IMG/VR virus record: IMGVR_UViG_3300042465_005589
Span: 254,165 to 318,164 of that record
Direction: 5' to 3' (one strand)
Length of the DNA: 64,000 nucleotides
Part shown: positions 1-64,000 of the stretch, one piece after another
How the letters are laid out: the number at the start of each line of letters is the position of its first letter
Numbering within the stretch: the first letter of the stretch is position 1
Made by a program: the position numbers and the translations under genes
The notes under the pieces: generated by a model
Told to the model about the DNA's origin: nothing
What the model saw: the letters and a program-made list of their open reading frames with translations, nothing else
Databases searched by the model: none

Positions 1-84
1 GTAATAAGTTCTAGTGAAGTTTATTAATTCAGTTCTAATTGATTGGAAGTCTCTCGTAGTATACGATATTTTTTTATTAGCCAT
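1..84 (-). CDS. Baseplate wedge protein (T4 gp6-like), N-terminal fragment running off the window edge
   Basis: Manual translation from ATG at 84: MANKKISYTTRDFQSIRTELINFTRTYY. The RDFQSIR-ELINF pattern resembles gp6-like wedge N-termini; follows the gp25-like gene. Confidence 0.6.
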   Translation of the reverse strand, partial: MANKKISYTTRDFQSIRTELINFTRTYY

Positions 85-89
85 ATTCT

Positions 90-548
90 TTAAATATTTA
101 GGATTACAAAATCACTAGCGTTAAACACGTCATTATTTATTTGATAATCTATTTTAACTTTCGCAGTATGTTCTTTAGTTCCAATACCCGGTACTCTAAA
201 AACACGAGTATCGTATTGGTCAACATAAGTACCTTTATCTTCTTCACCATCAGACGCTGCGGTGATACTTATATTTTTTATTGTTATTCCCGGTATATAT
301 TCTTCAACAGCATCTCTAATTTCCGCATCAATATCTGAAAAGGTTGGACCATCTAATGGTTCAAAAATAAATTCATATAGTCTTGTTCCAAAATCGGGTA
401 AAAAATATCTACTTCCTTTTCTAGTTAATAATAAATGTATTAAATCCGTTCTTGTTTCTTGAGTACTGTCTGTAGAAAGGTCTAAATACTTCCCATCATA
501 AGAATCCCTAAAAGGGAAATTAATACCATATGTTTTTCCATCTGCCAT
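90..548 (-). CDS. Baseplate wedge subunit, gp25-like
   Basis: LIHLLLTRKGSRYFLPDFGTRLYEFIFEP is a typical gp25 motif. Start moved from 605 to MADGK at 548 because the TATTTATA motif lies at 552-559. Confidence 0.85.
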   Translation of the reverse strand: MADGKTYGINFPFRDSYDGKYLDLSTDSTQETRTDLIHLLLTRKGSRYFLPDFGTRLYEFIFEPLDGPTFSDIDAEIRDAVEEYIPGITIKNISITAASDGEEDKGTYVDQYDTRVFRVPGIGTKEHTAKVKIDYQINNDVFNASDFVILNI

Positions 549-600
549 ATCTATAAATATAGTGTCATAATTATTTCTTATAAATAGAGTAAAATAAAAA

Positions 601-620
601 ATCACGACCGAAGTCGTGAT
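601..620 (-). terminator. Intrinsic terminator after nrdA
   Basis: Minus strand ATCACGAC-TTCG-GTCGTGAT followed by a T-run; 8-bp stem with cUUCGg tetraloop. Confidence 0.85.
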
Positions 621-645
621 TAATGTTATAATTATTTTATTTTAA

Positions 646-3060
646 TTAAGAACCACATCCAAAACACTCAAATTCAGTATCTGTTGGTTTTGTAGTCAAA
701 TCAACTGTTGGTTTCTCAACTGTCTTTGGTTGTTGAATTTTTGTAATGTCAACCGCCAAGTGTTTTGCTCCGGTAGATATCGCTTTTGTTCTAACATAAT
801 AACAAAGAGTTTTCAATCCTTTACCCCAAGAATGGAAGTGAGATGATGAAATCTTTGATAATGTTGGTTCAGACATATAGATATTCATCGATTGTGATTG
901 GTCTATGAATGGTGCTCTGTCTGCCGCCATATCAATAAGTTCTCTTTGTGATATTTCCCAAATCGTTCTATATTTTGGAATCAAATGTTCAATTCGTTTT
1001 ACCTTCTTATTGTAATTCTTATCTTCCGGGTCCAAATAGTGATTAAAGTTAATATTTTGAACAGACCCTTCATTCATAATGATTTCATTCTTCAAATCCT
1101 CACACCAAACACCTAACTTTTCAAAATCGTTAATTAAGTATTTGTTAACTATTAAGATTTCACCCCCAACTACACGACGATTAAATAATGCTGAGTGAGC
1201 TGGTTCTGTCATTTCAAATGAACCTGTAATCTTAGCAGAAGATGCTACTGGCATCTGAGCTGTGAATAACGAGTTACAAACCCCGTGATTGGATACTTCT
1301 AACTTAAGTGAGTCCCAATCCCACATTCTTCCTAATCCTTCGTAATCTAACCCCCACATATCAAATTGGAATATACCTTTTGACATTGGTGACCCATTAA
1401 AGAAGTCGTATGGTTTGTATTCACCTGTTTTACATAGGTTCATACTTTCGGTGATTGCTGCGAAGTAGATTGTTTCAAAAATCTCTTTATTAAGTTTCTT
1501 CGCTTCTTCAGTTGTAAAGATATAATCCATTAAGAAGAATACATCAGCAAGACCTTGTGTTCCAATGGCAATCGCTCTTTGTTCCAACCCACCTTTTCTT
1601 CCTTGTTCAGTTGAATAACTATTGATGTCAACAACTTTGTTAAGTGCTCTAACAACCTTTCTAACTTCACTATAAAGTAATTTGAAATCAAACTCTCCTT
1701 TTATGATGAAGTTCTTCAATACCATAGATGATAACGTACAGATTGCTGTGGTATTCTCATCGGTGAATTGGTAAATCTCATTACATAGGTTAGATTGTTT
1801 AATCACTCCAATGTTTTGATGGTTTGTCTTTCTGTTGGCACTATCTTTAGAACATAAGTAAGGAACTCCGGTTTCAACCTGAGATTCAATAATCTTATTC
1901 CAAATTGTTTGTGCTTTCACTTTCTTACCTAAACCAAGTTCAACCGCTTTGTTGTAATTTGATTCATACTCATCACCGTAAGCTTCTTGTAATGGTTTGA
2001 TACCCGCTTTGATAATGTCGTTAGGACAGAACAAATACCAATCATCATTGTTCTTAACTGCGTTCATAAAGTTGTCCGGTAACCAAATTGAGGTAAATAA
2101 ATCTTTAGCTCTCAATTCTTCTGCCCCCGTATTCTTTTTGATTTCAAGTAAATCAATAATGTCTTTATGCCAAGGTTCAATATAGATAGCTGCACTTCCC
2201 GGTCTTCTACCTTGTTGATTAAAGAATCTTAACCCTTCATTAACAATCTTTAGGTATTTCAATAAACCACCCGCAAATCCTCCTGATGAGTTAATACGAC
2301 TCTCTTTACTACGAATGTTAGACATACATAAACCAATTCCAGCCGCATCTGACGAATAGGTTGAAATGTCATTAAATGTATCCAACAAACCTTGTCTTGA
2401 ATCTCCGTTATTGTACTTCAATACACAAGACGCTAGTTGAGGTGTTTTGGTACCTGCATTAATCATAATTGGTGTTGCCGGAGAGATAAGTTGATTCGAT
2501 AACGAATTATAGTATTCAACCGCCTCTTCAAATGATTTAGTCACCCATAAAGCAACTCTCATATACATATGTTGTGGTCTTTCAACTACAACACCTTTAG
2601 GTGTTTTCAACAAATACATTTCCTGTAATGATTTCCACGCAAAATAATCAAAATTGTAATCATTCTCGTGATTTATTACAGAATCAATATCACCCCAACC
2701 ATATTCGTTAATTGTATCGATTAAGATATCGTTAATAACTCCATCCTCGTGTAAACGTTTCATAGTATTACAGAAACTTTCATCAGTCTCTTTGTGATAC
2801 GCAGATATTGCCACAGATGACGCTAGTCTTGAGTAATCGTGATGACTACCGGTATAAGCCGCAGCAATCTCGTAAACCAATTTATCTAACTCTTTAGTGG
2901 TAATAACACCTTCAGTTGGAACCGAAGTGATTACTTTAATGAATACCTCATCAGCATTTACGTTCAACCCTTTGGCTGCTCTCTTTACTCTGTTGTATAT
3001 TTTTTGGGGGTTAAAGGAAACCTCATCTCCCCCTCTTTTTCTTATTTTTAGTGACATCAT
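646..3060 (-). CDS. nrdA: Ribonucleotide reductase class Ia alpha subunit with ATP cone
   Basis: N-terminal ATP cone, SPATP, LASC, SNLCNE (catalytic Asn/Cys/Glu), YYVR, C-terminal CFGC. Confidence 0.97.
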   Translation of the reverse strand: MMSLKIRKRGGDEVSFNPQKIYNRVKRAAKGLNVNADEVFIKVITSVPTEGVITTKELDKLVYEIAAAYTGSHHDYSRLASSVAISAYHKETDESFCNTMKRLHEDGVINDILIDTINEYGWGDIDSVINHENDYNFDYFAWKSLQEMYLLKTPKGVVVERPQHMYMRVALWVTKSFEEAVEYYNSLSNQLISPATPIMINAGTKTPQLASCVLKYNNGDSRQGLLDTFNDISTYSSDAAGIGLCMSNIRSKESRINSSGGFAGGLLKYLKIVNEGLRFFNQQGRRPGSAAIYIEPWHKDIIDLLEIKKNTGAEELRAKDLFTSIWLPDNFMNAVKNNDDWYLFCPNDIIKAGIKPLQEAYGDEYESNYNKAVELGLGKKVKAQTIWNKIIESQVETGVPYLCSKDSANRKTNHQNIGVIKQSNLCNEIYQFTDENTTAICTLSSMVLKNFIIKGEFDFKLLYSEVRKVVRALNKVVDINSYSTEQGRKGGLEQRAIAIGTQGLADVFFLMDYIFTTEEAKKLNKEIFETIYFAAITESMNLCKTGEYKPYDFFNGSPMSKGIFQFDMWGLDYEGLGRMWDWDSLKLEVSNHGVCNSLFTAQMPVASSAKITGSFEMTEPAHSALFNRRVVGGEILIVNKYLINDFEKLGVWCEDLKNEIIMNEGSVQNINFNHYLDPEDKNYNKKVKRIEHLIPKYRTIWEISQRELIDMAADRAPFIDQSQSMNIYMSEPTLSKISSSHFHSWGKGLKTLCYYVRTKAISTGAKHLAVDITKIQQPKTVEKPTVDLTTKPTDTEFECFGCGS

Positions 3061-3061
3061 A

Positions 3062-4012
3062 TTAAAAATCCTCTGTGAATGTTAATGACTCTCCTAACTT
3101 AGCTTTTTGGTACTCCATAGTTCTTGATTCAAAAAAGTTACCTTTTGTTTCAACAGCAATTTGTTCCATAAATTTGAATGGTTGTTCAACATTAAAATGT
3201 TTCTTACATCCAAACTTAACTAGTAGTCCGTCAGTTACGAATTCAAGATATTGTTTCATCAAGTTTGAATTCATACCAATTAAAGATACAGGTAATGATT
3301 CAGTAATAAACTCTTTTTCAATCTCTAACGCTGATAATAAGATTTCTTTAATTCTTTTCTCCGTTGGTTTGTTTTCAACGTGATTGTTAATCAAATGAAT
3401 TGCAAAATCACAGTGTAAATTCTCATCTTTGAAAATAAGACTATTAGCGTTACATAATCCCTGCATAATTCCTCTTGATTTCATCCAAAAAATAGAACAG
3501 AACGACCCTGAGAAGAAAATTCCTTCAACCGCCGCGAACGCAACTAATCTTTCTTGGAAAGAAGCGTTCTCAATCCAATCAAGAGCCCATTTAGCTTTCT
3601 TTTGAACCGCTGGTAATCTATCAATTGCGTGGAAACATTCGTCTTTCTCTGTCTCATCAGATACATAAGTATCAATCAATAATGAGTACATTAACGAGTG
3701 AATGTTCTCCATCATAATTTGGAATCCGTAGAAGAATTTTGCTTCAGCATACTGAACTTCTTTTAAGAAATTCTCCGCCAAGTTTTCATTTACAATACCA
3801 TCAGACGCTGCGAAAAACGCTAATACATTTTTAAGGAAAAATCTTTCGTTATCAGATAGGTTTTCCCAATCTCTAATATCGTTAGATAAATCCACTTCTT
3901 CAGCTGTCCAAAACGCTGCTTGGTGTTGTTTGTAATATTCCCAAATGTCGTTATGTTCTATTGGGAAGATAACGAATCTGTCATTGTTTGGTTCTAATAT
4001 TTTTTCTTTCAT
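3062..4012 (-). CDS. nrdB: Ribonucleotide reductase class Ia beta subunit
   Basis: [48 protein letters not shown] di-iron motifs. Confidence 0.97.
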
Positions 4013-4013
4013 A

Positions 4014-5399
4014 TTAATTATTTTGTTGTTGGTTTTTTTCTTTTCTCTTGTCTAACAAGTCCTTGATTCTCTGTCTATTTCTTTCTTCGGTTTGTTCTTC
4101 TAAACCTAAGAATGTTACCGAACTTTCAGTATCAATCTCCAACATACCATTATCAAATTTACAATTCTCAAATACAACACCATCATCACCAATACGGGAT
4201 TTAGTTATTGCTATCGTCGCCAATTTCATTTCTTTTTGTTGTAGAGATTTAGCCACGGAAATAATTACGTGTCCAACCTGAGCTTTCTTGATAGAACCAC
4301 CCATTTGGTCGGTTGTTACAACATCTGACGATATTGAACTTCTATTACCCTGAGTTGCTGTCCATCCTACCAAATCAAGTTCGTGACACATAGATTCAAA
4401 ACCTCTCATCACAGACCCTTCAGATTTCCATTCATCCCCCAAGTTTTTATCCGGAACCACACAATCAATGTAGTCTAACAATACCATATCAATTTTGATT
4501 CCTTCTGAAATCATTTTTCTGATTTGATTCTTAATCTGCATCATTGTTATTGTATCAGAGGGTAATTTTTTAAGTATCAATTCATTAGGCATTTTCTCCT
4601 TAATTTCTTGAACTTTAATCATAACCTCTTCTTTTTTTATCGACAATTCATCCGGATGAATCTTTGTCCATAATGTAATGTGTTTACGTTGGATAATCTT
4701 TGGGTTATCCTCAAAGAATATTTGTAAAACGTTATACCCCAAATTAAATGCGTGATTTGCAATTTTTGTAAGTAAGGTAGATTTACCTACCCCTGTTGGT
4801 GCTAAAATAACACCGATTTCACCCTTAGCCAACCCCCCTTTTAAGAGTCTATCTATACCCGGAATACCCATCGGTATCGGATGACGATAATCTTCGTTTA
4901 GAACATCATCTAAGTTACTAAAAACACTTTCCGTTCCCTTATCGTGTTCCCCAACTTGTAATGCCTTACTAACCATTTCCTCTAATGTGTCATAACTCTC
5001 AAATTCACCGGTGTCGATGATTTTTTGAGCTTTAACCATTACTTTCTGTAACTCCTGTTGCTTACAGAACTTCATCGATTTTTCTTGTACAAATTCAGCA
5101 CCTTCAAGCGTGGACTCCTTAACTTTTGTAAGGGTATCAATAATGATTTTAGCCGCTAGAGGTTGTTGTATCTCAGATTTTGTAATTTGTTCTAATGTGT
5201 CAAAGGTTGGTGTGTGTTCGTATTTTGTGTAATATTCTTTAATCATTTGAATGATTAATTTGAAGTATTTATTCTCAAAATAACTTGTTTCAATCACATC
5301 TATAATAGACCTTGAGAAGTCTTTGTCGATAATGATTTGGTTTAATAATTGTATCTGAAAGGTACTCCCCAGATACTCGAAATTTTTGTTTGACGCCAT
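4014..5399 (-). CDS. dnaB: Replicative DnaB/gp41-like helicase
   Basis: Walker [26 protein letters not shown]. Confidence 0.9.
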
Positions 5400-5427
5400 A
5401 TTTTTTCTTTTAGTGTATTAATAAATA

Positions 5428-5880
5428 CTATACACTTAGGTTAACTTCTAAATATTTTTTGGTTAAATCTTTTGATGAAAAAATGTCAGTTAAGTTCATC
5501 AACAAGTTTTTTAGGTGTGGGCGTACATCCACAGTATATCTTATCTTTGGAGGGTATACTTTAGCATCCACCTGTCTATGACAAATTGTCACATCATTTT
5601 GTTTGATGAAGATGTTAAAGTACTCCGGACCGTCAGTATAAGACGTTTCCAAAATAGCAGGATTGTTCACAATTTCGTACATATTGTCTGTCATATATGT
5701 TACGGTTTTCAATGATAATTGTGTTTGAATATCGTCTTTAAATTCACGAAGTAATTCATAAAGTTCTAACGAATATTTCGCCTCATTGTTGAACTCTCTC
5801 ACGTTAAAAAATCTTTGTACAATGATGTTATCATTTACCATCATTAAGAATTCTAATTTTACCGATTCTTGGTCTTTCAT
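5428..5880 (-). CDS. Hypothetical phage protein
   Basis: 150-aa ORF filling the gap between exonuclease and helicase, same strand; no recognised motif. Confidence 0.7.
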   Translation of the reverse strand: MKDQESVKLEFLMMVNDNIIVQRFFNVREFNNEAKYSLELYELLREFKDDIQTQLSLKTVTYMTDNMYEIVNNPAILETSYTDGPEYFNIFIKQNDVTICHRQVDAKVYPPKIRYTVDVRPHLKNLLMNLTDIFSSKDLTKKYLEVNLSV

Positions 5881-5888
5881 AGTTTTAA

Positions 5889-6890
5889 TTAATTGTTTTT
5901 ATAATTTCTTTTTTCTTTTCTTGTTAGTTTCATAAAGGGTCTAACAAAGTTTACCCACGCATCATCTCCCTTTGGTAGATACTTAAAAAAACCGTCTTCC
6001 ATCATCATTTTAATAAGACCCCTATGACCCCTTCCATCAGGGTCTAAGGTTTCTTTATAATACAATTCAACAAGTTCCTTAGCATCATCACTAATTAGAG
6101 GGTTTGATAAATTTATGATTTTTTCGTTAATCACAAAATATTCATCACCATAAACACCACTTTTAGTTTTACCAGATAACAAATTTTGTAAGGTCTTGTT
6201 ATCCTTGTTCTCTTTCAGAAGGATTTCCGCCTTTTCTAAAATATCGGTAAATGAAACCGGTTTTTCAAGTAGCTCAGGAAAAAACTTTATAAGTGTCTTT
6301 TCACCCAACCCATATATCCCATCAATATTGTCCGATTTATCTCCTGACAATATCTTATAAGTTTTAATGTTTTCGTGTGGAAATTCGTAAAATTCACATT
6401 TGATTTTACTACCTAAATGATAAGTTTCTTTAGTTCTTGGATAAAATACCGATACCTTGTCTGATATTAGTTGGGTTAGGTCTTTATCCCCCGAATAGAT
6501 GGTTTTTTGTTCGTTCTCCGAGATTTGGCAATAATAAGCAATCAAATCGTCGCCTTCGTTATTATCTACGTTGATTTGTCTTATATAACATTCCTCCAAG
6601 TATTGTTTGATTCTCTCTTTCTGTTCTTCAAAAGATTCATCTTTGAAATCTTCGGTTATACGTCGTTTTTCTTTATATTGGGGGTAAATAAGTTTTCGGG
6701 CGGATGAATTATTATCTCCATCCCACATAACAACAACCTTATCAAAATTTTGTTCGTCTATAAAACGTCTAATTGTATTGATAAAATGCCATAATCCTCC
6801 TATGTGTTTTCCGTTGTGGTAAAAGTCTTTAACCCCACAAAATCCAATCTTAAGTAGATTGTTTCCATCCACTAATAGTGTTTTAGTCAC
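5889..6890 (-). CDS. 5'-3' exonuclease / flap endonuclease (T4 RNase H / PolI 5' nuclease family)
   Basis: LLVDGNN, WDG, EGDDLIA, SGDKDLTQL, GDKSDNIDGIYGLGEKT (H3TH). Confidence 0.9.
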   Translation of the reverse strand: MTKTLLVDGNNLLKIGFCGVKDFYHNGKHIGGLWHFINTIRRFIDEQNFDKVVVMWDGDNNSSARKLIYPQYKEKRRITEDFKDESFEEQKERIKQYLEECYIRQINVDNNEGDDLIAYYCQISENEQKTIYSGDKDLTQLISDKVSVFYPRTKETYHLGSKIKCEFYEFPHENIKTYKILSGDKSDNIDGIYGLGEKTLIKFFPELLEKPVSFTDILEKAEILLKENKDNKTLQNLLSGKTKSGVYGDEYFVINEKIINLSNPLISDDAKELVELYYKETLDPDGRGHRGLIKMMMEDGFFKYLPKGDDAWVNFVRPFMKLTRKEKRNYKNN

Positions 6891-6911
6891 TTGGTTTGTT
6901 TGTATTCGTTA

Positions 6912-7640
6912 CTATAAAATTTTGTTACTCTTTTTCAAATTATCTTCCGCCCATAGTGGTTGGAGATTTTCATAATGACACAACTTATAAAGTTCGTCTT
7001 CTGTTTTTGCCGATGATAGTGGAATGATGTGGTCAATATGCCACTCACTCCGGTTGTCCCAACTCATACCATCAGTAAATTGGGTTTCTAAATGTTCTTT
7101 TAGAAATTGGGGGGAACAACCTACAATATCAAAAGTTTTGTTTTTTTTGGTGATGTTTCGGGTTTTAAGAAACGATAAAAGTCTAGACCTCATCACACAT
7201 TTTAATCGAAAAATAACATCATTCTTTAATCTTAAAGAATGATAAAGATTTCTTTTTACTTTAACTTTCTCCTTATTTTTTTCTGACCATTCTTTTTTAT
7301 AAGTTAAAATATTTTCTTTATTCTTCTCATAATATATTTTATACCTGTTTGGGTCTTTTTGGTATCTTTTTTTTGACCTATCATTATCTTTTATCCTAAT
7401 AACATCAATATTTTCTTCTCGGTAATTTTTAACTTTTAATAATATTTTTTCCCGGTTATCAACATATTCTTTTCTTTTTTGGTCTTTTATTTTTTCATCG
7501 TTATTATCCCTATATTTTTTCCAAACTAAATAAGAACATTGTTTACATTCAGTTCTAAACCCATCTTTAGAATCTTTTCTTTTTCTAAAATTAGACAATT
7601 CTTTTTTAAGATTACACTTACTACAAACTTTAGTTTCCAT
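6912..7640 (-). CDS. Free-standing HNH homing endonuclease
   Basis: N-terminal CSKC...CKQC zinc finger, basic helical linker, C-terminal WHIDHIIP...NLQPLWAEDNLKK. Confidence 0.85.
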   Translation of the reverse strand: METKVCSKCNLKKELSNFRKRKDSKDGFRTECKQCSYLVWKKYRDNNDEKIKDQKRKEYVDNREKILLKVKNYREENIDVIRIKDNDRSKKRYQKDPNRYKIYYEKNKENILTYKKEWSEKNKEKVKVKRNLYHSLRLKNDVIFRLKCVMRSRLLSFLKTRNITKKNKTFDIVGCSPQFLKEHLETQFTDGMSWDNRSEWHIDHIIPLSSAKTEDELYKLCHYENLQPLWAEDNLKKSNKIL

Positions 7641-7782
7641 TTTTAATATATTCTTTTAATAATTTATTAACAAGGGAAGATAAATTTATAGATTTATCCT
7701 TAAAGTATTGTGGTAATTCGGGGTCAACCGAAACACCAATTTTAACTTTTTTTTCAATTTCTTCTTTTTTCTTTCTTCCCAT
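7630..7782 (-). CDS. Unannotated 50-aa ribbon-helix-helix-like protein
   Basis: Manual translation MGRKKKEEIEKKVKIGVSVDPELPQYFKDKSINLSSLVNKLLKEYIKNGN; overlaps the HNH start by 11 nt; promoter motif at 7787-7794. Confidence 0.65.
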   Translation of the reverse strand: MGRKKKEEIEKKVKIGVSVDPELPQYFKDKSINLSSLVNKLLKEYIKNGN

Positions 7783-7833
7783 ACTAATAAATATCTACAA
7801 ATTATAAAAAAGTAGAATTATTACAACTTTTTT

Positions 7834-8823
7834 TTATTCGTCAGAATCATCTTCACCTATCTCATCTAACACCAATTCACCTGTACCACTAAGGATTGCT
7901 CCCCAATAACTAGAATATTGTTTTTTATATTTCTCCAAAGCCTCTTTTGTGTCCGCAATATATCCTTGAGGTACAGCAATAATTTTACCATCTTTATAAG
8001 CAATACCATTTACGTGATTTTTTAATATAGACACTTTTGTTCTGACCGCGTAAGATATGGTTCTCCCATTTTTAGTTGCGGTAATATGACTAACACCAGC
8101 ATTTTTTTGATTACCAAATAAAAACACCAAAGAAGCCGCAAGATATAACGCATTTCCCCCTTTAGGTTTTATAGTCGCTTGGCCGAAAGGTGAGTCAGGT
8201 AATTCAACCCAAGGTTGTACAATAACAGTTAAAGTGTTATAGTAAGGATAGTCCTCTTTTTTAGATTTTGAAATTCTAGAATGAATACCCATACCTATTT
8301 TATCCGCAAGAACTTTAGCATTGTGCATTCCTCCACCTTTTCCGTCAAATGTCATTTGACAGGGGATGCTACCAATACTATCAAAGAAAAAAGGAACACT
8401 ATAAGGTAACTCCCCTTTTTCTTGAGCATCAAGTATATCATTTATAAAATCAGTTGACTGTTCAATTGTTTCAAAACTATCATTAAAGATAAATTGACCA
8501 TCCCACTCACCATTTTCATTTTGTTCAGCCTGTAAACCCAATTCAACGGCATGTTCCCAACTCCATTTCTTTTCTGTTATTATAAACACAGGTAGATGAC
8601 CCTTTTTTTGAGCATCAACTGCCGCTAATATCATTGCCGTTGTTTTTGAAGAATTGGAATGACCCAAGAACATATTAATACCCCCCATTACAGGTCCGGG
8701 TAAACCACAAGCATCCATAAAAGCTTCACCGCAGTTATAGAAACTTTCAGGTTTGTATTTTGTTTTTGTAGAGAATTTACCCTTTATATCCTCTAACGAG
8801 AATGTTTTCTTTTTAATCGCCAT
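7834..8823 (-). CDS. recA: RecA/UvsX-like recombinase
   Basis: Variant Walker A GHSNSSKT, FFDSIGS, VIVQPW, KGGNALYLAAS, RecA-like C-terminal strands. Confidence 0.88.
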   Translation of the reverse strand: MAIKKKTFSLEDIKGKFSTKTKYKPESFYNCGEAFMDACGLPGPVMGGINMFLGHSNSSKTTAMILAAVDAQKKGHLPVFIITEKKWSWEHAVELGLQAEQNENGEWDGQFIFNDSFETIEQSTDFINDILDAQEKGELPYSVPFFFDSIGSIPCQMTFDGKGGGMHNAKVLADKIGMGIHSRISKSKKEDYPYYNTLTVIVQPWVELPDSPFGQATIKPKGGNALYLAASLVFLFGNQKNAGVSHITATKNGRTISYAVRTKVSILKNHVNGIAYKDGKIIAVPQGYIADTKEALEKYKKQYSSYWGAILSGTGELVLDEIGEDDSDE

Positions 8824-8855
8824 ATATCTATGTTAATTTAATTTTTTAGTTTTTG

Positions 8856-8904
8856 TAGACAAGTAGGACACTAAGTATGTCTTAGTGCCCTATATTTATG
8901 TCTA
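8856..8904. other. Extended imperfect inverted repeat between ssb and recA
   Basis: TAGGACACTAAG (8864-8875) / CTTAGTGCCCTA (8881-8892), plus outer TAGACA/TGTCTA arms. Confidence 0.7.
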
Positions 8905-8914
8905 AGTTATTTGA

Positions 8915-9769
8915 TTAGAACGGCATATCATCGTCCTCTTCAGCACCCGCTTGTGGGTCAATCGGAGCAGATGGTTTAGAACCACCAAACGATATTTCAC
9001 CTGAATCAGAGTTACCATAATCGTAACCTCCTTTATCAGTATTCCATTTTGGAGTTTCACCTCTTGCGATAGCTTCTAAGTACTCAACCGGTTTTTTAGA
9101 GTAAACATCTTCCCAAGTTAACTCATCGTTAATCCAAGAATCAGCCAATACTTTGTCTTCGTGAACCGGAGCCGCATCATCATACATTACTGTTTGAATT
9201 ACGGTGTAATAAGCCCCTTTTGGTGTTTTTGCCTTAGTTAATTCAAGAATAAGGTCTCTACCTGTTTCAGGGTCAGCAATATCTCCCTTGTTTCTGTAGA
9301 TTGGGATAATTTTGTCGAAAATGCCTTCATTCTTGTAGTTAGATTTAAATCTCCAAAATTTAACTCCGTCCGCTTCGTTATCTCTATCGATAACTTTTAC
9401 GATATAGAATTTACGAGCCAAGTAATTTGATGCCAATTTTTTATCTTCCTCTTTTCCTGTTGAACGAAGTTCCTCATAAACTTCAGTCAAAGGAGAACGT
9501 TCGTTGTCGTTTTTTCCTGGGTCATAAAATTTTTGGAATTTTCCGTCTACTTGAATCTCGTGATAATAAACCACTTTAAATGGTGAAGAACCATCGTTTG
9601 TTGGTAAGATTCGTAATCTTCGCTGACCTTGAGTTTCCTTATCCATAAGGATTGCCGCGAAGTATTTTTTCATTCTTTCTTCTTGTGTGAATTTTGAGGT
9701 AGAAGAAGTACTACCTTGTTTTGCTTGCTCATATTGAGCCAAAACTGCGTCTAATGAATTTGTCGCCAT
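8915..9769 (-). CDS. ssb: Single-stranded DNA-binding protein, gp32-like
   Basis: RLRILP, YYH, FYIVKVIDR, GRDLILE; acidic tail ending EEDDDMPF; adjacent to recA. Confidence 0.8.
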   Translation of the reverse strand: MATNSLDAVLAQYEQAKQGSTSSTSKFTQEERMKKYFAAILMDKETQGQRRLRILPTNDGSSPFKVVYYHEIQVDGKFQKFYDPGKNDNERSPLTEVYEELRSTGKEEDKKLASNYLARKFYIVKVIDRDNEADGVKFWRFKSNYKNEGIFDKIIPIYRNKGDIADPETGRDLILELTKAKTPKGAYYTVIQTVMYDDAAPVHEDKVLADSWINDELTWEDVYSKKPVEYLEAIARGETPKWNTDKGGYDYGNSDSGEISFGGSKPSAPIDPQAGAEEDDDMPF

Positions 9770-9798
9770 AGTGTTTAAAATATTTAAAGGTTTATAAA

Positions 9799-9827
9799 AG
9801 TATAAGTGTCAGCCGTGTGTTTGTCAA
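9799..9827 (-). promoter_or_regulatory. Sigma70-type promoter upstream of ssb
   Basis: Minus strand TTGACA-N17-TATACT, about 30 nt before the ssb ATG. Confidence 0.8.
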
Positions 9828-9842
9828 ATTGTTTTGTAAAAA

Positions 9843-9864
9843 AAAATGGTCCGGAGACCATTTT
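9843..9864 (-). terminator. Intrinsic terminator
   Basis: AAAATGGTC-N4-GACCATTTT with a minus-strand T-run, directly after the 9867 stop. Confidence 0.75.
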
Positions 9865-9866
9865 AA

Positions 9867-10532
9867 TTATCTTAGTTGCTTAAATGGTTTTGTTTCATCT
9901 TCAAAATTTCTGAAGGTTTTCTTGATTTCATTTGGAGAATATTCTTCAACTTCATCTTGAGTTAAAATATATTCATTTTTTCCCGATTTTTCCATATCTT
10001 CTTCCTTGTCATCAAAGAATTGACTTAGTTTTTGATTAAAAGGACCTGAATCCAATGTTCTTAACTCTAATCTTTCTTGTGGCGTTTTTTCTCGGTATTT
10101 TTCAACTTTAGCCTCTAAATCATTTAATTTAGTCATGATTCCATCCATTTCTCCTAATTTAGATTCTAAATCCGTTAAATGTTGGAATAAGTTAGTAAAA
10201 TATTCTTCCTGTTTTTCTTCCACTTTTTTCTGTGACTTTACTAAATCAGTGATGTCCATTTCTTCAGTTTTTGATTCAGATTTTTCATCTGCACCAATTT
10301 TTTCAACATCAGGGTCAGTCGCAACATCCACAGGTTGTGGACCTGCAGGAGCAGTTGGTGGAGCCATACCCGCATTTGGGTCTGCCGGTGGAGCCGTTTC
10401 AGGAGCCGGTGCAGCATTTGGGTCAACCTCACCAGGTGGTGGGGGTAACGTAGCGTCTTGTTCTACAATATAATTATTAATTGAATTATATCTGGCGATT
10501 TCCTCTAAAATCTGATTGTCTATTTTTTTCAT
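9867..10532 (-). CDS. Hypothetical protein, Pro/Ala-rich linker plus acidic coiled coil
   Basis: 221-aa ORF; PPPPGEVDPNAAPAP tract, heptad-like central helix. Confidence 0.7.
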   Translation of the reverse strand: MKKIDNQILEEIARYNSINNYIVEQDATLPPPPGEVDPNAAPAPETAPPADPNAGMAPPTAPAGPQPVDVATDPDVEKIGADEKSESKTEEMDITDLVKSQKKVEEKQEEYFTNLFQHLTDLESKLGEMDGIMTKLNDLEAKVEKYREKTPQERLELRTLDSGPFNQKLSQFFDDKEEDMEKSGKNEYILTQDEVEEYSPNEIKKTFRNFEDETKPFKQLR

Positions 10533-10536
10533 GTTA

Positions 10537-10761
10537 TTAACCGTTTAATAGTTGTTTTACACCTGTTAAAGTTTCAACTTGAATTTTTTTATTTTTATTT
10601 AATGTGTTATCAACTCTTTCTATTAAACCATCTTTCATTCTGATAGTATAACAGTCACCAGTATCTAAATCACATACTTGTTTAGAACCATCTCCCAAAT
10701 CTTTTTCGGTACTTCTGGTATTTTTACCTAAATAGTTGTCTAATATTAATTTCGTGTTCAT
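10537..10761 (-). CDS. Hypothetical protein
   Basis: 74-aa ORF with promoter motif at 10773-10780. Confidence 0.65.
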   Translation of the reverse strand: MNTKLILDNYLGKNTRSTEKDLGDGSKQVCDLDTGDCYTIRMKDGLIERVDNTLNKNKKIQVETLTGVKQLLNG

Positions 10762-10804
10762 AATCTTTTATTTATAAATATCTTTTATTTTGAAAAAATT
10801 TAAT

Positions 10805-13800
10805 TTAACATGTTGTTCCGTTTCTTGAACACGGTTTTCCGTCCCAAATAATCTCTGAACCTGTATATGGTTCACTATAACAATTACAACAAATATTATC
10901 TTTAATTGCCTCCCATTTACCCACCTCAACTATTTGACCATATTTATAATCTTCATCCGGACAACTAATTGGTAAAAGAACTCTTGAATATCCATACCTA
11001 ATATCCGGAAACGCATTAATTTTAATTATAAGCGTAAATTCATATGTTTTGTCATTTCTAGCCGTTTCTAAAATTTCATTAATATTAGTAACAGAAACAA
11101 ATGTTCCAACATTTTTATTAGTTGTCGGTTTTATTGTAAAAGCACCAATTTGCACATTATTCATTCCTCCTGAAATATATAATTTAGCGGGATAGTCTTG
11201 GGTTAATAATTCATCTTGATTGCCAACCTCAAAACTACCACTAAGAACATCATTTTTTATTACAAGATTATCTAACGAATCCGTATTAAATTTTTTAGCA
11301 TTTTCAAAAAGTGCCTCATTACTATTTGTAGTTGGTGGTGTATTTGGTGGTGGCGTCCCACTTACATTTCCACTACCGGTTTTAAATAGGTCAATAGATT
11401 GTTGAACACTAGTTTCCATCTGACTTAATTGACTCGGATTATCTTTAACCAATTTGTTATAAACATCAATATTTTCAGCATTTGCCGAAAAATATAATGT
11501 ATAAAATTTAGTAATCTCTTTAGCAGTTATTTCAGGTAATTGTGTAACTCTACCTTTCCATCTTTGAATTAAAAAGGTAACGTGTTTTGATAAATCTGAA
11601 AAAATTGAATAAGGCTCATCACTTGAAATACAATAATATTGTTGATTAAAGTACGATTCTCCTGTGGCACCCCAATTTTGTAATAAATTAACACCTGAAT
11701 AGTTATTTTCTTTTGTTTCTAATTCAGTTCCATTTGACGAACCTAAATAAATCGCCGCAAAAACTAAATACCTTAATTTTTGGTCTTGAGTTTGAACTAT
11801 AATTGTACTGATAGCATCTTTATATTTAGATTTAGTTGTTGTTGGAGAACTAACATTAACATATTTTTCATAATTACTTATTTTTGGTTTACAATTTGGA
11901 TTAGTTGACACACTATTAGCTTCTTTAGATGATGCTTGTTTAACCTTGTCATTAGCTTGACTAATAACATCAGTTCCTTTTGTACCACTTTCTTTTATCG
12001 CCGCTTGTTTATCTTGTTTGTTTTTCTCAATAATAGACGTTAATAAATTAGTTTTTAATGTTTGGATGTAACTATCAATTTCCGGTAAATTTGAAATGGA
12101 TTGCCTAATACCTTTAAAAACTGTCTCAAATGTTCCCGGACCAATACTATGATTAACTTCCTGAATCATATATGCCCCACTAAACATTGGTACATGTCTT
12201 AAATTAAAATACATTGTTGGTTGAATCATTGCATTACCCATCATAGATACAGTACAAGCATAACTTCTATTTTTATATAAGTTATATAATGAAACATTTT
12301 GAGTACCAGCCGCTTTACCTGACGATTGTTTAACTAATTCATCTGTTTGTTGTAATGACTCCGCAGTTGCTTGCCCCGCACTTTGGTCTATTTGGAACCC
12401 ATGAAAAATTGATTGATTTTGTGGTCCCACATCAACATTAAACCCAACAACTTTATTAGATTTATCCCAATCTTGTTTACCTATTTGGTCTTCAATTAAT
12501 GGATTATCACTCGCTCTTCTTAAATCAAAGGAATCCCCTTTAAATCTTACGTTAGCATTATTTTTAAAATCCGGTTGTTCACTTGGTTTTCCAGCATAAA
12601 AACAAACCATTTTAGCCGAAGAATTTCTATAATCAACATTTAAAAATGTTCCAAACATTGTATTCGCAAAATCAATAGTCCCTTCCGGTTTTGGTACAGG
12701 ATTTTTAACGGCATCTTGTACATTATAAAAATTAACATAAGACGGTATATTCATAACAACAAAATTATTTGTTACTAAAATATCTTGGACAAAAATCAAC
12801 ATACTTGTTTTAGGATTTATATTTGTCAACGTTTTTTTCAATTTATGAATATCTACTAACACTTTATCCCCAATATTTCTATTTGCTCTATCCATCAATA
12901 AAATATCTTCAAAAAGTGTCTTAGTTTTAAAATCATTTCCCGCAATCCATTTATCATTTAATGCTTTAAATGATTCCCAATATTCTAATTTTGTTTGAGG
13001 ACCTTCTAAAGCTGTTGCCAAAACAGCGTCTGGTGTACTACCAACATCCGGTAATTGTTTTTGTAATTTAGGCATTAATTTATTAATAATAATACTTTGA
13101 AATTTATCCGTACTCGCAATATACTCATTCATTAATTTAACAAATTTATTATATGTTAAAGTATTATCATTTAATTTTTGAGTCGCATAAATTTTAATAA
13201 TTGGTGCAAAAGTTTTAATATTATCAACACTAAAATCTATATTACAATCAACAAAGAAATCAGTTATATAAGAACCATTATTACTATAACGTAATTGAGG
13301 TATCTCTGAAAACCCTACATATAATTGTAACGCCTTCCATTCGTTTGGATAGTTAGTAATAGATTGAGATAGTGTAACTGTACCACCTGATGTCGGCAAT
13401 GGAGTTGGTATTTGAAATGAGTATTTACTCCACGTATATGGGTCAGCAATCAACCCATTTGAAAAAGTATAAAATAATCTTTTATCAAAACTTGCCGGAT
13501 TACCATATTTAAAAACCACGTCATAATTTAAAAATGATTGTAAAAGGTTAGATAAAACAGTTAATTGAGATTCTTGGACAGCCGAAACTAATTCAGTATT
13601 TATTGTCGTACCAGTTATTTTAGGTATTTTCATTAAATTTCTCATTAACATTTGAAAATTCTTAAAGGATTTTGTACTTTCTGTATCACTGTTTGATATA
13701 AACTCACTATCAAAATCATAAATTGATTTTGAAAAATTTAAAAATTCTGACTCAAAACTATCTAAAATTTCTTTTTCAAATACTGAGAACATTTCACTAA

Positions 13801-16800
13801 TTTCTGTGTAATCATCTTGTTTTCCATTAATAGAAAAATTTTCTTGTTTAGTATTTCCGGTAAGATTAAAAACTTGTTTTAAATATTTTAGAGGTGTTGG
13901 TTTTACAACTTTAGTAATATCAAAATACCCATAGTTAGGCGCCGACCAAAATAATCTAACAGAACCATTATACATTGCCGTATTTCCAGTTATCTCATAT
14001 TTTAATTGATTTGTTTCCTCAGTAATACATTCATTACTTGTCTGATTTATTAAAGCACCTTGTGATGGGATAATATATGATGAAGTTTTATCTAATGTTG
14101 TAATATAAACTGACCAGGGAATAACCCTTAAATCTCTTTTTGGATTATTCGGGTCAAACCCTTCTGGCATATTAATAATCGCTTCAGGCACATAATTTAA
14201 TGTAACACCTGAACTAAACCCATTTTGAATATCGGTATCGGTATAACCTGAATAAATTTGGAACCCTTGATAAAACACATTAAAATCATTAATCAATAAT
14301 GGGTAAAATCCGGTATTCATTAATGATGATGTCTCAAGACCTAATGTTGTATTTTTTTCTAATACAATATCCATTTGAGCTCCGTTAATTGTTAACCCAT
14401 AATTTCTAGATGCAGAATTTGTAACAGGGTCATAATTATGCACATAACTAAATCCGGACCACGATGTATCAATAATATCAACACCTGTCTCAACAAAATT
14501 TTTATATCGGTTCCAAACAGAACCAATTTTTAATATCCAAGCATATGGTAATTTATGTACCGCACCAAATTTTTTAAGCGTTGCAAAAATATAGTCTAAA
14601 TCCGTTACGGAATTTGTCTCATAAGTTTTGTACTTTTCTCTAAGCGTTGATAATGGTAAACTATTTAAAAACAAATAAGCTGACGCCACAAATGGATATT
14701 CACTCCCATTTCTAAAATTTTTAACACCTTCTTGAATTGAATTAGTAAAATATGGAGTGTTTAACATTGACACAGTTTGGTTACTTGACACCAATCCTGA
14801 ATAATTTAAATATCTTAAATTACCTTCTGTCGGTAATTGAGAATCAAAACTTCTATTTTCATAAAATAATTTTAAATCAAAATAATAAATTGGGGATTTA
14901 ATATTATTAAATAAAAAGTTAGTAAAAGGTCTTCTATTATCATCATTAGTAATATCTAAAAAATTAGATATTATTTTTTTATTAGTATTATACGTTAACA
15001 CTTTTGTTGTATTATACGATGATTTAATATCAGAAATTGAATTACCATTCGCCAACTCACTTTTAACCCAAGCAAAATTTGTAAATGGATATGTGTCAGT
15101 TAAATTAAAAACATTACTTGATGTTGAATTTGATATAAAATCATTAATATTTTTTTCACCCGGTAAAGAAACTAATGGTTGTGATTTAGATTCATTTAAT
15201 AAATTTTGACTTAAAAATTCAAAACTAGAATTATTAACTTTGTTTTTAATATATGATGTATTAAAGATACCTCTAATAAAGTTCTGCCAACTCTCACCTG
15301 TTCCATCATTTGAGATATGTCTCATCAAAATTTCAAAATTACCCGCATTAACACCAAACTCTTTTAATTTTTTAATAATAAAAGGATTATCATTTGATAA
15401 ACTTTGAATAATATTAATACTTTCTGCTTCAGCGATAACGTCTGTTACTTTATCCGCATCCTGAGTATTACCATTACTTCTTAATAAACCTGAGTAGTTA
15501 GATGTTAAAAATATTCTTTCAAATATTTCATAAAAATATTTAATTTCTTCTTTATTATCATAAACAGCATTACTAATTGGAAATTCAATTGCGTCTAACG
15601 AAACTCTTTGAATGTCGGTTACAGGATTTGAGGTTTCTGTCGGGTCAGCCGGTGGTTTTACTGTTTGAGTTGTTGCTCTAATAAATTCTTCAACAAATTC
15701 AACTTCAGGCCATAAATCTGTTAAATACGCTTTAGTTTGACTTATAACATTTTTATCTCCCGGATAAGTTAATTCAAATTTTTCACGACCATCTTTACCT
15801 GAAGTCGCTGTCAACATTTGAGGCCAAGGATATATTGGTAATGTTTTATTATCACCAGATGTTAAATTATCTACAGAAGCATTTGCTGTTTCAGGATTTA
15901 AAATTGAGTTTCTTCTGGCTTTAATTTGTGTATCATTTAAATTCCAAGCTTGTACATGAACATCATCCATTAATCTTAGGAATGCTTCACCATTTGCAAA
16001 AATAACCGCCAATACATTTCTAATATTTGGAACAAATCCAATACCATTATCTTTCTTTTGTAATAAATTAGTTAAAGCCTCTGTTAATTCTTCTTGAATA
16101 TTTTCTTTAGCTTTTTTAACAAGTGTAGCCATTTGATTAATTAAATCTTCAAATCTATCTTTACCCTCAAATATATAAAATAGGAATTTTTTTTCTTCAG
16201 AACCTTTTTTATTTACTATCACTAATGAATTAAAAATTCCTTCAGTTGCTAGTTGATTTTTAAATTCCTGAAGTTGTAATGGTGTTGGTTGTGTTGATAA
16301 TTTTTTTCTTTGACGATAGGTTTCTTCAACATTAACATCGTTTTCTTTTGGTTCTACGGGAAATATACTTGGTTTAATTTTAAATGGTACTTTTGAATCA
16401 GTATTTGTTTTACCATCAATGGTATATTTACCATTAACACCACAAACAGGATTTTTATCCATTTTTTCTTGAGCTTCACTAATAATACCTTGTAGTTTAG
16501 CCAAAGCGGCATCTCTTTTTGTAGCAGTATTTATTTCAGGTTTAAATGTATACACCTTACTACCTTCAGTAATTCCATTAACACCATTAACACCTTTCAT
16601 AACTAAATAATTTTCAGTATCCATATATGTATAAAACCATGAAGTTCCGGCACCGGCATAAACATCCTTATCTAAATTACCCAACAATCTTTGATATTCT
16701 TCAACATAAGTTAATGGGTCTAAATTTTGTTGTGAAAATGAAGATAAAATATTTTTAATAAAATTTTCAATCCTATTTTTCATTTGTACAACAGTAATTT

Positions 16801-17707
16801 CAGGAAAATCATCAGGTATCATACCTTTTGATTTATATTCACTATATAACTCTCTAACTTTTTGATACCCTCTTGAAACAATAGAATCTTGGACGTTTGA
16901 AAAATTACTAGAACCCCCTTTAACTGTTTGTATATTAACTCTAGATTGATACATATGTGGGACAGCAATTAATGCCGCCATAGGTACCTCACTTAACAAT
17001 GTATATTTGTAAGTAAAAAATTGTAATTTAATTTTAAAATTTCCATTAGATGTGTCATATCTAGTTGAAAATGTTTGTAACATTAATTTTAATTTAACCG
17101 CTTTACCATAAAACCCTTTTATTGTTAATTGAAACATTGGATATGGTAAATTAAAAAATGCGGCGTATGGTGAATTATCACCCGCCTCAAACATGGCTCT
17201 ACCTTTAACATCTTCTAATTCAATAGTGATTGAAGGTAAAAAATCTAAACCTTGTCTAATATTAATTGATGTAATACCCAACAATCCATTATCAACTGAG
17301 GCTTGTTTACCCCCTGAATTAATAGTTTGTCTAATGTAAAAATCGCTACTTTTATTTGGGTTTGAAACTGATGTTAGTTTTGGTTGATTTACACCATTAC
17401 CTTTTATCGTATCTTTACCGGTTAATTCATCTGTATACGAATTATCTAGAAATGTTTTATCACCCGGTTTTAAAAAATTAATAGTGGCTATTGAAACTGT
17501 TTGTACTTGGTCGTTATTTGCAACACCAAGTGCTAATTTGGTACGAGGTAAAACTTTACACTCCAAATTAGCATACATTACTAAATTTTCCTGCTTAACA
17601 TATCGTTCTTGTACTTTTCCGTCATTATCTATAACTTTATTTGGGTCAATGATTGATATGTTATTATAATCAAACTCAACTAATATATTTTCCGATTTAT
17701 CTACCAT
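10805..17707 (-). CDS. Large baseplate hub/tail protein (gp27/late control D-like segment)
   Basis: 2300 aa in the tail module; CTVSMMGNAMIQPTMYFNLRHVPMFSGAYMIQEVNHSI...FETVFKGIR resembles hub-protein C-terminal strands. Confidence 0.6.
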   Translation of the reverse strand: MVDKSENILVEFDYNNISIIDPNKVIDNDGKVQERYVKQENLVMYANLECKVLPRTKLALGVANNDQVQTVSIATINFLKPGDKTFLDNSYTDELTGKDTIKGNGVNQPKLTSVSNPNKSSDFYIRQTINSGGKQASVDNGLLGITSINIRQGLDFLPSITIELEDVKGRAMFEAGDNSPYAAFFNLPYPMFQLTIKGFYGKAVKLKLMLQTFSTRYDTSNGNFKIKLQFFTYKYTLLSEVPMAALIAVPHMYQSRVNIQTVKGGSSNFSNVQDSIVSRGYQKVRELYSEYKSKGMIPDDFPEITVVQMKNRIENFIKNILSSFSQQNLDPLTYVEEYQRLLGNLDKDVYAGAGTSWFYTYMDTENYLVMKGVNGVNGITEGSKVYTFKPEINTATKRDAALAKLQGIISEAQEKMDKNPVCGVNGKYTIDGKTNTDSKVPFKIKPSIFPVEPKENDVNVEETYRQRKKLSTQPTPLQLQEFKNQLATEGIFNSLVIVNKKGSEEKKFLFYIFEGKDRFEDLINQMATLVKKAKENIQEELTEALTNLLQKKDNGIGFVPNIRNVLAVIFANGEAFLRLMDDVHVQAWNLNDTQIKARRNSILNPETANASVDNLTSGDNKTLPIYPWPQMLTATSGKDGREKFELTYPGDKNVISQTKAYLTDLWPEVEFVEEFIRATTQTVKPPADPTETSNPVTDIQRVSLDAIEFPISNAVYDNKEEIKYFYEIFERIFLTSNYSGLLRSNGNTQDADKVTDVIAEAESINIIQSLSNDNPFIIKKLKEFGVNAGNFEILMRHISNDGTGESWQNFIRGIFNTSYIKNKVNNSSFEFLSQNLLNESKSQPLVSLPGEKNINDFISNSTSSNVFNLTDTYPFTNFAWVKSELANGNSISDIKSSYNTTKVLTYNTNKKIISNFLDITNDDNRRPFTNFLFNNIKSPIYYFDLKLFYENRSFDSQLPTEGNLRYLNYSGLVSSNQTVSMLNTPYFTNSIQEGVKNFRNGSEYPFVASAYLFLNSLPLSTLREKYKTYETNSVTDLDYIFATLKKFGAVHKLPYAWILKIGSVWNRYKNFVETGVDIIDTSWSGFSYVHNYDPVTNSASRNYGLTINGAQMDIVLEKNTTLGLETSSLMNTGFYPLLINDFNVFYQGFQIYSGYTDTDIQNGFSSGVTLNYVPEAIINMPEGFDPNNPKRDLRVIPWSVYITTLDKTSSYIIPSQGALINQTSNECITEETNQLKYEITGNTAMYNGSVRLFWSAPNYGYFDITKVVKPTPLKYLKQVFNLTGNTKQENFSINGKQDDYTEISEMFSVFEKEILDSFESEFLNFSKSIYDFDSEFISNSDTESTKSFKNFQMLMRNLMKIPKITGTTINTELVSAVQESQLTVLSNLLQSFLNYDVVFKYGNPASFDKRLFYTFSNGLIADPYTWSKYSFQIPTPLPTSGGTVTLSQSITNYPNEWKALQLYVGFSEIPQLRYSNNGSYITDFFVDCNIDFSVDNIKTFAPIIKIYATQKLNDNTLTYNKFVKLMNEYIASTDKFQSIIINKLMPKLQKQLPDVGSTPDAVLATALEGPQTKLEYWESFKALNDKWIAGNDFKTKTLFEDILLMDRANRNIGDKVLVDIHKLKKTLTNINPKTSMLIFVQDILVTNNFVVMNIPSYVNFYNVQDAVKNPVPKPEGTIDFANTMFGTFLNVDYRNSSAKMVCFYAGKPSEQPDFKNNANVRFKGDSFDLRRASDNPLIEDQIGKQDWDKSNKVVGFNVDVGPQNQSIFHGFQIDQSAGQATAESLQQTDELVKQSSGKAAGTQNVSLYNLYKNRSYACTVSMMGNAMIQPTMYFNLRHVPMFSGAYMIQEVNHSIGPGTFETVFKGIRQSISNLPEIDSYIQTLKTNLLTSIIEKNKQDKQAAIKESGTKGTDVISQANDKVKQASSKEANSVSTNPNCKPKISNYEKYVNVSSPTTTKSKYKDAISTIIVQTQDQKLRYLVFAAIYLGSSNGTELETKENNYSGVNLLQNWGATGESYFNQQYYCISSDEPYSIFSDLSKHVTFLIQRWKGRVTQLPEITAKEITKFYTLYFSANAENIDVYNKLVKDNPSQLSQMETSVQQSIDLFKTGSGNVSGTPPPNTPPTTNSNEALFENAKKFNTDSLDNLVIKNDVLSGSFEVGNQDELLTQDYPAKLYISGGMNNVQIGAFTIKPTTNKNVGTFVSVTNINEILETARNDKTYEFTLIIKINAFPDIRYGYSRVLLPISCPDEDYKYGQIVEVGKWEAIKDNICCNCYSEPYTGSEIIWDGKPCSRNGTTC

Positions 17708-18023
17708 AATAAAAGAAGTAATTTTCTAGGTCATTGTTGTAATCCTGTAAAGACGCTATTAAAGGATAGGGTATTGTCAAGATAGCCCCATCGGGGATAT
17801 TCCACTCTTGACCAGCATATAGTGGATTTGCTTGTAATATTAACCAACTAAAGAAAGGACTACCATAATATTGTTGAGAAACTTTATCTAATCTAGATTG
17901 AGCAACTTTAAAAATATATCTTTTGTCTGTAGATTTACTTGGCAGAGCAATATATGGTACAACTGTTTGTTGTCCATTAACGATAAAATTATTGTATCTA
18001 TTATAATAATCTTTAGTACCCAT
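17697..18023 (-). CDS. Baseplate wedge protein, gp53/LysM-like
   Basis: RLDKVSQQYYGSPFFSWLILQANP...GAILTIP. Confidence 0.7.
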   Translation of the reverse strand: MGTKDYYNRYNNFIVNGQQTVVPYIALPSKSTDKRYIFKVAQSRLDKVSQQYYGSPFFSWLILQANPLYAGQEWNIPDGAILTIPYPLIASLQDYNNDLENYFFYYGR

Positions 18024-18025
18024 AA

Positions 18026-21000
18026 TTAATCAAATTTTATTTTACCATCAAACGTTAATTTATCATTATTAACATTTACAGTTTTATATAAATTAGCAAT
18101 ATCTGTTTTTTGTTGTGTTTCAGTTGCAGGGTCAGGAACCGTAGTATAAGTAAACTTTCTCAATTTACCTTTAGGATAAGCCGGTTGATTTACAAATTTT
18201 AAATAAGATTCTTTTCCTTTAATCGTTTTAATAAATTTTTCTTCAGCAATTAATTCTTTTTTAGTTAAATCGGCAAAATCATCACAAATATTATTAAATT
18301 TTCTAACTAATTTATTATCACTTTTTAATTCTCCGCTAATGATAGCATTCTTAAATTGTGTTAATTTATTTTTATCATTAAATATTTGAGCCATTACCAT
18401 AAATTGTCTTTTATCCTGAACTGACGCTGTTGCAAAATCTTTTGAAATTGGTTCAAATTCACCAGGACCTTCATATGGTACAGTAACTGTTGTAATTATT
18501 TTTTCAGCATCCATTAACACATTAAAATCGTCTAATCTAATACCAACTAAACGATAGTCATCACACAATTCTTGATATGTGTCTAATGGAGACCCAAGAC
18601 TAGCGGTATTAACTTCGGTTGTACCTGAAATAGTATAAACACGAGGAATCCCGGTGTCTAAAATTTTACCATCCGTTTTAGTTGTTACTAAATTTATTTT
18701 TCTAATAATTTGAACCATACTTTGTTCTAATATTACAATTTCTTGAATTTTAGTGAATAAACCACTACTATAACCCCCTTTTAATGTGGTAATATATTGA
18801 TTCATATTTGTTTTAACTCGTTGAATTGTCGCATCTGTAAATTTATAACCCACTAATCTTGATATTATATAATTTTGATTAGTTGGATTATCAGCATTAA
18901 TATCTGATATAAATGTACTAAATAATGAATCCACTTTAGTTTCAACACCTTCCGGTTTTCCATAAATTGGAGCTAATATACTACTAGAATTTAAACTTAT
19001 TTCTCCCGAAGTATACAATCTATCCTGAGTTATTAATTGCCACACACCATAATTGTATGATTTCACAATACTATCACTTTGATTTAAAACATTTGTATAA
19101 TATTCTTTCGTAGCATCTAATATTTTATCCATAATACTCATATAGGTAATTTCCCCTGTTTGACCACTAGTAACCGGAATGTTAGTTAATATGTCACCAA
19201 TAGTATTTCCACCATCATTAGTAATTTCATTTTGAACATTATTAACAGTAACCGGTGGTTGAGCATTTAATATTGATTGGATTAATGTAGCATCTAACGC
19301 TGAAGTATCTTCTGTCCATTTAGCCCTTTCATCATAAATTTCAGTATTTGCGTAGAAATTAAATGACAACGCGTTTTGTAATTGTTCGACAGGTCTAGCA
19401 AGTCCCATACCACCAATCATATCAAAACTTAAATTTACGTTAGCTAACATCGGTTGAATACCAATTCCTTCCGGATTCATATCCAACAATAATGGTTCAT
19501 ATGTAAATGATATTGTTTTTGGAATTATTTTTCCGTTATAGAAATCCCCAATTCTCAATACTAATACCGGTGGCGCTCCAAATGAAGTATTAACCGCATC
19601 ATTATATTTTGGTTTACCGTCCGCGCCTATCACAGGAATTGTTTCACCAGGTCTAACACATTGATTTAAAAATGTAAGTCTAGAATTTAAACCTTCAGGT
19701 GTCATAGAGTGAAAAGCGGGATTGAAAAATTTAATTTTATCCGCTATAGACCCATATACCATAGGATTAGTTTCTTTAATAACATCAAAATAGTCACATT
19801 CAGTTAATAATTGTCTAATAATTCTTTTCCCAATACCTTCTTTTAATTTTTGTTCAATTGTAACTGTCTGAACAGGTTTAATCGTATTAATTGTTGTATT
19901 GGTCACTTCAGGCGTTATTATTTCCGCCTTTTCAGGTGGTTTTACTATAGTTGTTGGAGCAATTGGTGCAATTGCAATACTATTAATTTTAACTCTTCTA
20001 CATGCCATAGCATCTGTTGAATATGTCTCAGCTTTTTTGTTAGAAACATCTGTACCCGATGATGATACAACATTTTTAGTACATTCAACTTGCGTTCCCG
20101 TACCAGACTCACTTTGAGGAATAGATATTTTTTCACCTTCACCACTTTGTAATGTAATTTGTAAAGTTCCATTTTCAAAAAATGGTGCTAAATTAGCTTC
20201 ACCTATTTTATACTCTTTCAAAAATTGGATAACCGAATCATTTCTTCGTTTAGATAAATTTGTGTTATACGGTACACTAGCAGTTGCTGATGCTGAACCA
20301 ACCATCTGAATATTTATAGTACCTTTTTTTTCTTTTAATATGTTATAAGCGTCAACAATGAAGTTTTTATCATTAAGTGCAATTTTTTTATAATTATCCT
20401 TAACAATATTAGTAAAGAACTCCCCAACATTTCTATTAGTAACACCAACATTAAAAATTGCGCTTGCAGTATCAACATATGTTTTAATATTTCCGTCACT
20501 AGTATATGTTTCATATGTTTCATTATAAGGAACTGAAGAAACAACACCTTTTGAGTTTGGGTCAGGAATATCATTATCAAAATAAAACGCTAACTGAGAA
20601 TAATTCTTTTTGAAATCGTCAATTGAAGTATCCGGATTTGTCGTACTATTTGTTGCATCACCAGGCGTTCCCGCACCTCCTTGAGTTACAGAATTTTCTC
20701 TTGGAATACTAGCACTTACACTTTTTAATTCTTCATTCGTTAAATTTGGTTTACTTAAAATCTCTTGATACGTATATAAATCCTTTGTTGGTATAGTATT
20801 AAATTTTAACGCCAATTCATAAATATCATACTTAACACAACCAGCAAAAAATGAATCAATAATTGAATTAATCCTTTCTTTATTTTGTCCTTTTAATTGT
20901 TTTTCCACAACAGCATTCATTACAGATGGACTATCAACAATAATCTTCCAACTTAAACTCCCTGTTCTACTTGTATTTTTATATGTGTAAATTGGTTCAG

Positions 21001-23041
21001 GTCTACCTAAGAAAGAAGTATCATTCCAATTAGCAGTACTACTATCTGAAAACTTTAAATCATACGGAGGAAACCACATAACTCTACCACCATTTGGACC
21101 TTTCTCACAAACAGGTAATTCATCATAAGTAAATCCAGGTCTACTTGATGTTCTCCAAGCTAAATTCTCAATTGAGAACATATATTTTTTAGCATATCCC
21201 CCCGTTCCATTAACATTATTCGCAATAATGTTTGTTGAGCCCGGATTTCTTAATGGAGTAATATTCAAATTATATGTGTTATCCAAAACAGAATGAGTAA
21301 ATCTTCTACCTGATGTAGTTATACCATCTGTTTTTTGTAAATCATTATATGCGTAATAAGGATTATCTTTTGTGAAAACTCTACAATATTCAATACCGGC
21401 AGCCCCACCTGTTGTATTATCAGTATACGATAAAACTTGAGAACCTTTAGTAATTTCTTTATAACCATCATTGAATACCTTACTAATCTGATTCATTGCG
21501 TTACCAACGTGTTTCAATCGAGCAATACCCGTAACACTATCAGCCGAATCAATTAATCTTTGAGTTTGGTCTAATATTGATGTTGATTTAAATTCAATGT
21601 TTGTTGATTCATCTCTAGTGATGTTTCCACTAACCAATTGATAGTCCTCATCCATAGTTCCGGAACCACCACCCGGTATCGCTCTGAATCCAGCATTGGC
21701 TTTATATTTTGGAGATACCCAAACAAATCCTCCGTCAATACCCCCACCGTCACTATAGGACTTACCTCCTAAACCAAAATTGTTAAGTGTTGATTCATTA
21801 CCTTCATATAAAATACCCATCTCTGATGGACCATATACAGGTGAAGGGTCTTGTTGACCAAATGCGTTAACCGGTATTTGATTTGGGGGTGATGTAATGT
21901 AAGAAGGTTCAGATGTTCTATTACCAACATAATAACCTCCAACTAATGTACCATTACCCGGATTAATATTTGGAACTAATAAATTAACAAGACCTTGAGC
22001 AACCCCAAATAATAAACCATAATCTTTATCGTATGATGGTTGATATCTATTATAATTAATATTTGCAAATAAAACTGACCTTTGTCCGTTACCTGTGTTG
22101 GCTAAAAATATTTGTGAACCACCTCTACTAAGATTTAATATTGGACCTAATAAACCACCTGTTAATTGATTAACAGTACTTAAAGCATTTGATGTTTGTT
22201 GTGTTTGACTATTTTCGTTATTATCATTGAAATAATCTCCCGGTATTAATGAAACTGGCCAATAAGCACCCGCCAATCTTGTTAAGAAGTCGGCAGCGGC
22301 AACAACAGGGTTTTCAGGCACTGTAATCTTCCAATTTTTATAAATTAAAGGTTGTTGACCTGACAACATCATACTAATCTCAAACGGGTCTTGTAGAGAT
22401 TGTAAATTTATTTGACCTAATGTGTTTTGAAATAATTCAGCATCAATTCTTTTTTTCAATAACGAATTTAATTCAAGAGCTCCAAATCTCGCAATAAAAG
22501 AATCCTGAGATAGCAACCCATTACTTCCAATAGGATTATTTGATAATAAAATATTATAAGGCGAATAAGTTGATGGAGCAAAACTTGGTGGTTCCCAATA
22601 AGGTTGATATATCTTATTGTTATTTTCAACATCTGTTATAATAACTAAATCATTATAACCACCCGACGGTCCATACCCATTTTGAATATAAGCAGCATCA
22701 ATAAAAAATTCATTAAGTAAGTCTAACGCTGTGTCGTTGGGGTTATATTCCCCCTGATTTGAATTTACAGGTAAAGGAGGTCCGTTAAAATTAATTTCTA
22801 AATTATACCCACCATTAGGTCCATATTCGTTTAATGGATATAATAAATTACCATATGGGTCATTCGTTATTAACTCACCTGGTGAATCAATAACATTACT
22901 TACACCTAAAATGGTTTCGTAATTAACTTGATTTGCCGGTGGGGTGTACACTCCTTGAACACTATAAGGTGCCAAGTTTTTCGCCATTAGAGAATTTCTA
23001 AAGGAAGACGTGGACGCAAATGATAATGAACTCTCTGCCAT
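18026..23041 (-). CDS. Large baseplate/tube-initiator-like protein with internal OmpA-like domain
   Basis: FLGRPEPIYTYKNTSRTGSLSWKIIVD and PPVLVLRIGDFY...VNLSF tube-fold-like segments; FYFDND...GSAS...YNTNLSKRR...RRVKI. Confidence 0.6.
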   Translation of the reverse strand: MAESSLSFASTSSFRNSLMAKNLAPYSVQGVYTPPANQVNYETILGVSNVIDSPGELITNDPYGNLLYPLNEYGPNGGYNLEINFNGPPLPVNSNQGEYNPNDTALDLLNEFFIDAAYIQNGYGPSGGYNDLVIITDVENNNKIYQPYWEPPSFAPSTYSPYNILLSNNPIGSNGLLSQDSFIARFGALELNSLLKKRIDAELFQNTLGQINLQSLQDPFEISMMLSGQQPLIYKNWKITVPENPVVAAADFLTRLAGAYWPVSLIPGDYFNDNNENSQTQQTSNALSTVNQLTGGLLGPILNLSRGGSQIFLANTGNGQRSVLFANINYNRYQPSYDKDYGLLFGVAQGLVNLLVPNINPGNGTLVGGYYVGNRTSEPSYITSPPNQIPVNAFGQQDPSPVYGPSEMGILYEGNESTLNNFGLGGKSYSDGGGIDGGFVWVSPKYKANAGFRAIPGGGSGTMDEDYQLVSGNITRDESTNIEFKSTSILDQTQRLIDSADSVTGIARLKHVGNAMNQISKVFNDGYKEITKGSQVLSYTDNTTGGAAGIEYCRVFTKDNPYYAYNDLQKTDGITTSGRRFTHSVLDNTYNLNITPLRNPGSTNIIANNVNGTGGYAKKYMFSIENLAWRTSSRPGFTYDELPVCEKGPNGGRVMWFPPYDLKFSDSSTANWNDTSFLGRPEPIYTYKNTSRTGSLSWKIIVDSPSVMNAVVEKQLKGQNKERINSIIDSFFAGCVKYDIYELALKFNTIPTKDLYTYQEILSKPNLTNEELKSVSASIPRENSVTQGGAGTPGDATNSTTNPDTSIDDFKKNYSQLAFYFDNDIPDPNSKGVVSSVPYNETYETYTSDGNIKTYVDTASAIFNVGVTNRNVGEFFTNIVKDNYKKIALNDKNFIVDAYNILKEKKGTINIQMVGSASATASVPYNTNLSKRRNDSVIQFLKEYKIGEANLAPFFENGTLQITLQSGEGEKISIPQSESGTGTQVECTKNVVSSSGTDVSNKKAETYSTDAMACRRVKINSIAIAPIAPTTIVKPPEKAEIITPEVTNTTINTIKPVQTVTIEQKLKEGIGKRIIRQLLTECDYFDVIKETNPMVYGSIADKIKFFNPAFHSMTPEGLNSRLTFLNQCVRPGETIPVIGADGKPKYNDAVNTSFGAPPVLVLRIGDFYNGKIIPKTISFTYEPLLLDMNPEGIGIQPMLANVNLSFDMIGGMGLARPVEQLQNALSFNFYANTEIYDERAKWTEDTSALDATLIQSILNAQPPVTVNNVQNEITNDGGNTIGDILTNIPVTSGQTGEITYMSIMDKILDATKEYYTNVLNQSDSIVKSYNYGVWQLITQDRLYTSGEISLNSSSILAPIYGKPEGVETKVDSLFSTFISDINADNPTNQNYIISRLVGYKFTDATIQRVKTNMNQYITTLKGGYSSGLFTKIQEIVILEQSMVQIIRKINLVTTKTDGKILDTGIPRVYTISGTTEVNTASLGSPLDTYQELCDDYRLVGIRLDDFNVLMDAEKIITTVTVPYEGPGEFEPISKDFATASVQDKRQFMVMAQIFNDKNKLTQFKNAIISGELKSDNKLVRKFNNICDDFADLTKKELIAEEKFIKTIKGKESYLKFVNQPAYPKGKLRKFTYTTVPDPATETQQKTDIANLYKTVNVNNDKLTFDGKIKFD

Positions 23042-23078
23042 ATATTCTAATTTATCTATAAATAGATTGTACTTTATT

Positions 23079-24974
23079 TTATGTTGTTAATGTTGAACTT
23101 AAATTAGAGTTCATTAACTGTGTTTTGTTTGCCGTTGGAGCCAATAAACCATTACTAAACATTCCCTCTTTTATCGCCATAACAATACCTTGTTGAACAT
23201 CCGTATTCTTAAGTGCCATAACAATTTGATTAGTATCTACATTACCATTAGTCTTTAAATCAACATTATGATTTAAAGTGATTTCAATTGGTGTTTTTGT
23301 TGTATTACTATTTGAACTTTGTTGTTCATTAGTCGACATTGTTGACGTATTTCTAACATTACTAATATCTCTTTTAACATTTGTTGGATTAGCATCCGAT
23401 GATTGTTTTTTAGCACTAGAGGTGGCTCTTAAATCATTTTTCATCAATTGTTCCATTCGGGCAACATTAGGAAAATCTTTATTTAACTTTTCTTGTTCTT
23501 CTTTAGCGGTATTCATTCCTGTTTGAAATGCTGATTTAATCAATGTATTTAACTTTGATAAATTTTCCCCAACTTCCTTTCTAGCCTCAGCAGCTGTTAT
23601 TTCACCATCTGTTAATCTTTTAAGAGTGTCTAAACTTCTATCAATCCCTGTATCAATTGTCCCTCTAAGATTTTTTGAGTCTAATTCTTTTGGTGATAGA
23701 ACTTTTCTTGCACTTGTTGTTGCTGCTCTAGTATATTTTTGAACACCAGTCATACTTTTACTACCGGCGAGAGCTAATCCCGGTTTATCAGCCAATGATT
23801 TAATGTCGGCAGCAATAGACACCAACGTAGATAATTGGTCTTTAGCCAACTCCTCCATAGTTTTTGGAGCGGTATTAGCCATTTTTTCAAGATTTGCAAC
23901 ATCTGTAGCATTTAATTCATCTATAGCCTTTGCAACTGTTTTTCCTGTTTCTGGGTCAGTTACTTGTACCTCATATTTACCTCCAGCACCCATTTCAGAC
24001 ATATTGGCTATCGTCTTTTGCATCTTTTCGTCTAACTCAGGTAACTCAGGAAAACGAATTTTACTCATTTTATCCTCTAACTCCGCACTTGCCAAAGACA
24101 TTTTTGCCAATTCACCTGCGGGTAATCCCATCGCCTTCTCTAACTCCCTCATTTGACGTTTTGCTCCCGGCATAATTTCAAATTGACCTTTTTCATTTAA
24201 TTGAGTAAATGATTTACCCATCTCCGCCATTTGATTTTGTAATTCAGCGGGGTCATTCTGAGCTAAGTCCATTAATTTTAACGGGTCAAGTAAACTACTT
24301 TGAGTAACACCTAATCTTTGCATAGCTGCCGCCATTTCAATAGCACCTTCAGGGTCAAAAACTTTTTCAGCAAAACCTAACGTTGTTTTCATATCAATTC
24401 TTAACATAGCCGCTTGTGCCGCCATTTTTGCTAAACCTGATACACCACCTTCAAAATTATATTTACTAAGAGAGTCCATATTTTGTAAAACAGCTGAAGA
24501 CACTTTTTGTGCATTAACACCTGATTGAGCAGCAATATCCACAACATTTTTCATTTCCTTAGCGACTTGTCCCGCACCATATCCCGCATCTTTAAATCCT
24601 TTAACTAATGGACCAATTTGTTCACCAGTAACTTTCATTGTTGCGTAAAGGTCTTTATTTACTTCAGCAGATAACACAACATTTCTACCTAAAGCTGATG
24701 ACGCCTCTTTTTGAGTCTCAATTACATCTTTGATATCACCACCTAAAACTCTAACACTACTAACTGCATCCGCCATTGTTGCACTTAATGTTTGAGCCAT
24801 TTGTTGACCAAGACCAAATTGTTTTAAAAGTTCACTTGACCCCGCATCTAGTTGTGCAACAACCTTACCAACCGCATCAACACTAAAATTACTTTCTAAA
24901 GCATCTCCTAACGACTTAAGAATATCCTTACCTTTTTTTTCACTAGCCTCTAAATTACTTCCAGCATCTTGCAT
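23079..24974 (-). CDS. Tape measure protein (putative)
   Basis: 631-aa Ala/Gln/Met-rich helical protein downstream of tube and chaperone genes. Confidence 0.65.
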   Translation of the reverse strand: MQDAGSNLEASEKKGKDILKSLGDALESNFSVDAVGKVVAQLDAGSSELLKQFGLGQQMAQTLSATMADAVSSVRVLGGDIKDVIETQKEASSALGRNVVLSAEVNKDLYATMKVTGEQIGPLVKGFKDAGYGAGQVAKEMKNVVDIAAQSGVNAQKVSSAVLQNMDSLSKYNFEGGVSGLAKMAAQAAMLRIDMKTTLGFAEKVFDPEGAIEMAAAMQRLGVTQSSLLDPLKLMDLAQNDPAELQNQMAEMGKSFTQLNEKGQFEIMPGAKRQMRELEKAMGLPAGELAKMSLASAELEDKMSKIRFPELPELDEKMQKTIANMSEMGAGGKYEVQVTDPETGKTVAKAIDELNATDVANLEKMANTAPKTMEELAKDQLSTLVSIAADIKSLADKPGLALAGSKSMTGVQKYTRAATTSARKVLSPKELDSKNLRGTIDTGIDRSLDTLKRLTDGEITAAEARKEVGENLSKLNTLIKSAFQTGMNTAKEEQEKLNKDFPNVARMEQLMKNDLRATSSAKKQSSDANPTNVKRDISNVRNTSTMSTNEQQSSNSNTTKTPIEITLNHNVDLKTNGNVDTNQIVMALKNTDVQQGIVMAIKEGMFSNGLLAPTANKTQLMNSNLSSTLTT

Positions 24975-24995
24975 ATTAAATTTCTTTTATAAATA

Positions 24996-25037
24996 AATAC
25001 ACCAAAGACATATTTTAATTTACGTCTTTGGTGTATT
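24996..25037. terminator. 14-bp perfect inverted repeat before the tape measure gene
   Basis: AATACACCAAAGAC-N14-GTCTTTGGTGTATT, followed on the minus strand by TATTTATA. Confidence 0.55.
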
Positions 25038-25163
25038 ATCTTCTATTATTCTGTTTATTAAAAATTTTCTAACATAAGTGGGCATCTCGTTGAAATCATT
25101 ATAAGAAGTCCTTATAAATTTAGCCATCAAGTAATATTCCTCAATTAGAAGTTGCCGATAGTT
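25020..25163 (-). CDS. Unannotated +1-frame extension of the tail chaperone (GT-like product)
   Basis: NYRQLLIEEYYLMAKFIRTSYNDFNEMPTYVRKFLINRIIEDNTPKT is open in the +1 frame across the upstream stop; internal ATG at 25127. Confidence 0.6.
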   Translation of the reverse strand, partial: NYRQLLIEEYYLMAKFIRTSYNDFNEMPTYVRKFLINRIIEDNTPKT

Positions 25164-25917
25164 AAAAGAAAGGCCGAAAAAACTCCACCCCAAAGGTTAT
25201 CTCGAAAGATACCAGTTCTCCTGACGGGGCGTTTGCTGTTCTCTTAAGGTCCAATGACGGTTCATTCTCCCTTAAAAAAGTTCTTATGTATTTAGAGTCC
25301 ATAATTGGTAAAGTATCTACAAACATAGCTATTTTACCTCTATCGTTATCCCCATCAATTTCAACAATTTGTTTTTGTAATTTCCAAGTAATTCTTGGTG
25401 CCTGTCTTCCTGCAGGATATTGTTCAACCATTTTATCTAACTCAATAGTATCATAGAAAGTTGTTGGTCTTAATTTAACAGTAATACCTGTTTTAGGTAA
25501 TTTAGTTAAGAAAAATCCATTTTCATCCGGTTGATTTTGGGTTTTTTTAATATTTAACTCATCCAATATAACAGTATGAGTAAATAATTTGTTAGTTTGT
25601 GGGTCAGTTAAATTAACTGTGTATTCAGCGCCAAACGAAGTATTTCTTAAAAATATCAAAATAGCTTCAACATCACCATCAAGTAGTTCTTCAGGACGTA
25701 AATCATGTTCATATAATTTATTACGTAATAAAGTTAATACCACATTTTCTTTACCCGCTAGCGCACCAATTAAATAATTTTCATCAGACGCTGTTAAGTA
25801 ACCGATTTTAACCGATTTTCTTTTAGATTTATAAAAAATTCCACCACTAGGTAATGATACCACATCATGTGGTAATGTGAAATTTTCTGTTCCTGCATTA
25901 ATTAAACTCTCATCCAT
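25162..25917 (-). CDS. Tail assembly chaperone / gp26-like baseplate hub assembly protein
   Basis: VSLPSGG-FY, YLTASDENYL, MDSKYIRTFL; lies between tube and tape measure genes. Confidence 0.7.
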   Translation of the reverse strand: MDESLINAGTENFTLPHDVVSLPSGGIFYKSKRKSVKIGYLTASDENYLIGALAGKENVVLTLLRNKLYEHDLRPEELLDGDVEAILIFLRNTSFGAEYTVNLTDPQTNKLFTHTVILDELNIKKTQNQPDENGFFLTKLPKTGITVKLRPTTFYDTIELDKMVEQYPAGRQAPRITWKLQKQIVEIDGDNDRGKIAMFVDTLPIMDSKYIRTFLRENEPSLDLKRTANAPSGELVSFEITFGVEFFRPFF

Positions 25918-25978
25918 ATAAATTTGTTTTTATTATAAATAATAATTGTATACTTTTTTTTATAAATAGTTAATAAAA

Positions 25979-26005
25979 AATCCACATATTTTTGATATGT
26001 GGATT
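25979..26005 (-). terminator. Intrinsic terminator after tail tube gene
   Basis: AATCCACATAT-N5-ATATGTGGATT with minus-strand T-run. Confidence 0.8.
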
Positions 26006-26031
26006 CTTAAATTTAAATATAAAATATTATT

Positions 26032-26520
26032 TTAGTAAACTAATATACATCTATCCATACGTAATGTTGTAGAAATAGTTGCTAAAGCATCTTGACTATA
26101 CCCTAAAGCGTCAAAATTAACATCAGATAAGAAAGTCCCTTCTAATATCCATTTTTCCACAACAACACCTGTTGGGTCCAACATTTCAAGGTCAATATTC
26201 TTTTTATATCCCGCAGCATATCCCATACGTCCGGTAACTGATTCAGCACATAAACGTACCCACTCCATAAGAGCTTGTGACGCTGACGGACCAATTGGGT
26301 CACGAAATTTAACGTTAATTGTACCCCATGTAAAACGACCTGCAACATATGTTTCAGTGTTTAAAAATGGAATCGCAACAGGATTAATTGTTATATGTGG
26401 TCTTGCTGCCGATTCTACGAACCATTCATTAATTCCTAATGTTGAAGGAAAACGTAGAATAAACCTATTTTGTCTTTTAGGTTCGTAAGGTATGGGCATT
26501 TTCATTAATAAATCAGCCAT
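26032..26520 (-). CDS. Tail tube protein, gp19-like
   Basis: YEPKRQNRF, GRFTWGTINVKFRDPI, YKKNIDLEMLDPTGVVVEKW. Confidence 0.88.
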   Translation of the reverse strand: MADLLMKMPIPYEPKRQNRFILRFPSTLGINEWFVESAARPHITINPVAIPFLNTETYVAGRFTWGTINVKFRDPIGPSASQALMEWVRLCAESVTGRMGYAAGYKKNIDLEMLDPTGVVVEKWILEGTFLSDVNFDALGYSQDALATISTTLRMDRCILVY

Positions 26521-26590
26521 TTCAAATTGTTTTTAATTTTATTTTATTTATCTTTATTTAATAAATATCTCTATTTAAAAAATATTTATC

Positions 26591-26619
26591 TTGACTTTTA
26601 GAATTTAATTTATTATAAT
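26591..26619 (+). promoter_or_regulatory. Orphan sigma70-type promoter with no downstream sense ORF
   Basis: TTGACT-N17-TATAAT on the plus strand. Confidence 0.65.
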
Positions 26620-26630
26620 TATAATCCAGT

Positions 26631-26667
26631 CTAGTTTATTTAATACTAGTTTTTTTTTAACTAGTTT
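26631..26667. repeat. Three CTAGTTT units at 15-bp spacing
   Basis: CTAGT at 26631, 26646 and 26661 within a T-rich tract. Confidence 0.75.
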
Positions 26668-26699
26668 TTTTTTATTTAATTCTATTTTATTATAAGTAT

Positions 26700-27518
26700 T
26701 TAATATTCTTTTTTTATTCCTCCTGCTGTTGAATAAGTTTTAATAATATTTTCTGGGTCTTGCTCAAAATGTTTCTTTACTACATCCACATTTTTTATGT
26801 CGTCATCTGAAAAACCTACTTTAGGAACAAAATAATTATTTATTTTATTTTTTAAGAACGCCTTTTTTTGAATATGTTGAGACATTGCTTTAACATATTG
26901 AACAAATTCTTTTAAAGCTTTAATTTTCCCTTCTTCCGGATTTGTTGCGGAACCTTCTCCATAACTTACAGGATAAAATTTACATAAATCTAAATATTCT
27001 CTAATCATCTCCTTTTTAGAAACATTTTCTTCATCAGCTAAATCTCTATATTTTTCTAAATTTTTAACTAACTCAGTTGAATTAATTCCATTACGGTTTG
27101 ATACAATATAATTATAACAAGCCTCTTTTAATACTGATGGTGTGTGCCCTCTCGCAGTAACTATAGAAAAAATTGACCCATTATTAATTGCTTCAACAAA
27201 ATCAGCCCAAGCCGGTCCCGGTTTTGCTAACATAGAATCAACAATAAATTGTTTATCACCTTTAACCCCGAAATATCTAAAAGGGTCTTCTGAAAATCCA
27301 ACAATGGTGTGTTTATCAAATTCAAATGGTTCCTTACCTATAATTTCTCTATAAGTTGCGAAATCTTCAGTTGACATTCCAACCTCATCACCATCTTCAT
27401 CTTTTAAGATTATTTTAGTTGGCATTGAAACTATATTATCGTCCCAATCAAAAGCGTAATACTTCTCATCCGGAGCACCTTCCTCGTCAATTCCTTCAAT
27501 TATTTTATTTTTTAACAT
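26700..27518 (-). CDS. HAD-superfamily hydrolase
   Basis: Motif I AFDWDD, motif II IVTARGH, motif IV GFSDDD. Confidence 0.7.
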   Translation of the reverse strand: MLKNKIIEGIDEEGAPDEKYYAFDWDDNIVSMPTKIILKDEDGDEVGMSTEDFATYREIIGKEPFEFDKHTIVGFSEDPFRYFGVKGDKQFIVDSMLAKPGPAWADFVEAINNGSIFSIVTARGHTPSVLKEACYNYIVSNRNGINSTELVKNLEKYRDLADEENVSKKEMIREYLDLCKFYPVSYGEGSATNPEEGKIKALKEFVQYVKAMSQHIQKKAFLKNKINNYFVPKVGFSDDDIKNVDVVKKHFEQDPENIIKTYSTAGGIKKEY

Positions 27519-27536
27519 ATTTTTGTTATAAGGCTT

Positions 27537-27569
27537 AATTATGACCCACTATTACAATGGGTCATAATT
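27537..27569. other. 12-bp hairpin after the sheath gene
   Basis: AATTATGACCCA-N9-TGGGTCATAATT; no U-tract on the coding strand. Confidence 0.65.
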
Positions 27570-27576
27570 TTATTAA

Positions 27577-30500
27577 TTATATATTCTCGAAAGAAGCTCC
27601 GGTTGGAGTAATATAGAACGTAATGTCTATAAATTCTAACGATTTGGTTGGTTTGATATAAATCTTACCAGTCATTTGATTTCTGTCTAAATCAGCTGCG
27701 TCAGACGAAACAGTTACACGGAAATCATAAAGACCTCTATCTCTTCTAATAGAGTCTAATATTGGGTTAACAGAATCTAAGAAATCTTGTCTTACTTTAG
27801 CATCGTTTTGTTCAAATAATAATCTAACAGAAACTGCCGATATTAATTTACGTGCTTGAAGTAATAATCTTCTTACGTTGATTCTGTCAAGAGCTGATTG
27901 TCTAACTTGAAGAGTTTTATTACCCCAAATTACAGTTCCAACATCAGAGAACGTTGCGATTGGATTTAAACGACCTTGATATAAAGTATCTCTATTCTCT
28001 TGTGTCAATTTAACTCTCGCTTTAACAGCGTTTACGATACCTCTTGTGTAACCCGCCGCAGCGAACCAAGGAAATGCAATATTATCCGTTAACGCTAAGT
28101 TTCTTGTTACCTCAGCAGTTGCCGGTAAGTAAATCTGAGTATTGTTAACAGTATCTCTCATTAACACCCAAGGGTAATAAGTAGCGGTATAGTTAGAGTC
28201 AATACCTGAATTTGCCAAATTATCTACAGCTTCTTGTGGGTAAATAAAATCTAATTGATTACCTGTTGACGGAACATACATATTGTAGTCAGGAGTTGTA
28301 CATACGTACAACGAATCCGCTCTACTATATTCAATCATATCAATAGCACTCTCAACTAAATTAGAGTTATTAACATAATCAATACCCGGTGTTACAAACA
28401 CATTGATGTTTACCGCCTCAGGATTCGCAAATGTTTGTTGACCTAATAAATAAGCGTAATAATCGGTGTTTGCCCAATCTTGAGTGTTACCAGCAACAAT
28501 AATTTGTTTAAATGCTCCCCAACCTGATGCCGTAGGATATTTGATAGTAGGACAGGAACCATTTAAATAACCTTTTCTACCTAACATAAACTCATCTTTA
28601 TTTGTTCTAAATTCTCTATAGATATCCCAACCATCAAAACCACCTTTTACTAAGAATGTGAATTTACGTGCGTAAATTCTATAATAAGGGTTAAGTTCAC
28701 TATCAGGGTCTGATGTAAATGGTGCGTCACCACAAAAGAATGCCGGAGTACCACTTGTTACAAATATATTTGGAATTGTAATACCACTTGCGTTTTTGTC
28801 CATGTGGAAACCTCTTGTTCTAAAATTCCAAGGATTACCTTCAGTATCATTACAAATATCTAAAGGAAGTTGAGTTCCTTTATATTGGAAGAAATCAACA
28901 TCAATACCTTCAGTATCTGAAATACCTAAATAAGTTCTTCTTACATTATCACCAGCACTTGTTGTTGAATCATCCGCTCCTGAAGCTAACCCAAACGGTG
29001 GATTATAAACTACTTCACCAGGATAATAATATTTAGATTTAATTAATGGGAATGGTGGTCTTACACCAGCATATTCTCTATAATCGTATCCTAAGAATCC
29101 ACAAGGAAGAGCATCTATTGGTGCATCCTCGTTAATTTCAACCATAACATAACTTGACAATAAAGGATATTCTCCATCTAAACTACCAATTTTTTTACCA
29201 ACAAATGAATTATCTTGAGGGTTCATACTACAATTAGTGTATTTTTCAAGAACAACAGGTGATGAATCAGTATCAAAGAAATCTCTAATTAATACATCAA
29301 AAGTACCATTGTTAAATGACATATTTGCAATTGATATTTTAATATCAATATTTGCTGAATCACCATCTGCAATAGTTGTAAATTTAAATAAGTTATAAAC
29401 TTTATTACCTCTTAATTCTGAAACAACCCACGGAGAAACCGGTGATTGGAATTTTTCTAAGTAAAAAGCTATTGATGTTGGGTCAATCGATTGACGAGCA
29501 TCAGGTAAAGCTGTTAATTCACAATTTAAACCTCTAATATAACCCATTCTCCAAGCATTCGTTAATAAAGCTTGGAATCTTTCTTCAACAAATAATGGAA
29601 CTACTGTTCTTGGTTTTGAGAAGTTAGTTGAACCAAACACTTTACTAATATATTTTGAATCTGAATTTGATAATGATGTTTCAAAGAAATATTGGTCACC
29701 ATCTTTACTTGTAATATTAACACCAAAAGTTGAAAATGGGTTCTTAGTTACACCTGAATATGTCCCGGTACAATCTAAACTAACATCCGTTAAACCCGAA
29801 ACTTCATAAACAGGTCCATTTTCCAAACCATATGTTGACAATCCTCTTGAACGAAGTGTTGCAACAACTAAGTCATCATAATCTGTATATGCCGTACCCG
29901 AATAAATATAAATCACCCCAATCAATGTACCTGTATAACAATTAACAGGTTTTGCTGTTGTTGTTGACGTAGTTGATGTTGATGTTGTTGTTGTACAAGG
30001 GTTTGTTGTTGATGTCGTCGTTGAAGTTGATGTTGTTGTTGTAATTATTGGTGTCAATGTTAATCCTGTAACAACAGACCAAAATGAAAATCCTGTATAA
30101 GAAGCATTACCAACATTATCAAATAATGAGTAATACCAAGGGTCATTTTGAGGTGCTGAATAATTACATAAATTTGAACTTACATTATCCACTCCGTAAA
30201 CATTAGTTTCACCAGTATATACTGAACTTAAACCCGAATAAACACTAGTTGGTATTGCACCATAATAATTAATTGAAGTGTCTTCTTTAGCCGGTGTTGA
30301 AACGATATCAAAAATTTGACTTGACATATCATCAAACAATGTTGACATTGAACCATCAAATTGTTCGTAAGGTTCATACAAAATTGAAGATATTTCAGAT
30401 GGTAAACTAGATGTGTTTGTAAAACTAACAGTGTTAATACTATTAGTACACGCTGAAAATTCAACAGAATAGTTTATAGTTTTAAAGTCTATACATTCAG

Positions 30501-30903
30501 TAACACAATTAACTGTAGTTGCACTTTCACAAAAGAAATCAACCGTTGTCGGGTTAACATTCGCTTTTGTGGTGATAGACCAAGATGGTCCTGCGTCGTA
30601 ACCAGATAATCCTAACACTCTTGTTACGAATAATTGGTTAGATTGTTGTAAGTATGATTTAGCAATATAAGCCGCTTCGTACTTTGGAATTTGTGTATTT
30701 ATAAATTTTTCTGGAGAAGTTCCACCGAAGAAATTTGTGAATTCATCAAAATTTCGTATAAAGATAGGCTCGAAAGCGGGACCTTTTAAGGTCTCACCCA
30801 CAATACCCAACGTGGTAACTCCCACACTTTGTGCTACGAAACTTAAATCAACTTCAGAAGTATATACTCCGGGAGATACGAATACTTTTTGATTTGATGC
30901 CAT
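27577..30903 (-). CDS. Tail sheath protein, gp18-like, with Cys/Thr-rich insertion
   Basis: VSPGVYTSEVDLS, VFVTPGID, RINVRRLL, IYIKPTKSLEFI. Start set at MASNQ (30903); promoter motif at 30941-30948. Confidence 0.92.
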   Translation of the reverse strand: MASNQKVFVSPGVYTSEVDLSFVAQSVGVTTLGIVGETLKGPAFEPIFIRNFDEFTNFFGGTSPEKFINTQIPKYEAAYIAKSYLQQSNQLFVTRVLGLSGYDAGPSWSITTKANVNPTTVDFFCESATTVNCVTECIDFKTINYSVEFSACTNSINTVSFTNTSSLPSEISSILYEPYEQFDGSMSTLFDDMSSQIFDIVSTPAKEDTSINYYGAIPTSVYSGLSSVYTGETNVYGVDNVSSNLCNYSAPQNDPWYYSLFDNVGNASYTGFSFWSVVTGLTLTPIITTTTSTSTTTSTTNPCTTTTSTSTTSTTTAKPVNCYTGTLIGVIYIYSGTAYTDYDDLVVATLRSRGLSTYGLENGPVYEVSGLTDVSLDCTGTYSGVTKNPFSTFGVNITSKDGDQYFFETSLSNSDSKYISKVFGSTNFSKPRTVVPLFVEERFQALLTNAWRMGYIRGLNCELTALPDARQSIDPTSIAFYLEKFQSPVSPWVVSELRGNKVYNLFKFTTIADGDSANIDIKISIANMSFNNGTFDVLIRDFFDTDSSPVVLEKYTNCSMNPQDNSFVGKKIGSLDGEYPLLSSYVMVEINEDAPIDALPCGFLGYDYREYAGVRPPFPLIKSKYYYPGEVVYNPPFGLASGADDSTTSAGDNVRRTYLGISDTEGIDVDFFQYKGTQLPLDICNDTEGNPWNFRTRGFHMDKNASGITIPNIFVTSGTPAFFCGDAPFTSDPDSELNPYYRIYARKFTFLVKGGFDGWDIYREFRTNKDEFMLGRKGYLNGSCPTIKYPTASGWGAFKQIIVAGNTQDWANTDYYAYLLGQQTFANPEAVNINVFVTPGIDYVNNSNLVESAIDMIEYSRADSLYVCTTPDYNMYVPSTGNQLDFIYPQEAVDNLANSGIDSNYTATYYPWVLMRDTVNNTQIYLPATAEVTRNLALTDNIAFPWFAAAGYTRGIVNAVKARVKLTQENRDTLYQGRLNPIATFSDVGTVIWGNKTLQVRQSALDRINVRRLLLQARKLISAVSVRLLFEQNDAKVRQDFLDSVNPILDSIRRDRGLYDFRVTVSSDAADLDRNQMTGKIYIKPTKSLEFIDITFYITPTGASFENI

Positions 30904-31026
30904 TAGTTTGTCTTTTTTATTTGTAAATTTATTTTTATTGATAAATATTATAAAAAAAACCAAAATACTTTACTTCATAAGAAGTATTTATAAATTAGGT
31001 AGAATAAATTCTGCCTTTATTCTACC

Positions 31027-31191
31027 ATGGCAGACAACGAAAAAAAGATAAAGAACCTAAAGATATCAATTGAGGTTCATAACGTCCTAAAGACCTATTG
31101 CGAAAAGAGGGGTATCAAAATGTATCGTTTTTTAGAAAGAATGATTGTTGAGAATTGTAAAGAAAAGAAGGATATATACGGCGAGAATTAA
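31027..31191 (+). CDS. Unannotated 54-aa ribbon-helix-helix-like protein
   Basis: Manual translation MADNEKKIKNLKISIEVHNVLKTYCEKRGIKMYRFLERMIVENCKEKKDIYGEN; TATTTATA at 30985-30992. Confidence 0.65.
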   Translation: MADNEKKIKNLKISIEVHNVLKTYCEKRGIKMYRFLERMIVENCKEKKDIYGEN

Positions 31192-32225
31192 ACTAATTGG
31201 TTTTCTAACACAATTGAACCCTCTTGAGTATCATTAGATTTAACTACTATAATTTTTAAAACATCATTGGTATTGATTTGTATTTGATACAAATCTGACC
31301 CATAATATTGATTATTAATGTACACATCAAACGAATCTATATTAGTTGTTTCACCTAAATTTAAATCAACAGTATAATCAAAAACTTGTGAAATAATATT
31401 ATTTCCAACAACGAATAAAATATTTGTTGATGTAGATTCATCGGCAATATTTTTTCTTCTTCCACGCATGAACGATTCTTTTTCAAATTCAATAACAGTT
31501 AAAACTCTTGAAACCGCCGGAGCAACTTCAAATTCATTTTCATCAATTAAGAATCCTAACATTGTAAAATCATAACTTTGAATATAATATTTTCTTTTAT
31601 CAATATTCATAACTGACTCATCAGTAATGTTATTCATGATGATTGGAATATAATGACCTTTGATAGTTGTATATGCTTGACGAGAGGAAAACATTTCAAG
31701 AATATTTTTATTAAACTCGTTTAATTCTCTCATTCTATTACAAATTATTTTAACACTATATGTAATATCAACAGGTACCGGTTGAGGTATTTTATAAATA
31801 TCCATACCATTTCTATTACCATCCCACGTTGGTACTTGAGCATAAAAATATTGTTTTCTATTTGGTATGTTATATAGTAATGCAGGGTTAGTACCAAATT
31901 TAACTTCGGGATTTCTAACAACCGTAATAAATGGGGGTGAGACATTAGAATCCAAATCTTGAAAATTCCAAGTTTCAGTAAATTGAGACCAATTTTGAGC
32001 CGTTATTAAAATATCAATTGATGGTATAACATTACCATCCACAATAGTCTGTAATTCATTCTGAACAAAGTTTAACATTCCCCCATCCAAATCGGCATGT
32101 AAAATGGACTTAGGTAAATAAGTTCCGTCTTTATTAATTTTCTCCAACAACTCTTCTCTTCGTGGATATAGAGTTTTTGGAAACGTTAAGGGAATTGTTT
32201 TCTTTATTTTGTTTGGTAAACCCAT
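31188..32225 (-). CDS. Tail completion/terminator protein, gp15-like (putative)
   Basis: PQPVPVDITYSVKI...YYIQSYDFTMLGFL; lies between neck and sheath genes. Confidence 0.55.
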   Translation of the reverse strand: MGLPNKIKKTIPLTFPKTLYPRREELLEKINKDGTYLPKSILHADLDGGMLNFVQNELQTIVDGNVIPSIDILITAQNWSQFTETWNFQDLDSNVSPPFITVVRNPEVKFGTNPALLYNIPNRKQYFYAQVPTWDGNRNGMDIYKIPQPVPVDITYSVKIICNRMRELNEFNKNILEMFSSRQAYTTIKGHYIPIIMNNITDESVMNIDKRKYYIQSYDFTMLGFLIDENEFEVAPAVSRVLTVIEFEKESFMRGRRKNIADESTSTNILFVVGNNIISQVFDYTVDLNLGETTNIDSFDVYINNQYYGSDLYQIQINTNDVLKIIVVKSNDTQEGSIVLENQLV

Positions 32226-32226
32226 T

Positions 32227-32673
32227 TTATTGTTTTGTTATAAATATTTTGTTTCTTGAATTTATCATTTCTACTTCACCGGCACGGTATATTGGTTCTT
32301 CGGTGTCTTTCATAACATAAGAATTATATTTGTAAGGGTTATAGGTTACAATATTATTATTAGGTTCACTTGGTAAATTTTCACAAGGGAACTTACAATA
32401 ATCCATTAATGTTCCAATCACAAATGAATGAACATTCTTTCTTTTTTCTTTTATAACCTTTTCTCTACCTCCCGGTCTAACTCTAAATTCAACGTCAGAT
32501 AATTTAACATAGTCACAATGATTAACAACTAATCCTTTATAGATAATTGAGAATGTCTGTTTATGTAAGTTATAATAAATCATAACTTTTTTACCTATGT
32601 AATCATTTTCTTCTTCATCTGAAAAATTTTCAAATATTCTTCTATATTGATTTTCGTTAATTATAATTTTCAT
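32227..32673 (-). CDS. Hypothetical phage protein with MKIIINE leader
   Basis: Likely start MKIIINENQ at 32673; YYNLHK...EKRKNVHSFV core. Confidence 0.65.
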   Translation of the reverse strand: MKIIINENQYRRIFENFSDEEENDYIGKKVMIYYNLHKQTFSIIYKGLVVNHCDYVKLSDVEFRVRPGGREKVIKEKRKNVHSFVIGTLMDYCKFPCENLPSEPNNNIVTYNPYKYNSYVMKDTEEPIYRAGEVEMINSRNKIFITKQ

Positions 32674-33076
32674 AATTGTAATATGTTGACACGGTTTTAA
32701 CCGGTAATTTAAAATTATCTTCAAACCATCTTTTCATTGGTTCTTCCCAATGGTTACCAAACATAGTATCTAAATTTTCTCCATATTCACCCATAACCTC
32801 TAAAACAGGTGCTTTTTCTCTAAAAGGTTTTTGTGCAACATCATTTTCATCATAGAAATCAACATCAAAATAATGAAAAACGACATCTGAATCATATTCA
32901 CCTTGCCAATCACCTTTAAAGAAAATTAAAAAATTCTCATTATATTTGTCCATATCAGAATCGTCATCATCTTCATCTATACCATAAACCCAATCCATTT
33001 CATTTGGGTTAAAGGTTTTATCCAAATATTTATAGATTGTTTCAAATACTCTATTCTCTGTTATTATTACTTTCAT
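32657..33076 (-). CDS. Hypothetical protein with MKVIITE leader
   Basis: 139-aa acidic ORF, translationally coupled. Confidence 0.65.
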   Translation of the reverse strand: MKVIITENRVFETIYKYLDKTFNPNEMDWVYGIDEDDDDSDMDKYNENFLIFFKGDWQGEYDSDVVFHYFDVDFYDENDVAQKPFREKAPVLEVMGEYGENLDTMFGNHWEEPMKRWFEDNFKLPVKTVSTYYNYENYN

Positions 33077-33378
33077 ATTTCATTTACTCTATAAAAGGCT
33101 TTTGCTCTAAACCCAAATTTATTATTACACCAATTCAATAAAATTTTTCCCGTTTCTTCATAATCTAAACTAAACACCTCACTAATAAAATCCCATAATT
33201 CATTAACAATATATAATTGTTTCCCTCTCAAATTATACATAATTTTAAACAATCCATTTTTGGATAAATAAATTTCTCTAAATTCAGTACGATTAAATCT
33301 TTCTAAATCACTATAATTTTTATTTAACCAATTTGTTATAATTGAATTTAATTTATTTTCTGTAATAATTACTTTCAT
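33073..33378 (-). CDS. Hypothetical protein with MKVIITE leader
   Basis: 101-aa ORF; first 8 residues identical to the next gene. Confidence 0.65.
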   Translation of the reverse strand: MKVIITENKLNSIITNWLNKNYSDLERFNRTEFREIYLSKNGLFKIMYNLRGKQLYIVNELWDFISEVFSLDYEETGKILLNWCNNKFGFRAKAFYRVNEI

Positions 33379-33893
33379 TATAATCCTCTAAATTCATTCT
33401 CCGTTACCGGAGTCGCTACATATGATTTATAAAATGGTTTGTAACCGGCATATGTGTGTTTATTATCTGAATTAATTCTTCCATCATCGCTAACCACATA
33501 ATATCTAACTTTGGTTTCAGTTTCATAATAACCAATATAGTCACCATAATTAATTTGAATACCCAAATCATTAAGTTGTGCGGCATAAATTGAGAATTTC
33601 ATATTACCAGGTTCTGATTGAGTAATTTTAGAGTTACCTAAATATTTGGTCTCAGGTGGGAGTATTTGAACATAAGCTTTAATTTCAATTGGTGGTAAAT
33701 ATTTAATACCATCAGTCATAACCTCACCATAAACATCATCTGTTTTAGTTTTTAATCTATCTATCTTATATAGTACTAACGTAAAGTTCATATCACCATA
33801 TAACCATTCCTCCCCCATAGAGATGTCTAAGTCGTAATCCTCCGCTCCGAAGAACTTACCTATTCGTGTAATTGGTACTAATTGTCTGCTCAT
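33378..33893 (-). CDS. Neck / head-closure protein, gp14-like (putative)
   Basis: Start MSRQLVP at 33893; TDDVYGE...PPIEIKAYV...YGDYIGYY pattern. Confidence 0.55.
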   Translation of the reverse strand: MSRQLVPITRIGKFFGAEDYDLDISMGEEWLYGDMNFTLVLYKIDRLKTKTDDVYGEVMTDGIKYLPPIEIKAYVQILPPETKYLGNSKITQSEPGNMKFSIYAAQLNDLGIQINYGDYIGYYETETKVRYYVVSDDGRINSDNKHTYAGYKPFYKSYVATPVTENEFRGL

Positions 33894-34215
33894 CTTGATA
33901 TTTTTTTTGTCTTTCGTAATATGATTCCGATTGAATACTTGAATCATTGATTATAACTCTAACATCAAAATAATCTTTTATTGTTTTAGTAATCTCAGTG
34001 TTCCATGATTTTCTATTAAAATCTGAATTTCTCATATTTGAACTTCGTAAATATTCGCTATCATCAGGGACAACATATGTTACCCTCATATAATATTCGT
34101 CACCAGTATCATCAGTAGGTCTTAATTCATAAATAAGTTCAGACACACCATTAGGTTTAATGTGCTTTATCATTTTATTTATTAATCTTTCTAATGTTTC
34201 TTGTTCCATTCTCAT
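33856..34215 (-). CDS. Hypothetical protein
   Basis: 119-aa ORF; promoter motif at 34222-34229; overlaps next gene by 38 nt. Confidence 0.6.
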   Translation of the reverse strand: MRMEQETLERLINKMIKHIKPNGVSELIYELRPTDDTGDEYYMRVTYVVPDDSEYLRSSNMRNSDFNRKSWNTEITKTIKDYFDVRVIINDSSIQSESYYERQKKYQDEQTISTNYTNR

Positions 34216-34218
34216 ATA

Positions 34219-34247
34219 TTGATAAATATTAAATAATTTATTATATT
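34219..34247 (+). promoter_or_regulatory. Sigma70-type promoter upstream of the SNF2 helicase
   Basis: TTGATA-N17-TATATT, overlapping the divergent minus-strand motif. Confidence 0.55.
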
Positions 34248-34265
34248 TCTATTAAAAGATTAAAT

Positions 34266-36041
34266 TTGGAAAACAATACATCTGAAAATTCTAATTTAAC
34301 AATAGAACAACGAGCAATATCTATCCTTGAAACTTATCAGGGGGCGAATAACTATATCCTAAAATTAAAACACCAAAAGGAAACTAATAAAAGATTCTTC
34401 CCAACTCGGGCACAATCTGACTACATTATGAATTTTAATGAAGTAACTCCTAAGGTTGCAAAAAGATGGGTTGATTTAGACCCTTACTTCGCTAAAAAAA
34501 TTGCTGATGAAAAATTATTAATTAAAATCCCTGAACAGATATGGGTGGAAAAGTTATTAGTTGAGAAAGAAAAATCCTATCATGTTTGGGGAAAAGTGTT
34601 AGAATCCGAGACAATCCACGATTTTTGGTTACCAAAAGGAGCTTTGATTAAAACACACACAATAAAGAATATTGTTGTGGATTATTCAAAATACTCCAAT
34701 AGACCACCGTTAGAACATCAAAAAGAAGCTATTGAAAAACTTGCTGGGTCTAAAAGGTTTATCCTTGCCGATGATATGGGATTGGGTAAGACTACCGCAA
34801 CCATTATTGCTGCTTTAGAGACAGGTGCGAAGAAAATACTAATAGTTTGTCCGGCATCTCTGAAGATTAACTGGCAAAGAGAAATTGAGAACTACACCGA
34901 TAGAAGTGTTTACATCTCCGAAGGTAAGAATTTCTCAATAGAACACGATTTTGTGATTATTAATTACGATATTCTTAAAAACTTCTATGATTTAAAAAGT
35001 AAAACAGAATCTTTAATCTCACAAGGAAACTTTGATTTAATTATTTTGGATGAGGCACATTATGTTAGTAATGGACAAGCAGCAAGAACCAAACTTGTTA
35101 ATAGTTTCTCTAAAAGTTGTGAAAGAGTGTGGTTATTAACCGGAACACCGATGACTAACCGACCGATGAATTATTTCAATCTATTGGCACTTATTGAAAG
35201 TCCGGTGGCTCAGAATTGGATGGCTTACGCTATTAGATATTGTCAAGGTTATCAATTCACAGCGGGAACTCGTAAGATATGGAACGTAACCGGAGCTTCT
35301 AACTTAGAAGAATTGAGAGACAGAACATCAAGACAAGTTTTACGTAGATTAAAAACGGAAGTTTTAGATTTACCTGAGAAAATTATTACACCGGTTTATC
35401 TAAGGTTAAAGTCAAAACTTTATGAAGGGTTGATGGGAGAATACTATGATTGGTACAATAAAAACCCCGATGAGTCAACATCTCTAACAGTTCAGTTCAG
35501 TAAATTAATGAAGGTTCGTCAAGTGATTGCTGAAGAAAAAATTAAAGATACCATAGAATTAGCTGAGAATATTTTGGAACAAGATAAAAAAGTTATCATC
35601 TTTACCAACTTTACTGAGACATTAAACAGAATTGCCGACCATTTTGGAAAACAAGCGGTGAGATTAGATGGTTCAACATCAAAACCTCAACGACAATATG
35701 CGGTTGACCAATTCCAAGACAACGAAAAGATTAAAGTATTTGTTGGAAACGTAAAAGCCGCTGGTGTTGGAATCACACTAACCGCAGCCGAAGCTGTAAT
35801 CATTAATGACCTATCATTTGTTCCGGGTGATTTAGCACAAGCGGAAGACCGAGCATACAGATATGGACAGAAAAATTCGGTGTCAGTTTACTACCCAATA
35901 TTTGATAACTCAATAGAAGGAATCATCTACGATATGGTAAATCAAAAGAAACAAAATATTGGAACCGTGATGGGGGACAACATCTCTGAAAGAGGAGATT
36001 TTATCGGAGAACTTATGAATAAGATAAACAATCGGGGATAA
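34266..36041 (+). CDS. SNF2-family (SMARCAL1/HARP-like) helicase
   Basis: ILADDMGLGKT, VCPASL, ILDEAH, LTGTP, GVGITLT, QAEDRAYRYGQ. Confidence 0.92.
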   Translation: MENNTSENSNLTIEQRAISILETYQGANNYILKLKHQKETNKRFFPTRAQSDYIMNFNEVTPKVAKRWVDLDPYFAKKIADEKLLIKIPEQIWVEKLLVEKEKSYHVWGKVLESETIHDFWLPKGALIKTHTIKNIVVDYSKYSNRPPLEHQKEAIEKLAGSKRFILADDMGLGKTTATIIAALETGAKKILIVCPASLKINWQREIENYTDRSVYISEGKNFSIEHDFVIINYDILKNFYDLKSKTESLISQGNFDLIILDEAHYVSNGQAARTKLVNSFSKSCERVWLLTGTPMTNRPMNYFNLLALIESPVAQNWMAYAIRYCQGYQFTAGTRKIWNVTGASNLEELRDRTSRQVLRRLKTEVLDLPEKIITPVYLRLKSKLYEGLMGEYYDWYNKNPDESTSLTVQFSKLMKVRQVIAEEKIKDTIELAENILEQDKKVIIFTNFTETLNRIADHFGKQAVRLDGSTSKPQRQYAVDQFQDNEKIKVFVGNVKAAGVGITLTAAEAVIINDLSFVPGDLAQAEDRAYRYGQKNSVSVYYPIFDNSIEGIIYDMVNQKKQNIGTVMGDNISERGDFIGELMNKINNRG

Positions 36042-36080
36042 TCCGGTTGTTTAGATATTTATCATAATAAACAAGCCTAC

Positions 36081-37010
36081 ATGAAAAATATTAAAAATAA
36101 AATTAAACTCATTATAGAAAAGATTAAATCGGTGGAAAACCTTAGTAATCAAAAACCCTCCATTAATGAAATGAAAAAAATAGAAATTGAAAAACTTAAA
36201 TCTATTATATCTGAAGGTAAATCGGAAAGATGTAGTAGGGAAATGAACGAATCAATTAGAATGGTGTTTAACATTAACCCTAAAGTTAAAACAATTTTTA
36301 AAGACGGTATTAATCGAATGATGAAAGAAGTCTTCCCTGATAACTATTATGGAAATAATGAGTATAGTGAAGGAGAAGTTGCCGGAGTATATGATTTAGA
36401 AAAAGATGGTCGTTCTGTTTTAAATAAATTAAACACAAACTATAGTTGTTTTTGTATCTTATTAAACGATGTTAATCAAGTCTTAAAATCAAAAAATGAA
36501 CCCGAAATAAAAATTATTGGTTTAAAACCTTTTGAACAAATTAGTGAAGTTAAAAAACTTGTTAATGTTTTAGATGAATATAAGTCTAGAATTTTTTCAC
36601 AAAAATCCTCAACATTTCAAAATCTTATGAAAGTTTTAACTCAAACGGATAGTTGGGGTCAAGCTCGTGAAGATAGAACAATTCAAATATTGAAAAAACA
36701 ATTTGGTGAAAAAAATGTTAACGCCATTGGTAAACTTGGTAGTAAAGAAGATATGATTGGTGGTATTGATTGTGAAGTTATTATTGATGGAGTTAAAAAA
36801 ACCGCACAAATTAAACCTTTTACGGGGGAAAAAGAAATTGATAATTCTGTTATGATTTTAGGAACCGCAAATGTTAAAAGATATTCAACCGATTGGTTAA
36901 TTTTTACTAGAAATAATAAAGAAGTATTGGTCTTTGATAATAAACACTCAAAAATAATGGGTGGTCAGTATATTTTCCCTAAAGAAGACCTGATTTATAC
37001 ATTAAGTTGA
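36081..37010 (+). CDS. Putative PD-(D/E)xK nuclease
   Basis: GQARE...EDMIGGIDC...TAQIK arrangement; own promoter motif at 36055-36062. Confidence 0.5.
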   Translation: MKNIKNKIKLIIEKIKSVENLSNQKPSINEMKKIEIEKLKSIISEGKSERCSREMNESIRMVFNINPKVKTIFKDGINRMMKEVFPDNYYGNNEYSEGEVAGVYDLEKDGRSVLNKLNTNYSCFCILLNDVNQVLKSKNEPEIKIIGLKPFEQISEVKKLVNVLDEYKSRIFSQKSSTFQNLMKVLTQTDSWGQAREDRTIQILKKQFGEKNVNAIGKLGSKEDMIGGIDCEVIIDGVKKTAQIKPFTGEKEIDNSVMILGTANVKRYSTDWLIFTRNNKEVLVFDNKHSKIMGGQYIFPKEDLIYTLS

Positions 37011-37018
37011 TATTTATA
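37011..37018 (+). promoter_or_regulatory. Representative phage promoter motif TATTTATA (see findings for other copies)
   Basis: Found on the coding strand shortly upstream of about 17 gene starts. Confidence 0.7.
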
Positions 37019-37031
37019 AAATAAAAACGTT

Positions 37032-38174
37032 ATGGGAATATTAACAGGGGCTACATATCAAACAGCTATTATACCGGAACCAGAAAGAACTAAATTATAT
37101 ACAAGAATTAAACATCTTTTAGGAGCACCATTAAGGAGTGTTGAATTAGATGATGAACAAATGGATAGTTTATTAGAATTATCTATTGGTGATTATTCTC
37201 AATATATACAAGATTGGTTAATTGAGTCTCAATGGACTTCATTGTACAATTTAAATTTGGACACAGAATCATTATCAAGAGCTTTTGTAACCAAAAGTTT
37301 AGATTGGGAAACAAGATACACTTACGCATACTCTAAAATTGTCGGATTACAAGCCGGTGGTGATTGGGTTTTGAAAAAAGACTTTGTTCAATTAGTACCA
37401 AACCAACAAATATACGAAATTCCCGCAAACCGAGAGATAAATGAAGTATTATGGTTTACACCTTCAGAATTAAATGGGTTATTATTTGACCCCTGGACTT
37501 TTGGTGGTTTAGGTGGTGGTGGTTTTGGTGGACCCGGAGGTTTTGCTCAAATGGGTGCGTCAGGGTCATATTTTATGATGCCAGCATTTGACATGTTATT
37601 GAGAATGCAAGAAATTAATATTCAAAGAAGAATTATTGCGGGAGATTTAACTTACACAATAACAGCGTTACCTGAAGGTAAAAAAGCTCTTCACTTAATG
37701 AATACACCCGGTGGTAAATTTGATTTTGGTAATCAACAAATGGCTAGAGGTAAAGTTTGGTATTGGTATTATGATGTTGGTCCGGCAGATAGAGACAATT
37801 GTTTAAAAAACAATCCGGATATCATTAAACTTCCATCAGACGTTCCAATTGATTCAATGTCTTGGATTGATTTAAATAATCCCGCACAACAATTTGTGAG
37901 AAGATGGTTTACTGCTTATTGTAAAGAAACATTATCAAGAGTTAGAGGTAAATTTAGTGGTAATATTAAAACACCTGATAGTGAATTAACAATGGACTAC
38001 GCAACTTTGGCAACAGAAGGTAAGGATGAAAAAACAAAACTTGAGGAAGAATTAAAGTTAAGATTAGAAAGATTACGACCTGAAAAAATGATGGAACGAG
38101 AAGCTTTACTTGCGGAAAATTTAAATAAACAACTTAAGTTTAGAGCAATGCCAAGACAAATTTATGTAATATAA
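37032..38174 (+). CDS. Neck protein, gp13-like
   Basis: RIKHLLGAPLRSVELDDEQ N-terminus and RVRGKFSG...ELTMD C-terminal motif. Confidence 0.7.
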   Translation: MGILTGATYQTAIIPEPERTKLYTRIKHLLGAPLRSVELDDEQMDSLLELSIGDYSQYIQDWLIESQWTSLYNLNLDTESLSRAFVTKSLDWETRYTYAYSKIVGLQAGGDWVLKKDFVQLVPNQQIYEIPANREINEVLWFTPSELNGLLFDPWTFGGLGGGGFGGPGGFAQMGASGSYFMMPAFDMLLRMQEINIQRRIIAGDLTYTITALPEGKKALHLMNTPGGKFDFGNQQMARGKVWYWYYDVGPADRDNCLKNNPDIIKLPSDVPIDSMSWIDLNNPAQQFVRRWFTAYCKETLSRVRGKFSGNIKTPDSELTMDYATLATEGKDEKTKLEEELKLRLERLRPEKMMEREALLAENLNKQLKFRAMPRQIYVI

Positions 38175-38177
38175 TTT

Positions 38178-38564
38178 ATGAATAAAATATCTGATAGATT
38201 AACAAGAAAAACAATTAACGAAAAACGATTTTTAGGAAACACTTTAATCGAAATAGAAGAAACTAAAATAGAGATACCTAAAACAACCCCAATGAAAAAA
38301 ATAATTAATAACTTAGAATATAGAACAAATGGTGAAATATTAATCGTTATAAAAGATGTTGAGGCTTGTCATCTTACATTAGACTCAAATACGACCGAAC
38401 GTATAATTGTTAAAGCATTTACTAAAGTTTATATCCGACCAAGTTTTGGTAAAATAGACGAATATTACGATGAAATATTTATCGATTTAGGTGCGTGTGT
38501 CGAATTTTATTCGTTAGAAAATAATTGGTATATAGTTTCCTCAGATGGTTTAAAATTAGAATAA
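38178..38564 (+). CDS. Hypothetical protein
   Basis: 128-aa ORF coupled to the neck gene. Confidence 0.65.
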   Translation: MNKISDRLTRKTINEKRFLGNTLIEIEETKIEIPKTTPMKKIINNLEYRTNGEILIVIKDVEACHLTLDSNTTERIIVKAFTKVYIRPSFGKIDEYYDEIFIDLGACVEFYSLENNWYIVSSDGLKLE

Positions 38565-38591
38565 AAAAAGGTGTCGAATACGACACCTTTT
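38564..38591. terminator. Bidirectional intrinsic terminator
   Basis: AAAAGGTGTCG-AATA-CGACACCTTTT between convergent genes. Confidence 0.88.
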
Positions 38592-38596
38592 CTGTT

Positions 38597-41386
38597 TTAA
38601 TTAATATGTTCTTCCCAACCAGGTTCCGCTAACTCATAAATGTATTCAGAACTAACACCAACTCTATCCCAAAACTTTAATTCTAAGTCGGTTATTGTTA
38701 ACAAGTCCTCAATTGTGTCTTGGTCACCCTCTTTATTTGGAACCCCACCAATTAACTCACACTGAGTTTTAGTAAAGAATCCTCTTTCTTCAGGGTTAGC
38801 AATTAACAAACTTTCTCTTAATTCTTTATTGAAAACAATCAACAATGGTTCAACCTTTTTATTAAATGTTGAGATTGCTCTTGGAACATTATATTCTCCG
38901 GTCAAATCAGGATTATTTTCTATTTCAGTTTGGTCTAACATATAACAATTAAGTTGAATTGTTGAGGTAGATTTATCTTCGGGTTCTACACCATTTACTG
39001 ATGTAAACAAATCTAACGCTTTTTTAGTATAATTGTTTTTAGTAATTTTTTGAACATCCCCGTGAGACGCTTTAACCCCATTATTAACATAACTAATTAC
39101 ATCACCTAATGAAACTTTTAAATCGTGTTTGATGGCCAATTCCATATGAGCCATTCTACTCATTAACGAACCAGCTTTAGTTTTCATCCCACATCTTTTC
39201 TTATAATCTTCGACAGACAATTTAACTCTTGCTCTTTGAGCGATTTGTTTTAATGGTATTTGTTGGTCGTATATTCTTTGGTGATATTCAAAATACCATT
39301 CAACAAATTCCTGACCTTTTCCTTCCAATAATAATCTCACCCCTTTATCTAAAAACACCTCAATATACAGTGGCAATTTTTTAGACTTAATTGAATTTCC
39401 GGTTAATTTAATTTTACCGTTAGATTCCATTGTTGCGTAATTCTTTCTACTTAAATTAATACAAGAATCCCAAGTTCCATCACAATCTAACCCCATCTCA
39501 CCTTTCATAAACAAATCGTTGTATTCTGCGGTGTCTGCGTAATAACCTCTATATTCTTGACCCTCTTTAACTAACCAATTTAATCCTTTTCCAATATAAA
39601 CTCTATCTTCAACACCGCCTTCAGGTAAACTAAAGTTGACACCATCCGTATCAAGTACCAAAGGTGTATATCCTCTCTTAACAAAGTATTTCACCATCTG
39701 ACGAAGATATTGTCTTCCGGTACAAGTAATTCTTTCTCCACTATTCATTTCGCCCCACTCATAAACGTGTGGTGCCGATAATCCACCAAACATAGAGTTA
39801 ATAAAGATTTTTAATGGTAATTGTTTTCTATCATATGAAAGTGATTTTTTAGAATCAGTTGACTTATACTCAGACGCCAAGTTTTTATACATAATACGAG
39901 CGTTACGGAAATAAGTTAACATTCCTTTCATTCCACCCATAACATCACACTCAGGGAACACGTCGTGAACTAACTGAATAGATGGGTATAGGGAAGAGTA
40001 ATCGAGTTTTAGTACGTTGGTAGAGTAACCTACCTTAAGTAGTCTTGAAAGTCCTCCTACGAAGTCTGTCTTCTCTTCTTTTGCGGGAATAGCCAAATTG
40101 TTCTTGAATGACCAAGCTAACATAATCATTCTCCATAGAGTTGCGGTTCCCATAGTCGAAACTCTTTCATAGGTTGTTGGTACCATCGATGCTAAAAGAA
40201 ACGTTCCCTGATTGAATTCATCATCCACTGTTAACGTTTCCTCTAAATCGTCATCAAGATATCTCTCCACAACATTATCCCCTGTTACTTTAATATATTT
40301 TCCGGGAAATCTTGTGTCTAAGTTATTAAAGTCCGGATTGTCGGCTTTCTTATATTTTCCATTTTCAACATTTAACCAATACTCCTCTTTTTTAGCATAC
40401 ATTGGTCCAATTTCTAAGTGGTCAATATAAACTCGGTCGGGAGCTTCCGCTTTAATGTATTGAGTAATATATTTAAGACCTGCTGACTTAATACTTGAAT
40501 TAATCGCCTGAGCTCTACGAACGGAGTGAATAATATCTATAATGTTATAACCCCATAATTGAGTTTGTGAGAATCTCTCCACCTCATTAGCAAGTTTTAA
40601 CATACCATCCTTTTGAGATATAGGTCTTGCCGGGTTTAGTGATTTAGCAATCTTTTTGATGTCTAAGTTAAGAGCTTTACATCTCTCGAATATCCAAAAC
40701 CAGTCAAAGTTCGCTGAATTATATCCACCGATGATAGATGGTTTAAGTTCGTCAATAATGTTGAAGAACTCCACCAAACCTCTTCGTTCTTGGTCTTCGT
40801 CGGCACACTCAATAACTTTTTGATATCCTTTATTTGTTTTGATTCCAATCATAAATATACGACCATCTTTAGGTTCTAAAGCGGTCGTCTCCAAGTCAAA
40901 TCCGAGTCGGGTGATGTCGTTATACTCTTCATATCCTTTGAATAATCTTTTTTCTCTTGAAATAAGGAATTGTTCTACCGGTGGAAGTACCGTTAATTTA
41001 CCTTTTGTTTTTTCTCCCCACGGGTCTACACCACCATCTCTGAAGAATTGGATAAGTGAACGATACCCTTTCATTGACTTAACCATAAACTTAAGACCTT
41101 TTTCTAATCTCTCATTACCTTTGGTTTCTAATTTCTCAATGATGATACCATGTTTCTTCATCGCCTCTTTTTGTTGGTCTTTAGATTTTGAATAAAAATT
41201 CAAATCTCTTAAATCCCCAACCCAAGCAAATGCCGTAAATGTGTCTTTTTTGATTATCTTTCCCTGACCAGGGATTTCTTTAATTTTGTAGATAGCGTCT
41301 GACGCGTAATCATACTCGATAGCAACGATGTGCTCTTCAGGGTCATTCCCCTCAAGGAATGCTTTAATTTCTTCTTGTGTTACCAT
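38597..41386 (-). CDS. Family B DNA polymerase
   Basis: Exo I FDLET, Exo II YNSANFD, motif A LDYSSLYPS, motif B KIFINSMFG, motif C DTDG. Confidence 0.95.
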   Translation of the reverse strand: MVTQEEIKAFLEGNDPEEHIVAIEYDYASDAIYKIKEIPGQGKIIKKDTFTAFAWVGDLRDLNFYSKSKDQQKEAMKKHGIIIEKLETKGNERLEKGLKFMVKSMKGYRSLIQFFRDGGVDPWGEKTKGKLTVLPPVEQFLISREKRLFKGYEEYNDITRLGFDLETTALEPKDGRIFMIGIKTNKGYQKVIECADEDQERRGLVEFFNIIDELKPSIIGGYNSANFDWFWIFERCKALNLDIKKIAKSLNPARPISQKDGMLKLANEVERFSQTQLWGYNIIDIIHSVRRAQAINSSIKSAGLKYITQYIKAEAPDRVYIDHLEIGPMYAKKEEYWLNVENGKYKKADNPDFNNLDTRFPGKYIKVTGDNVVERYLDDDLEETLTVDDEFNQGTFLLASMVPTTYERVSTMGTATLWRMIMLAWSFKNNLAIPAKEEKTDFVGGLSRLLKVGYSTNVLKLDYSSLYPSIQLVHDVFPECDVMGGMKGMLTYFRNARIMYKNLASEYKSTDSKKSLSYDRKQLPLKIFINSMFGGLSAPHVYEWGEMNSGERITCTGRQYLRQMVKYFVKRGYTPLVLDTDGVNFSLPEGGVEDRVYIGKGLNWLVKEGQEYRGYYADTAEYNDLFMKGEMGLDCDGTWDSCINLSRKNYATMESNGKIKLTGNSIKSKKLPLYIEVFLDKGVRLLLEGKGQEFVEWYFEYHQRIYDQQIPLKQIAQRARVKLSVEDYKKRCGMKTKAGSLMSRMAHMELAIKHDLKVSLGDVISYVNNGVKASHGDVQKITKNNYTKKALDLFTSVNGVEPEDKSTSTIQLNCYMLDQTEIENNPDLTGEYNVPRAISTFNKKVEPLLIVFNKELRESLLIANPEERGFFTKTQCELIGGVPNKEGDQDTIEDLLTITDLELKFWDRVGVSSEYIYELAEPGWEEHIN

Positions 41387-41449
41387 AAATATATTTTTTA
41401 GAATGACATATTAGCACTGACTTTAAATCAGGTTTGTCTTGTTTCTATA

Positions 41450-41478
41450 AATATAAAAGATAATAATTAATAAATCAA
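41450..41478 (-). promoter_or_regulatory. Sigma70-type promoter overlapping the TATTTATA motif, upstream of DNA polymerase
   Basis: Minus strand TTGATT-N17-TATATT; TATTTATA at 41446-41453. Confidence 0.55.
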
Positions 41479-41485
41479 TTTTAGA

Positions 41486-42331
41486 TTAATGACATGGAAG
41501 TAAATTGTTAAAATTAACTATTCCGGTAATAACAGAATTAAACACTGAAATTATTTGATACCCATTTATTTGAGTAACATAATTACCATCGTTAATTAAT
41601 GATATGGTTTGCCCATTAGGGTCACTATAAATTGTTGCACCTATTTGTAGTGGAGTGTACATATAATAATTCTCACCACCAATTATATAAAAAGGAGGGG
41701 CCAATACATAATCTTCAACAATACATTTAATTAGTTGAGGACCATCAGCAATAAAATCAATAAATAAATGACCAATATCATCATAAATACCTGAACCCAT
41801 ATTAACTTCAGATAATACAGGAATTGTTGTTGTTGTAGTTGTAGTATGATTAATTGTGGTAGTAGTTGTCGTACAAGGACAACATTCTGTAGTTGTTGTT
41901 GTAGTATAAGGACCATTGATACAACAAGGGAATTCTGACACATAACAACTATCGTAAACTAAATCGTCTGCAATAAACGAATCTTGTACATTTATAAATA
42001 AATCTTCCCTAATTGGTAATATAAGAACTCCATCTGAATTTCTTAACATAAATTGACCAGCGTATCTACCAACTCTATTTGTATCTCTCGGAGTAAATTG
42101 ATAATATATATAATATTCAGGACCAGCATTTAAATCAACAAAAGTTTTTTCAACAAACCCCGCAGGTCTTGAACTTATTTTTGGAATACCGGTTTCTACG
42201 TCAACCATTGAGAAGAAAATGGCAGATTCTTCAATCATATCCATAAACTTATTATAGTCACTTCTTCCGTCTTTAACTACTTGTAATTTTAATACCGGTA
42301 AGGTTGCGTTTTTCTTTATAAAAAAATCCAT
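41486..42331 (-). CDS. Putative virion appendage protein (BppU-N-like domain, poly-Thr linker)
   Basis: MDFFIKKNATLPVLKL...YYQFT--DT---G-Y-GQF N-terminus; TTTTTTECCPCTTTTTTINHTTTTTTT linker. Confidence 0.55.
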   Translation of the reverse strand: MDFFIKKNATLPVLKLQVVKDGRSDYNKFMDMIEESAIFFSMVDVETGIPKISSRPAGFVEKTFVDLNAGPEYYIYYQFTPRDTNRVGRYAGQFMLRNSDGVLILPIREDLFINVQDSFIADDLVYDSCYVSEFPCCINGPYTTTTTTECCPCTTTTTTINHTTTTTTTIPVLSEVNMGSGIYDDIGHLFIDFIADGPQLIKCIVEDYVLAPPFYIIGGENYYMYTPLQIGATIYSDPNGQTISLINDGNYVTQINGYQIISVFNSVITGIVNFNNLLPCH

Positions 42332-42414
42332 CTATTGTTTTTATTTATAAATACTTTGATTTACAAAAATAAACAAATTAACTTTCTTTTCTTAAAAACT
42401 CATGATAAATATTT

Positions 42415-43518
42415 TTATAATATTGTTATGTCATCTAATTTACCCCAGTCAATTTCGCCATACCATTCATAAGTGTGGTATAATTCAAAATTAGGTTGTT
42501 TAATGTTAATTATGAAAAAACTATTTTTATTTGATTGAAATTTATGAATAAATTCCTCATCACCCATCTTAACTTTAAAAATATGGTCAAGAAACTGTTG
42601 GTCGGTTTCTTCCAATCCCCAATAAAATTCAACATTCAAAAATTTGTCAAATTTGTACATTTTAATATTTAATGGAATATTTTCCCCTTTAAATTGTACA
42701 AAATATTTTTTATTAAAAACTTCATCACCTTGAGACATTTCTATGTAATCTAAATAAGATTTGTAGGTATCTCTAACTGCCGGATAACTTACAAAATGTA
42801 AACATTCTACTTTAGAGATGTCTATATTTTGAAAATATGGTATTCTATGTTTTTCTTCGTCTAATGGGACGTATCTACCATCTTTTAAAAACATATGAGC
42901 ATATGCCGATTGTTCAATCCATGAAGGAAAATAATTCACACCTTTTCCAATGAGGTTAGTTAGGGCAAATTCAAGAGAATTTATATTATAATAATCTTCA
43001 GATGGTATATAAATAAGTCCGGTATTAACTTTTTCAGGAACTAACACTTCACTTTTAGGTTCATTAAAACAATATGAACTTTGACAATCTGGAAAATAAA
43101 ATGGTGTATTTGTATTTATTAAATTAATAACATTATCGGGTCTTCTAATAAAAAGAAGGTCGGTATCCATACCCAATATTTTTTTAGATTTAGAAAAAAA
43201 GAAATAATCAAAGGTTTTAATTTTATGCCATAAATTTATTGGGTTATTCCCAAGACGGTAACTCAAACAATTAGGATAATTCTTAATATATTGTTCAATT
43301 TCTTTATCAGCATCCGCTCGTTTAATTATTATTACATTTCTTATATCTGATAATAATTCAATATCCGAATCAGTTAAAGACCCGTCATCGTGAAGATAGA
43401 CCGGAAGAGATTTAAATTCTTCAAACTTCTGTAATGATTTAAAATTATTTATTGCTAATAATATATCTCTATTACATATTAGTGTGTGTATTTCTAATCC
43501 TTCAAAATTTTTATTCAT
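42415..43518 (-). CDS. GT-A fold glycosyltransferase with C-terminal accessory domain
   Basis: YLHDDG, DxD motif GMDTD, NTG and WIEQ motifs. Confidence 0.6.
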   Translation of the reverse strand: MNKNFEGLEIHTLICNRDILLAINNFKSLQKFEEFKSLPVYLHDDGSLTDSDIELLSDIRNVIIIKRADADKEIEQYIKNYPNCLSYRLGNNPINLWHKIKTFDYFFFSKSKKILGMDTDLLFIRRPDNVINLINTNTPFYFPDCQSSYCFNEPKSEVLVPEKVNTGLIYIPSEDYYNINSLEFALTNLIGKGVNYFPSWIEQSAYAHMFLKDGRYVPLDEEKHRIPYFQNIDISKVECLHFVSYPAVRDTYKSYLDYIEMSQGDEVFNKKYFVQFKGENIPLNIKMYKFDKFLNVEFYWGLEETDQQFLDHIFKVKMGDEEFIHKFQSNKNSFFIINIKQPNFELYHTYEWYGEIDWGKLDDITIL

Positions 43519-43541
43519 AATTAATTGTTTTTTGTATTATA

Positions 43542-44315
43542 TTATCCGGCGATATTCCATGGTTTAGTTCCATTAAGTTTCTCTTCATAATTTGAAATAA
43601 AAATTTCATTTATTTTTGAAGATAACGGACTAACACCATTACATGTTATCCCACTATTATAACTGGCAATTGACATAGACGAGCCTTCACCGGAACCAAT
43701 TGTTTCTAAATAGTTGTGACGAATATCAAACTCTTCAGTAAACACAGATAGGTCATCCCATATTTTAAAAAAATTTTCTTCAGTTCCTCTGTCTTTTTTA
43801 ATAATCCATTTACCTTCCAAATAGTGTTCTATATAATCTTCAGGATGACCTTCATGAAACACTTTTTTTAATTTAAAACCATTTTTTTCCGCAAAATCAA
43901 TACCTTCTTGACCATATTTAGTATTTCTTCTACCTTGTACTTCACAAGTACTAACATCGTCTGAACAATATGTGAACCCTATATTACCAAACGTTGCAAA
44001 AATATGTAGACCAGAGTTTATATCTGATAAAAAATCAATGTTATCAGTATCTTTAATAAAGACATCAGCATCTAAAAAAACTGCAGTGTCATAGTATTTT
44101 AAACATTCTTTCATCACCACTTTTTTTTCATGAAATGAAAAATATGGTTTAGTATATTCTATTACTGTTAACAAATTATTTGGTGTATAATGTTCCGGAG
44201 AATTAGTCATTACAAAAATATGATGTCCCATATCATTTATTTGTTTAATTAATGAATCTCCAAATGTTACATATTTTTCACCATATGTTAATGTACAAAA
44301 CGCAAAATTACTCAT
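43542..44315 (-). CDS. GT-A-like glycosyltransferase
   Basis: FLDADV DxD motif; start MSNF at 44315 gives an ATGA overlap; paralog of domain 2 of the upstream gene. Confidence 0.55.
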   Translation of the reverse strand: MSNFAFCTLTYGEKYVTFGDSLIKQINDMGHHIFVMTNSPEHYTPNNLLTVIEYTKPYFSFHEKKVVMKECLKYYDTAVFLDADVFIKDTDNIDFLSDINSGLHIFATFGNIGFTYCSDDVSTCEVQGRRNTKYGQEGIDFAEKNGFKLKKVFHEGHPEDYIEHYLEGKWIIKKDRGTEENFFKIWDDLSVFTEEFDIRHNYLETIGSGEGSSMSIASYNSGITCNGVSPLSSKINEIFISNYEEKLNGTKPWNIAG

Positions 44316-46042
44316 ATTTCCTCTATTAATGTCCAATCTTTATCCCCATACCAATCATAAGTGTGGTAAATTTTAATTTTATCTTTTTTATCAAAAAATA
44401 ACTCATTTGTTTTTTCACTATTAAAGTGATATACAACATCATTAATTTTAAACTCATGGTCTAAAAACTCAACATTATTTTTTAAATTCCAATTAAAATT
44501 TAAAACAAATAGATTATCATTTAATTCAAAAATTGAATAACTTAAATCTATCTTGTGTTCTTTAAATTGAATGTCTGATACCTTTTTTGAAATTAGTTTA
44601 CCCTCACTTAATTGTACTGTTTTTCTATCAGGAAAATTTTTAATATAATCACTAATAAACCCACCATAAAAGTTATATTTAATATCTTCACCAAGTTTAT
44701 TAGATATGTTGTGTGAATTAATTTTAAGTCCGCTTTTAGCTACACATAAACCAACAATATTACCCTCACCAACACCTATTTTATCCACCCCATTAATCAT
44801 TTCATGAGCATCTAAAGATGATGATAATTCTTTCCATGTATCTAAAAAAACTTTCCATTTATTTTCTTCTTTTGAAACAATTAAAACACCTTCTTGATAG
44901 TGATAAGCATCATTTATTGGGATATTTAATTTTTCGGATATACTTAACGCTAATTCACCATAACCCACAACCCTATTAGTAATGTCTTTACTTTCAAAAA
45001 AACCTCCGGAAGGTCTTGATATTAATCCCCAATCCCAAGATGGGTGAAATCCTGGTTTAATTATTCTAATTAAATTGGTGTAACAATTTTTATAATTTTT
45101 AAAAAATAATCTACAATCAGAATCAACATATACAACAGCATCTTCATATTTAAATCCCTCTTCAAAACAAATTAATTTATCATTATATGAGAATTTTTTA
45201 TTAGGATAATCTACTAATATAACATTATCTAAAGAATCATAGAATTCTTTTTGGTCTGTAACTATTAATATTTTTTGTTTAAAATAATTTAAATCAAAAG
45301 CCAATTTAACCGCGTTTTTATTAGCTGTTTCACCATGAGCAATAGTTGTAAAAATATAGTTTTGTTTTTTATAGTTTTTTTTACAACTATTATTTCCTTG
45401 TATATCTGTTGTAAAATCATTTTTAACTTTTACAATTCTTTCATTTGAAACATACACATTGAATTCAGATAATCTAATATATAATGCGGTATCAATTTGA
45501 TTATCTATATTAGTAAGTTTTTCGATTAATTTTTTTGCACCATTTGGGGATATTATTAAAGATGGTAAACACGTTACAATACCTTTAGGTATAGATAAGT
45601 TTTTACTAAATGGATGTTTTTCTACATCAGTATCACCATGACCTAAATAACAATAATCAAAATCATTAGGTAATTCAGATAAAATCATCTTTAATTTATC
45701 ATCAAATGAATTATCAATTTCCACATCATCTTCAAAAGTTATTGCAGGAGAATCTAATTCTGATATTTTTTGAAATAAATTAAGATAACTCATTAAAACC
45801 CCCAAACCACCTTGAGTCATTGATAATCCCCAAGCGGTTACTGTATCCATTAAAATATCTTGGATTGCATTTTCACTTAATATACCTTCTTTTAAAGTTC
45901 TTGGATTTATAGTAGACCCATCAACTGCGTCAAACCTTTGATAAATATTTTTTAAAATAGTACTTTTATTTAATTGATTTTCTATAAATAACTTCCTATC
46001 CGTTCTTTTTTCTAAATTAATATAAAAACAATGTTTTAGCAT
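44312..46042 (-). CDS. GT25-family glycosyltransferase fused to a second DxD domain and an accessory domain
   Basis: YINLEKRTDR, RFDAVDG, FEDD (GT25); YVDSD in domain 2. Confidence 0.75.
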   Translation of the reverse strand: MLKHCFYINLEKRTDRKLFIENQLNKSTILKNIYQRFDAVDGSTINPRTLKEGILSENAIQDILMDTVTAWGLSMTQGGLGVLMSYLNLFQKISELDSPAITFEDDVEIDNSFDDKLKMILSELPNDFDYCYLGHGDTDVEKHPFSKNLSIPKGIVTCLPSLIISPNGAKKLIEKLTNIDNQIDTALYIRLSEFNVYVSNERIVKVKNDFTTDIQGNNSCKKNYKKQNYIFTTIAHGETANKNAVKLAFDLNYFKQKILIVTDQKEFYDSLDNVILVDYPNKKFSYNDKLICFEEGFKYEDAVVYVDSDCRLFFKNYKNCYTNLIRIIKPGFHPSWDWGLISRPSGGFFESKDITNRVVGYGELALSISEKLNIPINDAYHYQEGVLIVSKEENKWKVFLDTWKELSSSLDAHEMINGVDKIGVGEGNIVGLCVAKSGLKINSHNISNKLGEDIKYNFYGGFISDYIKNFPDRKTVQLSEGKLISKKVSDIQFKEHKIDLSYSIFELNDNLFVLNFNWNLKNNVEFLDHEFKINDVVYHFNSEKTNELFFDKKDKIKIYHTYDWYGDKDWTLIEEI

Positions 46043-46048
46043 ACTTTA

Positions 46049-47296
46049 TTATAAATTACCGGTTATTCTATCACGCCAACCTTTTGACGTACTATATGGC
46101 CATACAACCCAATATTTTGGTTTTGATGTTGTTTGGAAATCTCTCCAAACTTTACAATATCCGTCATGGTCTTTCATCATAGCATTTATCTCATTAATAT
46201 CGGCATCTTTTCTATAAAGAGTTTCATCATTTTCATTATGAAATGCTACAACCCAAAATTCATAATCTTTTTCCGGTACTTGTTTAAATGAGATATCGAT
46301 ACAATGTTTGAAAATACTCGCAAAACTTGATAACCATTCTTCTTCCGTCTCATATATGGTAGGGTTTGGTGCGTATTTTTTATCTAAAGTATATTGTTGG
46401 ACAGCTCTATTTGAAAATTTAAGACCTGAATAAATTTCATAATCTTTTAATGTTCTTTCAGTTCCAAATCCATACTTACTAAAATCCATAGTAACTTCTT
46501 CACCGTCCATTCCAAAAAGCTGTCTATTCTTTTTGTGAGATAACTCATTCTTTTTACCCCACTCTTTATCATCATCCCATTGTTTGGTTCTACCCTTACG
46601 AGTATATTCGTGCCAAATAACGGTCTTATGTGGGTGGAATAAATCATATCCGTGAGTGAATGCTCTAACAGCAATTGATATTTCTTCCCCGTGAAAATAA
46701 AATTCAGGGTCGTGTTGAACCTCCACACTAAATTGACCTAATGTGAATGCCATGTGAGCAGAATAAAAACGAGAAGTGATTGGTTGTTTTAATTTTTCCC
46801 AACCAGGTATTGTTTCAGGTAAGAAGAATACCGCACCTTCAGGAATGAATCTATCAAAAGACATTCTCCACGGCTCTTTAACTCTACCTGCCGGGTCATT
46901 CTCGGGGTCAAATGATGAAACATACCCCGTTAACAAAGGTTTCTTAAATCCTTTCTTTTGAAGTTGTTTAATCATTTTGATTAAGGTAGTATCCCAATCT
47001 TTTTCAAATCTCATATGAGAATCTATTTGAAGTGTATACTCCTCACCATCATATAATTGTTGTACTTGATTTCTTGCCCAACAAACACCTTTAGCGTCGG
47101 AATACAAAACATCCTTAACTCTAAATCGTTTATCTTTTTTAAATTTTTCTAAATTATCAAACCCATCTTCAGGGTGATATTGACGACATATACCTATTCT
47201 TAAGTTTTTAGGTCTTTTAGCATTTTCAATCATGCTATCAAGTGTCGGGATAAGCTGGGGGTCACGATAGGAGGCTATCTGTACAAATATTTTCAT
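46049..47296 (-). CDS. GT60-like polypeptide N-acetylglucosaminyltransferase
   Basis: IFVQIASYRD, GVCWAR, LQIDSHMRF, FHGEEI, GYDLFHP...WHEY match the GT60 (Skp1/mucin GlcNAc transferase) pattern. Confidence 0.8.
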   Translation of the reverse strand: MKIFVQIASYRDPQLIPTLDSMIENAKRPKNLRIGICRQYHPEDGFDNLEKFKKDKRFRVKDVLYSDAKGVCWARNQVQQLYDGEEYTLQIDSHMRFEKDWDTTLIKMIKQLQKKGFKKPLLTGYVSSFDPENDPAGRVKEPWRMSFDRFIPEGAVFFLPETIPGWEKLKQPITSRFYSAHMAFTLGQFSVEVQHDPEFYFHGEEISIAVRAFTHGYDLFHPHKTVIWHEYTRKGRTKQWDDDKEWGKKNELSHKKNRQLFGMDGEEVTMDFSKYGFGTERTLKDYEIYSGLKFSNRAVQQYTLDKKYAPNPTIYETEEEWLSSFASIFKHCIDISFKQVPEKDYEFWVVAFHNENDETLYRKDADINEINAMMKDHDGYCKVWRDFQTTSKPKYWVVWPYSTSKGWRDRITGNL

Positions 47297-47435
47297 TTAT
47301 CTCTTGTTTTACACAAAAGATAATAATCTATAATCAAATATAAATAATATTATTTTAATAATTTATTAAGGGGATGAAACAAAAGTTGATGGATTTATTA
47401 ACCTAATTTTAAGATTATAAGTTTATTGATTTTAG

Positions 47436-49364
47436 TTAGTTTATAAAAGAAAGAAATTTTTTATTACTACTACTGTAAAGTACCCAAGAAGCACCATAGT
47501 TAGAAGATATTTGAGTTTGAAACGCAATTGTAGTTCCAAGCATATATTGTCCAGAATTAGATATATCTGTTTTGATAATAGAACTACCAAAAGTATTCGT
47601 AGTCCAACTAACACCAAAATTATTTGTGGTAATAACTCTATTATTAGTAGCACCTACTATTCCATATCTTCCATCATAACTTAACTTAAGGTCTTCATTA
47701 AAATCTTGACTAACAATACTCATTATTGACCAAGTTGCACCAAAATCAGTACTTCTGTAACTATTTCCAACTGCTGAAACTAACATCATATATAATCCAT
47801 TTCCTGATACTGCAACACCTTGAAAATTACTAGAATTTGCGGCTGATTGCGAAGGAAAAATATTTAATGTTATATTTGTAAAAGTTATTCCATAATTTGT
47901 AGATAGTAAAACATATTTTAATGAACTTGAATCATAACCTGCAATAATAACATATTGACCATCCCACGATACACTAGATTGGATAATTAATGTAAAAGCC
48001 ACAGGAAATGATGCAGGACTCCAACTTGTTCCAAAATCACCACTTCTTAAAAGAGTGCCTCCTGATTCAACATACATATATTGTCCATTTTTAGATATTG
48101 AAGTCTCCCCAATAAAACCAGAACCCACCCCAATAGGTGTTGAGTAAGAATTACCATAATCTGAAGATATCTTTACTTGTAAAGGAGAAGTTGCTCCTGC
48201 AGCCGCTATAGAGTATTGGTAATTATCGGAAGCATTTATTCCATAATTTGTAGTGACGCCAACAGACGTTAGTTGACTTATTTCAACAAGTGTATCATCA
48301 TATATTCTAAAAAATGGAGATGAATTAGATGTACCTAACATATCCCCTACTCCAAAAACAGGTGTAGGTATTGATGTTGGAGTAGGTGTTGGAGTCGCAG
48401 TTGAGGTTGGTGTTGCCGTTGGTGTAGGTGTAGATGTCGGAGTAGATGTCGGAGTTGATGTTGGCGTCGCAGTCGGTGTTGGTGTGGATGTCGGAGTAGA
48501 TGTTGGTGTTGATGTTGGTGTTGCCGTTGGAGTTGATGTTGGAGTCGCAGTTGGTGTAGGTGTAGGTGTTGGAGTCGCAGTTGGTGTTGCCGTTGGTGTA
48601 GGTGTTGGTGTAGGTGTAGGACAAGGATTTAAAATTTGACAAGTATTAATATCCGGTTGACTATTTAATAAAATGTATGAATACTGATTCGTTGAGGTTA
48701 TTGGTGATATTGATGTTACACAACCAACATATCCACTACTTTGAACATAATAAACCCCTGACAATGGAGAATAAGATGTAGGAATATTATAAACTATAAA
48801 AGTGTTTGATGGGTTACAACTATCTTGGAAATACCCCACAATAGGTGCTAATGTTTGTGTTGGAGTAGTTGTTGGTGTTGCAGTAGGTACTGGTGCACAA
48901 GTATTATCAACACACACCTCATTAATCAGAATGTTTACCCCCACATCAGCAGAAGGTAATCTACCGCAATAATATAAGGTAGTCCCTGATTGAATAACAC
49001 TGTTTAACACAACGTTATTACATTGGGTTAAACTAAAGTTTAAAGTTCCCGAAGTTGTATTTTCAAATGATATACAATTACAAACAACAACCATTGTTGG
49101 AGTCGGAGTTGGTGTTGTTGTTGGAGTTGGTGTTGGTGGTAATGGACAACTTTCTAATAAAAATTCTTCACACCCTATTGAATCAGTCACAACAACTAAA
49201 ACCTGACTAGCACCTTCTAATTGAGAAGGGATTGGAAGTTCTAATGTTGGAGGAACAGAAACAACACCGGTTGCAACCACATAACAATACGTTAATGTTA
49301 AATCACATATTGATATATCAAATGGTGAGTGTCCGTTTAAACTGGTTATTTCTATTACTTGCAT
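47436..49364 (-). CDS. Pro-Thr repeat virion-type protein with C-terminal Asp-box (BNR) beta-propeller
   Basis: Start MQVIEI at 49364 (motif at 49369-49376); three PT tracts; six S/T-x-D/N-(F/Y)-G-x-(S/T)-(W/F/Y) repeats. Confidence 0.7.
48361..48620 (-). repeat. Pro-Thr(-Ser/Ala) coding repeat, ~86 aa
   Basis: [20 protein letters not shown]...PTSIPTP in the translation. Confidence 0.9.
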
Positions 49365-49468
49365 TACAATAAATATAGTTAGAATTATTTTACCATAAAT
49401 ACTTAACAATATTAAAGTTTACTATGGAACTTTATTAGTAATTTATTATTTTTATAATAAAAAAAAAT

Positions 49469-52400
49469 ATGTCGTTAAAGATTAACCATTACGATTTTAT
49501 TGAAATTGGTACGTCAGATTTTGATACTTTAATTGAAACCTCCAATGACAATACTGTCGGTATTAGTATTGAACCTATAAAATATTACATAAATAGATTA
49601 CCTGATAAACAGAATATTATTAAAGTCCAAGCGGCATTATCAACAACAGATGGTGAAGTCGATGTGTACTATATTGAAGATTCTAAAATAGAAGAGAATA
49701 ACTTACCTTGGTGGGTTAGAGGAAGTAACTCAATAAATAATCCTCACCCTTTTGCTATTAAAGAATTAGGTGAAGAATTATACAATAGTTTGGTAACTAT
49801 TGAAAAAGTTCCAACAATTAGTTGGGAAACATTAATTAAAAGATATGATGTTGGTTCAATCGGTTATCTAAAGATTGATACTGAAGGTCACGACCATATC
49901 ATCTTCAGAGATTTTTTAAACTATTGTAAAGAACATTCATTTCCAATCCCAAACAAAATAACACTAGAATATCACGATGGTGTGTCAAACAAAGTTGAGA
50001 TTGATAAATTAATATCGGAATTACCTGAATATCAAATTATCAAACACATTAGTGATATTACATTAATGAAACCTCTAATACCGAGAGTAATACATCAAAC
50101 ATATAAAACTAATGATTTACCAACAGAAATAAGTGAGGTAGTTCAAAGGTTAAAAGATATGAATCCAACTTTTGAGTATAAATTCTACAACGATAACGAT
50201 TGTGTTGAATTTATTAAAGAAAATTATGATGAAGAAACTCTTAATCTTTATTTAAGTATTAACCCAAATTATGGGTCGGCTAAATCTGATTTTTTTAGAT
50301 ACCTTTTAATGTATAAAGTTGGTGGTGTTTATTTGGATATTAAAAGTTGTACTACTAAACCTTTGGAAGAAGTTTTATTACCAACCGATGAATATCTATT
50401 AACTCATTGGGAAGGATTGGATTGGGCAGATGAATTAAAATATTATTTTGGCGAATTTCAAAATTGGCATATTATCTGTAAACCAAATCACCCATTTTTA
50501 AAAAGGGTAATTGAAATTGTTAAAGACAATATTAAAAATTATATTGGTGGGTCGGATAAATATTCTGTGTTAAGATTGACAGGTCCAATCGCTTATAGTA
50601 AAGGAATTATTGAACTTATATCTCAACATAAGAAAAATAGTGTTGATTCACCCGTTAGAGAATTTTTATTAGAAAACGAGATTGGGTTACAATATATGTC
50701 AACCACAATACATCATCATAATCTAATTGATAGTTCGTATTCAAAAAGAGAACCTTTAATTTTAAAAGATAAGGTTGAGAAATCATATCTATTATATGCA
50801 ACCGAAAACTATTTGGATGTTGCAAAGATGTGTATTAAATCAATCCGAGAATATAGTGATTTACCAATTTTCTTATATCTTATTAATTCTAATAAAGTTG
50901 TGGATATTAAAGATGTTGCAACCATAAATTGGAATGTAGAATTAGTTGATGATAATTCTGATAGATACATTCAAGAGGGTGACAATTTTTACATTAATAG
51001 AACCAATAAAACGATTTATAACATCTTAATACAAAAACCATTAATCACTAAAGACGTTTTATCTAAATACACTAAAACGGTTGCATTTATTGATTGTGAT
51101 TCAATTGCAACACCATATGTTGATAGAATCTTTGACTTATACGATAATGATAAAGATTACCCTTATTTTGTTGAAGGGATTTATGATTTTCTACACGTAG
51201 GTGAACGAGGTGGTGCTATGACTAGAGATGATATGTCAACCACGTTGGAACATCCGGCGTGTGAATTATTTAATGTTAATCAGTATGTTAGAGAAAAATA
51301 CCGACAAACAGGTTATTATGTTGCAAATGAAAAATGTATTGATTTTTTATACGAATGGTATCAAATGTGTTCTCACCCTGAAGTATTAAATAATATACCA
51401 TATTATGCGGCATATAATGAGGAGACCATCCTAAATGTGTTATTGTGGAAAAAATTAATATTTGATGGATTACCTTACATTTACGCTAACGGAAATTTAG
51501 AATTGATTGATAATATCTATTCAAACTACAATATTAGTGAAGAAAGTTTATGGATTAAGATTCCAAATAAGAAAGATGATTTGTTATTTATTCACGGAGA
51601 AAAGAACATTTTAGAAATGGGTAAAATAATATCAAAAATTAAAAACCATAATAAAGAAAAAATTAAAGTATTATTCTTGGCACCACATCTGTCAACCGGA
51701 GGGATGCCATCATTCCTATTAAAACGAATCGAATCGTTATTAGAATATTATAAAGATAAAACGGAATTATTTGTTGTGGAATATTCTAACCATAGTGACC
51801 ACTATGTGGTTCAAAAAAATAGAATTAAAAAATTAATACCTCCATCACATTTTTGGACGTTAGGTGAAGATAAAAACGAATTAAAGAAAATTATTGAGGA
51901 AAATTATTTTGACATAATTCACTTGGATGAAATGATTGAAGATTTTGATGCTCATAATAAATTATCAAATGAGTTAATGAATTTCATTTATAAAAATGAC
52001 CGAACTTGGAGAGTAGTGGAAACTTGTCATAACGTTGTATTCCAACCGGAAAAAGATAAAGTGTTTCATCCTGAAGCATACGCTTATTGTTCACCATTTC
52101 ATAAAGAATCAACATTCTTGAATATGCCATCGTATGGTGAAGTAATTGAATTTCCGTATAACCCTACAATTGTAATAGATAAAGAAAGTAATAAAGAAAA
52201 ATTAGGTTTAGACCCAAATAAAATTCACATTATAAATGTTGGATTATGGACACCAGGTAAAAATCAAGAAGAAGGTGTTGAGATTGCAAAATTAGTTGAG
52301 GGTATTCACCCTGAATTAGAATTCCATTTCATTGGGAATCAAGCACCTAACTTTCAAGATTATTGGATACCAATTATGAAAGATTTACCATCAAACGTTA

Positions 52401-53812
52401 AAGTATGGGGGGAGAAAGATAATGTTAGTGATTTTATGTGTGCCGCTGATGTATTGATGTTTAACTCAACTTGGGAATGTAATCCGTTAGTATTAAGAGA
52501 AGGTATTTCTTATGGATTAAAAATTTTAGCAAGAAACTTACCTCAATATATGGATATGTTTACACCTTATATAACACAATTGTCAGGTGATATTTTTGAC
52601 ATGAAAAATCAACTTTTAGATTTAATTAAAGATGAAAGTTATTACGAATTCCCAACATATAGAACAAAAGAATTTGCTGAAAAAAATTACGAGTTATACC
52701 AAAAAATATTAAACGAACCAATTAAAAAACAAACCATGATAGATAATGAAGTACAAATATTCCAACATTTTGTTAAAGAACCATTTTTAGAAATAAAAGG
52801 AACTGGAGACAAAGATTACAATGTTAAATTCTTTGATGAAGAAGGTATTTGTCATTATGAGAATACCATAAAACCAAATCATTGGGTTAAATTAAATAGA
52901 AGTTATTACACCAAATGGAGAGCAGTTGTTACTCGAGATAATGAGGTAATTTATGATAACACTATGGATTTAACAAATAAAAGAGTTTACATATCTTTCG
53001 ATAGTAAATCTTTAGGTGACTCGATTGCTTGGATTCCTTATGTTTTAGAATTTAAAAAGAAACACGATTGTAAAGTTATTGTATCTACATTTTGGAATCA
53101 TTTATTTGAAAATGAATATCCTGAAATTGAGTTTGTTGTACCGGGAACGACCGTACATAATCTTTATGCTATGTACACAATCGGATGGTTCTACAATACA
53201 GATAAAGAACCTGTATTACCAAACACAATACCATTACAACAAACAATTACTAACATATTAGGATTAGAATTTAAAGAGATTAAACCTAATATACACAACA
53301 CCATTCACCCAAGACCTTATCAAAAGAAATATGTTACCATAGCAACTAACTCAACAGCAGGGTGTAAATTTTGGACAAGAGAAGGATGGCAATCACTAAT
53401 TAACTATCTTCATAATTTAGGATATAAAGTAATAAACGTATCCAAAGAAGATAATCCGTTTGAAAATGCAAACAAGATTAAAAACACCTCAATTCATCAC
53501 ACAATGAATGTAATTCACCATAGCGAATTCTTTATCGGATTATCTAGTGGTTTATCTTGGTTAGCTTGGGCGTTAGGTAAACAAGTTGTAATGATTTCTA
53601 ACTTTACAAATGAGGAACATGAGTTTATGTTTAATTGTACTAGAATTGTAAATCATTCTGTTTGTAACGGATGTTGGAATAAACCTGAATTTACCTTTGA
53701 TAAAGGTGATTGGAATTGGTGTCCTGTTAATAAAGGAACTGAAAAACAATTTGAATGTCATAAATCGATAACACCGGAAATGGTTATTAATCAAATACAA
53801 CATTTACTATAA
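49469..53812 (+). CDS. Multidomain glycan-building enzyme: FkbM-like + GT32-like + DxD domain + GT4-like + Aah/TibC-like domain
   Basis: IEIGTSD/LKIDTEG; IPRVIHQT...SDFFRY...GGVYLD; FIDCD; LAPHLSTGG...GKNQ; SKSLGDSIAW...GLSSGLSWLAWA...CNGC...WCP...FEC. Confidence 0.75.
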   Translation: MSLKINHYDFIEIGTSDFDTLIETSNDNTVGISIEPIKYYINRLPDKQNIIKVQAALSTTDGEVDVYYIEDSKIEENNLPWWVRGSNSINNPHPFAIKELGEELYNSLVTIEKVPTISWETLIKRYDVGSIGYLKIDTEGHDHIIFRDFLNYCKEHSFPIPNKITLEYHDGVSNKVEIDKLISELPEYQIIKHISDITLMKPLIPRVIHQTYKTNDLPTEISEVVQRLKDMNPTFEYKFYNDNDCVEFIKENYDEETLNLYLSINPNYGSAKSDFFRYLLMYKVGGVYLDIKSCTTKPLEEVLLPTDEYLLTHWEGLDWADELKYYFGEFQNWHIICKPNHPFLKRVIEIVKDNIKNYIGGSDKYSVLRLTGPIAYSKGIIELISQHKKNSVDSPVREFLLENEIGLQYMSTTIHHHNLIDSSYSKREPLILKDKVEKSYLLYATENYLDVAKMCIKSIREYSDLPIFLYLINSNKVVDIKDVATINWNVELVDDNSDRYIQEGDNFYINRTNKTIYNILIQKPLITKDVLSKYTKTVAFIDCDSIATPYVDRIFDLYDNDKDYPYFVEGIYDFLHVGERGGAMTRDDMSTTLEHPACELFNVNQYVREKYRQTGYYVANEKCIDFLYEWYQMCSHPEVLNNIPYYAAYNEETILNVLLWKKLIFDGLPYIYANGNLELIDNIYSNYNISEESLWIKIPNKKDDLLFIHGEKNILEMGKIISKIKNHNKEKIKVLFLAPHLSTGGMPSFLLKRIESLLEYYKDKTELFVVEYSNHSDHYVVQKNRIKKLIPPSHFWTLGEDKNELKKIIEENYFDIIHLDEMIEDFDAHNKLSNELMNFIYKNDRTWRVVETCHNVVFQPEKDKVFHPEAYAYCSPFHKESTFLNMPSYGEVIEFPYNPTIVIDKESNKEKLGLDPNKIHIINVGLWTPGKNQEEGVEIAKLVEGIHPELEFHFIGNQAPNFQDYWIPIMKDLPSNVKVWGEKDNVSDFMCAADVLMFNSTWECNPLVLREGISYGLKILARNLPQYMDMFTPYITQLSGDIFDMKNQLLDLIKDESYYEFPTYRTKEFAEKNYELYQKILNEPIKKQTMIDNEVQIFQHFVKEPFLEIKGTGDKDYNVKFFDEEGICHYENTIKPNHWVKLNRSYYTKWRAVVTRDNEVIYDNTMDLTNKRVYISFDSKSLGDSIAWIPYVLEFKKKHDCKVIVSTFWNHLFENEYPEIEFVVPGTTVHNLYAMYTIGWFYNTDKEPVLPNTIPLQQTITNILGLEFKEIKPNIHNTIHPRPYQKKYVTIATNSTAGCKFWTREGWQSLINYLHNLGYKVINVSKEDNPFENANKIKNTSIHHTMNVIHHSEFFIGLSSGLSWLAWALGKQVVMISNFTNEEHEFMFNCTRIVNHSVCNGCWNKPEFTFDKGDWNWCPVNKGTEKQFECHKSITPEMVINQIQHLL

Positions 53813-54489
53813 TGGATTATAATAATTTTGATTGGGGATGGATGGGACAAAGTGAAGAAGGTTTGTTTCATAAAGAACAAATAACTCAAGAAACATTTGT
53901 TGATAAAATATATGAAAAGTTTTTTGAAGTTTCTGAAGGTGATATTGTTTTAGATTTTGGTGCTAGTGTTGGACCATTTACGTATAGTATTTTATCAAAA
54001 AAACCAAAACACGTATATTGTCTTGAACCAAGTGAATTTGAATTTCCCACATTAGTTAATAATACAGTTGGTCATCCGGTAACACCAATATTGAAGGGTG
54101 TCTCAAATACCAACACATATACTGAGGGTAATGACATTTATGGTGGTTCAAAACAAATGGAAGGAATTACTTTTAAAAAACTTTGTGAGTTATATAATTT
54201 AAAAACCATAGATTTTTTAAAAACAGATTGTGAGGGTGGTGAATACGATATTTTTAATGATGAGAATTTTGAATTTATTAAAAATAATGTCAAAAAAATC
54301 ACCGGTGAGTGGCATTTAGGTACACCAATTTTAAAAGAAAAATTTAAAAAATTCAGAGATACTTACTTACAATACTTTATAAATGTTGAGGTGTACTCAA
54401 TAGATGGTGTTAATGTAAAATGGAATTTAATGTCTGACAATTTTTTAGAACACTATACAGAAATAATAATACACATATATAACGTTTAA
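53812..54489 (+). CDS. FkbM-family methyltransferase
   Basis: VLDFGASVG, LEPS, FLKTDCEGGE. Confidence 0.85.
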   Translation: MDYNNFDWGWMGQSEEGLFHKEQITQETFVDKIYEKFFEVSEGDIVLDFGASVGPFTYSILSKKPKHVYCLEPSEFEFPTLVNNTVGHPVTPILKGVSNTNTYTEGNDIYGGSKQMEGITFKKLCELYNLKTIDFLKTDCEGGEYDIFNDENFEFIKNNVKKITGEWHLGTPILKEKFKKFRDTYLQYFINVEVYSIDGVNVKWNLMSDNFLEHYTEIIIHIYNV

Positions 54490-54493
54490 TTAA

Positions 54494-55312
54494 ATGAAAC
54501 AAATATTTTTTAACTCTTCCCTACCTAGAAGTGGAAGTACATTAATTCAGAATTTATTAGCTCAAAATCCTGAAATTTACTCAACACCAACATCAGGGTT
54601 GGTAGATTTTGTAATCGCTTGTAAAAACAATTACAATCACTCACAAGCATTCCAAGCTCAAAATCAAGATGAAATGACCAAAGCCTTTGTCGATTTTTGT
54701 CAAGATGGTATGCAAGGTTATTTTAAAAGACTTACTGATAAACCAATCGTAATCGATAAAAGTCGAGAATGGGGAATCAATTATGGTTTATTGGAAATGC
54801 TACAACCAAACCCAAAAATTATTTGTATGGTTAGAGATGTTAGAGCTGTCTATAGTTCAATGGAAAAGAATTTTAGAAAAAACCCTCATAGAGAAAATGG
54901 GATTCAAAGACCGGCAGAATTAATTGGGACAACCTTAAACAAACGTGTTGATATTTGGGCTAGTGGTGTTCCTGTTGGTGTTGCAATTGATAGGTTATTA
55001 GATACCATTCAACAAGGTATTGCCGAAAAAATGTTATTTATTCGTTACGAGGATTTAATGAGTAATCCTGAAGAAGAAATGAGTAGAATATACAATTATT
55101 TAGAACTACCATATTATGAAGGACATGACTTTGAGAATATATCTCAACTAACTCATGAAGATGATAGAGTACATGGGATATTTGGTGACCACCAATTAAG
55201 ACCTAAATTTGAAAGAAAACCGGATGATTACATGGAAGTGTTGGGGTATGAGATATCAATGAACATTAAAAATCATTATAAATGGTTTTATGACTATTTT
55301 GGATACGTATAA
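54494..55312 (+). CDS. PAPS-dependent sulfotransferase
   Basis: 5'-PSB loop LPRSGSTL, 3'-PB RDVRAVYSS, IRYEDL. Confidence 0.88.
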   Translation: MKQIFFNSSLPRSGSTLIQNLLAQNPEIYSTPTSGLVDFVIACKNNYNHSQAFQAQNQDEMTKAFVDFCQDGMQGYFKRLTDKPIVIDKSREWGINYGLLEMLQPNPKIICMVRDVRAVYSSMEKNFRKNPHRENGIQRPAELIGTTLNKRVDIWASGVPVGVAIDRLLDTIQQGIAEKMLFIRYEDLMSNPEEEMSRIYNYLELPYYEGHDFENISQLTHEDDRVHGIFGDHQLRPKFERKPDDYMEVLGYEISMNIKNHYKWFYDYFGYV

Positions 55313-55324
55313 AAAATTTTAATT

Positions 55325-55777
55325 ATGGCAATATATTGGTTTACAGGTCAGCCCGGAGCAGGTAAGACCACATTAGCAAAACAACTTAAAGATTATCTAC
55401 ACCCAAGTAATGTAATGCTTGTTGATGGAGATGACATTAGAGATGTGTTTCAGAATAAAGATTACTCTGAAAATGGCAGAAGAAAAAATATTGAGAAAGC
55501 ACAAGACATCTCATTATTTTTAGATTCAAAAGGATTTGATGTAATAGTTTCATTAGTATCTCCTTATAAAGACCAACGTGATGAATTTAAAAACAAACAT
55601 AATGTTTTAGAGTTTTACATTCACACCGAAGATATTAGAGGAAGAGAAGATTATCACGTATCTAACTATGAACCACCAACTGAAAATTTTGTGGATGTGG
55701 ATACAACAAATGTTATTGAACAAATCTCTATAGGAATAATTATAAATAAAATTAATGAATATAAATTAAATGGATAA
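55325..55777 (+). CDS. cysC: Adenylylsulfate (APS) kinase
   Basis: WFTGQPGAGKTT, LVDGDDIR, VSLVSPY, YEPP. Confidence 0.88.
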   Translation: MAIYWFTGQPGAGKTTLAKQLKDYLHPSNVMLVDGDDIRDVFQNKDYSENGRRKNIEKAQDISLFLDSKGFDVIVSLVSPYKDQRDEFKNKHNVLEFYIHTEDIRGREDYHVSNYEPPTENFVDVDTTNVIEQISIGIIINKINEYKLNG

Positions 55778-56180
55778 TTGGGAAAGAAAAACACACGTAC
55801 AAGCAGCATTCGCTTCATCATCGTCAAATAAAAAATATTCAATGTTTGTAGGTAGATGGCAACCGTGGCATCATGGTCATAGAGCATTAATTGACCAACA
55901 ATTGAATAGAGATAAAAATATCCTACTATGTGTTAGAGATGTTGAAATTGATGATAAAAATCCGTTTTCAACAGAATGGGTTATTGAAAACTTAAACAAA
56001 GAATTAAAAGACCTAATTGATGAAGGAAGATTAGTGATTCAGGTTATTCCGGATATAGAAAGTGTTAATATTGGTAGAGGTGTTGGATATGATGTTTATG
56101 AACATTTCCCTCCTGAGGATATTAAAAACATTTCTGCAACAAAAATTAGAGAACAAATGAAAAAAGACGGTAAACTATAA
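55770..56180 (+). CDS. HxGH-class nucleotidyltransferase (candidate minimal ATP sulfurylase)
   Basis: GRWQPWHHGH, KNPF, ISATKIR; coupled between cysC and DUF2061. Confidence 0.7.
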   Translation: MDNWERKTHVQAAFASSSSNKKYSMFVGRWQPWHHGHRALIDQQLNRDKNILLCVRDVEIDDKNPFSTEWVIENLNKELKDLIDEGRLVIQVIPDIESVNIGRGVGYDVYEHFPPEDIKNISATKIREQMKKDGKL

Positions 56181-56395
56181 TGGTAGAAGTAAAACGACAC
56201 ATAGGTAAAGCCGTTAGTTATAGAATGTTAGGGACATTACAAACCTGTATAATCTCATACTTATTTACAGGAAATTTTTTGATTTCAGGTAGTATCGGAT
56301 TAACAGAATTATGTATAAAACCATTAATATATTTCCTACACGAAAGAGTGTGGTATAAATGGATAAAGTTTGGATTAAAAGAAAATAAAGAATAA
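56180..56395 (+). CDS. DUF2061-like small membrane protein
   Basis: KAVSYRMLGTLQT...TG...IG...E...K...YFLHERVW. Confidence 0.75.
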   Translation: MVEVKRHIGKAVSYRMLGTLQTCIISYLFTGNFLISGSIGLTELCIKPLIYFLHERVWYKWIKFGLKENKE

Positions 56396-56396
56396 T

Positions 56397-56432
56397 ATGA
56401 ATGTAATTTTTCAAATCAAACTATTTATATAA
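56397..56432 (+). pseudogene. Remnant duplicate of the GT9-like gene start (MNVIFQIKLFI*)
   Basis: ATGAATGTAATTTTT matches ATGAATGTAATATTT at 57143 in 14 of 15 nt; begins 1 nt after the DUF2061 stop. Confidence 0.65.
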
Positions 56433-56447
56433 TAAAATAAGTTTAAA

Positions 56448-57146
56448 ATGGAAAATAATATTTGTGTTTATTTACATAAAAAACCTAATGGTGATATATT
56501 TTATGTGGGAATTGGGACTAATAAAAGACCTTATGAAAAATTTAGAAAAAATGTATATTGGAAAAATATAACAAATAAATACCCTAATTATATTATTGAA
56601 ATAATTGAAGAAAATTTAACTTGGGAAGATGCCTGTATTATTGAAAAACAATTAATTAGAAAATACGGTAGAAAATGTGATGGTGGTATATTATGTAATA
56701 TAACTTTAGGTGGTGATGGGGTTTATGGTTTAAAACATTCTCAAGAAACTAAAGAAAAATTAAAAAAATTATCAACCGGAAATAAAAATTGTGTTGGATT
56801 TAAACATACTGAAATAACTAAAGTAAATATGAGTAAATCTCATTTAGGTAAAATAACACCAAAAGAAGTTAGAGAAAAAATGTCAAAAACTCATTTAGGT
56901 AGACCAGGTAGAGAATCAGATAAATTAAATGTTAAAAAGGCACATATTAAAAATATAGGTAGAGTTCAAAATGAGGATGAAAAAGAAAAAAGAGCCAAAA
57001 AATTATGTAAACCAATTGAGGTTAATGGTGTAATATATGAATCAATAAAACAATATTCTGAAATAACTAATATTAACCGAAGTAAAGTTTGGCGAAATTT
57101 AAAAGACGAAAAAAATAAAAACTACAAATACATAAATAAAAAATGA
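56448..57146 (+). CDS. GIY-YIG-like homing endonuclease with NUMOD3 repeats
   Basis: CVYLH...FYVGIG...R...EKQLI...CNITLGGDG; HSQETKEKL and HTEITKVNMSKSH; promoter motif at 56422-56429. Confidence 0.8.
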   Translation: MENNICVYLHKKPNGDIFYVGIGTNKRPYEKFRKNVYWKNITNKYPNYIIEIIEENLTWEDACIIEKQLIRKYGRKCDGGILCNITLGGDGVYGLKHSQETKEKLKKLSTGNKNCVGFKHTEITKVNMSKSHLGKITPKEVREKMSKTHLGRPGRESDKLNVKKAHIKNIGRVQNEDEKEKRAKKLCKPIEVNGVIYESIKQYSEITNINRSKVWRNLKDEKNKNYKYINKK

Positions 57147-58018
57147 ATGTAATATTTTCTATAGAAGGTGGATTAGGAAAATCCATAATGGGTACGGCAG
57201 TATTAAAAGCAATAAAAAAACAATATAGTAAAGCTAACATAATTGTTGTTAGTAGTTATCCGGATGTCTTTATTGGTAATCCAAACGTTAATAAAGTTTT
57301 GACTCACGAAACAATGAGTGGGATATATGAAAAATATATCATGGGTAAAGAAGCAAAAGTATTTGTTTCTGACCCATACTCAACTTCAGATTATATTACC
57401 GAAGAAAAACATCTAATTCAGTTATGGTGTGAAATGTATGGTCTAAATTACAATGGTGAAAAACCTGAATTATTTATAAGTAAAGCCGAAAAACAATACT
57501 TTGAAGGGTTCTATAAGTTAGATAAACCAATTATGGTTATTCAACCTCATGGGGGTGCATTTAACCAACCGTTAAAATATAGTTGGACAAGAGATATACC
57601 TCAACCAATTATGCAAGACATTATAAATCATTTTGCAAATGATTACGCTATCTTACACGTTAAACGAGAAGACCAAATTATTTACGAAAATACGTTCCAA
57701 GCATTAGATTCATTTAGAAGTATTGCTGTATTATTGAGTATGGCAACAAAACGATTATTAATCGATAGTAGTGTTATGCACATTGCGACGGCATTAAATT
57801 TACCATCAGTGGTGACTTGGGTTGGGACAAATCCGGAAGTATTTGGTTTTGATATTCACAATAATATTGTTGCCAATGAACCAACCAAAACACCTGATTT
57901 AAATCATCCACATTATTCTAAATATCTGTTATTCCAAGATATTAGCACTATACCTTATAACGACCTATATGAAGTATTTGATACTCAAAAAATTATAGAA
58001 GCGATTAATCAACAATAA
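57143..58018 (+). CDS. GT9-like (GT-B) glycosyltransferase
   Basis: GGLGKSIM, IQPHGG, IDSSVMHIATALNLPSVVTW. Confidence 0.75.
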   Translation: MNVIFSIEGGLGKSIMGTAVLKAIKKQYSKANIIVVSSYPDVFIGNPNVNKVLTHETMSGIYEKYIMGKEAKVFVSDPYSTSDYITEEKHLIQLWCEMYGLNYNGEKPELFISKAEKQYFEGFYKLDKPIMVIQPHGGAFNQPLKYSWTRDIPQPIMQDIINHFANDYAILHVKREDQIIYENTFQALDSFRSIAVLLSMATKRLLIDSSVMHIATALNLPSVVTWVGTNPEVFGFDIHNNIVANEPTKTPDLNHPHYSKYLLFQDISTIPYNDLYEVFDTQKIIEAINQQ

Positions 58019-58021
58019 TAA

Positions 58022-58048
58022 AAAACCCCTCTTTATCGGAGGGGTTTT
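58022..58048. terminator. Bidirectional intrinsic terminator
   Basis: AAAACCCCTC-N7-GAGGGGTTTT between convergent genes. Confidence 0.85.
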
Positions 58049-58052
58049 CTTT

Positions 58053-61000
58053 TTATTTATTTATTTTATTTTGTAATATTTCAATACCATTCCAATTTTT
58101 AATAGCATCTTTATCTTTTCTTGTTCCTATGATAAGAACGTTGTATTCTAAATCCTCGTTAGCAAATATAGTTACTTTTGTTAAATCTTCATCTACTTTT
58201 CCATAAGCAATTCCAAAACCTTCTTTGGGCGTTACCCAAATTTGAGTGTTTTCATTTAGGAATTTGAAATAATCTGGCAATTCAATTTCAGCAACACCAT
58301 CTACTACTTTAACAACATATCTATAAATATTATCTCCAGCAGTAGGCGATTCAACAAACGAGTGTTGTAAGTAATGAGTTTTGTTTTTTATAGGTTCTGG
58401 GTGCTTAATTCTAAACGTACCACTTGTTTTTGATAATGCTTCAACAAATGTTGTGTTATTCGCAGATGCAGAAAGGTTACTACCAATGATATGTGAGTTA
58501 TAAAAACCAGTTATATTATTATTTGTACCACCTATAATAGAATTATACTTGGCTTTATAACCACTTGAAGAACAAATTGCATTACTCTTACCACCACCAA
58601 TAAAATTAGAACAAGTATATTCAGAATTATATGCAAATATTTGGTTGGATATTCCGCCAGTTATTGTATTATTTTGAGATTCCGTAGCGTAACTTATATT
58701 GTTTATAGCGTTATTATAACCTCCCAAAATAGAGTTACCACAAGTATAAGAAGAATTAGCACTATTTCCACAAATTGAGTTACTCTGACCTCCCCCAATA
58801 ATACTTTTGATATTATGAATCATTCTATTTGTATAACCACCACTAATGGTATTCCAAGTTCCGTAATTTGTATAATTACTTCTACCACCGCCAATTATTG
58901 AATAGTCAGAACAATTAACGTTATATTGACCACCACCAATTGTTGAAAGACCACCAGATGCAGTATTACCACAACCACCACCAATATTTGAAAGAGTACC
59001 AAAAGCAATATTGCCTTGACCTCCACTAATAGTTGATTTACTACCAGAAGCAGTATTAGATTGACCACCACCAACAGTTGAATCACTATTAGAAGCAGTA
59101 TTATTTCTACCACCACTTATTGTTGAAACTAAACCAGAAGCTACATTATATTGACCACCACCAACTGTTGATGAATTGCCAGAAGCGGTATTAGGAGCTG
59201 AATAATAAGCAGAATTATAAAAATTTAATCCGCCACCACTTACTGTTGAACCAATACCAGAAGCAACATTTGATTGACCACCACCAACTGTTGAACGACC
59301 ACCAGAAGCACTATTTTGATAACCACCTCCTATTGTTGCATATGAACTTGAAGCAGTATTATTAAAACCTCCACCAACTGTTGAACGATAACCAGAAGCA
59401 GTATTTAATCTACCCCCACTAACTGTAGAATAACCATTGGAAGCAATATTACCACAACCACCTCCAACTGTTGAATAATTACTTGAAGCAGTATTATTTC
59501 TACCACCACCAATTGTTGCGTATTGATTTGAAGCAATATTACCACAACCACCTCCAATTGTGGCATAATTAGAAGCAGTATTTTGATAACCACCAGAAAC
59601 TGTTGAAAAACTACCATAAGAAGTGTTACATCGACCACCACCAATTGTTGAACAAGGACCTGAGGCGGTATTACATAAACCACCAGCAATTACCCCTAAA
59701 GTTCCGTTAACAGAATTACTATCTCCACCACCAATAAAACCTTTTACACAAATAATACTATTTGAAATACCTCCACCAATTGTGGAGTATGATGCTTTAC
59801 TACAATTTAATTTACCACCACCAATCGTTCCAAAAGTTGATGCTGTTGAACGGTTCTGTTTTCCACCACTTATGGTTGAACCTCCCGAATCATTTTGAAC
59901 AAAATTATCGGAACCACCACCAATGAAAGATATCTCACCTTCCGAGCAGTTTCTATAACCTCCACCTATTGTTGATAATCTTCCTGCGTTAAGACAAGTA
60001 ATAGCGCCTGTCAAATTTCCCGTTGTTACATTAAATGTTCCACCTGATGAATTATGTCCAATACCACCACCAATCGTTACACCTAAAGAGCAACATTCGT
60101 TTGTAGGCGATTGAATTATATTTCTTTGACCACCAGAGATTATAGAGTGTCTTGAATTTGTAATATTACAAAAACCTCCACCAACTGTTGAATATGCCCC
60201 TGATGTAGTATTTTGAAAACCACCACCAATTGTTGAATATTGACAACAAGCTGTGTTAGATTTGCCACCACCAATAAATGAGAAAACACCACTAACTGTG
60301 TTACATCGACCACCACCAATTGTTGAACTATTGCCAGTAGCAATATTAACACTACCACCCCCTACTGTTGATTGATAACTACAAGCAGTATTGTTTTGTC
60401 CACCACCAATTGTTGAACTACTACCCCAAACAGTGTTAGATTTACCACCTCCAATTGTTGCAAAACCAATAGAAGGATTTGCAACATTACAATAACCACC
60501 TCCAATTGTATTACCACCAGACGCACCATAAACTACCAAAGAGTTTGTATAAATAAGGTTACAATTACCACCAGCAATAACATCCCCAATTTTTGGGTAA
60601 GCATTATTATAATTTTGTGATGGAAATATTCTATTATATTTACCACCACCAATAAATGAAAAATAACCAGACGCCAAATTACTACAACCACCACCTATTG
60701 TTGAATAATTACAAGAAGCAGTATTAATAAAACCACCACCAACTGTTGAAGCAATATTTGAAGCAATATTATCATAACCACCGCCAATTGTTGAATAAGT
60801 ATTAGAAGCAGTATTAGCTTGACCACCACCAATTGTTGAACGAGTACCAGAAGCGATATTAGTAACACCACCACCAATAAAAGAATAAGCACCTGTTGCA
60901 CAGTTTCTAAATCCTCCACCAATTGTTGATAATCTACCAGCATTACAACAAGCAATCGTTCCGGTTAAAGTTCCTGTAGTCGCATTAAATGTTCCACCTG

Positions 61001-63998
61001 ATGTATTGTGACCAATACCACCACCGATTGTTACACCTAACGAACAACATTCGTTTGTTGGTGATTGAATTATATTTCTATGTCCACCACCAATAAATGA
61101 CATTCTAGCGTTTGTTCTATTACAATATCCACCAGATATTGTTGAGGTATTTCCAGAAGTATTATTTCTAAATCCTCCACCAATAAACCCACAACGAGCA
61201 TTGTTTACATTACAAGAACCACCAACAACTGTTGAATCATAACAAGAAGAGGTGTTAAAACGACCCCCGCTAACAGTTGAAAAACATCCTGATGCTGTAT
61301 TGCAACAACCTCCACCAACTGTTGCTCGTCCATTAGAAGCAGTATTATATAAACCACCCCCTACTGTTGAAGAGTAACAAGAAGAAACATTACATTGTCC
61401 TCCACCAACGGTTGCACGACTACAAGAAGCGGTATTCCATACTCCTCCTCCAATTGTTGAATAAGCCCCTCCAGAACAATTTAATGACCCACCACCAATT
61501 GTTGCCCCTGTTATAGAAGCATAATTACAATATCCACCAGCAATTGTTGAATAGTTAGCCGTTGCACGGTTTCTAAATCCACCACCTATGGTTGATAATC
61601 TACCACCTTCAAAACAAGTAATTGTACCTGATAAAATACCTGTTGATGTTGTAAATGTCCCTCCGGATGTGTTATGTCCAATACCTCCACCAATAGTTGC
61701 ACCTAAAGAACAACATTCGTTTGGTGTTGATAGAAGTATATTTCTTTGACCACCACCAATTGTTGAGAATCTAGAATTTAAAATATTACGACATCCTCCA
61801 TTAATTATTGAATAATTACCACGAGATGAGTTAAAGCTACCACCACCAATAAATGTATAATCACCTATGGCACAGTTTCTAAAACCACCGACAATAGTTG
61901 ATAATTTACCTGCATCACAACAAGCAATCGTTCCGGTTAAAGTTCCTGTAGTCGCATTAAATGTTCCACCTGATGTATTGTGACCAATACCTCCACCGAT
62001 TGTTACCCCTAAAGAACAACATTCATTTGTTGGTGATTGGATTACATTTCTTTGACCTCCACCAATAAATGAGAATCTAGCATTTGTCGTATTTCCACTA
62101 CCTCCTAAAGATGCGGAATAATTTCCTGATGCAGTATTTCCCACACCACATCTAATTGATGAGTTAGAACAAGTTCCTGTTATAATAACCGCAGATGAAC
62201 CAACATTTATACCTGAAGTTCCACTTGTACCTCCGGTACCATTCGTTCCCGAAGTTCCTGATGTTGCACTTGTACCTGATGTACCGCTAGTTCCCGTTGT
62301 TCCTGAAGTTCCACTTGTACCTCCGGTACCATTCGTTCCCGAAGTTCCTGATGTTGCACTTGTACCTGATGTACCGCTAGTTCCCGTTGTTCCGGAAGTT
62401 CCACTTGTACCTCCGGTACCATTCGTTCCTGATGTTCCTGAAGTTCCACTTGTACCTGAAGTACCGCTAGTCCCTGTTGTTCCGGAAGTTCCTGATGTTG
62501 CACTTGTACCTGATGTACCGCTAGTTCCCGTTGTTCCTGAAGTTCCACTTGTACCTCCGGTACCATTCGTTCCTGATGTTCCTGAAGTTCCACTTGTACC
62601 TGAAGTACCGCTAGTCCCTGTTGTTCCGGAAGTTCCTGATGTTGCACTTGTACCTGATGTACCGCTAGTTCCCGTTGTTCCGGAAGTTCCACTTGTACCT
62701 CCGGTACCATTCGTTCCCGAAGTTCCTGATGTTGCACTTGTACCTGAAGTTCCTGAAGTACCGCTTGTCCCTGAAGTTCCTGAAGTACCATCTGTACCGC
62801 TAGTTCCCGAAGTACCATCTGTACCGCTAGTTCCTGATGAACCACTTGTACCTGAGGTACCTGTAGTACCACTTGTTCCACTTGCTCCGTTAACACCTGA
62901 AGAACCGCTAGTTCCTGATGTTCCACTTGTACCTCCGGTACCATTCGTTCCCGAAGTTCCCGTTGTTCCTGAAGTTCCACTTGTACCTCCGGTACCATTC
63001 GTTCCCGAAGTTCCTGATGTTGCACTTGTACCTGAAGTACCGCTAGTTCCTGTTGTTCCTGATGTTCCTGATGTTCCTGATGTTCCTGAAGAACCACTTG
63101 AACCTGAAGTTCCACTAGTCCCTGACGAACCGCTTGAACCTGAACTTCCACTAGTACCTGATGAACCACTTGAGCCAGATGTACCTGAAGTTCCACTAGT
63201 CCCTGACGAACCTGATGTACCCGAAGTCCCACTAGTCCCTGAGATAAATGGTGATAATGATGTTGTTACTTGAGAAACTGTAGCATCCTCAAAATAACAA
63301 GTCATTGTTTTCGATGCTAAATCACGAGCATAAAATTTAACAACAATTCTATCTGTTACAGACACATTTGTTGCTGGTACTGGTACTGAAAATAAATAAA
63401 GTTCAATTACAGTACCTTCAGTTATTGAATGTGGTACTACACTATTTGAGGCAATTAATGTTTCAGTACCACCTGTAGTTCTAACATAAATCTCAGCATA
63501 TATTTTCGGTGTACCTCCATTTGAACTCATACTCACATATTGCTCAAAATTCCAATTACCCGCAGGTATTGTTGTTACACTTGGGTCATTAGATATTGTC
63601 GCAAATGAACCAATAAATTGGTTCCCTCCACCTGTCGCGGTTAAGGTTGTTCCAGCACCAATATAGATATCTCTATCCATCACATAATATGTTGGAATTG
63701 TAGATGCCGACGATGGGTTAAAATAATATACTAATCCCGTTGAAAATCCATCTTGCCCTGACGTTCCTGACGAACCACTTGTTCCACTAGAACCTGATGT
63801 ACCACTTGAGCCAGATGTTCCCGAAGAACCACTTGAACCTGACGTACCCGAACTACCGCTTGAGCCAGATGTACCTGACGAACCACTTGTTCCACTAGAA
63901 CCTGATGTACCACTTGAGCCAGATGTTCCCGAAGAACCACTTGAACCTGACGTACCCGAACTACCGCTTGAGCCAGATGTACCTGACGAACCACTTGA
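58053..63998 (-). CDS. Giant fibre protein, 5'-truncated by the window (>1980 aa)
   Basis: Frame stays open upstream of the 63683 call to the window edge. Contains two (Gly-Thr/Ser-Ser)n blocks, a globular domain, dozens of N-x-AS-G-x-x-ST-(I/V)-GGG repeats and a C-terminal FRIKHP...QHSFVESP domain. Confidence 0.8.
59943..62078 (-). repeat. Four dispersed 210-bp (70-aa) Cys-rich cassettes
   Basis: Copies at about 59943-60152, 60897-61106, 61563-61772, 61869-62078, each encoding [21 protein letters not shown]...LSTI-GG. Confidence 0.85.
62211..63240 (-). repeat. Gly-X-Y (GTS) coding repeat with 90-bp and 144-bp tandem duplications
   Basis: 62221-62310 vs 62311-62400 and 62401-62544 vs 62545-62688 each differ by about one base on visual comparison. 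Confidence 0.85.
63766..63997 (-). repeat. 108-bp tandem duplication in the second GSS/GTS block
   Basis: Unit starts at 63766, 63874 and 63982 (partial); the first two appear identical. Confidence 0.85.
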
Positions 63999-64000
63999 AC

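What the first reader, a model, noticed from the sequence alone, without database searches (positions are those of the whole stretch)
552..56429. Strand-specific TATTTATA motif before about 17 genes: the reverse complement of the T4 late promoter
Seen on the coding strand 4-60 nt before starts: 552, 579, 5421, 7787, 10773, 23057, 24988, 25934, 25961, 26561, 30941, 34222, 41446, 42346, 47339, 49369 (minus genes) and 30985, 36055, 37011, 56422 (plus genes). Orientation flips with gene strand. A rough estimate at 70% AT gives only 1-2 such hits by chance, though intergenic DNA is more AT-rich. Established: T4 gp55 reads TATAAATA on the non-template strand. Inference: a distinct late-promoter specificity giving very short leaders; it also fixes several start codons.
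Basis: partly seen in the sequence, partly recalled or inferred. Interest (0 to 1): 0.6.

Follow-up and report, generated by a model that had tools for sequence, protein, structure and literature searches.

The report
Phage-specific TATTTAT promoter motif
A 318-kb uncultured T4-like jumbo phage, apparently of freshwater Bacteroidota, places a strand-specific TATTTAT box a fixed few bases before about a hundred genes, most likely a promoter read by the phage's own sigma factor; this is a new promoter consensus for a known kind of phage switch.

Summary
All 20 reported sites carry TATTTAT on the stated strand, and 13 carry the full 8-mer. In the intergenic DNA upstream of window genes, sense TATTTAT occurs 22 times against 2.0±1.5 in shuffles. 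Genome-wide the figures are 73 against 10.2 (z=20). The antisense copy and the T4-type TATAAATA are not enriched.

The box lies exactly 4 nt before the ATG in 23 genes, and 13-17 nt before it in most others. The phage's host-type Bacteroidota -7 boxes (TATCTTTG) show the same 4-nt spacing, so TATTTAT sits at about -11 to -5 and many mRNAs are leaderless or have very short leaders.

At the sheath gene, AATATTTAT is invariant in 26 diverged relatives while its flanks vary. A TATTTA core recurs at a syntenic site in phages whose sigma is only 31-51% identical.

The genome encodes a divergent gp55-like sigma and a SigA-like sigma. A search for a multisubunit RNA polymerase beta subunit found nothing; the search for a T7-type polymerase was uninformative.

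TATTTAT serves structural and replication genes. TATCTTTG serves early-type genes.

The best reading is a phage-specific middle/late promoter class, a new variant of the T4-late idea. No transcript ends could be mapped.

The parts
553..559 (-). TATTTAT box, 4 nt before ATG 548 of a 152-aa gene (90-548); predicted leaderless. A second, distal copy lies at 580-586.
5421..5427 (-). TATTTAT box, 21 nt before ATG 5399 of the DnaB-like helicase, which heads the helicase, RNR small and RNR large subunit operon (646-5399).
7787..7793 (-). TATTTAT box, 4 nt before ATG 7782 of a 50-aa basic protein (7630-7782), followed by endonuclease VII-like and exonuclease genes; predicted leaderless.
10774..10780 (-). 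TATTTAT box, 12 nt before ATG 10761 (74-aa gene, then a 221-aa gene, SSB-like and UvsX-like genes). It is part of the palindrome TATTTATAAATA, so a + strand copy at 10769 is a by-product.
23058..23064 (-). TATTTAT box, 16 nt before ATG 23041 of the 1671-aa protein, followed by 108-aa and 2300-aa proteins. The box and its leader are conserved in close relatives.
24989..24995 (-). TATTTAT box, 14 nt before ATG 24974 (631-aa protein). An overlapping second copy lies at 24993-24999. It directly follows a hairpin plus T-run.
25935..25941 (-). TATTTAT box, 17 nt before ATG 25917 of the baseplate-hub-like gene. It is kept in relatives, either exactly or as the TATTTTAT variant. The distal copy at 25962-25968 is not conserved.
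26561..26567 (-). TATTTAT box, 40 nt before ATG 26520 of the tail-tube gene.
30941..30947 (-). TATTTAT box, 37 nt before ATG 30903 of the tail-sheath gene (27577-30903). AATATTTAT is invariant in 26 unique relatives while the flanks vary.
30985..30991 (+). TATTTAT box, 35 nt before ATG 31027 of a 54-aa protein. The leader holds an 11-bp hairpin (30998-31026) that abuts the ATG.
32240..32246 (-). TATTTAT box, 14 nt before ATG 32225 of a 345-aa protein. It lies within the 3' end of the upstream ORF.
34222..34228 (-). TATTTAT box, 6 nt before ATG 34215 of a 119-aa ORF (33856-34215).
36056..36062 (+). TATTTAT box, 18 nt before ATG 36081 (309-aa protein).
37011..37017 (+). TATTTAT box, 14 nt before ATG 37032 (380-aa protein with a weak head-tail adaptor match).
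41447..41453 (-). TATTTAT box, 60 nt before ATG 41386 of the DNA polymerase.
42347..42353 (-). TATTTAT box, 15 nt before ATG 42331 (281-aa protein). It is a palindromic site, and a host-type TATTTTTG box lies 10 nt upstream of it (32 nt before the ATG).
47340..47346 (-). TATTTAT box, 43 nt before ATG 47296 of a glycosyltransferase operon. It overlaps a host-type TATATTTG box.
49369..49375 (-). TATTTAT box, 4 nt before ATG 49364 (642-aa protein, 47436-49364); predicted leaderless. A distal copy lies at 49395-49401.
56422..56428 (+). TATTTAT box, 19 nt before ATG 56448 (homing-endonuclease-like protein).

Best explanation
TATTTAT (extended form a-TATTTAT-nnnn-A, core TATTTA in relatives) is the -10-type element of a phage-specific promoter class. 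It lies on the non-template strand at about -11 to -5. It has no -35 partner, and transcription starts about 5 nt past its last T. This gives leaderless mRNAs where the ATG sits there, and leaders of roughly 9-13 nt in most other cases.

The host is inferred to be a member of the Bacteroidota. Its RNA polymerase first reads host-type TATCTTTG (-7 box) promoters before early-type genes, including a phage SigA-like sigma. The polymerase is then redirected by a phage-encoded sigma to the TATTTAT promoters that head the replication and virion gene units. The redirecting sigma is most likely the divergent gp55-like 249-aa factor at genome 28630-29379, outside the window.

Shown here: strand-specific enrichment, fixed spacing, conservation, the two motif classes with different gene sets, and the presence of two sigma genes.

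Inferred: that the box is a promoter, where the start site lies, which sigma reads it, and the temporal order.
For: 1. Enrichment and strand bias survive intergenic dinucleotide shuffles. In the window, sense TATTTAT is 22 against 2.0±1.5. Genome-wide it is 73 against 10.2±3.1, with the antisense copy at background.
2. Spacing to the ATG peaks at exactly 4 nt in 23 genes, about 15 of them unrelated to each other, with a second mode at 13-17 nt. Eight of the phage's host-type TA..TTTG boxes show the same 4-nt spacing. In Flavobacterium johnsoniae that box spans -12 to -5, with 4-5 nt to the start site (PMC6847099).
3. Around the predicted start, the 4-nt class has T at -1 in 21 of 23 sites. The 10-20-nt class has A at +1 to +3 in 40-44 of 47 sites, against about 33% at control copies.
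4. The motif stands before 102 of 229 genes with an upstream gap of 20 nt or more, but before only 8 of 191 genes with a shorter gap.
5. Phylogenetic footprint: AATATTTAT is invariant in 26 unique relatives at the sheath gene while the flanks vary. The hub promoter is also kept.
6. At the syntenic spacer after the sigma gene, exact TATTTAT is present in 6 of 9 lineages (the query plus five of eight relatives whose sigma is 31-51% identical). One of these is a 53% GC contig where it is the only copy in 9.9 kb. Two further lineages have a one-mismatch form. A 45%-identity lineage has TATTTA before 6 of 7 gaps.
7. A separate host-type class exists: TATCTTTG occurs 19 times against 0.2 expected. 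It serves thymidylate synthase, an SbcC-like protein, a protease and the SigA-like sigma. TATTTAT serves portal, virion protein, sheath, tube, hub, DNA polymerase and DnaB-RNR.
8. Sigma factors: the 249-aa protein matches only sigma factors by fold. Its match to T4 gp55 (7d7c_F) has Z 10.8 and rmsd 3.4 Å over 115 residues. By profile, hhalign against gp55 gives E 1.7e-4, the five best PDB profile hits are all sigma factors, and phrog_234 gives E 0.005. A 266-aa SigA-like sigma matches solved SigA at E 4e-46.
9. No RNA polymerase beta-subunit domain was found, although the control genomes matched.
Against: - No transcript 5' ends are available.
- The sigma assignment is indirect. Sequence support for a gp55 relationship is marginal: hhalign probability 49%, Pfam Sigma70_r2 E 0.046 (below the cut-off), phrog_234 E 0.005.
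- The 249-aa protein has an extra C-terminal domain that gp55 lacks.
- No gp45 clamp was found.
- The conserved small gene next to the sigma gene is not gp33-like.
- About half of the genes with sizeable upstream gaps lack an exact box.
- Gene calls are my own simple ORF calls.
- Some exact copies, such as the distal one at 25962, are not conserved.
- The host is inferred, not known.
Confidence: 0.68

Rival explanations
1. The box is a phage-specific promoter as described, but it is read by the phage's SigA-like 266-aa sigma (genome 209549-210349) or by both sigmas. It is not read by the gp55-like 249-aa factor.
For: The 266-aa protein is a clear sigma-70 family member with regions 2-4. It is made from a host-type promoter unit, so it would be available early. 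Bacteroidota promoters have a weak -33 element (PMC6847099), so the lack of a -35 does not exclude a full-length sigma.
Against: The TATTTA core travels with the 249-aa sigma gene in distant lineages. A -10-only architecture is the hallmark of gp55-type factors (PMC2988020). A primary-like sigma would be expected to read the host-like TATCTTTG class.
Confidence: 0.17
2. TATTTAT is read by a host factor rather than a phage-encoded sigma. The host factor could be sigma A tolerating a variant -7 box, or a host alternative sigma, perhaps helped by a phage activator.
For: The spacing to the ATG is the same as for host -7 boxes. T-8 and T-7 are shared in register. An AT-rich patch 15-17 nt upstream of the box recalls the AT-rich -28 signal of F. 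johnsoniae promoters.
Against: The box lacks the nearly invariant A-11 and G-5 of TAnnTTTG. None of the six motif classes mapped in F. psychrophilum resembles it (PMC9723704). The phage keeps a separate, very uniform TATCTTTG class for other genes. It also carries two sigma genes.
Confidence: 0.1
3. The sites are ordinary T4-type late promoters (N)ATAAATA on the opposite strand, firing away from the adjacent gene as antisense or crossing transcription.
For: TATTTAT is the exact complement of the ATAAATA core. The base that would be -13 is T in 57% and A in 29% of sites, which is like T4. The phage is T4-like and has a gp55-like sigma.
Against: In co-directional gene arrays this orientation would give only antisense RNA. 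ATAAATA and TATAAATA in the sense orientation before genes are at background. The sharp spacing to the downstream ATG and the conserved bases after the box have no explanation under this reading.
Confidence: 0.03
4. The motif acts at the RNA or translation level, as a leader element, processing site or ribosome-loading signal, or is merely AT-rich intergenic composition. It is not a promoter.
For: It lies close to start codons in a genome without Shine-Dalgarno sequences: 18 of 421 genes have one, with A-rich positions at -3 and at -11 to -14.
Against: With 4-nt spacing the box cannot be in the mRNA unless another promoter lies upstream. The spacing is bimodal and ranges up to 60 nt, which is unlike a ribosome site. 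Dinucleotide-preserving shuffles and the unenriched complement exclude composition. The box is invariant while the leader varies.
Confidence: 0.03

Closest known systems
T4 late promoters (TATAAATA at -13 to -6) read by gp55 with gp33 and the gp45 clamp
   Same: Both are a single AT-only -10-region box with no -35 element, repeated many times across a T4-like myovirus genome, on both strands, before virion genes. A small phage sigma with a gp55-like region-2 fold is encoded.
   Different: The sequence is the reverse complement of the T4 box, and the T4 orientation is not enriched. The box lies about 1-2 nt closer to the start. It also heads replication genes. The sigma is 249 aa with an extra C-terminal domain. 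No gp45 or gp33 homologue was detected. The host is a member of the Bacteroidota rather than the Proteobacteria or Cyanobacteria.
Bacteroidota sigma A promoters (-7 TAnnTTTG, weak -33 TTTG)
   Same: The distance from the box to the start or ATG is the same (4 nt), and there is no Shine-Dalgarno context. The phage uses this host type (TATCTTTG) for a second gene set.
   Different: TATTTAT lacks A-11 and G-5. It shares only T-8 and T-7 when aligned in register, and it serves a different gene set.
Sigma cascades of other phages (SPO1 gp28 and gp33/34; phiEco32/7-11 gp36)
   Same: A phage-encoded sigma redirects host core polymerase from host-type early promoters to phage-specific middle or late promoters (papers listed; details from my own knowledge).
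   Different: Those factors recognise bipartite or other consensus sequences in Firmicutes or Enterobacteria. There is no sequence relation to this box or to this sigma family.
'Moraphages', aquatic jumbo phages predicted to infect Bacteroidota (PMC12619734)
   Same: Shared features are freshwater jumbo genomes of 200-307 kb, T4-like tail and baseplate core genes, a core sigma factor, a Clp-type protease and a predicted Flavobacteriia host. The window's genome has a similar content.
   Different: Membership was not tested because no sequences of that paper were compared. That paper does not analyse promoters.

Membership tests
T4-type late promoter system (gp55/gp33/gp45) | Consensus TATAAATA on the non-template strand upstream of late genes | tested here: not met
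   Sense TATAAATA occurs 7 times against 4.2 expected genome-wide, and 2 against 1.0 in the window. The enriched word is its complement TATTTAT(A).
T4-type late promoter system (gp55/gp33/gp45) | A single -10-region element with no -35 element | tested here: met
   An alignment of 118 sites shows information only in the box, at -1 before it, and at +1 to +8 after it. Upstream there is only a weak A/T preference 15-17 nt before the box.
T4-type late promoter system (gp55/gp33/gp45) | A gp55-family sigma encoded by the phage | tested here: inconclusive
   For the 249-aa protein: VIA Z 10.8 and rmsd 3.4 Å over 115 aa against gp55 7d7c_F; hhalign E 1.7e-4 with probability 49%; phrog_234 E 0.005; T4 gp55 itself finds nothing by sequence. 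The protein has an extra C-terminal domain.
T4-type late promoter system (gp55/gp33/gp45) | A gp45 sliding clamp and a gp33 co-activator | tested here: not met
   Neither T4 gp45 nor phrog_223 gives a match in the genome. The conserved 125-aa gene beside the sigma gene shows no gp33 similarity (hhalign probability 0.3%). These are sequence-level tests only, so distant analogues are not excluded.
T4-type late promoter system (gp55/gp33/gp45) | Transcripts start about 6 nt downstream of the box, late in infection | not testable with these tools
There is no cultured host.
Bacteroidota sigma A promoter | -7 box TAnnTTTG (T-12, A-11, T-8, T-7, T-6, G-5) | tested here: not met
   In register by the shared 4-nt spacing, the box reads a-T-A-T-T-T-A-T, so only T-8 and T-7 agree. 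True TATCTTTG boxes form a separate class.
Bacteroidota sigma A promoter | 4-5 nt between the box and the start site | tested here: inconclusive
   A spacing peak of 4 nt to the ATG is seen in 23 genes, which would fit leaderless starts. No start site has been mapped.
Sigma-70 family (for the 249-aa protein) | Region-2 fold that binds core polymerase and the -10 non-template strand | tested here: met
   All top Foldseek and VIA matches are sigma factors. Residues 26-145 match sigma region 2 (sigma E, RpoS, sigma 70; Z 9-11; rmsd 2.5-3.4 Å). The PDB profile hits are SigA region 2, E 0.008. Pfam Sigma70_r2 falls below its cut-off.

The most novel reading that the evidence does not exclude
A large, almost wholly uncultured family of two-domain, gp55-like phage sigma factors reprograms Bacteroidota RNA polymerase to a conserved TATTTA(T) -10-only promoter. 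The family has more than 1,100 clusters at 50% identity, and its only cultured carrier is a 25%-identical homologue in a Microcystis phage. The sigma and its box would have co-inherited across phages from 27% to 53% GC, and the promoter often yields leaderless mRNAs. This would be an orthogonal sigma/promoter pair for a phylum whose transcription signals are unusual, and a second, independently diverged specificity within the T4 late-transcription lineage.
Probability: 0.45. Interest if true: 0.75.

Novelty: new variant of a known kind. Interest (0 to 1): 0.6.

Why it matters
Late promoters of T4-related phages have so far looked nearly uniform: TATAAATA or close variants from enterobacterial phages to cyanophages (PMC2988020). 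Here a distant T4-like jumbo phage, abundant in lakes, uses a different box, a divergent sigma and apparently leaderless starts, in a host phylum with non-canonical promoters and no Shine-Dalgarno sequences.

If confirmed, it gives four things:
- a rule for annotating transcription units and start codons in this phage group;
- a natural early/late promoter pair (TATCTTTG and TATTTAT) for timing studies;
- a candidate orthogonal sigma/promoter tool for Flavobacteria and Bacteroides genetics;
- a test case for how gp55-type factors change specificity.

Tried and rejected
- T4 gp55 and gp45 proteins, phrog_12791 and phrog_223 against the genome gave no match.
- PF00940 (T7-type polymerase) gave nothing, but the control matched nowhere, so the result is uninformative.
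- phmmer of the 249-aa protein against PDB gave nothing. Only the profile of its family reached sigma factors.
- No third promoter motif emerged from k-mer analysis of the 90 upstream regions that lack both boxes.
- Terminator-like hairpins precede only 12 of 118 boxes, no more often than other intergenic regions (20 of 127), so the arrangement of a terminator followed by a promoter is not a defining feature.
- Microcystis phage Mel-JY01 is the only cultured phage with a homologue of the sigma (25% identity). It showed no clear TATTTAT pattern in 40 kb.
- The GC-rich relative P0136 has no kin in IMG/VR.
- The alignment upstream of the 631-aa gene held only close relatives and was uninformative.
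- The small gene beside the sigma gene shows no similarity to T4 gp33.
- blastn of the window against cultured phages gave no match.
- Literature searches for TATTTATA or TATTTAT as a phage or Bacteroidota promoter found nothing relevant.

Full report
**Context**

The window is bases 254165-318164 of a single 318,164-bp virus contig with 31% GC. IMG/VR and CheckV rate it complete.

It is a distant T4-like myovirus. It encodes ribonucleotide reductase, a DnaB-like helicase, UvsX-like and SSB-like proteins, a family-B DNA polymerase, a gp18-like sheath, a tube, a baseplate hub and a portal. No cultured phage matches at the DNA level. Thousands of near-identical proteins occur in metagenomes. The runs that hold parts of it are lake, freshwater, wastewater and marine samples.

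**Observation**

All 20 sites carry TATTTAT on the stated strand. Thirteen carry the full TATTTATA, and seven read ATATTTAT followed by T or C.

The plain window count of the 8-mer is only mildly high: 28 against 16.4±3.7. The signal is positional.
- In the upstream intergenic pieces of the window, sense TATTTAT occurs 22 times against 2.0±1.5 in dinucleotide shuffles. The complement occurs 6 times against 2.8, and T4-type TATAAATA 2 times against 1.0.
- In all co-directional intergenic DNA of the genome, sense TATTTAT is 73 against 10.2±3.1 (z=20), antisense 16 against 13.7, and TATAAATA 7 against 4.2.
- The box stands before 102 of 229 genes that have an upstream gap of 20 nt or more, and before 8 of 191 that do not.

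**Anatomy**

An alignment of the 118 gene-proximal copies gives a-TATTTAT-(a)(a)(w)(t)-A-(w)-R. The only upstream signal is a weak A/T preference 15-17 nt before the box. There is no -35-like element.

The distance from the last T to the ATG is bimodal. It is exactly 4 nt in 23 genes, about 15 of them unrelated and about 8 from one paralogous family. It is 13-17 nt in most of the rest.

In the 4-nt class the base before the ATG is T in 21 of 23 sites. In the 10-20-nt class the three bases starting 5 nt after the box are A in 40-44 of 47 sites, against about a third at control copies. This pattern, pyrimidine at -1 and A at +1, is what a start site 5 nt after the box would give.

**A second motif class calibrates the first**

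Many box-less upstream regions, mainly before small genes between 60 and 190 kb of the genome, carry a very uniform TATCTTTG. It occurs 19 times against 0.2 expected in co-directional intergenic DNA, and its complement is at background.

This is the Bacteroidota sigma A -7 box TAnnTTTG. In Flavobacterium johnsoniae it spans T-12 to G-5, with 4-5 nt to the start site (PMC6847099; see also PMC9723704).

Eight of these phage boxes lie exactly 4 nt before an ATG. Both classes therefore share the same box-to-ATG geometry. That places TATTTAT at about -11 to -5 and makes the 4-nt genes leaderless.

Only 18 of 421 genes have a Shine-Dalgarno-like word, and A is favoured at -3 and at -11 to -14. This fits translation signals described for Bacteroidota. 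The host is therefore inferred to be a member of the Bacteroidota. This is an inference.

**Which genes**

- TATTTAT units hold sheath, tube, hub, portal, a virion protein, the giant 1671- and 2300-aa proteins, DNA polymerase, the DnaB-RNR operon and the recombination/SSB cluster.
- TATCTTTG units hold thymidylate synthase, an SbcC-like nuclease, an ATP-dependent protease, a SigA-like sigma and many small unknown proteins.
- By a simple unit assignment, 222 genes (median 200 aa) fall under TATTTAT and 98 genes (median 116 aa) under the host-type box.

This reads as early genes against everything after early. It does not read as strictly late.

**Conservation**

At the sheath gene, AATATTTAT is invariant in 26 unique relatives. 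The 10 columns before it are 42-96% conserved, and the leader after it varies and has indels. The divergent partner box for the 54-aa gene is kept as TATTT(A/G)T. At the hub gene the proximal box is kept, exact or as TATTTTAT, whereas the distal copy at 25962 is not.

The spacer between the sigma gene and a conserved gene of about 120 aa carries exact (G)ATATTTAT in 6 of 9 lineages: the query and five of eight relatives, found through sigma homologues of 31-51% identity. Two further lineages have a one-mismatch form. One exact case is a 53% GC contig where it is the only TATTTAT in 9.9 kb. A 45%-identity lineage has TATTTA before 6 of 7 sizeable gaps. The conserved core is therefore TATTTA.

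**Sigma factors**

The genome shows no match to the multisubunit polymerase beta-subunit domain, and the controls matched. The T7-type search was uninformative.

Two sigma-like genes lie outside the window.

(i) A 249-aa protein at genome 28630-29379.
- Sequence evidence is marginal: phrog_234 'late sigma' E 0.005, Pfam Sigma70_r2 E 0.046.
- A profile of 74 diverse homologues hits only sigma factors in PDB: SigA region 2 at E 0.008 and gp55 at E 0.11.
- The AlphaFold model has pLDDT 90.9. It matches only sigma factors. T4 gp55 gives Z 10.8 and rmsd 3.4 Å over 115 residues, and full-length alignments to sigma E, H and 70 also cover the C-terminal domain.
- hhalign to T4 gp55 gives E 1.7e-4 with probability 49%, stronger than to the phage's own SigA-like protein at E 0.059.
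- The family is large, with 1,118 clusters at 50% identity. Its only cultured carrier is Microcystis phage Mel-JY01 at 25% identity.

(ii) A 266-aa SigA-like sigma at genome 209549-210349. It matches Sigma70_r2 at 63 bits and PDB SigA at E 4e-46. It sits behind a TATCTTTG promoter unit.

**Mechanism proposed**

Host holoenzyme, possibly helped by the SigA-like factor, reads the TATCTTTG promoters. A phage sigma then directs core polymerase to the -10-only TATTTAT promoters.

I favour the gp55-like factor for three reasons. The -10-only architecture is the gp55 hallmark (PMC2988020). The TATTTA core travels with that gene across lineages. A primary-like sigma is the natural reader of the host-like class.

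My estimates are about 0.85 that the box is a sense-oriented promoter element, and about 0.6 that the 249-aa sigma reads it.

**Rivals**

- T4-type (N)ATAAATA on the other strand. This is excluded as the expression signal by the unenriched sense counts and by the spacing to the downstream ATG.
- A host-sigma variant.
- The SigA-like factor as reader.
- An RNA-level or translation signal.
- Composition, which the shuffles exclude.

**Comparison and novelty**

The system works like T4 late transcription, but it fails the defining consensus. It shows no gp45 or gp33 homologue, and its sigma has an extra domain. I therefore file it as a new variant, not a member.

Full-text searches found no description of this box as a phage or Bacteroidota promoter. 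A 2025 paper on aquatic 'moraphages' describes similar genomes and a core sigma but no promoters. Membership of that lineage was not tested.

**Limits**

I worked beside that stretch and sent none of its letters to search tools afterwards.
- Gene calls are my own greedy ORF calls using the first ATG.
- Close relatives are not independent samples.

Noticed in passing
genome 58-219 kb (outside the window); in the window, variant TA..TTTG boxes (TATTTTTG near 42363, TATATTTG near 47335): There is a second, very uniform promoter-like class, TATCTTTG (the Bacteroidota -7 box). It occurs 19 times against 0.2 expected, before small genes, thymidylate synthase, an SbcC-like gene, a protease and a sigma gene. 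Eight copies lie exactly 4 nt before an ATG.
   Followed up: partly
genome 65-88 kb (L095, L096): A cluster of about 23 tRNA genes, all on the minus strand.
   Followed up: partly
genome about 116-166 kb: A paralogous gene family with N-termini like MKIIITESQY. Each copy has its own TATTTAT box 4 nt before the ATG, often preceded by a C-rich hairpin plus T-run.
   Followed up: no
window 7630-7782 (-) and 31027-31191 (+): Two small basic proteins of 50 and 54 aa with a ribbon-helix-helix-like look, each behind its own box. Similar MxxRKKKEE starts occur elsewhere in the genome. They may be DNA-binding regulators.
   Followed up: no
window 30998-31026 (+): An 11-bp hairpin abuts the ATG of the 54-aa gene (-12.2 kcal/mol, z -3.7) and is present in relatives. 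It may control translation.
   Followed up: partly
window 58053-63998 (-): A protein of more than 1,980 aa with collagen triple-helix repeats runs off the contig end. Local GC rises to 45% against a 31% genome mean.
   Followed up: no
window 49469-53812 (+): A 1,447-aa fusion of an FkbM-type methyltransferase and three glycosyltransferase domains. It lies next to a further glycosyltransferase operon at 42415-47296.
   Followed up: no
genome 27824-31704; L086-L111: The gene order glycosyltransferase, 249-aa sigma, protein of about 120 aa, protein of about 630 aa is conserved in all distant relatives examined. The small protein is not gp33-like by hhalign.
   Followed up: partly
window 10769-10780 and 42342-42353: The palindrome TATTTATAAATA puts a box on both strands. 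Only the copy facing the gene fits the spacing pattern.
   Followed up: yes
window 56448-57146 and 6912-7640: Homing-endonuclease-like and HNH/endonuclease VII-like genes lie among core genes, one of them directly behind a box.
   Followed up: no

What the first reader, a model, noticed from the sequence alone, without database searches (positions are those of the whole stretch)
41486..63998. Candidate phage-encoded virion O-glycosylation, methylation and sulfation system
Seen: about nine glycosyltransferase domains, two FkbM domains, a sulfotransferase and PAPS-supply genes are interleaved with three structural-type proteins made of hydroxyl-rich tracts (poly-Thr at 41825-41906, Pro-Thr at 48361-48620, GTS and STxGGG repeats in the fibre); the sheath also has a poly-Thr insert. 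Established: GT60 and Aah/TibC families glycosylate Ser/Thr of proteins; virion glycosylation is known in some mycobacteriophages and giant viruses. Inference: the island builds a methylated, sulfated glycan coat on tail and fibre proteins (shielding, stability or mimicry of sulfated polysaccharides). I know of no described sulfated phage glycoprotein, and the sulfur genes would then be virion-modifying rather than metabolic auxiliary genes.
Basis: partly seen in the sequence, partly recalled or inferred. Interest (0 to 1): 0.92.

Follow-up and report, generated by a model that had tools for sequence, protein, structure and literature searches.

The report
Jumbo-phage tail glycosylation and sulfation island
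An uncultured giant bacteriophage carries a variable block of sugar-adding, methylating and sulfating enzyme genes next to threonine-rich tail proteins, which most likely means it coats its own tail and fibres with decorated sugars, something shown so far for very few phages and never with sulfate.

Summary
The window is the last 64 kb of a 318-kb myovirus contig. Six glycosyltransferase domains pass Pfam cut-offs (GT25, GT60, DXD sugar-binding, GT4, two GT9), and three more are only inferred. Two FkbM methyltransferases, a PAPS-type sulfotransferase and an APS-kinase-like protein are real. The supposed ATP sulfurylase looks like an NMN adenylyltransferase by sequence.

Comparison with about 300 related viral loci shows two modules:
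- A conserved frame runs mucin-like Pro-Thr protein, GT60, variable cassette, then a BppU-like poly-Thr tail protein. The cassette has 41 architectures in 74 loci.
- An accessory operon (sulfotransferase, GT9, APS kinase, nucleotidyltransferase, DUF2061) lies beside a repeat fibre in 69 of 80 loci.

None of the 2,653 neighbouring ORFs has four or more predicted transmembrane segments, so no flippase, polymerase or lipid-carrier transferase candidate is present. No DNA-hydroxymethylation genes were found in the window.

Virion O-glycosylation is therefore well supported by context. Sulfation of the virion glycan is plausible but unproven. I rate it a new variant of a known kind, with interest about 0.7.

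The parts
27577..30963 (-). Tail sheath (1128 aa) with a Thr/Ser-rich loop (nt 29947-30048) bracketed by conserved Cys residues. It is a candidate acceptor on the tail surface.
   Evidence: PHROG tail sheath 2.5e-55; Pfam sheath domains; translation; loop conserved in composition in 65 of 69 distinct homologues.
41486..42331 (-). Poly-Thr tail protein (281 aa). It has a conserved N-terminal Ig-like, BppU-N-like domain (aa 1-123), then a Thr6-Cys motif-Thr6-Thr7 tract, then a variable C-terminal part.
   Evidence: model pLDDT 80-94 for aa 1-123; BFVD matches to BppU N-terminal, baseplate, minor tail and tail fibre proteins; TP901-1 and NF5 baseplate chains in PDB, weak.
42415..43518 (-). Probable GT-A glycosyltransferase (367 aa) with a C-terminal domain of about 100 aa that it shares with the 576-aa protein.
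   Evidence: No Pfam hit for the window protein itself. Invariant DGS and DxD. 6 of 35 family members hit PF03407, best 4.7e-4. Relatives are fused to FkbM or GT25. C-terminal similarity is 30%. Found only in this phage among the 80 loci.
43542..44336 (-). Putative DxD transferase (264 aa), a paralogue of the middle domain of the next protein.
   Evidence: No family or PDB hit. 25% identical to aa 227-452 of the 576-aa protein. hhalign 95% to two cassette families of related phages. Invariant DxD.
44312..46042 (-). Three-part protein (576 aa): GT25 domain, DxD domain, and the shared C-terminal domain.
   Evidence: Pfam GT25 3.8e-17; internal paralogy.
46049..47296 (-). GT60-family glycosyltransferase (415 aa), the conserved anchor of the island and the proposed initiating enzyme acting on Thr.
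   Evidence: PF11397 9.4e-72 and phrog_24687 1.5e-168. D-S-H motif visible in the translation. 391 viral contigs encode relatives.
47436..49334 (-). Mucin-like protein: conserved Cys-containing N-terminal module, Pro-Thr linkers, and a C-terminal Asp-box (BNR-like) propeller. The real start is probably the ATG at 49334, not the TTG at 49409.
   Evidence: five Asp-box motifs; family members run from 170 to more than 3315 aa with up to 63% T+S+P; the gene ends 23-140 nt upstream of GT60.
49469..53812 (+). Multi-domain enzyme (1447 aa): FkbM methyltransferase, DXD sugar-binding GT, GT4-type GT-B and GT9-type GT-B domains.
   Evidence: Pfam hits all above gathering score.
53812..54489 (+). FkbM-family methyltransferase (225 aa).
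   Evidence: PF05050 2.6e-08; TIGR01444 3.6e-10.
54494..55312 (+). PAPS-dependent sulfotransferase (272 aa). Its acceptor is unknown.
   Evidence: PF13469 1.5e-22. The PAPS-binding motifs align with TPST1. 169 viral contigs encode relatives.
55325..55777 (+). Short APS-kinase-like protein (150 aa).
   Evidence: PF01583 5.5e-17. All 21 PDB hits listed at E<=0.01 are APS kinases or PAPS-synthase kinase domains, and the P-loop, DGDxxR and SP(Y) motifs are present. It scores below NCBIfam cut-offs.
55770..56180 (+). HxGH nucleotidyltransferase (136 aa), overlapping the kinase gene by 8 nt. Candidate minimal sulfate adenylyltransferase, or alternatively an NMN adenylyltransferase.
   Evidence: Profile best hits are NadM and archaeal NMNAT at 4.5e-09; no ATP sulfurylase hit. 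It accompanies the kinase in 50 of 51 loci. One PHROG family (phrog_10255) covers both proteins.
56180..56395 (+). DUF2061 small predicted membrane protein (71 aa), part of the sulfation operon.
   Evidence: PF09834 5.6e-19; present in 51 of 80 sulfotransferase loci.
57143..58018 (+). GT9-fold glycosyltransferase (291 aa), the most constant partner of the sulfotransferase.
   Evidence: Pfam GT9 3.4e-05. Model pLDDT 91.8. Top structural matches are GT9 3tov at 2.7e-13, then WaaF, WaaC and TibC. Present in 74 of 80 loci.
58053..63998 (-). Giant tail fibre (more than 1981 aa, cut by the contig end): proline-free Gly-Thr-Ser collagen-like region, about 1200 aa of Ser/Thr/Gly/Asn-rich 15-residue repeats, and a C-terminal domain.
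   Evidence: Pfam Collagen 1.8e-33. PHROG collagen-like minor tail and tail fibre families. Composition and period. Frame open to base 63998.

Best explanation
The region encodes a phage-borne, cytoplasmic protein O-glycosylation system that decorates the phage's own tail proteins.

Proposed mechanism (inferred unless marked as shown):
1. The soluble GT60 enzyme puts a first sugar on Thr in mucin-like tracts. By analogy with characterised GT60 enzymes this would be alpha-GlcNAc. The candidate acceptors are the sheath loop, the BppU-like poly-Thr protein, the Pro-Thr protein encoded just upstream of GT60, and probably the Gly-Thr-Ser collagen-like fibre.
2. A fast-evolving set of soluble transferases extends the glycan. 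In this phage they are the GT25 protein, two or three DxD proteins and the 1447-aa multi-GT enzyme.
3. FkbM methyltransferases cap the glycan.
4. A second, accessory operon beside the fibre gene supplies a GT9-fold transferase and a PAPS-dependent sulfotransferase. It also carries an APS kinase, perhaps with the NMNAT-fold nucleotidyltransferase acting as a minimal sulfate adenylyltransferase. I propose that it adds a sulfated sugar to the fibre.

Shown: the domains, the tracts, the conserved synteny, the cassette turnover and the absence of membrane machinery.
Inferred: the acceptors, the sugars, the order of the steps and every catalytic activity.

Likely roles: stiffening and protecting long linkers, and stabilising a proline-free collagen helix, as Thr glycosylation does in the Riftia cuticle collagen (from my own knowledge, not from a tool). 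The glycan may also vary the virion surface.
For: Family evidence:
- The GT60 match is strong. Characterised GT60 enzymes make GlcNAc-alpha-O-Thr on mucin-like proteins (PMC9472816; PMC3769586).

Synteny around GT60 in 80 related loci:
- GT60 is 75-100% identical, the Pro-Thr protein sits directly upstream, and the poly-Thr protein sits downstream.
- In 74 loci the slot between GT60 and the poly-Thr gene holds 41 architectures and 58 protein clusters. 70 of the 74 are co-directional.
- Cassette genes include GT2, GT7C, GT10- and GT11-like, PLOD-type GT, HtrL/YibB and GT25-like transferases, carbamoyltransferase, methyltransferases and an epimerase.
- The same arrangement (PT protein, 32-nt gap, GT60) recurs in a distant GT60 lineage.

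Acceptor candidates are virion proteins:
- The sheath.
- The BppU-N-like poly-Thr protein.
- The collagen-like fibre.
- The sheath loop keeps its Thr/Pro/Ser composition while its sequence drifts.

Against other targets:
- 0 of 2,653 neighbouring ORFs have four or more predicted transmembrane segments.

Sulfation operon:
- Within 10 kb of the sulfotransferase are GT9 in 74 of 80 loci, the repeat fibre in 69 of 80, and the APS kinase in 61 of 80.
- GT9 fold. Sulfotransferase PAPS motifs. Kinase motifs. A PHROG family that spans both the kinase and the nucleotidyltransferase.

Experimental hint:
- XacN1 encodes GT60 and GT9 homologues, and its authors report at least two glycoproteins by proteomic analysis.
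Against: - There is no chemical evidence for this phage, which is known only from metagenomes.
- Much of the co-occurrence comes from one phage clade with conserved gene order, so shared ancestry inflates it.
- In the XacN1-type and other more distant GT60 loci only 8 of 18 have a PT-rich ORF within 10 kb.
- GT25, GT9 and HtrL/YibB families are best known from lipopolysaccharide synthesis.
- GT60 lies near the DNA polymerase gene both here and in XacN1.
- Thr/Pro tracts can be plain flexible linkers.
- 22-23 of 37 fibre homologues lack the sulfation operon nearby, so it is dispensable for the fibre.
- The sulfotransferase's nearest solved relatives act on tyrosine or polyketides.
- The nucleotidyltransferase looks like NMNAT.
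- Three of the nine GT domains lack family-level support.
Confidence: 0.5

Rival explanations
1. The enzymes remodel host envelope glycans (lipopolysaccharide core, capsule or exopolysaccharide) during infection, for example to block superinfection or change the cell surface. The Thr-rich tracts are unmodified linkers that merely lie nearby.
For: - GT25, GT9 and HtrL/YibB are classically LPS-core families.
- The weak NCBIfam hit of the sulfotransferase to NoeE points to an oligosaccharide-acting enzyme.
- A recent survey of huge phages files glycosyltransferases under auxiliary or envelope functions.
- LPS-core transferases are soluble or peripheral and need no flippase of their own.
Against: - GT60 has no known envelope-glycan role.
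- No ORF with four or more predicted transmembrane segments in 160 loci, so no initiating lipid-carrier transferase, flippase, polymerase or ligase candidate.
- The gene-to-gene contact is with Thr-rich virion proteins, with 23-140 nt gaps on the same strand.
- The sulfation operon follows a fibre gene.
Confidence: 0.2
2. The transferases hypermodify phage DNA with sugars, as described for phage gene clusters that glycosylate 5-hydroxymethylcytosine. This would protect the genome from host nucleases.
For: - Phage GT clusters related to LPS and teichoic-acid enzymes attach mono- to trisaccharides, including heptose, to DNA (10.1101/2023.12.21.572611).
- GT60 sits next to the DNA polymerase gene here and near it in XacN1.
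- All the enzymes are soluble.
Against: - Those clusters depend on a cytosine methyltransferase plus a 5mC dioxygenase. No such domain, and no hydroxymethylase, was found in any window ORF scanned.
- Methyl-, carbamoyl- and sulfo-transferases and fucosyltransferase-like enzymes fit a complex glycan better.
- The tightest linkage is to Thr-rich proteins.
- Only 64 of the 318 kb were seen, so the precursor genes could lie elsewhere.
Confidence: 0.07
3. The glycosylation part is right, but the sulfotransferase does not act on a virion glycan. It sulfates tyrosines of a protein (TPST-like) or a small molecule or host metabolite, and the kinase is an auxiliary sulfur-metabolism gene.
For: - The best solved relatives are protein-tyrosine sulfotransferases 1 and 2, CurM and StaL.
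- Homologous sulfotransferases occur in Synechococcus phages without the kinase or GT9 as neighbours.
- 19 of 80 sulfotransferase loci lack the kinase.
Against: - The sulfotransferase has a GT9-fold transferase beside it in 74 of 80 loci and a repeat fibre within 10 kb in 69 of 80. This suits a sugar-then-sulfate sequence on the fibre.
- The similarity to TPST is only 31 bits and is confined to the PAPS-binding core.
Confidence: 0.12

Closest known systems
GT60 polypeptide alpha-GlcNAc-transferases of protists (T. cruzi TcOGNT on mucins; Dictyostelium Gnt1 on Skp1)
   Same: Same CAZy/Pfam family (PF11397, 9.4e-72), and the gene lies beside genes for Thr-rich mucin-like proteins. In T. cruzi the GlcNAc is then extended by further transferases, which matches the cassette logic seen here.
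   Different: This is a phage enzyme with no signal or membrane anchor. The acceptors would be virion proteins in the bacterial cytoplasm. Activity and sugar are untested, and no solved GT60 relative was found by sequence.
Glycosylated mycobacteriophage virions, and the glycoproteins reported for Xanthomonas jumbo phage XacN1
   Same: Phage-encoded transferases lie near structural genes and virion proteins carry glycans. XacN1 has a 49%-identical GT60 and a GT9 next to a 3313-aa protein with PT linkers.
   Different: Here the system is far larger: up to about ten transferase domains and a hypervariable cassette. It has mucin-like acceptors of up to more than 3300 aa, and methyl-, carbamoyl- and sulfo-transferases. 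It is spread over hundreds of metagenomic contigs. No search of the paper library found a sulfated phage virion.
Giant-virus capsid and fibril glycosylation (chlorovirus A064R-type multi-domain GT plus methyltransferase; mimivirus collagen glycosylation)
   Same: Virus-encoded, host-independent, soluble multi-domain enzymes combine GT and methyltransferase domains. Collagen-like substrates occur too, and PLOD-type GT domains appear in related loci. The comparison itself rests on my own knowledge and the review PMC9614988 listed, which I did not read.
   Different: The host is bacterial and the virion is tailed. The linkage would be O-linked to Thr tracts rather than atypical N-linked. A sulfation module is present.
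Autotransporter heptosyltransferases Aah/TibC (GT9) acting on AIDA-I/TibA repeats
   Same: A GT9-fold enzyme is encoded next to a very long Ser/Thr-rich short-repeat protein. TibC appears among the structural matches (E about 2e-07, TM 0.59-0.67).
   Different: LPS heptosyltransferases and an uncharacterised GT9 match better (2.7e-13 to 1e-09). The protein is about 100 residues shorter than TibC. The TibC iron-finger and dodecamer features were not examined. The sequence profile finds no GT9 structure at all.
Bifunctional PAPS synthases (ATP sulfurylase plus APS kinase)
   Same: A kinase with APS-kinase motifs is translationally coupled to a nucleotidyltransferase of the same superfamily as ATP sulfurylase. 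The pair travels with a sulfotransferase, and one PHROG family spans both proteins.
   Different: The nucleotidyltransferase is only 136 aa. By sequence it is NMNAT-like, not sulfurylase-like. The kinase is short and below curated cut-offs. A DUF2061 membrane protein of unknown role is added.

Membership tests
CAZy GT60 / Pfam PF11397 | Sequence match to the family model above the curated threshold | tested here: met
   242.8 bits against a cut-off of 21, E 9.4e-72.
CAZy GT60 / Pfam PF11397 | GT-A metal-binding D-x-H/D motif | tested here: met
   A D-S-H motif is visible in the translation. This is by inspection only; no structure was made.
CAZy GT60 / Pfam PF11397 | UDP-GlcNAc:polypeptide (Thr/Hyp) transferase activity | not testable with these tools
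   Needs an enzyme assay. Only the neighbourhood of Thr-rich proteins supports it.
GT9 heptosyltransferases | GT-B fold closest to GT9 structures | tested here: met
   Model pLDDT 91.8. The top 10 PDB matches are all GT9 (3tov, 1psw, WaaC, TibC). Pfam GT9 scores 23.7 bits against a cut-off of 22.
Aah/TibC protein heptosyltransferases (subgroup of GT9) | Closer to TibC/Aah than to LPS heptosyltransferases | tested here: not met
   3tov, WaaF and WaaC (2.7e-13 to 1e-09) outrank TibC (about 2e-07).
Aah/TibC protein heptosyltransferases (subgroup of GT9) | Iron-finger motif and dodecameric assembly | not tested
   Not examined. The protein has 291 aa against about 380-390 resolved residues per TibC chain.
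PAPS-dependent sulfotransferases (PF13469) | Family match and PAPS-binding motifs | tested here: met
   81.4 bits against a cut-off of 27. Both PAPS-binding motifs align with TPST1.
APS kinase (CysC) | P-loop, DGDxxR and (F)ISP motifs, and family score | tested here: inconclusive
   The motifs are present and all 21 PDB hits listed at E<=0.01 are APS kinases or PAPS-synthase kinase domains. Pfam is passed. NCBIfam scores of 65 bits are below the 127-139 cut-offs, and the C-terminal third does not align.
ATP sulfurylase (Sat/CysD) | Sequence membership of the 136-aa nucleotidyltransferase | tested here: not met
   Pfam ATP-sulfurylase scores only 17.3 bits against a cut-off of 24.3. A profile of 31 homologues hits NMN adenylyltransferases (4.5e-09) and no sulfurylase.
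Lipid-carrier-dependent surface polysaccharide pathways (O-antigen or capsule type) | Initiating polyprenyl-phosphate transferase, flippase, polymerase or ligase (polytopic membrane proteins) | tested here: not met
   0 of 2,653 ORFs in 160 loci have four or more hydrophobic segments, by a simple hydropathy scan.
Phage DNA sugar-hypermodification clusters | Cytosine methyltransferase plus 5mC dioxygenase (or hydroxymethylase) with the GTs | tested here: not met
   No such Pfam or PHROG hit in any window ORF scanned. The other 254 kb of the genome were not seen.
Tail fibre/baseplate proteins with a BppU-type N-terminal anchor | N-terminal domain fold similar to BppU-N | tested here: inconclusive
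   BFVD gives 29 matches at E<=1e-3, several of them named BppU-N, baseplate or tail fibre. PDB matches to TP901-1 BppU are weak (E about 0.02), and Ig-like folds are common. No Pfam or PHROG hit.

The most novel reading that the evidence does not exclude
A widespread clade of uncultured jumbo phages, possibly infecting Bacteroidota, builds a mucin-type glycan coat on its tail sheath and fibres with a self-contained cytoplasmic pathway. GT60 starts the glycan and hypervariable, serotype-like transferase cassettes diversify it. In a subset the glycan is sulfated with PAPS made by a minimal phage pathway, in which a 134-aa NMNAT-fold protein acts as a new kind of ATP sulfurylase. This would be the first sulfated phage glycoprotein.
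Probability: 0.22. Interest if true: 0.9.

Novelty: new variant of a known kind. Interest (0 to 1): 0.7.

Why it matters
Glycosylated phage particles are known from only a handful of cases. Here the same logic appears in hundreds of environmental jumbo-phage contigs. The conserved initiating enzyme is one otherwise characterised in protist mucin and Skp1 glycosylation. The acceptor-like proteins contain up to 63% Thr+Ser+Pro, and the enzyme cassette turns over as fast as bacterial O-antigen loci do.

If the reading is right:
- Phage surfaces would have their own variable glycan types, with consequences for adsorption, stability, grazing and recognition.
- The sulfur genes in such phages would serve virion building rather than host metabolism.
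- The system would provide a compact toolbox of soluble protein-O-glycosylating, methylating and sulfating enzymes, and a candidate minimal PAPS pathway.

Tried and rejected
- Near-identical DNA in the GenBank phage collection: only a 3% low-identity match, so no annotated close relative exists.
- Sequence search of GT60, the Pro-Thr protein's propeller and the fibre C-terminal domain against solved structures: nothing useful.
- Profile searches against the PDB for the GT9-like family, the DxD family and the 367-aa family: no hits. The GT9 call therefore rests on the predicted fold, and the other two stay unproven.
- ATP-sulfurylase identity of the 136-aa protein: rejected at sequence level. 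A large-database search showed only that it belongs to a family of at least 8,000 'cytidyltransferase-like' proteins of about 134 aa. The longer members carry an unknown N-terminal extension, not DUF2061.
- Specific Aah/TibC kinship: not supported.
- A single co-inherited island: rejected. The sulfation operon lies within 10 kb of GT60 in only 15 of 80 sulfotransferase loci, and fibre homologues often lack it.
- Simple DNA-repeat origin of the Thr tracts: codons are mixed.
- tRNA genes: none in the window.
- Literature: DUF2061 turned up nothing relevant, and I found no paper on sulfated phage particles.
- Host: only a weak hint. Three of six MAG contigs carrying the GT60 gene are binned as Bacteroidota, two of them as Saprospiraceae.

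Full report
**What the window is.** The 64-kb window has about 30% G+C and encodes a contractile-tailed phage.
- Structural genes: baseplate wedge and hub, tail tube, and a 1128-aa tail sheath.
- Replication genes: ribonucleotide reductase, DnaB-like helicase, UvsX-like recombinase, gp32-like SSB and a family-B DNA polymerase.
- The window is identical to the last 64 kb of a 318,164-bp IMG/VR contig, so this is a jumbo phage, and the window end is the contig end.
- It has no close relative among deposited phage genomes.

**Check of the observation.**
- Three Thr6-7 blocks lie in the 281-aa ORF.
- A Pro-Thr/Ser repeat of about 80 residues, plus shorter PT linkers, lies in the ORF upstream of GT60.
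- The fibre has a collagen-like stretch of about 325 residues that is 34% Gly, 32% Thr, 29% Ser and contains no proline. It is followed by about 1200 residues of S-T-I-G-G-G repeats with a period of 15.
- The sheath has a Thr/Ser loop.
- A scan of all long reading frames found such tracts in these four proteins only.

Enzyme calls that pass curated thresholds are GT25, GT60 (9.4e-72), a DXD sugar-binding GT, a GT4-type domain, two GT9 domains, two FkbM methyltransferases, a Sulfotransfer_3 enzyme and an APS-kinase domain. The remaining three 'GT domains' are weaker.
- The 264-aa protein and the middle of the 576-aa protein are paralogues with an invariant DxD, but they have no family or structure match.
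- For the 367-aa protein, a minority of family members weakly hit nucleotide-diphospho-sugar transferase models. Elsewhere this module is fused to FkbM or GT25 domains.

**Gene layout.** Two tightly packed, divergently transcribed gene strings meet at about 49.4 kb.
- Minus strand: Pro-Thr protein, GT60, the GT25 protein, two DxD proteins, the poly-Thr protein, then the DNA polymerase.
- Plus strand: multi-GT enzyme, FkbM, sulfotransferase, APS kinase, nucleotidyltransferase, DUF2061, a GIY-YIG homing endonuclease and GT9. This string ends face to face with the fibre gene.

**Comparative evidence, module 1 (GT60).**
- GT60 relatives occur on 391 viral contigs. I analysed the 80 best, which are 75-100% identical.
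- The order is conserved: Pro-Thr-rich protein, GT60, variable slot, usually an HtrL/YibB-type transferase, then the poly-Thr protein.
- In 74 loci the slot has 41 different architectures drawn from 58 protein clusters, with 2-10 genes, and it is nearly always on one strand.
- Representatives include GT2, GT7C, GT10- and GT11-like, PLOD-type and GT25-like transferases, carbamoyltransferase, methyltransferases and an epimerase.
- The three genes in this phage's slot occur in no other locus, even where GT60 is 96% identical.
- The upstream protein family has a conserved N-terminal module. Thr/Pro/Ser linkers follow, and family members run from 170 to more than 3315 residues with up to 63% T+S+P. 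C-terminal domains are interchangeable; the one here is a five-Asp-box propeller. The gene ends 23-140 nt before GT60.
- The downstream protein keeps a nearly invariant 137-residue N-terminal domain, then a Thr run with a Cys motif, and then variable Thr blocks and C-termini.
- Its N-terminal domain is confidently predicted as an Ig-like sandwich. Its viral structural neighbours include proteins named BppU N-terminal domain, baseplate component, minor tail, tail fibre and tailspike.
- In a distant GT60 lineage a three-PT-repeat protein again ends 32 nt upstream of GT60. In XacN1 a 3313-aa protein with PT linkers follows the baseplate genes, next to the GT9 and GT60 genes.

**The sheath loop.** More than 599 viral contigs encode this sheath. 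Among 69 distinct full-length homologues (62-96% identical overall), 65 keep a loop of about 55 residues bracketed by conserved Cys residues. The loop's sequence drifts between poly-Thr and Pro-Thr/Ser while its composition is kept. Four homologues carry a Ser/Thr-rich insert of about 135 residues instead. Codons within the tracts are mixed. This pattern suggests selection on composition, as expected for a glycosylation or spacer tract on an exposed part of the tail.

**Comparative evidence, module 2 (sulfation).**
- The sulfotransferase occurs on 169 viral contigs.
- Within 10 kb of it are the GT9-fold enzyme (74 of 80 loci), a homologue of the fibre's 15-residue-repeat region (69 of 80), the APS kinase (61 of 80), and the nucleotidyltransferase and DUF2061 (51 of 80 each). 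GT60 is that close in only 15 of 80.
- Conversely, only 14 of 37 fibre homologues have the sulfotransferase within 8 kb. The operon is therefore an accessory that almost always sits beside such a fibre.
- The GT9-like protein folds confidently (pLDDT 91.8). It matches GT9 structures best, with LPS heptosyltransferases ahead of TibC.
- The kinase has the P-loop, DGDxxR and SP(Y) motifs, and all 21 PDB hits listed at E<=0.01 are APS kinases or PAPS-synthase kinase domains. It is short and below NCBIfam cut-offs.
- The nucleotidyltransferase is NMNAT-like by sequence. Even so, it overlaps the kinase gene, follows it in 50 of 51 loci, and shares a PHROG family model with it.
- The sulfotransferase keeps both PAPS-binding motifs. 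Its nearest solved relatives are tyrosine and polyketide sulfotransferases, so the acceptor cannot be read from sequence.

**Weighing the explanations.**
- For self-glycosylation of virion proteins: the known specificity of GT60; the tight and recurrent contact between GT60 and Thr-rich proteins that are, or resemble, tail parts; the compositional conservation of the sheath loop; and the glycoproteins reported for XacN1.
- Against a lipid-linked surface polysaccharide pathway: no polytopic membrane protein in 2,653 neighbouring ORFs.
- Against DNA sugar modification: the methyltransferase and dioxygenase genes such clusters need are absent from the window, although most of the genome was not seen.
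- The main weaknesses are the lack of any chemistry, the phylogenetic non-independence of most loci, and the LPS pedigree of several enzyme families.
- I put about 0.6 on virion protein glycosylation as such, and about 0.5 on the full statement as given.
- I put about 0.25-0.35 on sulfate ending up on a virion glycan.

**Novelty.** Phage-encoded virion glycosylation is a known kind of system (mycobacteriophages, hints in XacN1, giant viruses). The following appear to be undescribed in the literature I could search:
- the GT60 and mucin-like architecture;
- the O-antigen-like cassette turnover;
- the association with methyl-, carbamoyl- and sulfo-transferases;
- the compact kinase, nucleotidyltransferase and DUF2061 set.

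I therefore rate it a new variant of a known kind.

Noticed in passing
window 56448-57146 (+): A GIY-YIG/NUMOD3 homing endonuclease sits between the DUF2061 and GT9 genes. It is found at that place in this phage but in very few of the 80 related sulfotransferase loci, so it looks like a recent mobile insertion into the operon.
   Followed up: partly
window 58053-63998 (-): The fibre reading frame is still open at the last base of the window, which is also the end of the 318-kb contig. The listed GTG start at 63683 is therefore not the real start, and the protein is longer than 1981 aa.
   Followed up: partly
window 10805-17707 (-) and 18026-23041 (-): Two giant ORFs (2300 and 1671 aa) lie between the SSB gene and the baseplate hub gene. 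Neither has any Pfam or PHROG match or any Thr-rich tract. They are presumably tail or baseplate proteins of unknown type.
   Followed up: no
window 55325-56395 (+); PHROG phrog_10255: One 230-position PHROG profile matches the APS-kinase-like protein with its first 92 positions and the 136-aa nucleotidyltransferase with its last 97. This suggests that fused versions exist. The nucleotidyltransferase family has at least 8,000 members of about 134 aa in metagenomes, and a few sources label them 'adenylylsulfate kinase'.
   Followed up: partly
window 29947-30048 (sheath) and 41822-41908 (poly-Thr protein): The Thr runs are tied to conserved cysteine motifs: N-P-C ... C-Y around the sheath loop, and E-C-C-P-C or P-C-P-S-C-P after the first Thr run of the poly-Thr protein family. 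These could be disulfides or metal sites framing the tracts.
   Followed up: no
window 42415-42750 and 44312-44650 (C-terminal ends of the 367-aa and 576-aa proteins): Two otherwise different enzymes share a C-terminal domain of about 100 residues (30% identity, ending H-T-Y-x-W-Y-G). In other metagenomic proteins the 367-aa module is fused to FkbM or GT25 domains. It may be a targeting or acceptor-binding domain.
   Followed up: partly
L196, L200, L203, L239 (sheath homologues): In four sheath homologues the Thr-rich loop is replaced by a Ser/Thr-rich insert of about 135 residues at the same position.
   Followed up: no
L299-L304 (genome contigs): GT60-bearing contigs of this phage type are binned into MAGs. 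Three of the six are labelled Bacteroidota (two Saprospiraceae, one of them a 230-kb contig). The polymerase's nearest cultured relatives are Salinibacter and Nostoc phages. This is a weak hint at a Bacteroidota host.
   Followed up: no
window 47436-49409 (-): The mechanical TTG start adds a hydrophobic 25-residue leader that homologues lack. The conserved start is the ATG at 49334, so there is no signal peptide or membrane anchor.
   Followed up: yes
L055 and relatives; XacN1 locus L002 10409-12706: A carbamoyltransferase lies next to GT60 both in some relatives of this phage and in XacN1. This suggests that carbamoylated sugars are part of the repertoire in two distant lineages.
   Followed up: no

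Follow-up and report, generated by a model that had tools for sequence, protein, structure and literature searches.

Enzymes of the BAHT family, typified by TibC and Aah, add sugars to the adhesins of E. coli and are known only as partners of virulence autotransporters in Proteobacteria. They bind iron through a four-Cys 1Fe-0S iron finger, transfer heptose from ADP-heptose to Ser, and act on folded beta-helices, which the iron finger tracks; their autotransporter substrates AIDA-I and TibA carry 19-residue strand-loop-strand repeats (NCBIfam TIGR04415). TibC is a stand-alone protein of roughly 400 aa, in which a beta-hairpin thumb with a hydrophobic tip (Phe265/Val266) joins dimers into a dodecamer, and Arg286 contacts adenine N1, is essential and is described as the basis of ADP specificity (PMC4358343). 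A further family member, BimC of Burkholderia, is paired with the trimeric (type Vc) autotransporter BimA and is reported to act through its iron finger by binding the membrane domain of BimA (PMC11499645). The LPS core heptosyltransferases WaaC, WaaF and WaaQ share the GT-B/GT9 core with these enzymes but have no beta-barrel and no iron finger. In Pro-poor collagens such as Bacillus anthracis BclA and the vent-worm cuticle collagen, Gly-X-Y tracts are rich in Thr, and glycosylated Thr can replace hydroxyproline in stabilising the triple helix (PMC11923368).

Here we analysed a stretch of 64,000 nucleotides (the window; positions 254,165 to 318,164 of IMG/VR record IMGVR_UViG_3300042465_005589) from a 318-kb lake-water phage. 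A first-pass annotation had described an Aah/TibC-like heptosyltransferase domain about 4 kb from a fibre gene full of autotransporter-like repeats, and had inferred that the phage uses this enzyme class on its own solenoid fibre, possibly with a donor other than ADP-heptose. Our analysis confirmed what had been observed, while the interpretation was supported only in part.

A TibC-type domain in a multi-enzyme ORF

In silico analysis placed the domain at the C-terminus of a 1447-aa ORF that also contains an FkbM methyltransferase, a GT32-type DXD transferase, a middle module and a GT4 domain (Table 1). The motifs lie where the first-pass annotation had put them: SLGD holds the catalytic Asp, GLSSGLSWLAW holds Ser1359 and Trp1364, and the four Cys have a spacing (CxxC-15-C-11-C) identical to that of TibC Cys339/342/358/370. 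To assign the domain to a family, profile searches were performed against NCBIfam. The whole ORF scored 282.6 bits against TIGR04414 (hepto_Aah_TibC; equivalog cut-off 200, E=4e-84), the domain alone 287.3 bits, and a search of the whole genome gave 286.3 bits, while LPS heptosyltransferase models scored only 16-30 bits against cut-offs of 170-467; the shared GT9 core was recognised by PF01075 at E=2.2e-7. The TibC crystal chains 4rap/4rb4 matched at E about 1e-50. An AlphaFold model (pLDDT 90.7), for which GenBank phage and plasmid rows were left out of the alignment, superposed on TibC (4rap) at TM 0.90 over 370-380 columns, including the N-terminal beta-barrel (eight strands in residues 5-75 of the domain), whereas WaaC, WaaF and other GT9 enzymes reached TM 0.38-0.54. 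A better alignment to LPS core GT9 enzymes together with a missing Fe site had been named beforehand as grounds for rejecting the assignment; the domain is of the TibC/Aah type rather than LPS GT9, and the Fe-site cysteines are intact. A megablast search of the ORF against GenBank phages gave no match.

To assess the conservation of functional residues, we aligned 62 distinct phage homologues with nine outgroup sequences. The residues equivalent to the catalytic base Asp110, the beta-phosphate and sugar contacts Thr226, Lys230 and Trp305 (residues 1184, 1296, 1300 and 1364 here), Phe368 and the four Cys are invariant in the 62 phage sequences, and Ser occupies the stereoselectivity position, as in Aah. 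However, two defining features of TibC are missing in all 62: the beta-hairpin thumb is deleted, and Arg286 is replaced by Thr, while Arg is found in Aah, Burkholderia and Gluconobacter. Among four MAG-contig sequences, the thumb is likewise absent from those of Ignavibacteriaceae, Saprospirales and Sediminibacterium, but the Selenomonadaceae contig keeps it. A branch with 100/99 support separates the thumb-less phage/MAG sequences from thumb-bearing, autotransporter-linked enzymes. As TibC thumb mutants that cannot form dodecamers are inactive on TibA (PMC4358343), a thumb-less enzyme must work differently; we infer that the loss of the thumb and the fusion into a 1447-aa chain argue against a TibC-like ring. 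A non-catalytic role, in which the iron finger would bind and position or chaperone the fibre as BimC does with BimA, could be considered because the four Cys are the most rigidly conserved feature. It appears very unlikely, as the catalytic Asp and the phosphate and sugar contacts are invariant and the domain is fused to other transferases. The phage fibre has no membrane anchor, whereas BimC is reported to target BimA by binding its membrane domain.

To address the putative donor, the 318-kb genome was searched for heptose precursor genes. Neither gmhA nor an rfaE kinase domain was found; one small nucleotidyltransferase scored 55.5 bits against the rfaE domain II cut-off of 181.5, which we read as a generic family resemblance. 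The nucleotidyltransferase of the window was rejected as an ADP-heptose adenylyltransferase, because its best hits are NMN-adenylyltransferase models, far below cut-off. Together with the Arg-to-Thr replacement, a donor other than ADP-heptose is plausible, as the first-pass annotation had proposed. The second GT9-like gene was rejected as a TibC paralogue (BLASTP E=0.067).

Table 1. Features of the locus, in window coordinates (strand in brackets).
Position (strand)	Feature	Basis
44312..46042 (-)	GT25-family glycosyltransferase	PF01755, E=3.9e-17
46049..47296 (-)	PF11397 'GlcNAc' glycosyltransferase	PF11397, E=9.3e-72; phrog_24687, E=1.9e-168
47436..49409 (-)	657-aa protein divergent from the enzyme gene, with Cys-rich modules, long Thr/Pro (mucin-like) linkers and a C-terminal Asp-box (BNR-like) repeat domain	Translation; weak Ycf48/BNR-type hits
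49469..53812 (+)	1447-aa multi-enzyme ORF	Pfam and NCBIfam domains; middle module, GT4 and TibC-like domain share one ORF in most of the related loci
49553..49984 (+)	FkbM-family methyltransferase domain (residues 29-172)	PF05050, E=2.3e-8
50123..50374 (+)	DXD sugar-binding glycosyltransferase region (Gly_transf_sug, residues 219-302)	PF04488, E=1.2e-10
50756..51748 (+)	Middle module (residues about 430-760); possibly a GT-A fold transferase of the GT8/Nucleotid_trans type, as a lead only	No Pfam hit at E<=1 (residues about 400-760 and linker); language-model look-alikes score 0.90 to GT8/Nucleotid_trans clusters; conserved next to GT4 and the TibC-like domain in relatives
52178..52642 (+)	GT4 (Glycos_transf_1) domain, residues 904-1058	PF00534, E=4.6e-10
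52811..53803 (+)	TibC/Aah-type (BAHT) domain, residues 1115-1445; N-terminal beta-barrel starts near residue 1095	See text
53018..53020 (+)	Asp1184, equivalent to the TibC catalytic base Asp110	Alignment; invariant in 62 phage sequences and 9 outgroups
53441..53473 (+)	Site of the deleted beta-hairpin thumb (TibC residues about 261-270)	Gap of about 10-14 columns; hairpin present in canonical BAHTs
53501..53503 (+)	Thr1345, at the position of TibC Arg286	Thr in 62 of 62 phage-clade sequences
53663..53758 (+)	Iron-finger cysteines Cys1399, 1402, 1418 and 1430	Alignment to TibC
53812..54489 (+)	Second FkbM-family methyltransferase	Profile searches
54494..55312 (+)	Sulfotransferase	PF13469, E=1.5e-22
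55325..55777 (+)	APS-kinase-like P-loop kinase	PF01583, E=5.5e-17; below the NCBIfam cut-offs
55770..56180 (+)	Small nucleotidyltransferase of the cytidylyl/adenylyl-transferase superfamily	Weak PF01467 and NMN-adenylyltransferase hits
57143..58018 (+)	Divergent second GT9-like protein (291 aa)	PF01075, E=3.4e-5; not TibC-like
58053..64000 (-)	C-terminal 1,981 codons of the fibre gene, which continues at the record start	Open frame to the record end; in-frame join across the record ends
58056..58523 (-)	Globular C-terminal domain of the fibre (about 155 aa)	Only weak matches to PHROGs of unknown function; no PDB match
58524..62075 (-)	About 65 15-residue repeats (xSTIGGGxxNxASGx), predicted beta-solenoid of the UspA1-head type	See text
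62124..63242 (-)	Collagen-like G-T-S triplets; a further run lies above 63684 and in the first 2.8 kb of the record	PF01391, E=1.7e-33

The fibre gene and its repeats

The fibre gene lies 4.2 kb downstream of the enzyme gene and is convergent with it. The GTG start at position 63683 is an artefact: the frame stays open to the window end and continues across the ends of the record, giving a gene of about 2,915 aa, and a 98%-identical relative carries the same N-terminus in an uninterrupted 2,845-aa frame. The joined gene contains 412 collagen-like triplets, with one run spanning residues 112-1020, in which X is Thr in 86% and Y is Ser in 75%, while Pro and Lys+Arg are both 0%. It is the only collagen-like gene in the 318 kb. 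Compared with the glycosylated Pro-poor collagens, X is here Thr/Ser and Y mostly Ser with no Pro at all, the tracts reach about 2,900 residues, and the candidate enzyme is of the GT9/TibC type.

To investigate whether the solenoid resembles known targets of BAHT enzymes, we determined the period of its repeats. Between positions 58053 and 63683, 67 [IV]xGG motifs were found, 44 of the 66 spacings are exactly 15 residues, and self-identity peaks at lag 15 (0.32); the repeats have a 15-residue period, not the 19 residues of AIDA-I. While AIDA-I, the neighbour of plasmid-borne Aah, hits TIGR04415 at 397.8 bits, the phage solenoid had no NCBIfam hit at E<=0.1, and no autotransporter barrel was found among the window ORFs scanned. 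The best sequence and fold matches are instead UspA1 and BpaC, both heads of trimeric autotransporter adhesins, a group to which YadA also belongs. The repeats pass Pfam PF18792 (UspA1_rep) marginally, at 27.7 bits against a cut-off of 27 in five stretches. A search of the repeat model (pLDDT 81.6) with Foldseek against the PDB gave nothing significant (best E 0.58), but VIA-align matched it to UspA1 3pr7 at Z 20.2 with 35% identity and to the BpaC head at Z 15.8; the curli CsgA solenoid scored equally well by fold (Z 20.4), and TibA reached only Z 13.4 with 6% identity. A trimeric state would fit the collagen tract in the same chain, although no YadA-type anchor, neck or stalk is present; searches of the fibre with Pfam and NCBIfam gave no hit to a YadA-type membrane anchor.

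The reading of the first-pass annotation, that the domain modifies Ser in these solenoid repeats as TibC does on the TibA beta-helix, therefore seems unlikely. In its favour, the solenoid lies in the same fibre gene, 4.2 kb away, and models as a beta-solenoid, TibA is among the fold matches, each turn exposes Ser/Thr, BAHT enzymes act on solenoids, and BimC pairs with a trimeric autotransporter. However, the solenoid occurs in only five of 61 distinct loci, and in only 5 of the 36 with enough downstream flank, while the TibC-like domain is present in all of them. The solenoid instead co-varies perfectly (5/5 against 0/31) with a cassette of sulfotransferase, APS kinase, nucleotidyltransferase and second GT9, and a second solenoid protein of this genome lies about 80 kb from the enzyme.

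Gene neighbourhood in related phages

To examine which neighbour accompanies the enzyme, we collected relatives from 222 IMG/VR contigs. Of 36 distinct loci with at least 8 kb downstream, 27 have a collagen-like ORF, and in the representatives analysed the X/Y positions are 76-94% Ser/Thr with 0-0.2% Pro. All 28 loci with both flanks have a collagen-like or a Thr/Pro-rich protein nearby. The three genomes tested from the clade without an adjacent collagen gene have one elsewhere. Adjacency persists in distant lineages with different gene order, namely Microcystis phage Mel-JY01 (39.5% identity), an Ignavibacteriaceae-MAG contig (46%) and megaphage LR756501 (47%). MAG binning hints at Chitinophagaceae or other Bacteroidota as hosts. 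In the reverse direction, 14 of 46 viral records chosen only for G-T-[ST] triplet DNA encode a TIGR04414 protein, compared to 1 of 42 for Pro-type collagen repeats (Fisher p=4e-4, without phylogenetic correction). Nevertheless, three of the six G-T-S collagen records that are at least 90% complete lack the enzyme, and in one clade the collagen gene is tens of kb away.

The Thr/Pro-rich, mucin-like protein encoded 59 bp upstream of, and divergent from, the enzyme gene might be the main acceptor instead, as Thr/Pro-rich proteins hold the same position in the clade of loci numbered L012-L023 in our set, which lacks an adjacent collagen gene. We consider this improbable, because Thr/Pro-rich proteins were found in only 13 of the 28 loci with both flanks, known BAHT enzymes modify Ser, and distant lineages (Mel-JY01 and the MAG contig of locus L090) have collagen-like rather than Thr/Pro-rich neighbours.

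Glycosyltransferases and fibre genes also co-locate in hypervariable host-recognition islands of other aquatic phages, where they have been read as host-surface modifiers (PMC7029224). The island might accordingly modify host envelope glycans or surface proteins, for superinfection exclusion or receptor masking; GT25, GT9 and GT4 families are typical of LPS synthesis, and the sulfotransferase and kinase could decorate polysaccharide. This alternative also appears unlikely: the TibC lineage is the protein-modifying branch of GT9, the predicted fold matches TibC and not WaaC or WaaF, no library hit annotates a membrane segment in the ORF, and the coupling favours Ser/Thr-type over Pro-type collagen genes in the counts given above.

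Putative function in fibre glycosylation

The sequence analysis itself shows the membership of the TibC/Aah family and the predicted fold, the invariant residues, the loss of the thumb and of the adenine-reading Arg, and the separate phage/MAG branch, and the neighbourhood data add context; a phage structural protein as acceptor fits the conserved gene context. Catalysis, iron binding, donor, acceptor, oligomeric state and triple-helix formation are inferred, in the absence of biochemical or proteomic evidence that any protein here is glycosylated. In our preferred reading, to which we assign a probability of about 0.5, the domain belongs to a phage-borne branch of the TibC/Aah protein O-glycosyltransferase lineage whose catalytic residues are intact, and which differs from TibC in the missing thumb, in the Thr replacing Arg286, and in its fusion to a GT4 and a further transferase-like module, with a DXD transferase and an FkbM methyltransferase added in this phage. 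In the cytoplasm of the infected cell, the TibC-like domain would put the first sugar on Ser (or Thr) hydroxyls of the phage's own fibre proteins, and the fused modules would extend and methylate the glycan. The most likely acceptor would be the proline-free, charge-free (Gly-Thr/Ser-Ser)n collagen-like tract of the fibre, with the flanking Thr/Pro-rich protein as a possible second one, although known BAHT acceptors are folded beta-helices and not triple helices, and the neighbouring PF11397 transferase could be the initiating enzyme instead. Dense O-glycosylation would stabilise and protect such a triple helix, as glycosylated Thr does in other Pro-poor collagens. The donor may carry a nucleotide other than ADP and would have to come from the host.

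A further-reaching possibility, which we regard as less likely than not by a clear margin, is that this thumb-less branch has switched substrate class from autotransporter beta-helices to collagen. It would then O-glycosylate the Y-position Ser of proline-free, charge-free (Gly-Thr-Ser)n tracts up to about 3,000 residues long with a donor that is not ADP-linked, and this modification would be what allows such tracts to fold into stable triple-helical fibres, i.e., a glycosylation-dependent collagen made by viruses of bacteria.

At least 222 IMG/VR contigs and about 2,700 metagenome proteins carry the enzyme in a different architecture, with a changed nucleotide-reading residue and a different class of neighbour, which widens the biology of the BAHT family. 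In the literature searched, no paper links this family to phages, and searches on phage O-heptosyltransferases, on glycosylation of collagen-like proteins in jumbo phages and on Mel-JY01 found nothing relevant. The domain provides a candidate enzyme for fibre glycosylation in abundant freshwater phages, and a monomeric or dimeric, fusion-tolerant Ser O-glycosyltransferase would be useful for glyco-engineering. It may also explain how collagen-like tracts without proline or salt bridges can be stable.

The TibC/Aah-type domain and its conserved residues

The window comprises the last 64 kb of a 318,164-bp IMG/VR virus record that is rated complete by CheckV. Matches to PHROG families (tail sheath, family-B DNA polymerase, DnaB-like helicase and ribonucleotide reductase) show a contractile-tailed phage, and its DNA recurs at 97% or more of sampled words in at least 14 lake-water metagenome runs from 2020-2024. 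Only the last 300 residues or so of the tail-sheath homologue match sheath families, the remainder being a long N-terminal extension without an assignment, and two very large ORFs of the window had no PHROG family match at E<=0.001. The coordinates of the features are summarized in the table.

Coordinates of the features discussed in the text (window positions unless another record is named)
Feature	Coordinates	Strand	Size or detail
Multi-domain ORF	49469-53812	+	1447 aa
FkbM methyltransferase domain of this ORF	residues 29-172
DXD sugar-binding transferase region of this ORF	residues 219-302
Middle module of this ORF		 	no family assignment; between the DXD region and GT4
GT4 domain of this ORF	residues 904-1058
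TibC/Aah-type domain of this ORF	residues 1115-1445
Four cysteines of the TibC/Aah-type domain	53663-53758
Fibre gene (part within the called frame)	58053-63683	-	collagen-like tract and 15-residue repeats
Fibre gene, parts at the two record ends	63684-64000, and genome record 1-2800 (locus L097)		joined ORF 2,915 aa
ORF with Thr/Pro linkers and Asp-box repeats	47436-49409	-	657 aa
Sulfotransferase, APS-kinase-like, nucleotidyltransferase and second GT9-like genes	54494-58018
Group-I-intron-type homing endonuclease (TIGR01453, NUMOD3 motif)	56448-57146
GT25-family transferase	44312-46042	-
Tail-sheath homologue	27577-30963	-	1,128 aa
Very large ORF	10805-17707	-	2,300 aa
Very large ORF	18026-23041	-	1,671 aa
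Second solenoid protein	genome record 222893-226792 (locus L096:3894-7790)	+	1,300 aa
Collagen-like frame of Microcystis phage Mel-JY01	PP395634.1 (locus L085) 1-3052		1,016 aa
Deposited Pro/Val-rich CDS of Mel-JY01	PP395634.1 (locus L085) 739-2298	opposite to the collagen-like frame

To identify the domain, the ORF was compared with Pfam and NCBIfam profiles, which divide it into the modules listed in the table. The last domain scored 282.6 bits on TIGR04414 (cut-off 200), while LPS heptosyltransferase models reached only 16-30 bits, and it matched TibC crystal chains at E about 1e-50. An AlphaFold model (pLDDT 90.7, pTM 0.90) superposed on TibC at TM 0.90 over 370-380 columns, including the N-terminal beta-barrel, while WaaC, WaaF and another GT9 enzyme reached 0.38-0.54. 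The first-pass annotation had proposed an Aah/TibC-like domain with a four-Cys set near a repeat-rich fibre, and had named a better fit to LPS GT9 enzymes or a missing Fe site as grounds for rejecting it; neither was found. The motifs and the four cysteines lie exactly where it had placed them, and its observation is confirmed.

To compare the domain with TibC, we used the features defined in the structure paper (PMC4358343): the catalytic base Asp110, Thr226 and Lys230 on the beta-phosphate, Trp305 on heptose O4, Pro300 (Ser in Aah) as the stereoselectivity determinant, Cys339/342/358/370 binding Fe, and a beta-hairpin thumb (Phe265/Val266) whose mutation leaves inactive dimers. We aligned 62 distinct phage homologues, three GenBank phages, three MAG contigs and three plasmid-borne canonical enzymes. 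Asp, Thr, Lys, Trp, Phe368 and all four Cys are invariant in the 62 phage-clade sequences, and the stereoselectivity position is Ser throughout the phage clade. Arg286, which contacts adenine N1 in TibC, is Thr in 62 of 62 phage-clade sequences. The thumb is deleted, leaving a gap of about 10-14 columns, in every phage sequence and in the Ignavibacteriaceae and Saprospirales MAG contigs, while it is present in Aah, in the Burkholderia and Gluconobacter enzymes and in a Selenomonadaceae MAG. A maximum-likelihood tree placed a 100/99-supported branch between the thumb-bearing and the thumb-less sets. The canonical plasmid genes each sit directly upstream of an autotransporter or outer-membrane protein gene; in E. 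coli that gene is AIDA-I.

The fibre gene and its repeats

The fibre gene contains a collagen-like tract (PF01391, E=1.7e-33), followed by about 65 repeats of 15 residues, xSTIGGGxxNxASGx. To assess whether these repeats resemble the known targets of the enzyme family, their periodicity was compared with that of AIDA-I; self-identity of the phage repeats peaks at lag 15, while AIDA-I peaks at lag 19. As a positive control, AIDA-I hit the heptosylation-target repeat model TIGR04415 at 397.8 bits in 18 stretches, while the 1,184-aa phage solenoid hit no NCBIfam model at E<=0.1. It did pass, narrowly, the Pfam UspA1_rep model (27.7 bits against 27). A model of 17 repeats is a beta-solenoid (pLDDT 81.6, above 90 over the regular half). 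Foldseek found nothing significant for this model, but VIA-align ranked a curli CsgA solenoid (Z 20.4) and the UspA1 head (Z 20.2, 35% identity) first, followed by CbpF and the BpaC head, with TibA at Z 13.4 and 6% identity. The repeats, which the first-pass annotation had called autotransporter-like, are therefore so only in the sense of trimeric-autotransporter heads, which fits a chain that also holds a collagen tract.

The fibre gene is cut by the record ends. The frame is open to the last base of the record, and a collagen-like frame runs off the first base on the same strand; joining the ends gave one ORF with a proper N-terminus. A 98%-identical relative holds that N-terminus (88% identity) in an uninterrupted 2,845-aa frame. 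The record is therefore a circular or permuted genome opened inside a collagen-like repeat, and repeat copies may have been lost in assembly. The genome also encodes a second protein built from the same 15-residue solenoid repeats about 80 kb from the enzyme gene, without a collagen tract and with a different C-terminal domain, which sits among Ser/Thr-rich putative tail-fibre genes about 27 kb upstream of the window.

Gene context of the enzyme in related and distant loci

To determine what travels with the enzyme, relatives were collected. In IMG/VR, 222 contigs encode relatives at 58-100% identity, and about 2,700 metagenome proteins matched at E<=1e-5, many of which JGI already auto-names 'autotransporter strand-loop-strand O-heptosyltransferase'. 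Only four GenBank phage records have the domain, and no PHROG family matches it. In most of the 80 loci fetched, the domain is fused downstream of a GT4 and usually the middle module; the FkbM and DXD modules are added only in the near kin of this phage, and two loci (L076 and L081) encode the domain alone. Short contigs with 95%, 62% and 41% identical copies of the domain (L088, L089 and L091) are binned in Chitinophaga, Sediminibacterium and Saprospirales MAGs, respectively; they are probably phage contigs and give a weak hint that the hosts are Bacteroidota.

Of 61 distinct loci, 36 have at least 8 kb downstream, and 27 of these carry a convergent collagen-like ORF of up to 3,195 aa. Seven more carry instead a Thr/Pro-rich, Cys-rich protein of about 1,000 aa, in most of them upstream and divergent, while the two with neither have truncated upstream flanks. 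All 28 loci with both flanks have one or the other, and this window has both, as the 657-aa ORF has long Thr/Pro linkers. We analyzed the composition of the collagen tracts in the joined fibre of this window, in four related loci (L006, L024, L047 and L056), in a distant Ignavibacteriaceae-MAG contig (L090) and in two GenBank phages (Mel-JY01 and LR756501). In these tracts X is Thr/Ser in 71-96% of triplets and Y is Ser in 66-92%; Pro is 0% (0.2% in L047 and 3% in Mel-JY01), and Lys+Arg is 0-1.2% in the related loci and the MAG contig, rising to about 5-6% in the two GenBank phages. The three genomes tested from the clade without an adjacent collagen gene have such a gene elsewhere.

The association survives large divergence and changes in gene order. 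Microcystis phage Mel-JY01 (39.5% identity) has an FkbM-to-TibC-like ORF (annotated CDS 1,226 aa) 1.7 kb from its G/S/T collagen frame, the Ignavibacteriaceae-MAG contig (46%) has a 1,105-aa G/S/T collagen frame about 0.55 kb downstream, and megaphage LR756501 (47%) has a smaller one 3.6 kb upstream; LR756504, however, has none within 20 kb. In Mel-JY01 the collagen-like frame is open from the first base of the record, but the deposited annotation instead calls the Pro/Val-rich CDS, which looks like a shadow frame of the repeat, and the TibC-like fusion protein is annotated only as 'methyltransferase FkbM'.

To test the association in the reverse direction, viral records were picked only because they hold seven consecutive G-T-[ST] codon triplets. 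Of these, 14 of 46 encode a TIGR04414 protein above cut-off, including 3 of the 6 rated at least 90% complete. Among control records picked for Pro-type collagen repeats, 1 of 42 does, and 1 of 12 complete ones (Fisher p=4e-4 for all records and 0.08 for the complete ones alone, counts not corrected for relatedness).

The 15-residue solenoid occurs in only five distinct loci with enough flank. These are exactly the five that also carry the sulfotransferase, APS-kinase-like, small nucleotidyltransferase and second GT9-like genes (5/5 against 0/31, Fisher p=2.7e-6, uncorrected), and they lie at three or more separate places on the enzyme tree. A sixth locus has the cassette, but its contig ends before a fibre could be seen. 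This co-occurrence suggests sulfated glycans or a mobile fibre-plus-modifier block; as the cassette lies physically between the enzyme gene and the fibre gene, simple linkage as one exchangeable block can explain it. Even so, the solenoid is not the conserved partner of the TibC-like domain. The homing endonuclease sits inside the glycosylation island, between the nucleotidyltransferase and the GT9-like gene, and similar endonuclease matches appear in a few related loci.

Putative donor and acceptor

The genome has no gmhA and no heptose-kinase domain. Together with the invariant Arg-to-Thr change at the adenine contact, this makes a donor other than ADP-heptose, which the first-pass annotation had considered possible, plausible but unproven. 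As the beta-phosphate and O4 contacts are kept, we infer that a nucleotide-diphospho-sugar of similar geometry is to be expected.

The analysis establishes the family and fold, the conservation of the catalytic and metal-binding residues, the absence of two TibC features, the fused architecture, and the statistical association with Ser/Thr-only collagen-like and Thr/Pro-rich genes. That the enzyme acts on these proteins, that Ser at Y is the acceptor, and that the fused modules extend and methylate the glycan are inferences, as is the idea that glycosylation stabilizes a triple helix lacking both proline and salt bridges, for which glycosylated Thr in other Pro-poor collagens is a precedent (summarized in PMC11923368). 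Against this reading, the known acceptors of the family are beta-helices, thumb mutants of TibC are inactive, half of the complete G-T-S phages lack the enzyme, and glycosyltransferase islands beside fibre genes in other aquatic phages have been read as host-surface modifiers (PMC7029224). The neighbouring PF11397 transferase belongs to the family of polypeptide alpha-GlcNAc transferases that start mucin-type glycans in some protists, and might be an alternative initiator for the Thr/Pro-rich protein. The GT25 family, represented here by a transferase in the window, also contains the animal collagen galactosyltransferases, but the collagen-like tract here has no Lys and the parallel is probably coincidental.

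The proposal of the first-pass annotation that the phage uses this enzyme class on its own solenoid fibre, possibly with another donor, is partly supported. The domain already carries the family name in automatic annotation, but no paper in the literature searched links the family to phages. Compared with the enzymes described so far, the phage-borne form has a different architecture, a changed nucleotide contact and a different likely substrate class.
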